Source: Bugula neritina (lineage: Eukaryota > Animalia > Bryozoa). From it: a stretch of DNA of 64,000 nt. The stretch's first letter is position 1, and the number at the start of each line of letters is the position of its first letter. A program made the position numbers and the translations under genes. Positions 1 through 64,000 of this stretch are shown here, piece by piece. Where the stretch lies: NCBI GenBank assembly GCA_964035545.1, contig OZ037766.1, positions 6,562,722 through 6,626,721 of the forward strand, given 5' to 3'. The notes under the pieces are model-generated. The model was not told the DNA's origin, did no database searches, and worked only from the letters and a program-made list of their open reading frames with translations.

Positions 1-754
1 TTTGTGTGCTCTAGTAGCACGAAGAAGAAACGTGACTCTTGCAAAGCATGCAGCTGCTACCAAAATTGGTTGCTTAATTCCCAGGGTAGTCAAGTATAAC
101 AGCAGCGATAAGGATAACCTCCTCGAGTTGAAGGGTTTATTCGGTTCATTTACAGAATATTGTATTCAATTGCATCTTATAGATATCTGAATGTTTGTCT
201 TCAGACAATTACATTTATTACTATGTTCCTTATAACACTTCATTATGTAACAAGATAAGAACTAAAACAACTATAAATATAAATATTAATGGGTTTTTTC
301 TTATCTAATGCTTTATTAATGGCACAATGTTGATAAACTTATCAATTTAAATGCAGTGTAAGTAGTTAATAAATAACTCATAGTTGAAACAATGTCAAGT
401 CTATATACATGTTCTCAAATAATATATGAAAAAATCCTAATTAACGGTGAAAAATCGCTTAGTTGTGTTTTAACTAAGTGAACCAAACACAATTGCATAT
501 GGAACAATTTTTCATGTTTAACAAAAAGTAAAAAAGTGACACCATTATGAAAAGTCTATATTTCTAAGTTTTCTTGTGTATGTCTCTAATAAAATTCAAT
601 AGAATGTGTTGAATGTGATTCAGAAAAATGCAATGAGAAGTAACAATTAAGATATATTCCTGCTTGCATGCTATCATATTAGATTAATCTGCATATGTAC
701 AATACAATGTAACTGACAATGAATTTACATGTTGCGGTGTTTCTGTGATTTCAG

Positions 755-2241
755 AAGAAGGATTCAGATTGAGGCACGTCAGGGGAACGGTTCTGTCCAG
801 CACAGTGTGTCAGTCAGAACACTGGGGAAACCTCATAGACACTAAAATGATATGCTTTGGTAATGAGCATGGCGGAGGCTGCACGGTATGTATCTTTTCA
901 TTCCTCGCTTATCTGTATGTAGTTAAGAACCTGATAAAGTTCTGTGCTAATAGCTTTTTTATTTCATGATATTTTATCATCACTTAGATCTTAAGAATCA
1001 TGTACCACATTTCCTCTTTGTCCAAATCTACATTTTTTGATTTCAGTCTAAATTATTATAGAGCTACTTTCTTGATGTTAGCATTAAACAAGTCGTCAAT
1101 AGCTAATGTTTCATTTTCACACAGAACAATCTAATAATAGATTTGTGAACATTACTTTAATCAATACTTGCACAAACTTTAGCTATTTGTCAATATTTAG
1201 ATTCTAGAATTTATATTTTAAAAATATAATTCATAAATAATACTGTTAATTTATATATAGAAAAAGTTTTTAGAAAGTTTGTTGGGGAATTGATATGATA
1301 CAGTTTCAAACCAGCTACAAAAAATATTTATACTGTGCATAGCTATAAAATCTTTATATCAACAGAGAATTTTATATCAGAAAAATTAAACCGTGGAAGA
1401 AATAATTAAACTACAAGCTATAAAACTTCTGATAAACAGCTATAACTAATGATGTGTGCACATGTATAGCCTACAGATAATCATCAACATAATTACGGCT
1501 CTTCCAAATAACTGGAAATAATAATCTAAAGTCATACAAAAACAAATATAAAAAAACAGAAATTGTCGAAATTGGATTGTTGCCATTGGCTATTTCTTTA
1601 TATTTTTCCATATCCTGTTTCTAAAACTGTCAATTCATAACTTGGTCTGGCAACCATCTGAATGAAAGCACAAAAAATTATTACATGTATCAACATGGCA
1701 TTATTGTATAATCAGATTCTACGTATCAGCTTTTTTTAATATATAATTAGACATTTCTGGAATGTTTAAAGAAGTATTTTGTATATAATCGGTTAGAAGC
1801 AATGCTGTGGTTACGTTGAAGATAATTGTGTGACATCTATGCAGATTCAGTTGGTAACCTAAATCGGTATGTAAGTCAATAAAATGTGTCAGTACACAGC
1901 TGGCTGAGCTGATTGGTGACTGCTGCAGCTGGATGCAACACTGTCTGACCGTCTACGTCCTTAGCCAGTGCATGTTTATTGGTTACAAAGTATTCAACTG
2001 CTAGGATGTAATCTGTTTCCATTAGAGTTCGATTTCCATTGCCTAACTCGGTTAACCAAGCAGAATATATATATATTTGTAGGGGGATTCTGGTGGAGGG
2101 ATGTTTTGTGAAGATGAAAATAATCAATATACATTAGCCGGAATAATATCATGGGGAAGTGTTAGGTGCAACGTTGGAGCAACGGTTCTAACAGATATAG
2201 CCCAGTACTACACTTGGATACAGGAAACAATGGCAGGCTGA
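755..2241 (+). CDS. S1 (chymotrypsin-family) serine protease, last two coding exons (755-885, 2083-2241); 5' part outside the window
   Basis: Spliced translation ...C-QSEHWGNLIDTKMICFGNEHGGGCT|GDSGGGMFCEDENNQYTLAGIISWGSVRCNVGATVLTDIAQYYTWIQETMAG*. It contains the catalytic GDSGG, the GIISWG and C-terminal WI motifs, with canonical ag/gt boundaries and a phase-0 junction. Confidence 0.92.
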
Positions 2242-4326
2242 TCTCCCGACCCTACCATACTAATAGCAACAGAGAATTCAACTACCTACGTTTCTAAAAG
2301 TGATTAGAATAATCTTATATCTATATAATGTATATAAAATGTTTATAATAATCTGTCTAGACATTGGCTCCCCAGAGTCACACAACAAACAATGACATCA
2401 CACCGACTAATATATATTAAGGATTAACCTACTCTATAGAATATACCGTGTATAATACTGTATCTGGTCTACTTCTGCCAATTCATTGATCTCAATCATT
2501 GCTTCTCCCAGCCAAACTGTTGCCTTAGCTAGAGACTTGTTTACCCAACAGCATTGCTAATCTGTGGTGAGGACAACCACTCATTATGTTTAATCTCCTC
2601 ACTCTAACCAATGAAGATGAAGACATTTATTACCTTAGTGCTGTAGGCCTGACTTATTATACGTCATTTTTAACCTACAATCTGGTGTAAAAAAATCAAA
2701 ACATTTTATTCTATGTTATTTAAATACCCTGGGAGATATCGTATATCTCGTCTGTTGAGAATTTACAGCATTAAAATGTGTAAATCTGATTATATTGAGA
2801 GTATAATAGTTTTATTAAAATAACACTTGATCAGAATTGAATAAATATAAATGATAGAATCAGCTGTGCAAAGTTAATATTTCGACTAATGTGACATTAT
2901 GTCACAGTTTTGTATTTATTGCAAAATGAATTGTTTGCAAGATTAATTTTTATGTTATCTTATTTAATATATGAAATATAACAGTAAAACAAACATATCA
3001 TTGATTAATGATTTATAATATGCAGACTAACATTTGTTTGTAAATTTGCTGGTGCCCCATTTATTCCTACATGACATAATCTCAATAATCTTGATAATCA
3101 TGCCATAGTAGTGGCAGCCAATCTCTGAAGATTTTACCAACTAGGTACAGAGCCGAGGTTTTCTAATCCATGAGGCAACAAAATTCTATCAGGTGATTCA
3201 TACACATTCTAATTTTCTATGACGTCTGCATGTATTATAGCAATCTGCATGTATTATAGCAATCTGCAGTTGAAATTGGAAAGCATCAGGTTTTGGTGGT
3301 TGCTAATCCGCTCACTTGAGCTGTCTATAAAAACTGTAGCAATGACATTCTTCAAGGACAAACTTCAAAAAAATATTTGGCACAGTCCTAATATGTATGT
3401 TATAATAAATTCATTTCAGTTATCAATAGTTAGCTGATCATTCTGATGATTATTGAAGTATCTCCTGAGAGAGACTTGATAATAAGAATGTTCGAAATAA
3501 ATTTAATGCCATTATAAAATGTGACTAAAGCCTTTTTTCTTTGCATCAGTTTAAATCTTCAACCTATTAGCTGCATCCTGGCTTTTAGTTGAATATTAAT
3601 CCAAAAGTTATTATTGTTTTTTTTTGGGTAAATTCTTGACATTATTAGCGTTTTATCAGCTGTTGATAGTGTTAACAACACATAGAACTACTAGTAATAA
3701 AATATTTCAATCAATTTATGTGTTGTGTGTGCGCGCGCGTGTGTGTTGTGTGCATGTGCGTGCGTGCGTAGTAGAAGAAAGATGTGAGTCTTTGAATCTT
3801 TGAAGCTGTAACATCAGGCTCACTTTTTTAAGGAATAAAAAATTAAAAAAAACATTTATACACATACATTGTTGGCAATGATGTGTTTGATGGAATTTTG
3901 TCAAAATTGATCAGAGCAATGGCCTATTTGAAAGCTAACCCAACACAAACAAATAATTTTAAGCTTACTCCTACAACCAATCAATAAATGCCAGCAGGGC
4001 TCAGCGAAAATGTAAAAAGAGATTGTTCACTGCAGGAATATTTTATTTCACACAATAAACACTAAAGCATTATCAAAAGCAAGCAGGACACAATTTTAAA
4101 TTGTTCCAACAACTCAAAACTTGTATTTTGTTCAAGTAGTACAATTTGTTTAAAAGCAATTTTCTAGTGAAAAAAATCAACACCTAAAATTATATTTATT
4201 TATAGAAACTAGAAAAGTATAAGAAACACATCTGATTATAATATAGTACTATAGAGATATCAGTTCATTATCTCTCTAAAGGAAATGAGAAGACAACTCT
4301 TCTGTCAGTTGGCTGATTGTGTTGGT

Positions 4327-7300
4327 CTAGCTAACTGGGGTGAGGGCTCTCTTTTCTACAAGTGAATAAAATTACTTATAATATTTTATAACAAATAATA
4401 ATAGCATAATAATTCTAAAAGTTATATTCTATCACAGGTTTTCTAGAAAACTAAAAAGGTTAATTGTTCACTATGTAGCAGTATGTGACCAATCATGGAC
4501 AACGTGTCAGGTGAGGTAACTTAGCCTTACCATTGCTAGTGGTGGGTCGGCTACCAATAGGGGCATCAGTAGACTTAGTCACAGGGTCAGGGACATGAGG
4601 CACTGGGGCAGGGCCATACAACGCCTCTTCTGCGGGGTTGATCTTGGATGGTTGAAGCTGGTAGGTTCCCAGCTCAGCATGGGAAAGATCTATCAACACA
4701 CAAATGGGTCAAGAGAAAAAAATAACAAGTGTACTTTGACCTAAATCCTATTGTGATATTATGCAAACGTTGAATGGATTGTTGGATGTTTACAGCACTT
4801 TTATTTTGTAATTAACAACAATGTTACAAAAACTGAACTGAAAATTCGAAAAACTGAGACCTACAATCACGTATATCTAGTATTTTTACTTAATATAATT
4901 ATTTAATATGATATATATCAGACTAATATAATATAGAATGTAAACAAAAAACAAGCATAATTTTAATCAATAATTAAAATAATATGTACAAAAGTTAAAA
5001 TACTCAACTGCGTCTTACTACACTCAATATTCTTAGAGGTGTAACTACTCACGTGTACGACTTTCTCTGGGGCTATCCTGGATCTTGTTTGCTCCACTTC
5101 CCTTCTTAAGACACACCATGGCAATCACTATGACCAGCACAACCAGCATGGTACAGCCAACAACAACACCAATGATCACGCCCATCTTCATTCCAGCTGT
5201 AAAAACAGAGGCTCATTACCGGGAATACTGGGCAAGAGGATGCATGACTTTCAATTTGAAAACAAAGTTCAGTAACCGTGAATACATTATAAGAACGCAT
5301 TGGGAGTTGTCTCAACAAGGTACTTCCTTATTCTATATATGTCAAAAGTACATGTGCATATAAATAATATTTATGTATCATAATAAAGAGAAAACTGGAG
5401 AAAAGTAGCAAACGAAACAAATTTCTTGATGCCAACTTCAGTATTTGAAAAACAAATTTGGAACTCGCCTCAAGATAATGACAACCAGCTTACCTGGCTC
5501 AGAGACAGATGGCGAAGTACCAACGTTCTTATTGATGGAGACGCTGAAGCTGTCGGGGATCAGTGTGTATGTAGTCCCAAGGAGAGAGATGGATGAAGAG
5601 GAAGTGACCTGCTTCTCCAGTCTGGTGATCAAGACGTTCATATCTCCTTCACCCACCGACATCAGGTCAAACTCCACCACAATGCTGCCTGCGTAACACA
5701 GTCACAGTTCACATGAGCTTACAGTATTTCTATTAACTAAGTAGCTGGTACGAGCTAAAAACTGGTATGTACACAAATACAAGTACATAAACATACGAGA
5801 GTTGGTGAAAGTAGAGTCGGTGAGATGAAATACCAAACACTATGATCACATTTTACGCTACTAGACGGACATAAAGTCAAGGTTAACCCACCTTTAGAGA
5901 GAACTAGGTTTTCAATTCTGTCCTCTTCCACAGACATGGTATTCGTCAGCCATTCCAAGATGTCCGCTTTGACTTCACTGTAGTTAGCAATGAGTGCAGA
6001 GTCAGCGTCAATACTGAACACTATAGTGATGCTGTCGACATCGTCCTCAGACAGGTCATCAAGGAAGTTCGCAGCAGTAGTAGTAGTAGTAGCAGTTGTC
6101 TCCTCAGTAATAAGGGCTACAGAAGGACAACTCTTCAGATCAAAGACTGTATCAAGTTAAATAAGTAAAGCATATACAATGGAATGCTAAATGTAAGTGA
6201 GGACTTAGAAAGTTGTACCAGTAAAAAAGTAGGAGAAAACCATGGCATAGGCAACACAGTATAACATTCACCAAGAAATCACCACATTATTGTGTGTAAC
6301 ATAACTTATGGCTATGACAATATTTGTTGTAACCTTGAAAAAACCAACTTTAAACTCTAAAGACTTAACAATTTTGAGGTGAAATAAAACAATAGTTAAA
6401 TTCAATATTGAAAAATTGTGTTTGAAGGCTTATTTTTGATAACTCAAGTTGCTGATTGAATTAATTTTGATAATTCAAGAGATAATTGTTAACAAACCAG
6501 GAGCACAAGTTGGCAAGTGAACAAAGAGCCTAAACATCTAGAGTTGGTTGACACCAGTACACAGTGAGTAACTGAATGTATCAAACTGATGGTAAACTTA
6601 CACTCTGTAGTGGAAGGTATGGAGAGCAACGCCAGTTCTTCTCCTTCAAACACTCTGTGAATATTAAAATATAAGTATAAATAGATATAAACTATACAGC
6701 AAAGAGCTCTCTGGCATACACTAGCACGTATTAATGTGAATTAAACTAAATTAATTTTAATGTTGCCTACTTTCTCATAACTGACTATTCATAGAGATTA
6801 ATCCATTGAAAATTTCAGGTAGATGCAGTAACGAAGAAATTGAGAAAAGCCTGTGTTCTAGATTAGAAATGTAGCATAAGAAGTTATGTTCTCGCAAAAA
6901 TTTCAACCCGCACCCCAAACCAAAATTTATAAAGAAATTTAAAGAACTAGGCTATCTCAATTTCTCCACTACTGCTCCTAAATGAAAATTTTTCGCAACA
7001 TAGAGAATACATATACACTAGACACGCACGCGAAATATCCTGTAGTGTAGCAGTAGCATGTAGCAGTCCATTTGTTAGTAGAATTATCCAACATGGCGGC
7101 CTCACAGCCATCTTCACTCCAATCAACATTTTCATAATCCCAGTTACGGCACTAGAATTAGATAGTACAGTAGTATCAGAAACCAAAACCATGGTTATTA
7201 CTAAGAATAAAGCCGTGTGTTGAGTAAATATAAAGATATAAATACACATTCACAATTTTAATGTCAGCAAATAACCTGCCAAACGATGCATGCACCAGTT

Positions 7301-10300
7301 TACTATATACCGACATGTATCAACTTATTATATATGATAAAGTATCACAAATGCCTACAGGTGTCAACTCGTTGTATATGTTAAGGTATCACAATAGCTG
7401 ACAGGTATCAACTTACTTATATGATAATATATCACAATTGTTGACAAGTGTCAACTCATTGTACATAATAATTTAACACAATCGCCTACAGGTGTCAACT
7501 CATTGTATGCGAGGTATCACAATAGCTGACAGGTATCAACTCACCACATACTGATAGGTGGTAAAGTCAGGATCAGATGTCAAAGGTATAGTAAGTTTCA
7601 TAGGAACCAGCATGTCTGTAACTTCCACCAATTCGTAGGTAACAGGATTTACAAGATGAACAGCAACAATATCGCTGTACCTATAAATACATACTAGTGC
7701 TTAATACCAGTATTTACAAGAATAATTAAATGAATATATAAAAATTATGGATGAAAAATAGTTTGTCACCTGCATTTGCATTAAATACAACTGATTGTTT
7801 CATGTTATAGGTTGTCGACTGGTTTGCTGATAATTTACAGCAGCAGTTGTGTATGAGTGTTTTTTGGAGATTACAAAAACTCTTAAAGCTTGACCAATGA
7901 TTAACCATGGAAAGTTTTAGTTGAAGCCTGTAAGATGTCACACATCACAATTCCAGTCTCATAGACTATATGCAACGCATATAAGTACTATTTTAATGGT
8001 GAATTTAGTTGCATACCTGGTACTAATAAGTGGCTGAATGGCTTCGCTGGTAGCTGTAAGTGCATCATAACTAAGTTGACCAGTTGCTAAGCAACCGCCC
8101 AGGCAGCTGTTTTCATCTGTACAATTCCATTCCGAGTACAAATCTTGCATGTGCTGACCAATCTCAAACTAAAACAAGATTATGAAATTAATAAAACTGC
8201 ACACCAGTTTGAAACATAACGTGTTAGATGAGATGAGAGCAGAAAAATCACAGCAAACTGAAAGCTTTGTTAGCAGCTCTTACAAACTCTACACGAAATA
8301 CACAGCACTATATATGTATACACAAGAGTGAGTATACATACCATAGCAGCTTCAACAAGGTGTGTGCAGTTTTCACAAGCCGCCTGTAGAGTAGTGTTGG
8401 CCAAGTCAGCGAACGCTGCAGTGTAGACCCTAAAAGTTAGCATCTCCATTTCCCTGTAAATATTAATGTTGAGAAAATCATAGATACATAGAAGTTAATT
8501 CAGCACAGTTAATATGTGCATATAATACATATTTAGTAAGTAATATACAAACATGCATAAACAATGTGCGCAATATAATTTATTATAGACATATACAGTG
8601 TGAACAGTATAGTATAATATATAAATATACAATGCATACAGTATAGTATAATATATAAATATACAATGCATACAGTATAGTATAATATATAAATATACAA
8701 TGCATACAGTATAGTATACTATACAAGCAGTAAATAAGCAACCAACTTGGAGTTACCTACCCAACTTCAGCATCCTGGCCCTCTACCTGTCCAGCACACA
8801 CACCTTGCCATACACTTTCTAACAACTCCATAAAAGTTACAGCATCTTCACTGAGAATATCTGTCTCCGCTATCCCCTCCAGAGCTGTTAAGTAGGCTGA
8901 CAGGATCGTCTCCCCCTAAAAAAGACACGCATAAAATTAGTAGGCCAGGACTAACAAGTATGTCTAACTTCATATATAATGATAGCAATAACATACCTCA
9001 CTGATCTCCACAGAATTAATTAAGTATCCAGTCACTGATCTCTTCTTTCTTCTGGCATCATTGATGTCTGCCAAAGCTGATAATATAATACCACGTAACA
9101 TTATATAATATAATATTATAGAATAATATAATACCACGTAACATTATATAATATAATATTATAGAATAATATAATCCAAGTAACATTATATAATATAATA
9201 TTATAGAATAATATAATACCACGTAACATTATATAATATAATATTATATAATAATGTAATACTATGTAACATTATATAATATAATATTATAGGATAATGC
9301 AATGTATTACAATATAATATGAAATACTGCAATATAATATAATTCGATTTAGTACAATATAAAATGAAATAATCCAATTCAATATAATATAACATAAGAT
9401 AATGCAACTTAATACAATATAATATAATATAGTGCAACTTTAATATAATATAATATGATATTTTACACAATATAATACAATATAAGATATAAAATAACAT
9501 AGTACTATACAGCCACACATAATATGCTAGTGTCAGAAGATGCAGAAATTGCCAGACTCACCTTTCTCAGGGTTAATCTTAAACTCAGCGACCTCGGCTG
9601 TTTTGGCCTTCATTTGCTCCTGTGACCCCTCACTCAGTGCAGAAGACCCGGCAACTGACTTAGTCTGCTCTGTAGTCTCTGTTGTGTAGGACAGCTTGTC
9701 CAAACCTCCATCTGGATCATCTCTAGTCATTGTAAAATAAAACTATTAGAAACATAGCAAAATTACACCAACTTTGCAGTTACCATCAAACTGCGCTGCG
9801 ATTAAAGAGTTTTGTTGGCTTTAAGTTAAAATTAATAGTGTTCATGCTTTGGACGTTAGAAAACAAACAACTAACTGAGCATTGATCCCACTGAGAGTGC
9901 TGCTAGTTAGCATGTCCCCGAGTGCTACCACCATCTCCTTTACTTCATCCGTTGGGTCATCCATACTTTCAACATTATCCAACACCTGAGAGATCAATGG
10001 GCTTTCACCGCCTGCAACACACATTTCCTGTTCTGTTTTAATACTTTTAAAACTTGAGCAGTTACAAGCTTTAACACAGTGTGACCATTAAACTTCCCTA
10101 CATGCTCTCTGTTGAGACTATCACCAAATAAAGTAAATGTGTAGGTGTAAGTAGAAACTAACACCATATAAGGTAAATGTGAAGGTGTAGGTAGAAACTA
10201 ACACCATATAAGGTAAATGTGTAGGTGTAAGTAGAAACTAACACCATATAAGGTAAATGTGAAGGTGTAGGTAGAAACTAACACCATAAAAGGTAAAATG

Positions 10301-13300
10301 TGTAGGTGGAGAAACTAACACCATATAAGGTAAAATGTGTAGGTGTACATAGACACTAACACCATATAAGGTAAATACGTAGGTGTAGGTAGAAACTAAC
10401 ACCATATAAGGTAAATACGTAGGTGTAGAAACATACCAAGTGCCACATCATCTCCAGCATCCTCCAAGATTTGATCAATGTTAGATGTGGTGAAATCACT
10501 GTTTGAGAGTGTAATCTCCGTATCTGATACGTAGTCCGCACACGCCTTGTTTATGTCACACACTTGACACCCAAACTTTCTTATACCTGACATAATAGTA
10601 GAAATAATAATAGTAATAACAAAGCACACTATAGTGTTCTTTTCACATCGTTTCACCAGTTATATCACACCATACAAAGCACTATGTAATATTTAGTATA
10701 AGAGATGAACGTGTAATATATAAAACATTCAACTCTGGATAATGCAAAGTCAAAAACAACTCTAATACGTCAATATCTGAGCATGTTTTATACCTAAGAA
10801 GTGAAACGGCAGCAAACACAGCAATATACACATCCTGTGAGAGCTCTAGCATTCATATGTTATTATATATCTTACAGAATAATCATATTACATATTGCTA
10901 TAAATAATATAGTACTACTAAATCAATAATAGGGGAAAATATTCACCTGCAGATAGTTTAGTGGAGATTTCACTGGCAAGTTGAGGCTCTGTGGTAAGGT
11001 AGGTTACCTTGTCTTTGTTATCCACATCAACTGTGTAGAACCTGTAGGTGAGAGGGAAATCTGTCTCATCATCATCGCAGCCCTCCATTACAGCTGTGAA
11101 CTCATCAGTAAGGGCAGTTCCTGACGTCCCACCCATATTCTAAGAAAATAAACTAAATAAATAACATCTCAGCTAGGAGTATAAATAGAAGAATCAGATA
11201 CATTACTTGCATAATAAAGTGCAACAATTTCACTTCATAAAACAATTTCAAAAACATCCAACTTTTTCATAATAATATCAAACTTTCATAACTCATGAGT
11301 TTAATTAGCGAGAACGTAACTATTTTCATTACAAAGTAGATATATAGCAGCTACTTACGGTAACATCAGTGCACTGAGGCGCAGCATTAACTGTGACCTC
11401 CAAAGCAGCGACAGCAAAGTTATCAGAGTGAGTTGCGTCAAGTTCAAACTTGTACGTTGCACCGGGTTTTAGAAACTCAGCTGCAACAACAAGTGCTACG
11501 GACACAGCCCTGCCGTTTCCACCGTATCTTTTCCCGTTGGCATTTGAAAAAGCTTCTACATCCAGCACTTCATATCCTGTTTAAAATAGAGTTCATTATT
11601 CTGACCAATCAGCAACAAACATGTGGTGAACAGTCAGTAACCGATGATTATCCAACATATACCAGCTGAAGACTAGAAAACCTGCATGTTTGTCAAAACT
11701 CCTTTTAAATATTCAAATCAAGTGCATTTTAAAGTGTGGAAAAAAGTTTTATGCCAAAAAAATTTACTTTCAGATTCAAAGCATTCTACAAGTTATAACA
11801 ATGTTCATTGTATTTTGGCATTTAAACACCTTTTCTTGTAAAACTCGGTCACTTTTTAGAACGTGGTTTCAGTCTCATTTCAACTTTTGATAAAACTTAA
11901 TATAAATAGCAAAGTGGAGACAACTCACCTTCTCCCTCGACACAAGACCAGGTGACTGCGAAATCAAGAGGACTTAAGACTGAGCCTGCAATGACCAACT
12001 CCTTATTTGGATTGTGTGAGCCTTCAATCTCCTCTATTGATACTTTTGGTGGACTTCCTTCCTTAACTTCAACGGCAATCTCTTTCGTAGTGGATGATCG
12101 GTCATTTTTCCTGGAAAAGTAATTAGTAATAATTAAAGTGTTATAATTTCAATAAAGGACGCACATATATCTAAGACACCTAAATACACTGCTGCTATAA
12201 CATAGCACTGAAAATATTTGTCAACATTTTTATAGCACTTTTAACGAAATACAGGGCACTCTCTGTAGCTAACTGTTCTTATTACTATAAAATTCCATAG
12301 GTCTCAAGAAGAGCGGAATTTAGCGGATTCATGAGTTAAATCTAGTACTTGATATTCTAATACATCACAAATTGAAGTTTTCGGCCTGTAGCATAGTGGG
12401 ATATGAAAGGAGCACTGTATATGTCAAGGTGAATACTGCAATGACACACATTGTAAAAACATACTTGTAGGTCAAGGTGAATTGATATTTGGTGTTTGTT
12501 GACAGTGAAAACTCTGGTAGTTCAATGATTGACTTTGCATCCACAACATCTTGATAATCAGAGAAAGATACGAAACTGGTAGATCCGTCTGTATCGGTGA
12601 GAGATAGAAGACAGGCTCCCAGCTCTTCATTCTAAAAACACAAGTTTCAAGGCTATATGTTGGTGCATTAGAGAATAATCGGCAGAGGAAAAAAATAGAA
12701 ACAGGAAGTTGTACACACCCCTTCCTCGTCTTCCTCCACCCTCTCACAGGTCCATATGTGGTAGATACTGTCATTCTCATCGTCCCCTCGGTCCGGATCA
12801 TATGATGCAGACCCATCAAGAACCAACTTGGAGTCTGAACCTAATAAATACCACAAAAGATTACATTTACACTTTAGTAACTTAGTCTACAACAGTCCCC
12901 AGAGCAGTACTATGCGTGTTGGGAGGAAGCAGCCGTGGTCTAGAGGGTAGAGCGTTTGCCTACTAAACACGAAGTTATGGGTTTGAGCCCAGACAAAGGC
13001 CATTAGTGATGCTAGGAAGGGATCCAATCATAATTGCTCCTGTGCCCCATCTGAATAAGTCCTTAACCAGGTTCAACAAAAACCCTTTCCATCAGGGGTT
13101 CCTACAGGGATAGTGACTATAAACTTGTGTGAGTTTATTCTATGTGCCGTGACTATTCCCAAACTCTTACAAGAGTACACAATAATGTATATTTACAGTG
13201 AGACTGAGATGCTTAATTTACTCTCCATCTCCCTCAGCAACACATAAATAACAAAACCAGTAAACTCACCTGTTGTTATTAAAGGAGCTCGGGCTATTTT

Positions 13301-13573
13301 AGCAACCAGATCTTGACTCATAGTACTGATTGTGACAGACGCTTCAGCCGTAATAGTCATGTCATTTATTACCATAGCCAGCACCTTTATAGTGTAGCTG
13401 GAACCTCCTTTCATGTAGCCCGGAGGTATCCTTATTTTACTTCTGGTAAACCTAGACAGGTCTACATCTGCGGTACTCTCGGCCTCCCACTCAAACTGCA
13501 ACAAATACAGAGAAGATCCTATACTATACAGATATGTTAATATACTATATATACTATATATACTATATACACC

Positions 13574-13657
<84 letters not shown>

Positions 13658-16600
13658 TATACATGGTATGGTATACTATACTATACTATACTATAGAAAA
13701 GATACAATAGATTATACAACACATAAATATCACTATGCTATATATGACTATTACTGCAATTGGGGCTTTAGTATGTTTAGTTGCATCAAGTACTAGCCAT
13801 AGTGAACTGTCATTTGGCACAGTAAACCTAATGTAGACTAGAAACAAGACGCAGTGTGCATAATACAATCCTCTTAGCATTACATTGCTGTATGATGCAT
13901 GTGTAGAAAAAAACAGCTGATTGTACTATATGGGTCTGTTAATAGTACCTAGCAACTCTTGTTACTAACTCAGTTTAAAACTAAAAATTGTTAAAGTATT
14001 TCCAAGTACGATGTTGTCAACAGTTCAACAAATTTGCCACATCTGTTTTATGATATTTGGTTGGCATACGATAATATATTTGCACTCGGCACACCCGGTG
14101 TAGGATTTACAAAAGGTAAGAAAAGTGAGAAATACTTGTATCACATTCAGACGTCAACATACCGCTAGCCCATCTAGATCCAGACTGGCACACATAGACT
14201 TAGAGACTTGACTTCTAATGGTTAAAGGTTTGGAGGGATCATGATCTTTTATATCACCACCCAAGCTGATTTGCAAAGGCTGATCTCCTATTGTCCTTTC
14301 TATTATGGCTGACTTCTGCTCTGAAATCTCACCTTGAAGTGTGGTAGTATGAACAGAGATTTTGTACGAGTGGCCGGCGATCATCTGGTAACATATTACG
14401 AATAAGATTAATATAAATTATTTATGAATGATGAATTAAAAAAATTTTGTAATAAAATTAGGTGTATTGGCTAAAAGAATGTTGTAAAATATTACATTAT
14501 ATATTACTAGCAGAGATGGCAAAAGAATAAAGGAAATATTTACATCATCTGAAGTAAGCTGCAGCTGGTTTGTAGTGACGAGTTGAAACTTGTCTTTCAT
14601 GTCCTGCAAGTTACTCAGTACTGCACCATCAGTAGAGTCACTGTCTAGCTCGATATCCCAGACGTACGTCAGCTCAGCGCACCCACCGCCCTGGAACTTA
14701 GCTCTACAACCACAAACTTCATGCAAACACACAGACGCAGACGTATCATTTTCCATATCTGATAATAATACTTGTAAGCATTATCAACACTGACAGACGC
14801 TTGCCTCTTTCAAGCTAAAGAAACATTAAAAGAAATTAAAACTAAGACTCACTTGACAGTATACGAACACATATTATTTGCCACATCTGATAATAATACT
14901 TGTAAGCAAAAGAAACAATAAAAGAAATTAAAACTAAAACTCACTTGACAGTATACGAATCACAGCTTCCGATGGATGAAGGGCATTCGAGTTTTTCAAA
15001 TTTGACAGACTTCTCATTGCTAGCAGTCACCTACAGACATAGGAAATTGAAAATAATTTATGATTTTCAATAGAATTATTTTTATAACAGAACATGTAGC
15101 TACATGTAGCTGAATGAGAATCTTGAGAAAGATGCTGTCTTTATAGTTGTGTGTGTGTGTGTGTGTGCGTGTGTGCGTGTGTGCGTCTTTGCGTGTGCAA
15201 TTTAAAATACTCACCACGCGACTCCCAGACACGTGATTAGCACTGCCATCTGTGCCCCGCTGCCTCAGTTTGTTCTCCTTTATGTCTATAGAGTCATCAG
15301 GAGACAGACTGGAACTTTTTCCAAGTTTAATTTTCAGGTATTTACCTCCGACACTGCATTCTGGGGCTGCAAGAACAAAAGATAAGCTCCAAATCTGCAG
15401 ATAAGAAAACGAATCCTTCAAACTTAAAAAAAGATTATTGAATTGACTTTAGCAGATAAAATATAATTTATTATATCAGCAAGATATTTGTATACCCATA
15501 TTACAACTAAGTAATTATAATCTAAGAATGTTGATGTAACACATGCATATCTCAATAGCTTAAAAGATGCTATAATAAGAACTAGCACAACATTTATAAG
15601 TAAGTAACCAGTTAGGTATATCACCACTGGATAAAGCGTAACACATTACTAGATTAAACAGGAGAAATAAACATACAATCGCCAAGCTTAGCAACAGTCT
15701 GTGAGGAAAGAGCGTCAGCACAGGAGTCTACCTCTGTGATGGTGTCACTGAATGTCAGCACAACCCTGCAGCCTCCAACAAACTCGGCGCTGTCGAATGT
15801 TGGAGCTGGTCCAACCAGACTGAATGACAGCTGGTCGTTTGGCATTCTGCATTCATAATGTAAAGGTGAAAAATTAAGGATGAAAAATCAAAATAGACTT
15901 GCTATTTGAGCTTATGTCACAAAATAATTGAAAATAAAGTAAAAAAATGAAATAGTATTTCAAATCGCAAATTATATTCAGTTTTTCCAACTGAAAAATG
16001 AAAACATGATTTAAATATTTATGTATTATTTGTCATTGACATCCATAGCTCTGTTGAAAAATGCTATCAAGTTCAAATGGCAATGCAACATTTCAATATA
16101 ACATCTTAATGCGCTGTTCCACATGATGTATGACATATAATAGCATAGTAGTAGTTTCGATGTGTATATAAAGTTTGAAAAAAGAAAACTGCAAAACAGT
16201 AAAACTTACTTTATTCCACGTGTAGGCTTGGCTAGAGCTACACCTATTTGAGTGGTGAACGAAATTTTAGCACTTTTACGCAACTTGTCAGGAATATTGC
16301 ATATTACTTTACCATTATCTACAAACTAAGAATATAAGAAGCGATATTAGTACCGTTTACCTCAGCTCTCAATACATGTATTCTTGCTACTAGATATCGA
16401 CACTACTATAACTACGTTTCGTTTTAATTTATAGACATTGTCTTAAAGTATCCGGATTTCAAGCGTACAAACAACTGCACAAGATGGGTTCTATACTTAA
16501 CTTTCAGCTTACATTTACATTTACTGTGTTTCCATTGCTTTTAATGGATCCGAGTGGATGCTAGTAGGATATATTTGTGTTTGCAGCTAACATGAACTTA

Positions 16601-19600
16601 TGGTTGTGGTTTCATTTGATTCATCTGTTTCAAAAAATAATTGGAAAAAACTCACTTGCTCAATGTAAAGCAATGGAAACGCAGCGAATAAGAAATTGAT
16701 GATGTACGACTTACGGTAGCTTCAAAGGTAGCCACTTTCAATGTCATGCACTCTTTGGTTATTGTAATAGTGCACTCAGCAAAACAATACAGACTTCCTG
16801 TGTCCTGAAAACCACTGCCAGTGATTGTCAGCTGCAATATTCAGCAGCGGTTAAATATCATCAGCAGCTACGTTCAAAAAGTAACGCTTTTGAAAAAGAA
16901 ATTTAGAAAGTAAAGCAAACGAAATAATCATTATTAGACACTCAAGTACCAGCAGCTTATTAACTTGAAATTAATAACTTTACAATTTCATGAGTAATTT
17001 ATTTAGAGGTTACACCTGCAAAACACTGTCTCCTAGTTTTTAGATAACAAGATGGGTAATAGTTGCTCAGTATATAAAGTTTTCTCGAAACCCATCGCAA
17101 AAATTGAAATTATCCATAGATCTAATGGCATAAAAATTACAAGATACAAAAAATATTTAAATATAAAATGTGTTTGCTCACATACCCTATAGCTTGCCAC
17201 TACATTAAAAACAACTTTACAAAATCTTGAAGCTCTTTCGACATTATTAAAGCCAACTACCACAAGCATCATCATTATTGCAATTCACTAGCTCAATCCA
17301 AACATTTGCAAATGTTGGAAAACCCCCGAATCTTACCTCACTGGGTATAGCATCTAGGTCAGCTGAGCTGGGAGTTATTGAGGAGAGTGAAGGGAAACTG
17401 TAGATGGTTAGTTTACTCGTTGCAGTAATGGAAACTGGTTGATCTTCACCTTTTTCAGGAAACTTGCAACTGCAAAAACAGTAGAACTAAACAATACCTA
17501 GTTTATTCTCACCATATTAATTTTAGTCTTTGCGGGTAACGAGATTCTGCATAGCCAACTCAGTCAACTTGCTTATACAATTTATTTATAAATATACAAC
17601 ATAGAGTAACACTAAAAGAGTGTATAAAATTATATGCAAGAAACAAGAAGTAAAGAACTATAAAGAAGTAAAGAAGTAAAAGAATGTATAAAGTACATTA
17701 TTAAACAGTTTGATTAAAACCAAAACTCTCACTACATGTAATTAGAGCCATTTTTGAATCTTTGTAACATCAGAAATTATTTCCTTTCGAAAATTGGAAC
17801 TTTATAAAAGTTAATTTCACAAAAAAACATAATGAAAATAACTTTAGCAAAATTATACGTAGAGTGAGTTGGTTCACAGGTGACTCTGATTGGTTAGTTT
17901 TTATCATACCTAATAGTAAAAGTACCAGCTGCTTCATAAGCCCCATAAGAGAGAGTGAAAGTTCCCTTCTTGGCTGAGTAATCGGATACTTGTAGGAAAG
18001 TAGAAGCTGAAGTCTCTTCGTTAGTGATTGAGCATTCTGGCAGCGAGAACTTATCTAGACCAGCACCGCTGACTTCCAGTTCTCCAGAAACATCCACATT
18101 TCCAGATTTGGGAGTAATATCAAATTTTCGGCATCCTATGTAAAAACCACATAGTATTGGCAAACAAACTATATTAAGTTCTATATTTGTATTTATCTGC
18201 ACATAGATTGAGTCGCTAAAACACAATAAAGACTTCCACAAGTTATGAAAATCCTGCGCAGATATATTAATACGCTTAAATCTACTATTTCATTGTTTTT
18301 CATAATTCAAAAGATTTTAAACAAACAGTGGGTTTTGCACACTTATAACACAAGAGCTGCTATTGCGTGCGGCTCTAAAGGTTTGGTCATTTCTTAAGAT
18401 TTGTATTGCTTAAAAAACTTTCAAATTTTCTTAGCATAGTTATTATTAAATATAAGGGTTGTAAAACTAGAGAAACTTTTTGCACAGAATTCATTCAAAG
18501 CTGCAAACACCTTTATTGAATTCAGGGTCGTTAGGTTGGAGGCAGTTTCCACAATCATCTTCCTCGTTAGTCCCACCAGATTCAGCATAACAACTGCTGC
18601 AAGTGTCACTATTGCCATTGCACACGCCACACGCATCCATATCCTCATTAAAAGTTTTCCCTGTTTGCCCTCCAGTGCACACACCACAGCTGTAAATAAA
18701 GCAAAATCCTCGAACTATAGAGCAGTCTTATGTATAATAAGTGTGCACCTGATGACACAGAAACTTTACAAAATTAACTTGAAACTATCACGGCAAGCAT
18801 ATAACTTATAGTATAGCATGATAAGGTATTGAAACATTGAAAATCCCACGCATCAAACTCCGAATGATTCAAATTGTATTCAACGCCAGAACATGACTCA
18901 CTCATCAATTTTGGCTTCACTATTCCATACACCGTCACAGAACTCCCTTCGCATAAATTTCTGAACATTCATATTTGACGGGTAACAGCCATCATCTAAG
19001 TTTGCAAATTGTCTGTATGAGTTATCGCAACCGCCATTACAGTCGACGCCTTCATTCTCCACGCGATTAGTTCCCCCACCCACGCAGATGCTACATTTAT
19101 TGTAAATAGCATCTACAACAACATTGGCCTTAGAAAGATACACAATTTTACAAAGCACTTTTTCTCTGTAATACAAATAAACCTTATGTATGTTATTAAA
19201 CACTCATTGCAGATTAGCTAAAACTAACCCTAATATATATATTTGAAACCACTTTTACAATTGTGTGCTTTTTTAAAAATAACCTTATACTATTCTAATT
19301 TTGTAAAAGCAAATATTCTTACACCTATTGCAGATGTGAAGTGATCAAATACACTAAAATCTAAATAAACACTAAGCTTGAAGTCAATTAGCTAAAAGTC
19401 AAACTTAGCTAATCACATCAAGCTTATTATTATTATTACTATAGTTATAATAATAAAAAATTAAACCAAGAATAATAGTTACTTACTTTGGTTTAGCTTA
19501 TTATCATTATTGGGAAAAAAAACTTGAAAAATATTTACAGACGTCTGCTTACCTCCATCTTTGTCACCATTGCAGTCGACACAAGATTTACCATCCCCAC

Positions 19601-22600
19601 CGCACACGCCGCACACATCATCCACCAGAGGAGAAGAAGATATCACACCCTTACAGTTGACTTTCATAGCATTTCCCGTCATGTATGCTTGGGACAGCAC
19701 GTAGTCCGTATCAATGCACTCCTGCAGGCCAACAATTTTATTCAAAAAGCTGGTAAATGACAACAAGTTTAAAAGAAAATTCAAAAATCAGAATAAGTGG
19801 ATCTATTGGCTACCTCACAAAATGGTAGGGTGATAGAAAGACGATCCCCGGCCTTGTTATCTTTGTCTTCTTCAAAATCCCAGGCTAGGAAACTGTAACC
19901 AGTTGCCTCATTTCTGCTCCAGAAACTCTCTCTACAGAGTTGTAAGAAGACAAAGTCATACTTGCACCTCACAGAGACAACTTCTCTAGTTGTCTTGACA
20001 TGAGAACAGCTATTTCAATGCTACTGTTGTAGAGAGATATAGTGTAAGAGACAAGAAAATTATGAAAAAAATTCTTCGAGTAAAACTAGTAACAAGAAGT
20101 TTGTTTCTACACTAGGGTTATCACAATTATTTCGAAAAAAAAGAGATTATAATGTGTATGCTGAAAGTGGTGTAGACACAAACCAATAACTTAAGAGCTA
20201 GGCTGCTGGGAAAATTGACTGCAGCTTCTAGAAAGTTGCCTTTATAGCAGTAGTTGAAATGACATACAACTCTATTAGAGTAGTTTGTAAAAGGACAAAC
20301 CATAACATGATTTGAAAACAAGCAAACTAAAATTTCTCAAACACTCAAGCATCATGACTAGAAGCAAGTATGATGGAATGCATATATGAACACATAACAT
20401 GAGAGTGTGTTATATGTGTAGACTTGTATAGCAAGCTGACAACGTACTCATCTGTGGGTTGGTAGCGTACTAATGCATCAGGTGGCAACAGAAGACACTG
20501 GTGGTCATACAAACTACACCGTTCTTTTAATGTCCCTGCATCAGCTTTAGCTAGTTCTGCTCGCAAATCTTTTAGATCAGTTACCCCACAATCCTGCAAT
20601 GAAAACAAACCAATTTTATAAATACATTGGGGTTTTCTTCTCGGAAATCTGATTTCAAATATATTTGTGTCATGTTGACAAAAATTAAGTCAAGTTTACG
20701 ACATGTTTTGACATATATTACATTATTTATAGGTTAATAATGCAGAAGATAATAACTTATATATTATAATGATACACATCTGCTAGAAATAACAGGCGAA
20801 CTTATGCTGAATGATTTTATTATTAATACTTCAAAGGATCTCGTATGCCTGGATATACGAAGCTATTGTTTAGTCATAAACTGAAAATCCAACATAAGTT
20901 GAAAAAAAAATGGGGAAAAAAGCACAATCTGAAAATATTAAACTGTCCATAAAAATGAGAGTGTAAAGTGTGTAAAGTGTGTAAAGAGTGTAAAGTGTGT
21001 AAAGTGTGTAAACTGCAAAGAGTGTAAAGTGTGTAAACTGTAAAGAGTGTAAATAATGCAAGGAGTGTAAAGTATTACATCTGCTATCTTCTTCACATTG
21101 AATGCTGCAAAAGCCTTCCCACCAGGATTCGGATCATCTATCTCAATTTTTACCCAAGTTTCGGAGCCAGAGAGTTTATACTCGTACCATCCTAGGTCTG
21201 GAAGAACACAAACTAATTGCTGATTATCCAGTTACAGAAAAACAGCATTCTACAGTTTATATTACAGATCACACAGCTCTTTGCGCACAATACAAAGCTT
21301 TGAAAACACACACACAACACACACACACGAGCGCACACAAACATGTGCAAACGAACACACCCAAGTTTTGATTCAACAATATGTATACGTAGTTAGAACT
21401 TAAGTTGCAGTGCATATTTGTACAAAAACACAGGCACCACACATAAACACACACACACAGTTTTATCCTTGAAGCAGACAACTTTGTACTGCTATATTAC
21501 GCTTTGCACATGAAATGTAAATAAACACACCAGATTCTTGAGCTCTTATTACACACATTCCCAGCAGTGAGTTCTCTGCATCAGAAAAGAAACTCGAAAC
21601 AGCCTCATGTACTTCAATGCCTTGATTATCGTCTGCATTCAGAGGCACCTTTACGGTGGACCAGGCGGAATCGGCTAGACTTCCCAACGCCATTTCGGCC
21701 AGCACTAAGTCCGAGATGCGAGGGGCATCGTTTACAGCCTCAATCTAAATACACAGTAACAACTGTATTATATTATGTCATCCTATATGAAGGTCTTTCA
21801 GAAGAAATGCATACATCATTGGAAGTAGTGACCAAAGACGTATGAAAAGCTCAAAAATACATGCAGATTGTCACTTGCCAGTAGATAACACCAATTAAAA
21901 ACCATTACATCTATTTCAAAATCATAATTGCTAAAAATGCTTCTTTTAATAAAAATCTGCCACTAGACAAGGCTGGTAGCAATAGCAAAACTGAATGTTT
22001 TAGGAAATATTTACCAAATAGGATTTATTATAACTGGTTATACTAAGTGTAATATAAACAGGTGTTTTCAAATATAAAACTAAAATAAGCCACTTTGGAA
22101 TTGGCTTACTTTTACAGTGAATCGAATGCTATTCTTCGACAAATCATTCTCCGACACATCTTTTGTCCTCACAGGTAAAGACCCGCTCCAGCCTTTCACC
22201 TCCAGTTCGAAGGAACCAAAGTAGTCCTTTTCAGGTACAAACTTGAGGGTTTTACTTCCCAGAGTTCTATCCATCACAGAAATCAGCTCCCATGAGTCTT
22301 CATCATCTGCAAACAATACGCTGCTTGTATCGAGATCATGCTGTCAGCTAGACATGCATATTTTATCAACTTGTGTGATACGCTTCAACTTAGTAGTTGT
22401 TCCCCCTTTTTTAACATAGCATACTGAATGCTGAGTTATGATATTTTAGTTTGTAGGACGTCTAATGTTTTTATAGTGTTTTACTTAAAGTAGTGAAATC
22501 CTTTATTTTGTGTTTTCTCAAATTTAGGTAAATATTTATAACATTAAACAGTTTATAGATTGTTGCAAATAAATTAGCAAGTCTACTTGACGCGATGTAG

Positions 22601-25600
22601 AGATATTAACGAGGCAAGAGCATTAAAAGTCTATTAAAACAGTTGAAATTTGACTTTTCTCTATAAAGAAAACTGTAACTTCCTGTTATACCAATATAGT
22701 AGTGCTTATACCCTATCAAAAACTTCATGCAGACAAGGGACAACTCCTTATAGATATTCATTCGACAATACTACAGTTAGGATTTAGACTCTGGGGTGAT
22801 ACATTGCATTGCTCAAGAGTGACCCAGAGTCGTTTGACGTGACATTGTAGTTGAGGAAGTTATTTTTTGTTATTAAAATGCTAAGTTAGTTTGCATAGAG
22901 GGAAGCAATAATTTGTTTAGAAAGGTTGCATACCATCTCCAGAATTTTTGTTTTTGCCAGCAGAATTAGAAGCTCCGCCAACAGATATGCTCTCTGAATC
23001 TTTGGCCAACTCCTTGAGACTGAACTTGCCCACTTTTTTCTTGAGCTCACTTACAAACGAAACAGATATGCCCATCTCACTATTGCCCTGCTCTGTCAAC
23101 TGGGCTATCTTCTCATAGTATCTAGTGATGGTATCAATACCGAACTCGCTCTGTATCAGGCAGTTGTCACTAGCATCCAGGTCTACAGACAATGAGTGAT
23201 TAGTAATTACAGTATTTTAACTCTTGGAGTATGCTGCAACTATGATTAGTGATTCACAATTATATATCAAAGAGGTGTACATTTAAAATATTAAAATTAT
23301 CAAGACACAATTTTTTCACATATCCGGTAAAATGGATAAATAAAAAGAACTTCGTGAATTGCAAGATTGCATTAAAGTGAGTTCAGTGAAAAAATTGAGA
23401 AAAACTGTACGTAGTAGCTATCCCAATTCTTTAAGAACTATTGGCAAGATTGTATGCATTTACTACATACTCCCAGTTTCATTGCAAAAATACACATGCT
23501 GATAAATGCGGTACAAACATTACAAGTTAAAGCATGAGATATAAATAACATAAAGTAAACAAAAATTAAAATGTAGTCAAAATTTAAGTAAATAAAGCCA
23601 ATACTACCTTAAAACCAGGTTGTGATCTATTAGCTAATAAAATACACATGTACGATGGTTAGTTGAGTGAGAAGGCAGGTTAAGAGAAACTGCCATAGTA
23701 TTTTGACAGTTAGTGGTAAGTGATTGAATAGAAGTAGCAACAAGTTGGCTGCTACAGCATACTATAATCATGTATGTGAGCTGGAAACAGTAGAATATAC
23801 CAACCCTTGGGGGTCAGATCTGTAGGGTTAGAAACTGTAACAGGGAACTCTATCTCTGCCGGCACATCTTCTTGCAATGTTATGACTCGTGACGCGTTAT
23901 CATTCAGAGTAATATTCGGTTGAACTTTAGTGGGAAATATGATGGCAACCAGAGTGTGTATGTCACCATCTACAAAGCAGGGTCCGAAATAATACCTTGT
24001 ACAGTTGAAGTGACTTTCTTCTACATATTTATTGTTTTAGGCCAAACAAATCTATGATGTTTAGGGAAGTGATAAAAGTAATATCTCTACTCGAAAAGCG
24101 AATAAATTTCTTGATTACAACCCTATAACAGTGGTGTCTAACCTTCATCAGTGGTGTTCACTTTAGCGATACCGTGGAAGGTAATATTGTCTGGAATGCA
24201 GGCTATTTTAGTCTCAAGGTCAAGTTGCTCTTGATTCTTGATGGCAGACCAAGTTCTCACGACTTGTGTTTTAACAGAATCTTTACCTTGAGCATTATCT
24301 AAACATGAAATATATTTATGTGAATTACATGACTTAGAATGTTATTTATAGCCTTAAAAATAGAATATTCATGTAGCAACTTATAATATATATTTGAAGT
24401 AGTTAAATAAATTATTAAATACATTACTTTGCACATGCTGGAATTTTAGAGCATCACCGATGTAAATATTGTCATCATAAACATCACAAAGTTGGTTAAA
24501 TCTTTTAAGCTGCTGTTACATACTGCTTAGCCCTAAGGCTAAGATATACAATCAAATTAAAAAGATGATAGAATTAGACACTTAAATTATCTTTAGTATC
24601 CTAAAGAGTAGAAAAGATATGACTCTCAAATTTTCTGAGATTTGCAAAGAAATGAAAAAACCACAACAGACACATCTCAACTCAACACGTATGACAAGAT
24701 CAGCCAAGAACTAACCAGATGCTTTTTCAATCTCCTCTTCTACTTCTTTAACTACCTTCTTCCAAGTGCAACCTTTAGTGGCAGAGCTAATATTAAACTT
24801 TAGAGTTTGCGGGATGTCCGTTTCATCTACCTCCTTGAACAAAGAGCCGACTTTACCAGTGTTCATAGAAATAGGCTCAGGGTCCTCAGAAGCTTCATAG
24901 GTTGTGATCCTGCAGAGGTTAGGCTGGGAGTCATCCAATGCCTCAGAGCTAAAGTCTATCGAATAATACAATGTAAGCCATGACTATGTGCCAATACAAG
25001 AGACTACACAGGGCCAGTACAGGTATCAGTAGCGGATATGGTACACCTACGGCTGCAACAAAGGCATCTAACACTGCGCTGAAATATCCATTCTAGATAT
25101 TCCAGTCGATGTTTGGAAACAGTTGCATTGAATGAAACCACAACCATAAGTTGTCGCAGACCGCAATCACAAATTCATTTGTACGAATCCATTTGAAGCA
25201 ATGAAAATGCAGTGTACATGAAAGCAGCTATAAATAATGACAAATTTCTAAAAAATTCTTTTTTTTTCATAAATGTAGTTCAATGCATTAACTACAAGAA
25301 AAATAGCCCATGTGCTGTACAAATTAACTTTTCATTCAGTCATTGATTAGTTTAATACTTGTGGCTGCAGCCAAACACATGAGACCTTCATAGTTTCACA
25401 AATTATATAATAACAATAAATTCAAGGCCCTAATAGAAACTTATTCTTTCGAAAAGTGAAGTACAAATTAAATTAGAAGAAATGTCACACTGTAAAATAA
25501 TGGAACAGCTATACATACCCACACCACAGTAGGAGCCACCGCAAGCATTCTCACAGCACTTCTGCAGACCCGAGCACCCCTCATTGTCGTTGACACAGAG

Positions 25601-27872
25601 TCGAGCAGAAGAACAGGTCTTACCGCTTGTCAGCGGCTCAACGGGCGGACACTGGCCGTCCTTATCCAGCTTCTTAGTCATACAGCTAGTGCTGACACAG
25701 GCATCGCTGCTTACACAGTACACCTGTGAAGACACACAAATAGAATACACATGCTGCCCATGAACCACTTTCATTAGCCTAGGTTTTTAGAGTTGGCAAC
25801 GTTGGTACTGGGCCTTATTAACAATTAATAGTCAAAAGCACTTACAGTGCCAGTTGGGCAGATGCTAAACATTCCACCAGTAGTGTGTCTGTTTCCTCCA
25901 TCCGTATCCATCAAGTACTTCATTTCATACACCAGAGCCTCCTTCATGTAATCAGCTGTTACAAAAAACTAGTTTAATAATTTTGCACATAATATAATTA
26001 GGATATTAAAGATATTCTGATTAATCAGTTGGTTTAAAAAAACAATCTGATAACATACCAGTAGTCTTCATCTTTGGACACTTTATCGGTATGCACTTCA
26101 TTGTCTCCATGCAAAAGTACTGCAAACACAAACATCATGGTTGATATAACTATTTTTCAGTTATACACAACATCTACATGCTTGCAATAAAAGTAATGCC
26201 TCAAGTATAGAGCTAAGATGACAAAACCTGAAAGAATACTACTATTAATTATCAACAATTTCTAGGAACGACAAATAAAAATAGCCATATAAATGCAGCA
26301 GCTAATTGTAAAACATTAGCTTTATGAGTCAGTTTACTTCATTCAGTGCACACCAGCAAATTATGACCTAACGTCAAAGTTTGCTCAAAATTCATTGAAA
26401 TTTACTATGTATACGTGATAGTTTTATGTGCTGGTTCTAATTATGCATAAAAGAAAAGGCTGGGAGGGGATTCCCCAACATTAAAGCACATGTCATTGCC
26501 ATATGCACTTAATATTATATATGTGCTACTGTTACGAAAAAACCTAAGGTCTAAAAATCCAAATTAGCTAAATAATTAGGAAAAACATGGGAAATTAAGC
26601 AAGATTAATAATAACCTTGACTATTTAGTTGTATTTAATGACATGCTATTAGTTTTAGGCAAAAACCCATATATGTTAGCAGCTAAATTGGAAAAAATAG
26701 CTAAAAACTGGAGATTTCGAGTGTGTACTAAATTAAGCTAGACCCTTATTCAAAACAAAAGAGAGAAAAGATAGATTACAGAAGTCAAAACTAAGTTTCA
26801 CAGAAATGCTAAGTAAAGGGGGGGGGGGGATATGGCCATCAACATGTACAACCAGAACATTCAGGACACAGTCTTGTTTGTTGTGTTAACAATAGATCAA
26901 GATGATAGCAAAATACAATAAGTATGTAGATCAGAAAATAGAACAGATTACTAGGCAATTGAAAGCAAGTCATTAATTATTAAGTCATGGATGAGTAGTC
27001 GCAAGGCAACTAAATAATATTATGAAACCTATTGTGAAATAAAAAGAATAGAAAAACCATAAATCAATGCTTCAGTTAGATTTAATATAGCAAGCATTGT
27101 TGTTGAGAAACACATGGAGCATCTGTTATTGATTGTCACACAATAATAAGCCATAGTACCCTCCAGAGGAATATACTGGCGTGAATTTTCAACAAAAGAA
27201 TTTAATAGAAAAAAAAAGGTTTAACCAAGCAGATAAAGATATTCCTACTCTTACATCTACAAGTGTTGTACTGACTCACCATTCCTCCACTACACATCTT
27301 GTGAGCTCTCCGTGGTTTCATCATAGAGGCCACGGCATACGCCAGAGATGAACGAAATCCTGCAATATTTAACAGTATAAATCAACATTTAATCTCAACT
27401 ACATAACAAAAGAGTACATCTATTTGTAATTTATTAATATGTTCATAACCTAACCAGAATTTAACACACAGTGTTGAAGTAACATGCAATATTTACCCTC
27501 ACGAGTTATGTGTCTCCATTCCGGGGATCGAGAATTCCCGCCCGTGGAACTAGACCAGGTGGAACTAGACTCAGCGGAACTAGACCAGGTGGGACTGGAC
27601 TCAGCGGAACTGGACCAGGTTGGATTAGACTCAGTGGAACTAGACTCAGTGGAACTGGACTTAGTGGACCTAGTCTTAGTGGAACTGGACTTAGTGGACC
27701 TAGTCTTAGTGGGACTGGACTCAGTGGAACTAGACCAGGTTGGATTAGTCTCAGTGGAACTAGACTCAGTAGAACTAGACTCAGTAGAACTAGTCCAGGT
27801 GGGTGTGGATGAGCTTGTACTTGAAGTAGACTTTATTGCCACAAGGACCAAGACAACTGTTGCCAACTTCAT
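4327..27872 (-). CDS. Giant single-pass REJ/GAIN(GPS)-domain receptor with a polycystin-1-like ectodomain, ~2497 aa, 47 coding exons
   Basis: Exons, 5'->3' on minus: 27872-27497, 27359-27280, 26119-26059, 25955-25846, 25723-25519, 24955-24716, 24298-24143, 23969-23805, 23182-22934, 22306-22110, 21744-21531, 21197-21079, 20593-20448, 19931-19814, 19721-19553, 19112-18902, 18689-18511, 18135-17910, 17469-17337, 16831-16715, 16325-16210, 15846-15677, 15366-15215, 15030-14945, 14703-14544, 14384-14163, 13495-13270, 12840-12719, 12631-12465, 12110-11929, 11576-11359, 11139-10947, 10586-10437, 10011-9876, 9722-9562, 9076-8997, 8915-8761, 8453-8342, 8168-8017, 7680-7545, 7151-7030, 6654-6602, 6116-5892, 5688-5494, 5196-5053, 4689-4531, 4355-4327. 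All introns are GT-AG, phases are consistent at every junction, and the total is 7494 nt. Motifs: MKLATVVLVLVA (signal), WAP KDGQCP..C..C..D..C.G.QKCC..CG..C, IEAVNDAP, D.CGVCGG, LTITGSGF (IPT), LDGSASYDPD / GTALTDEF / FPLTYRF / LSAG (REJ), CRNWD...WSEDGC...CYC (GPS), GSIVVEF (SEA-like), GVIIGVVVGCTMLVVLVIVIAMVCL (TM). Confidence 0.88.
5053..5196 (-). other. Single transmembrane-helix exon of the REJ/GPS receptor
   Basis: AGMKMGVIIGVVVGCTMLVVLVIVIAMVCLKKGSG: about 24 hydrophobic residues followed by a KK stop-transfer. Only two short Pro-rich exons and a stop follow. Confidence 0.88.
6817..6983 (+). mobile_element. ~165-bp MITE-like element, copy 1
   Basis: Imperfect ~26-bp TIRs (tagatgcagtaacgaagaaattgaga ... 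tctcaatttctccactactgctccta); the internal sequence is shared with the copies at 27935 and 30613. Confidence 0.78.
7030..7151 (-). other. GPS motif exon of the GAIN domain
   Basis: Translates CRNWDYENVDWSEDGCEAAMLDNSTNKWTATCYCYTTGYFA|VF, matching the C-x2-W...W-x3-GC...CxC...FAV GPS pattern. Confidence 0.85.
7310..7544. repeat. Intronic minisatellite, ~43-bp unit, ~5 copies
   Basis: Repeated (g)tatcacaatagctgacaggtatcaact, abutting the donor at 7544. Confidence 0.85.
8605..8718. repeat. Intronic minisatellite, ~33-bp unit, ~3.5 copies
   Basis: acagtatagtataatatataaatatacaatgcat repeated. Confidence 0.85.
9080..9505. repeat. ~45-bp tandem repeat grading into degenerate (ATATA)n
   Basis: ataatatataataccacgtaacattatataatataatattataga occurs about 4 times, followed by pentamer low complexity. 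Confidence 0.85.
10130..10435. repeat. Intronic minisatellite, ~40-bp unit, ~7 copies
   Basis: gtaggtgtaggtagaaactaacaccatataaggtaaatgt repeated up to the donor at 10436. Confidence 0.9.
12925..13139 (+). mobile_element. tRNA-derived SINE, copy 1 (intron of the REJ receptor)
   Basis: A-box-like TGGTCTAGAGGG and B-box-like GGTTTGAGCCC, followed by a body (gtgatgctaggaaggg..ataattgctcctgtgcc..catcagggg..tttatt) shared with three other copies in the window. Confidence 0.8.
13580..13653. repeat. (TA)n microsatellite
   Basis: Uninterrupted TA run. Confidence 0.97.
20958..21072. repeat. 9-bp tandem repeat (gtgtaaa(gt/ga/ct))n
   Basis: About 12 units directly beside the donor at 21078. Confidence 0.88.
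25519..25723 (-). other. WAP (four-disulfide core) domain exon
   Basis: KDGQCPPVEPLTSGKTCSSARLCVNDNEGCSGLQKCCENACGGSYC shows the 8-Cys WAP spacing with KCC..CG..C. Confidence 0.82.
27545..27810 (-). repeat. Coding 15-bp tandem repeat encoding a Ser/Thr-rich mucin-like pentapeptide (SSTES / SPTWS / RSTKS)
   Basis: About 17 units of (c/t)tagactcagtggaa-type sequence inside the first coding exon. The phase-1 donor at 27496 fits only the Ser/Thr frame. Confidence 0.88.
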
Positions 27873-27934
27873 CTTTCTACTACAGAATACAGCTTATTCC
27901 TCAAGGTGTGACTCAACAAGTTCTAGTACACAGT

Positions 27935-28102
27935 ACTTAGGAGCAGTAGTGGAGAAATTGAGATAGCCAAAGTTCTTTAATTTTATTGTTAAACTTTGGT
28001 TTGGGACGCAGGTTGGAATTCTTGCAAGAACATACCTTCTTTTGCTACATTTTTAATATAAAACACAGGCTTTTCTCAATTTCTCCATTACTGCACCTAC
28101 CT
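27935..28102 (-). mobile_element. ~165-bp MITE-like element, copy 2 (inverted)
   Basis: taggagcagtagtggagaaattgaga ... tctcaatttctccattactgcaccta; its reverse complement aligns to 6817-6983. Confidence 0.8.
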
Positions 28103-28569
28103 CTTTTGCTAATGAAACTACATATATATAGTATATATACACAAGTATAAAGTGAGGATGTTTTAAACAGTATAGCAATAATGCAGAGACATAGTTAATT
28201 CAATGTTTAATATAATAGCAATTCAGCTTTGTAATAAAAACAAACATCAACTTGAACTAAAAAACATCAATTGCGCATTATAAAGCATATAATACATTAT
28301 ATATCAATCGCTATTATTGGTCATTCATATAATATTTTAAAACTCTGTAACTTGGCAATGGAAATATATAACCTAACATTTCACAAAATACTTCAAATAA
28401 CATTTGGTATAGTAAATATTTGCATATTACATACAAATGCCATATATAAGCATACAAAAGGCACAACAGTAACTAGGAAATTTTGAATTTACGAGAGTAA
28501 AAAATTTATTTCCATGCAAGTAAAATTGTAAAGCAGCAAGCAATAATCAGCAAACTAGTTACAACTTAC

Positions 28570-28618
28570 CACTTGAGAAGTGTAACAATCTATGGCAGCC
28601 AATAAATTTTCATTGGAA
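28570..28618 (-). other. Probable 5'UTR exon of the REJ/GPS receptor, with a short uORF (MKIYWLP*)
   Basis: It has a tatcag acceptor and a strong GTG|gtaagt donor. The ATG-bearing exon at 27872 has a ttctgtagtag acceptor a few nt upstream of the ATG, so a non-coding upstream exon is expected. Confidence 0.4.
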
Positions 28619-30072
28619 CTGATAGGCCAATATTGATTTTGTAACATTCAATATTACAAAACAATACTGGTGAATGATTATGCCTTATTGCTTTGTATGC
28701 TTGAAAAAATCTGCATTATAGTATGTTCACATTTCAGAAGCCCTTTAGGTAATGCCCGCAAGTATCATACTTTAAGATCTAAAATGGCAAGTTTACGACA
28801 ACCAACAGATGGCACCCTTCAACTTCTTAATCAACTTTAAAGAAATACACATTACTGAACACAGAAAAACTTCAGTATTTTGACAGCTTTGACGAATAAG
28901 CACCACTATACTGTCTTTAAATGTTTATAAAGAATTTTTGACATACACCTTATATTGCAATCTTTAACGCTGTAAAACATAAAAGAATTTGAAGCTATTT
29001 TAAAATAAAAATGCAACTAAACTGGTTAGACGATGTTTGCCGTTAATGTACTGCGTACTGCTGTTGAATTGATCTGCAAATTTCAATTTTAAACCTGATT
29101 AAAATATTAAAAATTTATGAAATCAAACAAAAAGTAAAAACACGAGGAAAACGGTGAAGACATATTCAAAAAAACTAAGATTTGCCAACTTAGAGTACCG
29201 ACCACCATCATACAGTCATACTCTGACTGGGAGCACACTCCATCATGTGTAACATTAATTGTTACTAAACAGATGAACAAGTACAAACATAATTTCAAAC
29301 ATGGGAGTTTTCAATTAAATATTATTAATAAAAGCCTAAATTCTATAAAGAATTTTACTATAACGTGTTATATATAATTGTAAGAGACAAAAAACTACTT
29401 GGAAGATTAATTCCATTTAATATTACATGTCAAATAAACTAACAGCAAAAACCCAGAACAAAAATTATACTTGTTTTTTGTGGAAGTGATATATCATATA
29501 AAATATTGTATTATATTTAAGCTATATATTTTGTGTCATTCTTTATTACCTCTTTTTCACTGATAAACAGTATCTATTAAAACTGTGTAAAATCTAAAGC
29601 TTACAGTAATTATATTATATGCTGTTAACATTTCAGCTATAGAATCTAGAAATTGAAGTTTGGTATTAAATGATAGAACTTTTTCATCACAAACAACACC
29701 ACTTAGATATATATGCATTAGACAGTGAACTGATTAATCAGTGTTGACCTACAGACATGAGGAAATGGAAAACAATAAAACTTTACATTGAGACTAGGTG
29801 ATGAAAATTTATTATGGTACATATATGATTGTATATCATCGTAAAACAAAACGAATAGTTATAACTACAGACTTGAACTGACCTATATCAATAGAATCTG
29901 CACTTGTGCTGAACTTGAAAATTGTGTTCTTATCTGACTAGACAACTCAATAGAAATGTGTTCTATGCTGATAATGTAGAAATGTACCTTAAAGGTACGC
30001 AACTTAGTCACTCAGTGAGTTCGCTAGAAGTATTACAGTTTAGTCACCCTGAAGAGTGGCTAGCCGTAGAGA

Positions 30073-31603
30073 TTACGTCTGGAAGATCACTCGACCTCGG
30101 TGATTAAACACATAAAAGTTGCTACGGTTACCAAACGTTTCCCAAGTTCTACAATAAAAATGAAAACCATATATTTTAAAGTTGAATATGAGATGCCAAA
30201 ATTTGAATCCAACTGTCAATTAAACATGGAACTTAATAGAATGGGAACTTACTTATGCTCAGTATCAGCATTTGCTCGAATCTCTTTCAGATTGGCAATC
30301 TTTAATATTATTACACCACAACAGGTGAGAACCAAACTGAGCGCAGTTTGAATTAATACCTACAGACATAAATAATAAACATATAAACTGCAAGAGTTGC
30401 AATTTGTGAGATTTGATTTAAAAATTGAACATATATATTTCAAAATAAAAATGACACTAAATAAATTCGACATAAAATCGAAAAGTTAGCAAAAAGTATA
30501 TACTTTATCCTAATTCTGAGAGCTTGGAAAGGAGGTATATATAACATACTTTACACTAGAAGACGTGTTTGACAAAGACTTATTGATAGATAGCTTAGCT
30601 GTCAATTATATGAGGTAGGTGCAGTAATGGAGAAATTGAGAAAAGCATGCGTTCTAAATTAAAAATATTGCAAAAGTTGTTTTTGCAAAAAATTTCAACT
30701 TGCGCTCCGAACAAAAATCTATAAAGAAATTGAAAGAACTTAGGCTATCTCAATTTTTTCCCTAATGCACCTAAATAAAATATACAGGTTGATAAATTTA
30801 TTCATTCTTGAATTTAAAGTCTTAGTTTTAGCTACCTTACAGTCTCAGCCAACTGAGACCTACATAAAACTACTTACATCTACTGGTAACATCTGATACT
30901 CTCTCTCTGTAATCCGCAAGTATGTCCGATCTACAAAAAATTTTGTAATTGAAAAAATCGTTGAAAAGAGAATAGGCAAGAAACAAAGTTTTGAATCGAA
31001 ATTTTAAAATAGAAAGTTGATCAACATCATGAAAAATTCAAAACAAATCACGGTCTTCATTGTTGAAGGTGATGAGTTGGTTGACAGGATTAGCCTACAT
31101 TTAGGTAAAGAGATACAGACTTTTGCCAAGTTTGAGTTTGTAATTTTGAGTTTAGGGTTTGAAGTGTAATTGCTTTATTTTAAAAGCAGACACCACCACA
31201 TTTTATTTACTTTAACTACTAAAACTACAACTTAGTATGTAGCTCCAAGATTACCTAACAGATTCAGCTTAGGACAAATTTACCAGTTTGTTTCGTTAAA
31301 TATAACATACGGGATATTAAGAAATAATTATTTGCCCGACTAGTTTTCTTCAGAAAATAAGATAACAGATGTAACTACATTACTTTACAGACAAAACTGA
31401 ATACAAATAACTTACAAACTACTACATATAACCACAAACACTACATTCAGTAAATGAGATGTCAACAAATCAAAATCACCACAAAATATATTAAAATAAG
31501 TTAAAAGACAAATCATGAACTCACGCTGGGCAGCTGAATAGGCTGCATGCAAGGAAAGCAGTATACCAATAACAGCACAAAATCCTCCAACACCTGATTT
31601 CAT
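30073..31603 (-). CDS. MMGT1: ER membrane protein complex subunit 5 / membrane magnesium transporter 1
   Basis: Exons 31603-31525, 30930-30878, 30359-30253, 30148-30073 give MKSGVGGFCAVIGILLSLHAAYSAAQHRTYLRITEREYQMLPVDVLIQTALSLVLTCCGVIILKIANLKEIRANADTEHKTWETFGNRSNFYVFNHRGRVIFQT*. HAA.SAAQHR, LP.D...QT and FYVFNHRG are EMC5 signatures. Confidence 0.96.
30613..30776 (+). mobile_element. ~165-bp MITE-like element, copy 3 (MMGT1 intron)
   Basis: aggtaggtgcagtaatggagaaattgagaaaagc ... ggctatctcaattttttccctaatgcaccta. Confidence 0.78.
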
Positions 31604-32929
31604 ACTTGCTAAAATAAAACACATATCAAGTTGACGCCATCAACTTAATGTAGATTATTGTATATCCAATTAATACTTTAGAGTTTAGACACATGACTGG
31701 TCACCCAAATTATTTAGGCCAAAAATAAATTGAACAGTAAAAGTAAACTGCCATAAGTTTATGTTATACTTGGAAATTTCAATTATAATAATAAATGAAG
31801 CATCAACTATTTTTTAAAAATTGAATGATACTTTTTGAAAAACTTTTTAATAATTAATTTTACTTCTAGATTATTCATCGGACACTTGGCATTAGGGTTA
31901 CAGCTTTAGTTTGCATTGTACATGTTGGCGGATTTAACAACTGAGTTTAAAATAGAGTTTCAACTAGCTTATTTTTTGCTAGTTTGACCTTTGAACTTTC
32001 AAGCCAGTTCAGTGATTAAGCTGTGCATTGCAGAAACTAAAAATAACATGCAGTGAAACTCAGCAATAATAACTATTAGTTTGATAATACACTGAACTTC
32101 AGTGCCAACTGGAAATGTCATAAACAAGCGATTAGAAATCAAAAATAATTCAAGACGTGCTTGTACAAAATGTATAAAACAAAATTATTTGAGCATACAA
32201 CTCCCAAACAGTCTGAAAATGATAGTTATGATAATATATTTCAATACTGCATAAATGTAATGTAATGTGGTGGAAGGCGAGAAATAAATGTAGTGCCAGA
32301 GATTCTTTAATTGCGTAAATTACAGTAGATCTACAGCAAGAATAAATTTGATTCATAATTGTTTCAATCTAAATTTAACTGTGATTGTAATTTATATTTT
32401 ATCAGGCTGGAGTTATACCATTACAGTGAACAACTATTATGTGTTTATAAAATATTTGTTCTATATATTAATATTATAGGGCTAAAGTGACATGGTATAC
32501 AACTTGTTTCCCTTATATTAGCACTATTCTCTAAACCAAGACCAATAAACTGTAATAACAAGCCTATACAATATTTTCATTGGTATTGTTTTTGCTATTG
32601 CATTCATAAGGAAACTGTTGCCTTTACATTGAATTTATAGCTTTTATTACAGTGGGTGTGCCACTTTGATCATCCAACCACCAGAACAACCATGCCATCA
32701 TACAGCAGCTATCAAATACACTTTAATTAGAAATGTATATCAATATCATTCTTTATACATCATATTCAACAACTATTACTACAGTCTAAAAACAAATATG
32801 ATAAGTATGAGAACAAATATGAATACTATATACTTACAGTTAAAGCAAAAGATAAAGATTATTATTGTGATATTGATAGTTACTTGTATAAAATTAAATA
32901 TCAACTAATAACTCATTAAATTTTAACTT

Positions 32930-35200
32930 GACGGTGATTTACACTATCACATTTACAATGATTATGAATTTATAATTATTACGTCAACATAATGATAATC
33001 ACTAGAATGGCTTGTAACAATCACAACCACAATCACTATGACTATCAGTATCAGTATCAATATCCTTATCTCTATCAGTGTCATAGTGGATATGGCTATA
33101 CCTATTGGCTACCAGATTCAGTATGGTTATCATTAAATTTAATCATTATCATTATGAGCATGACTACCATTAGTATTATTCATTATCATTATGATAATCA
33201 TAATGATTATCACTATGAGTATGAGACTGAATTAACATTTACTTAAACTTCAAAAATAAAAACCAAGCAGATCTTACTTGACTACAAGTACATTTAATCT
33301 ATTAGTATTACTATTTACTATTACTATTAGTCTATTACTATTAGTATTATTATTAATATTATGATTATCAAGATTAAATCAACTTCAAGCTGGCGTGAGT
33401 TCAGTTTGTCGATTTACTATTCAAGCTTATAAATCACAAAGTGATTAGTATTAATTCTTACTATTTGTGCTATTAGTATTATTATTATGATAATCATTAC
33501 TATTAATATTATTTCATATTTGCCTTTCACTTTGCAACTTCAACAACTACAAGTTTAAAGTTAAAGTTTAAACAAATTTAAAACTAAATTACCAAATTTA
33601 AATTACTTATACTATAACTATAAGTATATAGTAGTACTCTTAGACTCATGAACTTATCAAATCAAGGGGTGCAAGAAAGTGAAAGTTGAACTGAAACGCA
33701 AAAAAAGGTAAAGCTACTACTAGCACTAGTACTACTAGTAGTAGTACCAGTTTTAAAATCTACCAAAATGAAATGAAAATACGTTTTTAATTTTACTTAT
33801 CTAGTTTCATTTCAGATATTATGAAGATATCAAATATAATTATATATGCACTAAAATAACTGTAAGTTATATTTCCTTGATTATACGAAGTAAGGAGCAA
33901 TGGAGAAAGCTGAAAAAGCCTTGCTTTTGGATAAACGGTATATTTTATGGTCAATGATTGACCCAAACTATGGTTTTAAAACAAAATAGAATGATTATAT
34001 AGACAGCTCCGAGTTGGGAGTGACTGGGTGCAGCAATTTGCAGTTCTCGAGTTTGGACTTGGGGATTTCAATAAACCCCAACTCCAAACTCGAGAACCCC
34101 AAACTACTGCACTCAATCACTCCCAACTCGGTGCTGTTTATAAAACTATTCCAAAAATATGGTTTGAGCGGATATTCACATTTATGACATTGACATCGTA
34201 GATGGCATTTTCGACGAGCATACTTATATACCACTAACACGTGGGCTTTAAGTCCATGATACTATTTACACTTTTAAGTTAAAACATCGCAAGGGCTGAG
34301 GAGTAACCTAGGTTTTGTGACTAATAGTAATAGTAATACTTAGAGTTACTGTTAGTCTTATACATAATCTTATACTTATAGTTATGTCTTATATTTATAC
34401 TTATAGTTATACTTATAAATTAAAATTATAATAGCAAAAGTATTAGTATTACTATTACATTTACTATTACTCAATTAGTATTACTATTACTATTACAATT
34501 GAATTAGACTTAGTATTAGTATTACTATTAGTATTAGTATTACTATCAGTATGAGTATCACTATCAGTATGACTATGTCTTATAGTTATTGTCTATAACA
34601 CTACCAGTAACAGCCTAACAAGTAACAAGTAACGGGCAACAACATAAGATAAAGATAAACTTTAACTTCAAGACTTCAACTTGAAGTTTAAGAATAAGTG
34701 TAAGATTAAGTTACTTATTATGGCTGATAGTTATACTTATACTTATAGTTATACTTATAGTTATTAACTTATACTTAATCTTATAGTTATACTGTTATAG
34801 ACTTTAGAGTTATACTTATAGTCAATATAAATATTAATACTTATGCTATTAGTATTAGTATTACACTATTTGAGTATTACTATTAGTATTACATTTACTA
34901 TTACTATTAGTATTAGTATCATAAGTATAACTATAACATTAACTATAAGTATCACTATAACTGTATAAGTAAAGCTTGATTTATAAATATTACTCCTTTT
35001 TCATTTTGATTTACTTTCATTTGTCAAATTCAATTTCATAATGTCTACTGATGATGATTATCATTATCATTATGATAATCATTTACTTTTAGTTTGACTA
35101 ACTCCTAGCCCTACTGTTGAACTTACAGTTACTGTCAGTGTTACTGTTACGCTTACTGAGATGGACTTACATTTCAAGTTGCTGTTACTGTTAGTGTTAC
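32930..35200. promoter_or_regulatory. Putative divergent promoter region of MMGT1/LLPH: a GC-richer core (~33990-34320) flanked by period-6 AT-rich tracts
   Basis: The genes are head-to-head and both have acceptor sites just upstream of their ATGs (31609, 35536), implying non-coding first exons here. The flanks consist of TATTAG/TATTAC/TTATAG/TATCAG hexamers. Confidence 0.55.
33997..34142. repeat. Long inverted repeat / foldback (about 65-70-bp arms, ~10-nt loop)
   Basis: Left arm agctccgagttgggagtgactgggtgcagcaatttgcagttctcgagtttggacttgggg versus reverse complement of the right arm agcaccgagttgggagtgattgagtgcagtagtttggggttctcgagtttggagttgggg: 8 differences in 60 nt. Confidence 0.9.
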
Positions 35201-35545
35201 CGTGTTAGAGTTGGGGGATGCTGTAAAATTGAATTCCTAAAAGTAAAAGTGAATATTGAAAGCTGTCCAAAGCATTAAGTCCTGCAAAATATGCCCCATT
35301 TTGTCAATTTCTGCTGTTCACAACACATTTCTGCCTACTTTAATAATCAGATAAATTAATCTGTCCAATGCACAAATCTGCTTACTAAGTAGATCAAGTA
35401 AGTGACAAGCATCCTTATAGAATATGGTGTAAACATTTTGTGTTAGTAGTTTTTCATTTATATTATTCAAATGTTTGTTTAAAATCTACCATCAAAACAT
35501 TTATTGCGGAGTATCCATTACCTGTTTTTTATGCAGCTTGAAAAA

Positions 35546-36168
35546 ATGGCAAAAAGTTCTAGGAGCAAAATTAAAAGAGCCAACAGAGCTGTAAAGCGCG
35601 AAAAAAATTCTAAGAAAGAGCACGCAAAGTTAGAAAAATTGGTAGAACTAGCTAAAGGAAATGAAGAAACTTGTGCAGAAAAAGGTAAAGAGTACACAGT
35701 ACTTGGGGGAGCTGAGGAAGCCATGGCAGTAGATGATGTAGCTTCTCAAAAGCCCCAGACTGATCCTGCAGAATTGGAAGGTATTCATAGAATTTCATTT
35801 ATTATTCATATTCTGAGCTATATGCTTGCATTGGGAATAGTGTGTAAGCCTGCTTCAATTATAGGTGTACTCCATAGACTTAACCAGTTAAGTTTTATTT
35901 TATCATTTGAATTTTAAATGAAGTTATAGGCCTAAGCCTTTGAGTAAGATTTGAAGCTAGTTTAATAATGTGTAATGTTTATTAGATTAATATATTTTGT
36001 ATAATTGCAATAGATCTACCAATGGGTGTTGGACTCAAGACAAAATCTGGAAGTTATCCAATTTGGATGAACAAAAGAGCAATAAAACGAGCCAAGATTG
36101 TAGAAAAGAGAAAAACCCGACAGAAAAATAAAGCTAAACGAGTAGGGTCTCGCCCTTGGCGAAAATAG
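35546..36168 (+). CDS. LLPH: Protein LLP homolog (LAPS18-like, basic nucleolar protein)
   Basis: Exons 35546-35780 and 36014-36168. N-terminus MAKSSRSKIKRANRAVKREKN..KE..KL and C-terminal GSYPIWMNKR..KR match the LLPH/LAP18 family. Confidence 0.92.
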
Positions 36169-36559
36169 TACATTTATTTCTAGACTATTCCTGTTTTATT
36201 TGACTGATCAAGTTGCTCTGTATTTTCATGCCAATGGAATGCCTTTGAATATTTTTATTGAAATATGTTTGGCCTTGAGACCAATGGATATAGCATACAA
36301 TTGATGTTAAAAAGTATTGTAAAAACCTCAATAAACTTAATGTTTTTATATTTGTGTTGCATTCAACAAACTTCATATTTTTTCATTAGATGAGTAGAAA
36401 AAATAAATACCTTTTATATAAATATGTACTATTATAATGTTAGAAAATATATTAGTTAAAGGAATGTTAATAACATGCTCACATAAATAATATTGTTAAG
36501 TGCAGCAAAAGTTACAATATAAAAAAGCCATGCTATTGTTGACAATATTCTTTCTAGAG

Positions 36560-47580
<11,021 letters not shown>

Positions 47581-48579
47581 CTGCAACTACATGAAGTATG
47601 CTACAATTACATGTACTCCAACTCTATTTAGAAGCTTAGACCACACAAGGTCTTTTGCCACCAATAAGCTACATAATGGGCATGAAATATCTGCCTAGGA
47701 TAAAAGTATTGGAAAGAAAAATTTCAAGATTTGAGAGCTCTAAAGAATCTAAAGAACGAATTATATAAAGCTACATAGGCTAAGCATTTTGTAAAATTCA
47801 TTATTTGCAGTGAGCTATGCTATACTGGTTCAAGCCAGTAGAGAAATGCTAAGTAGCATAGAGGCCTTAAAAGTAGAAACTCTAATTTGAAAACCATAAC
47901 ATAATGCTAGAATAATCTAGACAATTCCTTAATAAAAGATAATCACATTTTTAGAAACAAGCAAATCTAAAAAGTATGTAAGGAAAACATTTCAATATGC
48001 AACAGTCCTAAGTAAAAATATGTGTTGAAATAGTAATAAATCTATAAAAGATTCAATTTTTATTTGTTTATGCATCATAACAAAAAAATACACTTAGTAA
48101 TTGTTCTTGAACACTTATTGAGAGTTTCAAATGGCACGACACCATAATCAGAATACATAGCCTTAGAATATTTTTAGCCTGAGACAAAATGGATAACTAT
48201 TATTATATGTATAGTTACTATTTCAACAATTTAGGCAATTTAATGCTGTAATAGTTTAAACCACAGCATTAAAATGGTATTTTTATTATATAAGCTGCAG
48301 CATAAATAATTACAATATCACCAGGTTTTAGATTCACTGCAAACATAAACAACATGACTATTAAACGCTTATATCACTCTGATATCAGACTTACTGGTAG
48401 TTTTCCGGTTTATTAGTTGATAGTACTTAGCTACTAAGCTTAGAATTACCTTAGTTTTGGCTAAGTCCATGCATTACATTTGTCAAATAAACGAGCTACC
48501 AGCAATATTGTATTCACAGAGCCTAGGCCATATATTTTTACAAAAATTTATGTTTATAAACTTTTACCTACTCAATTTG

Positions 48580-51200
48580 CTATCATTATCACCATTACTA
48601 TTAGTATTAGCCTAACCAGAAAGGTTAGAACTAAATTGATTTTAATATTAATAAGAACAATTTCAATTTGATGCTAAAACAAACACCGTTAAGTTTAAGT
48701 ATTAGTTTTACTATTTACTATCTATATTAGTTTAAGTTGTTCTTGTATAATATATTTAACTTTTATAGTATTAGTAATAAATTAAAACAATAGAATTAGT
48801 AAAAGTAATTCAAATTGTTATTATAATTCAAAATGACTAAATCATAATCATTATCATAATGATAAATCATAAAAAACATCTATTAAATTAAAATATAAAT
48901 TTAAATTAACATAAAATTACTCTGATGTTTATATTCATATTGATATAATAATAATAATAATTATTATTATTAATTATTATTATTAATAATATTATATTTA
49001 TCAATTTAAATTAAAATTGTAATACTATTTTAGTATTTATTTATTATTAGTACTGTATTACTAATAGTACTAGTAATACTAATACTAATACTGTAATAGT
49101 AATACTAATATTAATAATAATTATAATACTAATAGTAATAAAAATGAAGTTTTCTGAGTTTTACTTTTACTGTTTTAGGCTTAGCTTATACATAATTATA
49201 CTATTAGTATTAGTATTACTATAACTATAACTTAGCTTATAGTATAAGCTAAGCCTAAACTAAAAGTAAAACTCTGAAAACTTCACAACTATAACTATAA
49301 GTATTGTATAAGTTATACTATAAGTATAAGTTATAGTTATACTCTTATAGTTATAGTATAACTATAAGTATTACTATTACTATTAGTATTAGTATTACTC
49401 AATTTGAATTACTGAATTAGTATTACTATTTGATACTTGATGCTATTGCCTATTAGTATTACTATTAGTATTACTATTACTCTATTAGTATTACTATTAG
49501 TATTAGGTACAAAAGTAACTTACAACCAATAATTATAATTATAATTAATATAAGACAAGTGAGCTCAAATTTATAATAGTAATCAATCTTAAAAGAGGCA
49601 GCAATAACAAATGAACAAATTTATAATAAAATATTATCATCAATATGAATATCACTATTATCTCATAACGATAATCATTGCGACTGGATGGACGGCGTAT
49701 CCTTTTAACTATTGTTAGAATATTATTTTTATATGGAGGAACTAACTGTCATTATTATTACTATTCTTGGTAACACTTCATTATATCAACATAATGATGT
49801 TGCGTTCATACTTATAGAGTTATCTACCCTTTCAATTAAATAACTGCAAAAATACCAAAACATCGTATCATAAGCAAGTTGAAAATTTGAGAGTTAGTTT
49901 CTCTTGAAAACGTTGATGCGCAAACGCCGTATTGTTGCGTAGCCATATTGACAATTCGCCATCTTTGTTTCACATTGTGTTGACTTCGTTGTTCGTTTTC
50001 AAAGTTAGGAGAGTCTACCTCACTGTTGCTCTTCTACTTATAATTCGGACCTTGTGCTGCAGCTGTGAATAATCTTTACACTGGCTACATCAACATAATG
50101 GATGATTGAATTTCACGGAAAGTGAATAAATTCATATTATTCGTATTGACTTTGAAATTCACTTTCAGATTACAATTCCGACTACAGAACGAAACTCAAG
50201 CTTGAACTCTCACTCGTAGTGCTATAGATATTTCTATCGAGTTTGCCATTTAATTGTATACTCACACTGAAGCTGTGATTGTGAATGGTTTTGCCATTGC
50301 TAGTAATATTCTTATACAGATTCAAAGTTATATGAACATTTTCATTATCGTTATGATTTAATAATTTAATTTATGTTATAAATATAATTAGCATTGAACT
50401 TCGGTCTTCGTTCAACTTCATCAATTAGCCTACGACTACTGTCCAAAATTGTGATCAATTTATTGACTAACCTATAGTTAGTCTATTGCTGGACTTGATC
50501 TCAATCTGACTCTCAACCGGAGTATTGTAGATCCAGCTCGATATTGATACGTTTGGCATCCGCATTGTGATTGAATCTAGAGTTGCAATCGACTTCATTC
50601 TCCATTAGCCTTAGGTAAGTCTAAGTAACTTTAACTGAATTAGTAACACTAACTCTTAGGGCTAGTCATACTCAAGGTCAAATTGATCATGATAATGTCT
50701 AAAATTATTCTGGAAGTACTGAATAGTCACAAGTTGCACTTAAAGTTCACATTCACACTGATTTTGAATTGTTCGTAACTTAGAAGTTTAATAAAAAGAT
50801 TTACTTTTTGGGTAACACTAACATTCGAACGGTTTTCTAAATGAGTAAATCACTACAAGCTATTACTATTAGTATTACTATTAGTACTTGGTCAAAGCAA
50901 TTGCTTCTAATTTATACTTGATTTAACCATATTTGTATGAGCATTTTCTCGTTTAGATTATTGACCGATTGAAAAGTTCTAAATAAATCTGTAATTTCTG
51001 GTTCACCAGCGAATCAGTATATAATCAGAATCAGTGTGATTATAGTGAAATAAAAGTATATACTTTAGCTGGCAATTGTTAGTAGGTTACTGTGACTTTC
51101 TTTCAACTTTTCGCTGTTGTAATACCTGTCATAAGAAATACGAAAAAGAAGTAAGAACTTTAAGTGTAATACTATTAGTATTATATACTATATATTATAT
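48580..51200. promoter_or_regulatory. Putative divergent promoter region of TMC/RBBP6, with a CpG-containing core (~49680-50620) and YY1-like motifs
   Basis: Head-to-head genes; GCCATATT (49942) and CGCCATCTT (49957); strong donor TTAG|gtaagt at ~50613 for a probable RBBP6 5'UTR exon; same hexamer-periodic flanks as 32930-35200. Confidence 0.55.
49145..49285. repeat. Foldback element with ~45-bp inverted arms around a hexamer-repeat spacer
   Basis: tgaagttttctgagttttactttta(ct)gttttaggcttagcttatac ... gtataagctaagcctaaactaaaagtaaaactctgaaaacttca. Confidence 0.85.
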
Positions 51201-51442
51201 ATAACTCAGATCAACAACCAGGATGAGATGAATATAAATAATATCTTGCTGTTTCCTTTTTTAGAAATAGAAATAGAATTAAAATGTGAAAGTTTGCTTT
51301 GTTTGAAACCTTTTTTTACAATTAAAAATAGTTTACAATAATTGCAAAGCTGACAGTTATACACCAAGACCACTTCATAATATTTATAAGTTTACATTTG
51401 TGTATTTGTTGTAGTTGTTGCTTCTGGGTAGACTCTAGAAGT

Positions 51443-54400
51443 ATGTCTCACATTTACTACAAGTTTCAAAGTAGTAATGATCATGATATCGTAAAGTTTG
51501 ACGGGCTATCAATCTCACTAACAGAGTTAAAGAGCTTGATACTAGCAAAATCTAAAGTTGCTGGCTCTACAGATTTTTCCCTGCAAATCACTAATGCTCA
51601 AACAAAAGAAGGTTTGTGTTTTACGAACATTCCAACATGTTTTATATATGCATGTATGTATCACAATTCATTGATTTTTGTTTTTTTTAAAGAAAAAAAA
51701 AGCTGTTTCACAATGGTTGCTATAAATTTCTGTAAAAAATATTTTTTGTTTACCATTCAGTTTACAAGAATGATAGCGATCTTATTCCCAAGAATACATC
51801 GGTCACAGTAACCAGAGTTCCTGTACCAAAAGTATATAAAGGGTGGGTATTTTTTATACTCCCAAATCATCATTTGTTAAATTGTTAGGTAAACTGACAT
51901 TGTAGCTTCTATTGGAATGAGATTATCAATTTAAAAAGTTGTTTTTCTTAGACTAGCTATTTGTTGTATATTCTTTGTTTTAAGATTTCACCCTAAAATG
52001 CCACCTATTACTAAATTTAGCTTAAATTCTTTGTTGTTCTTTTAGTGAAGAAGACGTTGAAAATGTACGTAAACAAATAATTCATGGTTTGTGGTGCTTG
52101 ATGTTTGTAAGTATATGATATATCATACCTGGCTGGAGGATTTATCCACAAGCCATAGAGGCAATCGAGGTTTGAAAAGCTGCACATTTTGATGATATTG
52201 TAAGCAAGTCAAACTCTGGACACAAATAAAGGATGTTTTATGTCCAAGAGATACTTGCATTGATTATCTGTGATATTTTAAATTTATTTTATTTTTAGAT
52301 AATTTTTATTGCTCAACATTTTTTAAATTATATTTATCTGCATATACCATCTTTTAAAGAGGTTCTACTTTTATCTTGTTAAGTTTATGTTTGGAATAAA
52401 TAAGTTTACAACAAGTTTTTAGCTTTTACCATTGTAGCTAAAACTCGCTCCTTCTCTTAGGAAACTTTAATAGTTTTCTGCCAAATTTTACCTTGAAGCA
52501 TCTGCTATGTATGAAATAACATGGGCATATGTATCTAAAGTCTTGAAAACCCAATGTTGGGAGGTAAAATTTTGTGCACTCTTAGGTCCCAGGTTTGTGT
52601 GGAGCTGTAGCTGGAATTTCATTGATCGATGCATCATGCTTCAGTATTGTGAGAGGTTTTTTTTTACAATCCTTGGGACAATGCAGTATTTTAATTATGA
52701 AAATTTATCAAATTGTTTCATCAGCTGCTAAATTTAATTCCTGAGGTTATCATGACCATATAAAATATTACTTAGAAAGAAGTAGAAATATCTTGCTAAA
52801 TAAATAATATCAAACACATGCGATTATTAGCTTGATCTTATTCATTCAGCCAAACATTTCTACTGCTTTTCAAGTATGTTTTATATAGTCTACTTCAACG
52901 TAAGCCTAGATTCAAAACCTAAGTTTTCCATAAAAGGAAAGTGTTCGCTGAAATGAGGTGTTCTATATTTATTTGATTTTACTAAGACCCAAATACGCTT
53001 AGTTTATAAATACTCTTGAGCTATTTTACCTTCAGCAGCCACTGCTTAATATTTGTTTCTGCCTTCTCAACTACATTGCTCTCTGTATCTCACTAAGCTG
53101 CCTCAACTTGTGACATAGAATTTTCAATACCAGACTTAACTCATGGTTTTTTAAATTCACCATTTTGTCCCTATACGCGCATACATAAGCCACAAAATGA
53201 GGGTCCAAACCCTACTAGTGGCCTATAGAATTTCGTGAGAAATTGAACCGTGAGATTTGGAGGAAGCTCGTAGTTTAAAAAATAGCTCAAACATAACCTG
53301 ATTAGCAGACTATCTAGTATTTTGTGAAACACCATTTTCATATGCCATTTTTGATGTAACCATCCCTTCTGCAGTTATCTAGTTTTATTTGAATACTTCG
53401 GATGAATGCTTCCGCCTCTTCACTGGTTGCATTTAATGCTCTATTTTTCTGGCTGATGTTTTAGGCAATTTGGGTCCTCAAAATTTTTGAACAAATGCTT
53501 TTTCTAAAATAGTCGGAACAGAATTGCTCAATTTATCTAAAAAGTACAATGGCCTAATAAACTGCAGCTCCACACTTTGAGGACGTGTCGACACAAAAAA
53601 TTTGCACTTCAGTGGTTCCCAATAACATCAGGTTGTTGGTGATTGGGAGCTTTCGGAAACCACTCGTGACATTTTGCACTAGAATATTTGGAACGAGTTC
53701 TTAAATGGAAAATCTGCACTTGGTATTGAGAATGAAGAATTTATGCATGCTAGCCTGTTGACAGTGTACTATAATAGACTGCCAGTTCTTGCTTCATAGC
53801 CCCAGGAGCAATGTTTTTGACCTCAATTGTTAACAACCTAGGTGTATCAACTATGAACTTTTTCTTAGCTCCTAATTGTTTGATTTTTTTTTATTTCTGC
53901 AAACAAAATTTTTAGAAGTTGCAGTTTATGTGATAAATTCTTCATTAGTGAACCAACTCTGAATAGCTGTCAATAATTTCAGAAATCATGTTATGTCAAC
54001 ATTGTCAAATGCACATCTTCATTTCATAACTTCTGTAAACTTGTTTTCTCACCATTTGCTCATATTTGATTTCGCATCCTGTCAGGTAAACTGATGATCT
54101 GTGATAATGTTACCTGTTGAAAGTTTTGCCAAGACTGCCACCATGTGCCAATCTTCAGCAGATGGTGCTGTTTCAATGAATAAAGCAGACATGCTGTGTT
54201 TAAGCCTATAATGTCCAATTCAATAAAATATTTTCGAATTGTGTTACTGTTTACAAAAATAAAAATATCTTGTTTTTCTATAGCTCTTGTGACTTTAGTA
54301 CTGGAATGTGATGTAGTTGTGAGCCTATGATATATGTATTGTTACCATGTTTTCTATTTCTCTATCAACAGATGGATGAAGATTCTCATCTTGCCTTTCT

Positions 54401-57400
54401 TGCCAAGGTATAGCCTTAAAGTGTTTAGTATTGAAACTATTGTTACTAAGGAACACATTATTCATTTAGAATTGTAGCTTTCTGACCCTGTTCACTGGTT
54501 ATTTACTATTATTGAATTTGCAGCTACTTAGTGTTTTTATCAGATATATGGATATAGTGCTAAACAGTTTTTATTTTGTGTAGAAATGAACATTGTTGAA
54601 GTTTATGTCTTCAATGGCTTGAACTAGCTGCATAAACCACATAATAGGTTTCTGCTGCTAGAAAATCAATGGCTCTAGGAATATGTTTAGTTCATATTAA
54701 TATACTTCAGTGTCTGGTGCTCAACCAGTCCTGAATCTGACTTCACCAGACAACTGATAGTCTCTAGGCAATGTATGCTGGATACCAATAAAGTACTTGA
54801 AGCACCATTATACCATTTAGTTTTGGGCAGCATACATATTCAGCAGCATGTTACATATTTTAGCGAGCTGACAAATCTATAAGTCTTGCCGAGGAGCAGA
54901 GTATCCGCAGTATGATGACTGAATCTACAAGTGATTATGCAGTGGAGAACTACACAGTACGACCCAATGTCGTTCCTAGGGGTTCATCATTTGGAACCCC
55001 ACACGCGGGTTATATTTGCAAAAGGTGTGCTTATGACTACTGTTTTTTTCTTGCTTTAAATGAAATTTATCTAATCTTGCAGTATATTTAGTTGAAAGTG
55101 TTCAAAAAATACTTACCTTTCATGTCTTCGCTTGTCATAAATCCTACAATCTGCAATAAACACTGGTTTTGCCAACTTTTTTTCTGTTAGCATCTTAACT
55201 TGCTTTATAAAGTTATCTCAGTATTATACTATACAAGCTAAGTCGGTTAAATGCTGGGTTATCTTGGAATTGGCATAAATATGTTGCCATATGTTTTTCC
55301 ATGGATAATGTTAGTATTCTTATTTTGAGCCTGAAGGTATACTTTAAATATAGGCTAAATTATTGTGATTAGTATTGGGTTGGGTTGAGTTTGCAGTCGT
55401 TCAGTGCTGCTCTAGATTCTCAATTTAGTGTTCTGTTGAACTGCTTCTTTCTTGTAACTTGTTTGAAAATGTTACAGTGTAACAAATTCTTCATTTTAGG
55501 TGTCAGAAACCTGGCCACTACATTCAAAACTGTCCGTCCCAGATAAACTCTGCCTACAGAATGCCAGCTGCCAGATTACCAAAAGGACCTACCATTAGAC
55601 ATGGACATGGAATTCCCATGGATTTTCTTGTTCCAGCACTCCCTGATGCCCCAGGAGCAGTGTGGACAAAGTATGGGTTCGCTACAACCAAGAAGGATGT
55701 GTAAGTGGAGCCTATTCAGGTTAATGTAGCATGTGTACCATATTTATTATCTTGTTCTATCTTGTAATTGTCTTGATTGCAAATGTTGTAGGGAGGCCTA
55801 TGAGGATGCGGCCAGAAAGAAGTCTAACCAAGCCAAACCTGACCTGCCAGAATTTGAGATACCTTCCAACTTTATTTGTCCCATCTGTAATGAGATAATG
55901 ACTGACGCTGTTAAAACCAGCTGCTGTGCCACACATTTCTGTGATTCTTGTAAGTTCTATTCATCCCACAGCAATTTTTTGTTGAGCTAAAAATGTTCAT
56001 TAATAGTGTATTGTTTAGTAGTATATTGCCATTTTAGTTGATAAAATTGTGCCAATGCATTTTCTATGAACACGAATACTTTCACAGGTGTTCGCACTGC
56101 ACTTTTGGAAGACGAAGACAAGAGTTGTCCGCACTGCGGGGAGTTGGAATACCCCGACTCGCTTCAACCCGACATATTATTGCGAAATGCCATCACCACT
56201 TTCCTCAACAAGACAAAGAATGGCTTTAGGATTGTCCAAAAGTCAAAGAAACCTTCCCCTGCCTCAACGCTGGCCTCAGCAACGGCAGCCGATACATCTG
56301 CAACTACCTCTACCCAGTCTACGCCACCCACAGTGTAAGTTCTCAGTATTTTCTATGTTCAATAAGTGACTACCAACTTGTGTGATATGTGAACCATTCA
56401 CGGAACCAGAATGTAACAGTAACCTATGTTATATGCTTTTAGCACAAATTCCAGTGCAGCTACTACTTCTACTGCCTCTGAAGCTGCAGCTACAGCCGCA
56501 CCCTTGTCATCTGCTAGTCAAGGAAGTACTGAAACTTCTACCATTGTAACTGAGTCTTCAGTCAGTACCCCTGCATCTGCTGTTGCATCCACCACTTCCA
56601 CTGCACTATCATCTACTGCAGCAGTTACTACAGCTATTAGTAAGTGCCATATTATCTCTATAATATAATATACTACTGTCACTGTATATAATATACTACT
56701 GTCACTATATAATATACTACTGTCATTGTAAATAATATACTACTGTCACTATATATAATATACTACTGTCACTAGATATAATATACTACTGTCACTATAT
56801 ATAATATACTACTGTCACTGTATATAATATACTACTGTTACTGTATATAATATACTGCTGTTACTCTATATAATATACTACTGTCACTCTATATAATATA
56901 CTACTGTCACTAGATATAATATACTACTGTCACTATATATAATATACTACTGTCACTGTATATAATATACTACTGTCACTAGATATAATATACTACTGTC
57001 ACTATATATAATATACTACTGTCACTGTATAATACAATATACCATCATGGTTTTTATAAGTTCTCTCGTTTTTCTTTTCAGGTGCAGAGGTTGCTCCTGG
57101 CACAGTGCCAGTCACTCAAATGGCTGCGGCGCCCGCGCTTACCCCTGCAGCAGTCATAGCAACTTCTTCAATAGTCAGCAGCACTGTGGCTCAGCCAATG
57201 ACAGCCTCAGGTTATGCTGCCAGCTCTGTGCCCTATAACCCCCCACCCACCTACCCTCAACCTATGTACCGGCCAGGTTTGTCACTATATAAGTTAACAG
57301 CCACTGTGCTAGCTGATTACTTCCATGTTACTTGCAGCTTATAGGATTTTTATTTGTAATTCGTTTTTGAATGTTTACTTTCTTTTTGAAAAGTCACAAC

Positions 57401-60400
57401 TGTAATCAATTCAACATTCTGCTCATGTTAAACTTATATGTGTTTATACCTGTAGCTGTGCCAGCTCCTTACGCAACATTCCCACCTGGGATGAGGCCGG
57501 GCTTTGTGCCTCCCTTTGTCCAGACTCCAGCCGTGTACAACGCTGTCACCCCATACCCGGTGAGTCGTCATACCCTGGCTAGCTACTCGTGGCTAGCTAC
57601 TCTCTGGTGAACATGTAGTTTCGTCGTGCTATTTGTTACACTGTATGTGTCTTGTAGCACAGCTTATTCAGTTTCATCTCTCCTTTTCTAGATGATGACA
57701 GCTACTGGTCAGCCGATATTAACTAAAGAAGAGTTCTACAAAACTAAAGCTGAGTTGCTAGAACAACGGATCAAAGAGTAAGCACTATTCAGAGATTATC
57801 TTGTGTTTCTAGTTTCTATTTTACTTTCATGTATCATGTTTACCATAAAGTAACTTCTTTGCAACTTATTTTAAGACTGTGTTGAATTAACAAATACAAA
57901 CCGAAGTATTTCCAGTAGAACAGTAATGTTCTTCAATCCTTATTGTCTTAAATATTGTGATATTTTACTGTATAGATCAATTCAGACTAGAAACCAGAAG
58001 TCTCAAAGGTGATTGCTTATAGCTCTAAACTTTATCCTGTTTATTACATTATGGTTTATTTTGCTGTTAGTTTTCTGTTTTGCTTTTTTTCCTAACGCTT
58101 CTTTTGTTGTTCTTCTAACACCACAGATCTGAAGTAAACAAAAAGCCAAAAGATAAAGTAATGGATGCATTTGAAGATGTTTTTCAAGCCAGACCTCGGG
58201 CTCGTTCTAGGTCACGAAGTCCGAGAAGTAGGTCACCGCGACCCAGATCTCGTGGTAGGCGTAGCTACTCGAGGTCACCCGGTAGAAGGAGGTCCTACTC
58301 CAGATCTCCTAGAAGAAAGCGGAGTATATCGCCTCGCCCATACTATAGGCGGAGGTATGAGCGTGTTTTCAAGTCCTTGCTTACAGCCAGCATGTTGATT
58401 GCATGAGGTTGATGTTACAAGTTGTCACTTTGACATAAATAGTCATGACATCATCAGTTGAGAGTTTGGTGTTGACACTATTTAGGTTTGGTGAGAATTA
58501 CTATAAATTGGCACGCATTTAACACAATTTTCTCATCTAGTTTTCGTAGCATTTTATATTTGGTTTCTGATGTTTAGATCAAGAACTCCACCTATGCACA
58601 GAGAATATCGGCGGGGTGACAACTACTATGGAAGTAGATCTGATGAATATTACAGGCGAGAGCGAGATGATAGGTGGGCAGACAACTCTCTGTACTATAC
58701 TCTGTAAGGTTGTTTCAGGCTGTATTTGGCACTTATGTAATGCTGTATGTTTACAGATATGTAGACAAGTATTTCTATAATGGATATAGTGATAGACTGA
58801 GTCCTTACCAGCGATATGTCGATGGCCGCGGGGCTGTGTACACCCCTCCATTGAGAGGAGTTTCTCCAGACTATCCTTCACCTCGTAGTTACCCATACTC
58901 TCCCCGTAGGAAGGATGACAAACATTCGGACTGTAAGCCTATTATATATATGATTCTATGTGCTAAAGTAGTAGTCTTATATGGCATGGTTTCAATACTA
59001 ACTACTGTTTATATAATTTATTTGCATATTTATGTATAATTTATCAGATAATTTGTTGATACTTCTCAGCTCCTCTACAAACATTACAATCAAAATGATT
59101 TTTGTGTAGAAAGTGTTGTTAAAACATATTAATGCCGTTATTCTGTTGTGTATTAACTTTTGTTGCAATAAGAAAATTGGTGAACATGTTTTTAACCAAG
59201 AAAATATACAGGTTTGGCAAACTGAAATATCTGTAAATGAACAACTTGCTTTTATGCATGTAAGCTTTAATATTTTGCCATTTTGATGCAGTTCAATTTG
59301 ATAATTTTGTGTTGATGTTTTTTCTGTACTACCTAAATGATATGAGAAATTGGTGCCCTGTTCTTATAATTCAACAGGCAAAGTACAAGTATTTTGAAAA
59401 CAGCTTAGATGGTTTCTTATTTATTCTATATTGGAGAAATTTATAATCTACAACAGTAATAAAATGTCTTTCTGTGTCACGTATAGATTATGAGGTTGAA
59501 AACCTTTTATATTAGAGAAAATTATAATCTACAATAGTAATAGAATATCTTTCTGTATCGCATATAGACTATGAGGATAAGGACCGGAGGCGGTATAATG
59601 ATGAAGGGTATAAATATAACGAGGAGAGACGATATGGTGACAGCGAGTATGAGTACAGCAGGCGGAGGCGTAGAGATGATGAATATAATCGAGATGGCTA
59701 CAAGTATGACGATAAATATGAAGAAAACTCAAAGACCTCCCGTAAGCGTAAAGAGCGCCAAGGTGAGCTAATGCTAAGTATCAAGTCCTGTTTCACTCAA
59801 CACTTCAAAAAGTAACAGGAAATACTCATATACTATTGTATAAGCTGTATTACTGTATTCTTGTGTTGTTCAGATGAAGCTTCTGGTGAAGAGCCGGAGA
59901 AGAAGCCAGCGTCTAATAAGGACTCCAGATCTAGATCCAAGGAGAAAGTAAAGGTTGGCAGCACTTCTAGATCTAAGAAACAGCGAAGACAATCTGTATC
60001 ACCCAGTGACAGTAGCAGTAGATCCGAAGATGAGAAATCCGCTGACAGTGCACAAGAGGTAGTGGCGTAACTCTCACTATATTCTACCGCTGTCAATAAA
60101 ACTCACACAAGCTTATACTCACTATCCCCCTGAGAAACCCCTGATGAAAAGGGTTGTTTTTTAAAGGACTTATTCATATGTGGCACAGGAGCAATTATAA
60201 CTGGATGCTTTTCCTAACATCACCAATTACCTTTACTGGGAATCGAACCCATACTTTCGTGTTTATTAAGCCAGCGCTCTAACCCCTAGACCTGCTCCTT
60301 ATTGTACTGCTGTCAATACTCGTCATAAATAAGGAGCATCAATCTCTTTATTTTGTACCACTGTGAATACTGATCTATTTTGTATTGTGGTGTTGCAAGT

Positions 60401-62353
60401 TATATTGTAATTCATAGACTCGGGAGGTTAAGCAAGCAAAAGCAAAGAAAGACAAAGTAGTCAAGTGTGCTGCTCAATCCAGTGACATCTCGGATGCTGA
60501 AACCAAAGTTAAGCCCAAAAAATCTTCATCCAAGACAAAGGCAGGCCACAGCAAGAGTAAAACCAAATCTGCTAAAAGCAAAAAGTCAGCTGACACCAAA
60601 TCCACATCTAATGATGTTTCTGGTGATAAATCAGCAAAGTCAACTGATAAAAAGCAGAAAAGGAAAAAGAATGCTTCAGCTGTTAAAACTGAGGTATGCA
60701 TAAGTATGATATAAACATACTAAACTGTGCTTATGCTACTTGAGCTACTGATAGTACAGCAGGAGTGTCTCTAAACGCAGATCTGTTCATTTCACCATGT
60801 GACTAATTTTCAATATACATTTTTTTTCAAATATTTTTACAGCACATTTTTATTTTAAACGTACCATGTTTTTAGGATCCAAAGGAAAAAGTAATGCCTC
60901 TAGTGGCTGGTGAGAATGCGGCCGAAAGCAAATCTTCAACTTCCACTGCTGCAGCTGCCATCAAACCCGAAGCCTCGGTATCAACTTCTAGTCAAGTTAC
61001 TACAGCTTCCAGTCAAGACTCTGACAGCTCTATCAGATTCGCTGATCTCACAGGTTCATATCCTCATGATTTTAATGTAATAATAACTGATTTGGTGAGT
61101 GTCTGCAGCAACCCACTATTGCTAGAGATTATGTGACGCCGTGTGTAAGTTGTGTTTTGGTTTCACAGGCGAGGAAGATGAACATCCAGCCATGCCGGCG
61201 AAGGACCTGGATATCCAGATTATTCCAGTGCCCCAAACTAGTAAATGGGATAATGATGACTCTGAATCTGATAACAAAGTCTCCATTCCACGCACTAGTA
61301 AATCTGCTGGGCACGGGCAATCAAACTCTGTCTCTAAGAAAGTCTTGGCTTCTGCCGACAGTGTCATACGGAACAAGCAAGTTCAACCAATGAGTGGGCC
61401 GGCGAAAAAGCGCAGTGTCCACCTGCCTGATAGGAATGCAGATAGTGAAAAAAAAGTGCAACTCGATGGTTAGTGTTCACTGGTCATGTGTTATTCAAAC
61501 CAAGTTACAGATTTCACACTCCAGTAAATCATCGATGGGTTAGTTGTTTAACAGTAGATTATTATCTGTTGGTACAATATGGCTGGTTTGTATTTTAGAT
61601 TCTGATGGTAAATCTGATCTTCGTGAGAAACTTAAACGAATTAAAAATAGGAAATCTTCAATTTCTAGTGACTGTGAAAAGAATACTGATCACTCTTTGG
61701 GAAAACTCCGGTCAGATGTAACTGACAAGTCGTATGCCAGTAGCAGGTCTAGTGATAGACATGATGGAGGTAAAGAAAGGTCTAAATTAAAAGATAGTGA
61801 GAGAGGGAAAGCCAGCCGTGAGAGTAGTAAAATCTCTAGAGAATCTCAGCATAAGAAATCTTCAGGAGAGAATAAGGAAGAACGATCAGAGTCAAGAAGA
61901 TCTGACCGGGACCGTGATGATGTCTCACCCAGCTCTAAACGTGCCAAGTATAGCTCTGAAGGCAGTTCTAGCGCTCCTACAGTTGACAAACTTTCCGACA
62001 ATAAAGATGTTGCTGATAAAGACAGCAATGATATCAAACCCCGTAATAAAGGTGCTAAAGTGACTAAAACCGCCTCACATAATGCTTTAACTAGTCAAAT
62101 TAGTGAAGAGCCATTTGAGCCAGACTATGATATAGAACTCGGCGAGTCTAATCGCTCTGCCGAAAATAGTGATCATCACGTAAGCACTCAGTCTGACGAG
62201 GAGGATTGTGCGAGCAACAGCGAATCCGAAGATGATTCGGAAGTGAAAAAGAGTAAAAAACACAAACGGAGATCGTCCAGTAGCAAACACAAAAAACATA
62301 AGAAGCACAGCAAAAAGAGCAAGCATAAAAAGCATAAAAGTGATCGCAAGTAA
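51443..62353 (+). CDS. RBBP6: E3 ubiquitin ligase RBBP6 (DWNN, zinc knuckle, RING, Pro-rich, RS and Lys-rich tail)
   Basis: DWNN MSHIYYKFQS...VKFDGLSISLTELK...DFSLQITNAQTKE|VY...LIPKNTSVTVTRVP (51443-51611, 51761-51842); microexons 52046-52064 and 54372-54407; zinc knuckle YICKR|CQKPGHYIQNCP (~55010-55540); RING CPICNEIMTDAVKTSCCATHFCDSC|VRTALL...CPHC (55792-56140); L.KEEFY exon (~57692-57777); RS domain (~58190-58350); terminal HKKHKKH tail ending at 62353. Confidence 0.96.
56660..57032. repeat. Intronic minisatellite, ~24-bp unit, ~15 copies
   Basis: tatataatatactactgtcac(tg/ta) fills almost the whole RBBP6 intron. Confidence 0.95.
60095..60300 (-). mobile_element. tRNA-derived SINE, copy 4 (RBBP6 intron), with a probable target-site duplication
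   Basis: The minus strand has a perfect B box GGTTCGATTCCC and the same body. Flanks are attctaccgctgtcaata (60081-60098) and attgtactgctgtcaata (60301-60318). Confidence 0.82.
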
Positions 62354-63662
62354 CAAAAGCTGTCATTTCAACTAATATGCTTTGGTGACTTGGTAAAATT
62401 AGTGTGGCAATGTGCAGCCACCAGTATATTCCGTACCTGTGCTAGTACAAGTGGCCATGCAACTGTAAATCTTCCTGGAATTATTCATTTTGTCTTCTGT
62501 GATGAGCTCATGTTTTTTACATTGAGCATAATGATGCATTTAATTGCTTTAACTCAATCTTGCTACAGTCAAGCCAGTTACTCTGAACTATCTACTTTAC
62601 TTATAATATAATTAAAATCTATTTTTACGAATATGTGTAATGAAATTGGTAGCTATCACTTTTTTGAGTATACCAAAGTGAATGTTTTATAAAATGTCTT
62701 GATGTATTATTTTGAAATTCAGGCCATTTTGTACATAATAATTAAAGTAAGTGTATGGAAAGGATACTAGTTACAACCATTAAATTCCAGGGTCTTTTGT
62801 GTATTATTGATATTTTAATGAGGCAGATGCAATAAAAAATAAATATAAATACTGTGCTCATCCTTTTTTGTGTGCATCGCAATATTTGGTTGGCCTACTA
62901 GGGAAACTGTGGAAGGCCCCTCTCCCCCAGCAAAATATGCAACACTCACCAGAATTTCAGACTAGCAACTTGATCTTCTGTTTGCAAAGACAACGTGAGT
63001 GAAGCTATTGGATTTCCCTTCACATGCTGGTGAGAAATGAGCTACTGCCCAATTTGGGTAGATTTTAGACATATACATCATTACTGCTCATTGAACTTGA
63101 AAAATTTATACCTTGTAGCTCAGCTTGATATAAAGCAAGATACTGGCACAAGGCCAGGATGTTTTATTTTATCAACTGTTGGTAATGGCCTACCTGAAGA
63201 CTAACATTTGCACCAGCTATTTTCAAAACAAAGTTTATTTTTTGTTTTAATAGTTGCTTCCCCTTTATTGACTTCAGCCAGTAATTAGACATTATTTTAC
63301 ACAAATAAATTGATAATAGGAGATTATTACACTTTAAAACCAATTTCCAATAAAACAAAAACCATCTGAAACAATCATCTTGAAATGAGTTCTAATATGC
63401 AACGCTAGATATAACCTAATACACTTTCCATAAGGAGTATCTGAAAATATATAAATACTTGTAAAACATTACAATATATTATAATGCATTGTAGTTAATT
63501 TGCCTATATTCTGAGTCAAAATAGTTTAATGTAAATTTCCTAAGTGATCCAAGGATCATGTAGCAATGGTTAGGGAGCAACAACAAATATAACAAACAGT
63601 ATTTATATTCTTGAGAAAACACTAATGTCTATTCAATTTGCTTTGCACCATTGTTCTTGTCT

Positions 63663-63811
63663 TTACTTTTTACAAGCTTCCTCAAGGTAAGCTATCAAAT
63701 CGGCTCTCTCATTTTCCTTTTTCAAACCAGCAAACACCATTTTTGTTCCAGGAATATATTTCTTAGGATTCTCCAAATAAACCCACAGAGTTTCTCTAGA
63801 CCATGTGATTC
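63663..63811 (-). CDS. CYCS: Cytochrome c, last coding exon; 5' part outside the window
   Basis: After the tgtgttttgttataaag acceptor the exon reads (G)[48 protein letters not shown]. It includes the near-invariant [11 protein letters not shown] segment with the Met80 heme ligand. Absent from the ORF track because it is short. Confidence 0.96.
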
Positions 63812-64000
63812 CTTTATAACAAAACACAATATCATCAAAACAGATTCACAATTGTAACTTCACAGTGAAATTCTGGGGAAATCTCATGGCTATTGCAAAC
63901 ATGAAAAAAAATCAAGTAGCCATTAAAAGAATAAATGAATACTTAACAAGGTTTGATAGAGAAATTATTTATATATTTTATTTCTCTAACATGAGAGTAT

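Follow-up and report, generated by a model that had tools for sequence, protein, structure and literature searches.

Animal force-sensitive surface receptors have two self-cleaving domains, GAIN and SEA, which are usually studied in separate families. Polycystin-1 (PKD1) and PKD1-like proteins carry a REJ domain and then a GPS-bearing region in a very large multi-domain ectodomain, together with a PLAT domain, 11 transmembrane (TM) segments and a PKD_channel part. In sea urchins, SpREJ1 and SpREJ2 combine REJ and GPS with one or two TM segments and no channel, and SpREJ1 has been functionally characterised (PMC1934368). In SpREJ1, EGF and C-type lectin domains are also present, and the GPS stands just before the TM. 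GAIN domains have also been described outside 7TM and 11TM proteins (bioRxiv 10.64898/2026.05.12.724683). SEA and GAIN/GPS meet in a single ectodomain in ADGRG6/GPR126 and ADGRF1/5, where SEA lies N-terminal to GAIN and GAIN abuts the 7TM part; the SEA domain of Gpr126 is reported to carry a furin site (PMC6954182).

Mucins of the MUC1/MUC16 type combine a stretch rich in Ser and Thr with a single TM that is immediately preceded by a ferredoxin-like domain; they also have a G|S[VI]VV motif at the beta2/beta3 turn and a short conserved tail. A juxtamembrane SEA-like fold is also found in IA-2/phogrin and in dystroglycan, which self-cleaves at a G|S site, and the C-domain of EpCAM/Trop2 stands directly before a single TM. 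This C-domain is not known to cleave itself, nor is EpCAM known to have the GS[VI]VV self-cleavage motif.

Here we describe a locus of the bryozoan Bugula neritina that is a genuine, very large cell-surface gene, related to polycystin-1 but without its channel part. It lies in a window of 64,000 nucleotides (contig OZ037766.1, positions 6,562,722 to 6,626,721), whose numbering is used throughout. The encoded protein shares with PKD1 the order of REJ and GPS-bearing region and the very large ectodomain, but it has no PLAT domain, 11 TM segments or PKD_channel, and the catalytic residues of its GPS are missing. It resembles SpREJ1 and SpREJ2 as a channel-less REJ and GPS protein, a likeness in domain content that does not imply orthology; unlike SpREJ1, it has WAP, mucin-like and unclassified repeat parts, its GPS lacks H-L-T, and an additional SEA-like domain of ~110 aa is interposed between GPS and TM. 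Compared with ADGRG6/GPR126 and ADGRF1/5, the two modules come in the opposite order, and a 7TM is absent. The features listed above for MUC1/MUC16 recur in the Bugula protein, which differs from these mucins in that it lacks a Pfam SEA match, has a short mucin-like part at the N-terminal end, and has an ectodomain made up mostly of REJ and other globular modules. Its SEA-like domain has the position of the EpCAM/Trop2 C-domain, with unrelated N-terminal parts, and the juxtamembrane fold of dystroglycan and IA-2/phogrin, with sequence homology undetectable beyond the motif.

Results

Gene structure

The gene, like all features described below, lies on the minus strand, with its ATG at 27872 and its TAG at 4327-4329. 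An earlier note, made from the letters alone, had proposed a single gene with these limits, and our independent splice-aware dynamic-programming model arrived at identical start and stop positions, with an open, phase-consistent path across the whole locus. The phase-consistent single gene stood, but the 47 exons and ~2497 aa of the note did not: the model has 50 exons and 2,606 aa, or 49 exons and ~2,584 aa once a spurious exon (10066-10157) is removed, giving a range of 49-50 exons and ~2,580-2,600 aa. Exons 1-37 derive from ab initio modelling, and RNA contigs cover the last seven exons. The joined spliced model was used for checks of phase, length, hydropathy and motifs, and domain and PDB-sequence searches were run exon by exon.

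Spliced RNA contigs from four runs in four studies join the last seven exons and finish in the 3' UTR, confirming this end of the gene, with GT..AG joints at 7030|6654, 5891|5687, ~5492|5195, 5053|4689 and 4531|4355. The frame reaches the TAG when the RNA-supported terminal exon (4094-4355) is used, which holds the last 8 codons (KRALTPVS), the stop codon and a 3' UTR of at least 233 nt: record 14 of RNA contig X4 crosses the joint 4531|4355 and then runs from 4355 to 4094, where the contig stops. The locus is single-copy in the genome. Rfam gave no match over window positions 1-30000, and very deep RNA coverage at 6817-6985, considered as an intronic RNA gene, was rejected as a dispersed repeat.

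N-terminal ectodomain, REJ domain and polybasic site

Exon 1 (27497-27872), modelled from the first ATG after a stop, encodes a hydrophobic signal-like start followed by a S/T-rich, mucin-like stretch of ~106 aa (62% Ser+Thr in residues 20-125), and a WAP four-disulfide-core exon lies at 25519-25723 (PF00095, 24.3 bits, E 3.9e-5, above the cut-off of 20.8); these parts agree with the signal, mucin and WAP assignments of the earlier note. Nine further exons of the phase-consistent model (19814-24955, including one with the motif 'IEAVNDAP' at 21531-21744) form an unclassified part of the ectodomain, in which the exon-by-exon searches found no Pfam family and no meaningful PDB-sequence match. 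Three Cys-rich exons (18511-19721) have CG[VI]C.GG-type repeats visible in the sequence, and the exons at 16715-18135, labelled IPT/TIG in the note, contain motifs that resemble IPT on inspection; tested exon by exon, neither the repeat exons nor the IPT-like exons, whose domains are split across exons, matched Pfam or PDB sequences. When 39 open frames were searched one by one, Pfam returned REJ, WAP and a weak GPS only, and no cadherin, TIG or SEA. Because exons split domains, this is a weak test of the cadherin-like and IPT/TIG labels.

The REJ domain spans six model exons (10947-13495). In five of the open frames PF02010 matches collinearly, as expected from the earlier reading (profile positions 12-89, 97-132, 175-229, 273-322 and 324-382), with a best single-frame score of 27.6 bits, and a whole-genome six-frame scan places REJ at the same site. 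In an orthologous transcript ORF from another bryozoan (L005:1-1353), the domain scores 144 bits (E 5.6e-42).

RRKKR|S, the sole R-x-[KR]-R site in the modelled protein, is encoded by the exon at 8997-9067; it falls between REJ and the GPS region, in a linker or helical segment ahead of the beta-rich stretch. The polybasic site is kept in three species: P0006/L005 has RRRRKR|A, and Watersipora has SRKKR|A (L004 9217-9387).

A GPS without catalytic residues

The region upstream of the GPS, a putative GAIN domain, comprises exons 40-43 (7545-8915), with two helices and then a beta-rich part; these exons can be aligned to P0001 (92-98% identity), P0005 and P0006. The GPS exon (7030-7151; RNA pieces 7030-7152) reads C-x2-W-x6-W-x4-C-x14-C-x-C and then T-T-G-Y-F where H-L-T-x-F is expected. 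Its motif (7032-7151) scores 16.6 bits, under the Pfam cut-off of 22.5, and scores of the window exon and three orthologues (not P0007) range over 14.5-17.4 bits, all below that cut-off; the full Cys/Trp signature, in its general form C-x2-W-x6-16-W-x4-C-x10-22-C-x-C, is nevertheless present, in agreement with the GPS of the earlier note. In an alignment of the exon to six genuine GPS exons of this genome, C1, W4, W11, C32 and F40 are invariant; at the cleavage site H-[LMF]-T stands in every one of the six, against T-T-G in the window, S-T-G in P0005 and T-T-G in P0006. Because T-T-G replaces this triplet, the GPS, lacking both the catalytic His and a Thr/Ser nucleophile, is probably uncleavable and not a working GAIN autoprotease.

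A 53-nt exon (6602-6654) encodes the strand after the GPS (VFEGEE...), with RNA joints at 7030|6654 and from 6602 onwards in runs X1, X3 and X9; VFEG is invariant among orthologues. The AlphaFold2 (AF2) model of the putative GAIN part has a mean pLDDT of only 44.8: word-index searches that started from P0001 or from the GPS region of P0006 gave only bryozoan-type relatives, so that the alignment is too shallow to fold this part. Foldseek and VIA structure searches with the low-confidence model gave no significant match, its last 60-90 residues weakly matching the GAIN domains of CELSR1, BAI2 and BAI3 (Z 4.3; Foldseek E 0.25-0.32), and the protein-language-model look-alikes of this part are GPS clusters (scores 0.87-0.90). 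The GPS does not stand directly before the TM: from GYFAVF to the TM there are ~158 aa in P0001 and ~173 aa in the window, close to the ~150 aa of extra ectodomain first proposed.

A SEA-like domain before the membrane

The exon at 5892-6146 (RNA pieces 5891-6081) encodes a Thr-rich linker, 45 nt shorter in a relative, and the first half of a SEA-like domain (beta1-alpha1-beta2), and it ends within the Gly codon of G|S; its identity is 85% to P0001 and 47% to P0002/P0003. The second half (beta3-alpha2-beta4) starts with SIVVEFDL in the exon at 5494-5688, and the RNA joint 5891|5687 is present in all four runs. AF2 folds the domain at pLDDT 80-94 as a beta-alpha-beta-beta-alpha-beta sandwich (E212-222, H225-246, E253-259, E263-270, H277-289, E293-314), so the SEA-like domain that had been proposed between GPS and TM holds as a high-confidence predicted fold, although Pfam SEA does not match it. 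G261-S262 falls at the beta2/beta3 turn, between strands 253-259 and 263-270; G-S-I is invariant, and the motif reads GSI[VK][VI] in five species whose overall identity is only 40-50%.

Structurally, the domain is closest to the C-domain of EpCAM/Trop2 (Z 10.4-11.7 over 109-116 aligned residues, identity 7-13%), and the MUC16 SEA domain follows at Z 7.4-8.3 (at 8.3, 101 residues aligned with an rmsd of 3.7). Other matches of SEA-like fold are dystroglycan (Z 7.1), the Gpr126 SEA region (6.8) and IA-2/phogrin (6.6-7.5), and the Atlas matches of the domain include a Mucin-1 (PF01390) cluster. Pfam SEA (PF01390) gave no match at E<=1 in the window exons, P0001, P0005 or P0006, and the window is absent from a six-frame genome scan with this profile at E<=10. 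Protein-language-model look-alikes of the SEA-like part score at chance level (0.80), and a PDB-sequence profile search yielded nothing beyond look-alikes of the TM helix (APP, E 0.03), which we read as TM composition and not homology, and ADGRG1 at E 0.17. A dystroglycan-like gene elsewhere in Bugula has KQG|SVVV ahead of its own TM; when its ORF was compared with the SEA-like part by BLASTP, only the GS[IV]VV motif aligned.

The exon at 5053-5196 (RNA pieces 5053-5195) encodes a single TM helix and then KKGSGANKIQDSPR; the helix is the sole Kyte-Doolittle peak above 1.5 in the whole model and corresponds to AF2 helix 332-355. Together with a cytoplasmic tail of ~83 aa, whose main exon (4531-4689; RNA pieces 4531-4689/4692) contains a conserved NP..EALYGPAP motif, this matches the one TM and ~80-aa tail of the earlier reading. 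The C-terminal TPVS is common to P0001, P0006 and P0007, and four species conserve the TM, the tail and TPVS, a pattern that speaks for selection on the C-terminal end.

Relatives and genome context

Orthologues were found only in bryozoans in the databases searched, namely in Watersipora and as uncharacterised transcript or genomic fragments; the homologs anticipated in other invertebrates are uncharacterised, as expected, but in these databases limited to this phylum. A HMMER search with the SEA-like exon gave three true matches, and a fourth, P0004, is a repeat protein and spurious. Public protein P0001 (EB796_016846, from the B. neritina draft genome) corresponds to window exons 41-50. Transcript L005 runs in a single frame from REJ through GPS and SEA-like domain to TM, with a lone TAG in that frame after REJ and before the GPS region, and Watersipora L004 shows these parts in an identical order, all on one strand. 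We rejected the TAG as a conserved stop or a sign of a two-cistron arrangement, given that the window and Watersipora carry sense codons there. The draft annotation of B. neritina splits the locus into models of 1270, 135 and 435 aa, and that of Watersipora into 1981 and 499 aa; precomputed Pfam assignments of the 1270-aa and 1981-aa models list REJ only. On the single-gene model, the two public annotations divide the gene wrongly.

Channel parts are missing around the locus: on the same contig (C2) the nearest PLAT match (PF01477) is at 12.4 Mb, ~5.8 Mb away, the nearest PKD_channel matches (PF08016) are at 1.68 Mb or 11.19 Mb, and the nearest 7tm_2 matches (PF00002) are separate intronless ORFs 176-260 kb away. 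The absence of PLAT, 7TM and channel described in the earlier note extends over at least 175 kb, and the transcript ends in UTR at ~4094. Four canonical loci with REJ, PLAT and channel exist elsewhere in the B. neritina genome.

Discussion

We favor, at a probability of about 0.6, the reading that the locus is one gene encoding a type-I single-pass glycoprotein of ~2,580 aa with a REJ domain, a dead GPS and a SEA-type domain bearing the self-cleavage motif, and with a tether or shedding role. The ectodomain retains the REJ and GPS-containing region of the polycystin-1/REJ family, the PLAT domain and 11-TM channel-like part having been either lost or never present in this gene. The SEA-type domain just before the membrane, with G|S-I-V-V at the beta2/beta3 turn as in self-cleaving SEA domains, and the furin-type site RRKKR|S between REJ and the GPS region would then allow maturation into two or three pieces held together non-covalently. 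As in a transmembrane mucin or dystroglycan, the protein may act as an adhesion or mechanical tether: a pull on the long ectodomain would part the SEA halves and shed the ectodomain, and the left-over stub could signal through its short conserved tail or undergo further intramembrane processing. We infer a ligand, too, along with both cleavages, shedding and signalling, whereas the data show directly the 3' part of the gene structure, the domain content, the loss of catalytic GPS residues, the SEA-type fold with its motif, the lack of channel parts and the conservation in bryozoans.

The same juxtamembrane domain might instead be a non-cleaving spacer, either of the EpCAM/Trop2 C-domain type or generically SEA-like, making the protein a static adhesion molecule or matrix binder, processed at most by furin or a sheddase and lacking an autoproteolytic switch. 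The EpCAM/Trop2 matches lie ~3 Z units above the MUC16 SEA, Pfam SEA has no match, and many SEA and SEA-like domains are known not to self-cleave; the ferredoxin-like fold is also common, and we counted this against the favored reading. However, the motif G-S-I-[VK]-V falls precisely on the beta2/beta3 turn and is invariant across the five divergent species, and we consider a spacer rather unlikely.

Nor does the locus look divided into two or three genes, with a secreted REJ protein apart from a short GPS-SEA-TM protein, as the public models and the in-frame TAG of L005 might suggest. The break points of the annotations differ and fall at introns, and the short models begin at an internal Met and have no signal peptide, even though an extracellular location is required for their GPS and SEA parts; moreover, the frame of L005 continues past the TAG, sense codons occupy that place in the window and in Watersipora, and the open, phase-consistent path spans the whole locus. 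We therefore regard such a division as improbable. Even less credible, and very improbable in our estimation, is a truncated or decaying polycystin-1-like copy, or an isoform with PLAT and channel exons further downstream: the four canonical loci offer a possible source, but the transcript finishes in UTR past the stop codon, no PLAT or PKD_channel occurs for megabases around, the TM, tail and TPVS are conserved in four species, and the locus is single-copy.

The proposed single-gene tether with its SEA-type domain is not the 'third type of GAIN receptor' of the earlier note, which was an overstatement because SpREJ1 and SpREJ2 were already known as channel-less REJ and GPS proteins; GAIN domains are also known outside 7TM and 11TM proteins, the catalytic residues of this GPS are missing, and its GAIN fold is putative. 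In the literature searched, we found no mention of REJ and SEA domains together. A bolder and doubtful proposal is that in bryozoans the force-sensitive self-cleaving joint of a polycystin-1-type ectodomain has moved from a fossilised GAIN/GPS to a newly inserted SEA-type domain before the membrane, which together with the conserved furin site would give a receptor of three pieces held non-covalently. Shedding triggered by force would then expose a stub that signals by way of the conserved tail or of intramembrane proteolysis. If true, such a transfer of the joint would amount to a natural 'module swap' between the two autoproteolytic mechanosensor domains known in animals.

The practical importance of the family, which is seemingly confined to bryozoans, is modest. 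The gene extends channel-less REJ proteins, until now a matter of sea urchins, to a lophotrochozoan phylum, and its protein tests the role of a REJ/GPS ectodomain without a channel or GPCR. Finally, a dead GPS followed by a SEA-type domain with an intact motif would make it a natural test of whether these modules are interchangeable.

Gene model and transcripts

The minus strand of the window, as judged from its stop-to-stop open frames, carries a gene for a protein with a REJ/GPS ectodomain, one membrane pass and neither channel nor GPCR parts, in which a GPS lacking its catalytic residues is combined with a membrane-adjacent SEA-type domain that has a cleavage motif. The open frame at 27453-27893 begins MKLATVVLVLV... 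at ATG 27872, and coding-looking frames descend in order from there to about 4500. Splice-aware dynamic programming (GT..AG introns, phase tracking, codon log-odds) returned 50 exons, of which that at 10066-10157 proved spurious: exon 35 joins the acceptor at 10011 in phase, reading GGESPLISQVLDNV..., as in the orthologous transcript. Following RNA-based correction of the terminal exon, the frame closes at TAG 4327-4329, and the corrected model has 49 exons and ~2,584 aa, with a few other short exons of the N-terminal third uncertain. The gene is real, and the earlier note was essentially right about it: its start is borne out, the stop is exactly the one it had placed, and the open, phase-consistent structure holds, with its size revised from 47 exons and ~2,497 aa. 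Searches used single exons, referenced stretches or public proteins, the joined model serving solely to check phase and length, compute hydropathy and count motifs. Ser and Thr make up 62% of 106 residues in exon 1, and the entire model contains one hydrophobic segment (residues 2496-2533) and one R-x-[KR]-R site.

RNA contigs from four runs of four studies, placed on window positions 1300-7200 (5,901 letters), are spliced and 90-99% identical to the window. Their joints lie at 7030/6654, 6602/6081 (with 20 unaligned letters), 5891/5687, ~5492/5195, 5053/4689 and 4531/4355, and the skipped intervals have CT..AC ends (i.e., GT..AG on the minus strand), so that the junction check proposed in the earlier note confirms the 3'-end exons. 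One contig (record 14 of run X4) contains five of these exons consecutively and ends at 4094, 233 nt past the TAG. From exon 45 to the conserved part of exon 46 there are 20 nt in a relative as against 65 nt in the window; the Thr-rich linker thus differs in length by 45 nt, which preserves the frame.

Two other elements of this region appear in the RNA. All four runs contain a separately assembled transcript piece at 2082-2872, which shares no joint with the gene, extends beyond the stretch compared and has no ORF of at least 50 aa except for the terminal parts of two short minus-strand ORFs (2082-2152); it is probably a neighbouring gene's UTR exon or a non-coding RNA. The intron after the GPS exon holds a 169-bp dispersed repeat (6817-6985) with at least 2,402 candidates genome-wide, 39 other scored copies being 90-95% identical. 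RNA contig depth over this repeat reaches ~117,000, with many different flanks. Rfam gave no match for the element, which resembles a SINE or MITE carried in many transcripts.

Relatives and integrity of the locus

The closest public protein, P0001 (hypothetical protein EB796_016846 of Bugula neritina, 435 aa), comes from draft genome GCA_010799875.2, where its contig is 87-94% identical to the window; the window comes from B. neritina or a very close member of that species complex. P0001 corresponds exon by exon to window exons 41-50 (81-98% identity each) and ends in KRTLTPVS, versus KRALTPVS in the window; when searched against the chromosome-scale assembly, it found this locus alone. Among 1.84 billion cluster representatives, the SEA-like exon retrieved nothing beyond P0001 and two fragments of exon size (47% identity), to which word-index searches added three proteins: P0005, uncharacterised, from the bryozoan Watersipora subatra; P0006, encoded by a 3,304-nt transcript contig of another bryozoan (L005); and P0007, from a marine metatranscriptome. 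The two fragments, both genomic, retain the corresponding parts, one reading ...LSAG and, in the next exon, SIVVDFDL... before the TM exon (L001), the other containing VFEGDE..., Thr-rich sequence and the SEA-like exon (L002). In L005, REJ (144 bits), linker, GPS region, SEA-like domain, TM and tail follow in one frame, and the Watersipora locus has parts identical in kind and order. The tail is conserved (KK.SGANK[IV].[HD]SPR, NP..EALYG.AP and a C-terminal TPV, which is TPVS in three of four sequences). A weak TM match to APP (E 0.03) was rejected as compositional. The gene is apparently restricted to bryozoans.

Public annotations divide the locus into three models in the B. neritina draft (1270, 135 and 435 aa) and two in Watersipora subatra (1981 and 499 aa), which would make it a set of separate genes, and L005 has an in-frame TAG in the linker (1354-1356, AAG TAG CAG GCA). 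However, the breaks fall at different introns in the two annotations, the short models begin at an internal Met without a signal peptide, and the 1981 aa that lead to the polybasic exon in Watersipora fit the ~2,090 aa to the same exon in the window model. The window and Watersipora, moreover, have sense codons where L005 has its TAG, a single stop in an otherwise continuous 1,041-codon frame (contig from SRR9648469) that may reflect an assembly error, allelic variation or alternative splicing, possibly of NAGNAG type. For these reasons we regard the split as an annotation artefact and separate genes as very improbable.

Absence of channel and GPCR parts

Six-frame profile scans covered the whole assembly (216,009,554 bases). 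PKD_channel and PLAT matches cluster with REJ at four loci (C3:31.84 Mb, C3:32.10 Mb, C1:24.71 Mb and C1:25.94 Mb), which are canonical polycystin-1-like genes. Near the window, which occupies C2:6,562,722-6,626,721, the scan found neither, the closest matches on C2 being at 1.68 and 11.19 Mb for PKD_channel and at 12.4 Mb for PLAT. For 7tm_2, the closest matches fall in separate ORFs without introns, at a distance of 176-260 kb. Combined with the stop, the UTR and conservation of the C-terminus, these scans uphold the claim that the protein lacks PLAT, channel and 7TM parts; the RNA contig that ends at 4094 carries no downstream multi-TM exons of the kind that the earlier note had named as evidence against it. 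The intronless ORFs (C2:6,302,208-6,386,374) number at least nine, on both strands, each of ~700 aa with a complete 7tm_2 of secretin/adhesion type, and look like a recent tandem expansion.

Ectodomain and GPS region

Pfam REJ is recovered, in the order of the profile, from five consecutive open frames (12-89, 97-132, 175-229, 273-322, 324-382), and the six-frame scan points to that location too. Exon by exon, WAP scores 24.3 bits against a cut-off of 20.8, and the 16.6 bits of the GPS exon (7032-7151) fall under the Pfam cut-off. The cadherin-like, CGVCGG-repeat and IPT/TIG labels previously assigned found no support in Pfam or PDB sequences in this exon-wise comparison, a weak test because introns split domains; precomputed Pfam annotation of two long public gene models at orthologous loci lists REJ alone. 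The polybasic site RRKKR↓S lies in exon 8997-9067 (minus strand), in a Gly/Ala-rich stretch preceding two predicted helices, and its counterparts are RRRRKR↓A in P0006/L005 and SRKKR↓A in Watersipora.

The GPS sequences of the window, P0005 and P0006 were compared in an alignment with six genuine GPS exons (39-59 bits) from the window's own genome. Cys and Trp residues are invariant, whereas the cleavage site reads H-[LMF]-T-x-F in all six genuine exons and [TS]-T-G-Y-F in all three orthologues, in which both catalytic His and nucleophilic Thr are thus missing. GPS cleavage proceeds at H-L↓T/S; by that mechanism, the window GPS should not be cleaved. The ~250 aa around it were modelled at AF2 pLDDT 30-59 with only 3-4 homologues in the alignment, and this low-confidence model resembles GAIN (CELSR1, BAI2, BAI3) weakly and over its last 60-90 residues only (Z 4.3, Foldseek E 0.25-0.32); language-model look-alikes are all GPS clusters (0.87-0.90), a lead only. 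Of the proposed GAIN/GPS, the Cys/Trp pattern is present, the catalytic H-L-T is absent, and the GAIN fold is putative, its structural match being weak and partial.

Juxtamembrane domain

The module between GPS and TM (exons 5892-6146 and 5494-5688) is modelled in P0001 residues 205-315 at pLDDT 80-94 (AF2), with the topology beta(212-222), alpha(225-246), beta(253-259), beta(263-270), alpha(277-289), beta(293-314) and G261-S262 in the turn joining strands 2 and 3. The motif G-S-I-[VK]-[VI] is invariant across five species otherwise 40-50% identical, and an intron interrupts its Gly codon. The highest structural similarity is to the EpCAM/Trop2 C-domain (Z 10.4-11.7), ahead of MUC16 SEA (7.4-8.3), the IA-2/phogrin membrane-proximal domain (6.6-7.5), dystroglycan (7.1) and the Gpr126 SEA region (6.8), Z values of 6-8 being reached by many unrelated ferredoxin-like folds as well; an Atlas search included a Mucin-1 (PF01390) cluster. 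Pfam SEA matches none of the orthologues, and the genome scan with it did not find the window at E<=10. The ranking favours the main rival reading, in which the domain would be an uncleaved spacer resembling the EpCAM/Trop2 C-domain; we consider this reading unlikely though a serious competitor. On fold and on the position of the motif at the strand 2/3 turn, we name the domain SEA-type, unproven as a SEA-family member, and its cleavage is a prediction; the earlier SEA-like label holds to that extent.

Bugula exons that properly match Pfam SEA (C2:1002500-1003900 and C2:12.93-12.96 Mb) end at profile position 58-59, and at the former the following exon begins ...GSIIVNF; the intron therefore adjoins G↓S, which is also its place in the window gene. 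At C2:12.93-12.96 Mb, four near-identical SEA exons recur every 5-14 kb. Elsewhere, a 330-aa open frame (C4:18327169-18328161; 1670-2662, minus strand, of segment L007) weakly matches the P0001 TM and tail. It combines a beta-rich domain with the sequence KQG↓SVVVQYSL and a TM helix, its tail contains motifs of PPAY and PPV type, and it resembles the end of a dystroglycan-like protein.

Discussion

ADGRG6 and ADGRF receptors combine SEA and GAIN ahead of a 7TM region. Their order is opposite to that in Bugula, where the SEA-type domain follows the GPS and leads to a single TM. In the literature library searched, no paper names REJ and SEA domains together. Sea urchin SpREJ1, the sperm receptor for egg-jelly fucose sulfate polymer, has one TM and SpREJ2 has two, both without the 11-TM part (PMC1934368), and GAIN domains outside 7TM/11TM proteins have been reported in microbes (bioRxiv 10.64898/2026.05.12.724683). 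The channel-less, single-pass REJ, GPS and SEA-type architecture stands, but calling it a new type of receptor was overstated, since SpREJ1 and SpREJ2 are already channel-less proteins with REJ and GPS. What is new is the order of GPS, SEA-type domain and one TM, the pairing of a GPS that has lost its catalytic residues with an intact SEA motif, and an occurrence apparently confined to bryozoans. On the favoured reading, the protein would mature through a convertase cut and self-cleavage of the SEA-type domain into non-covalently held pieces; it may then act as an adhesion or mechanical tether shed under force, as transmembrane mucins and dystroglycan are, and its conserved tail may signal.
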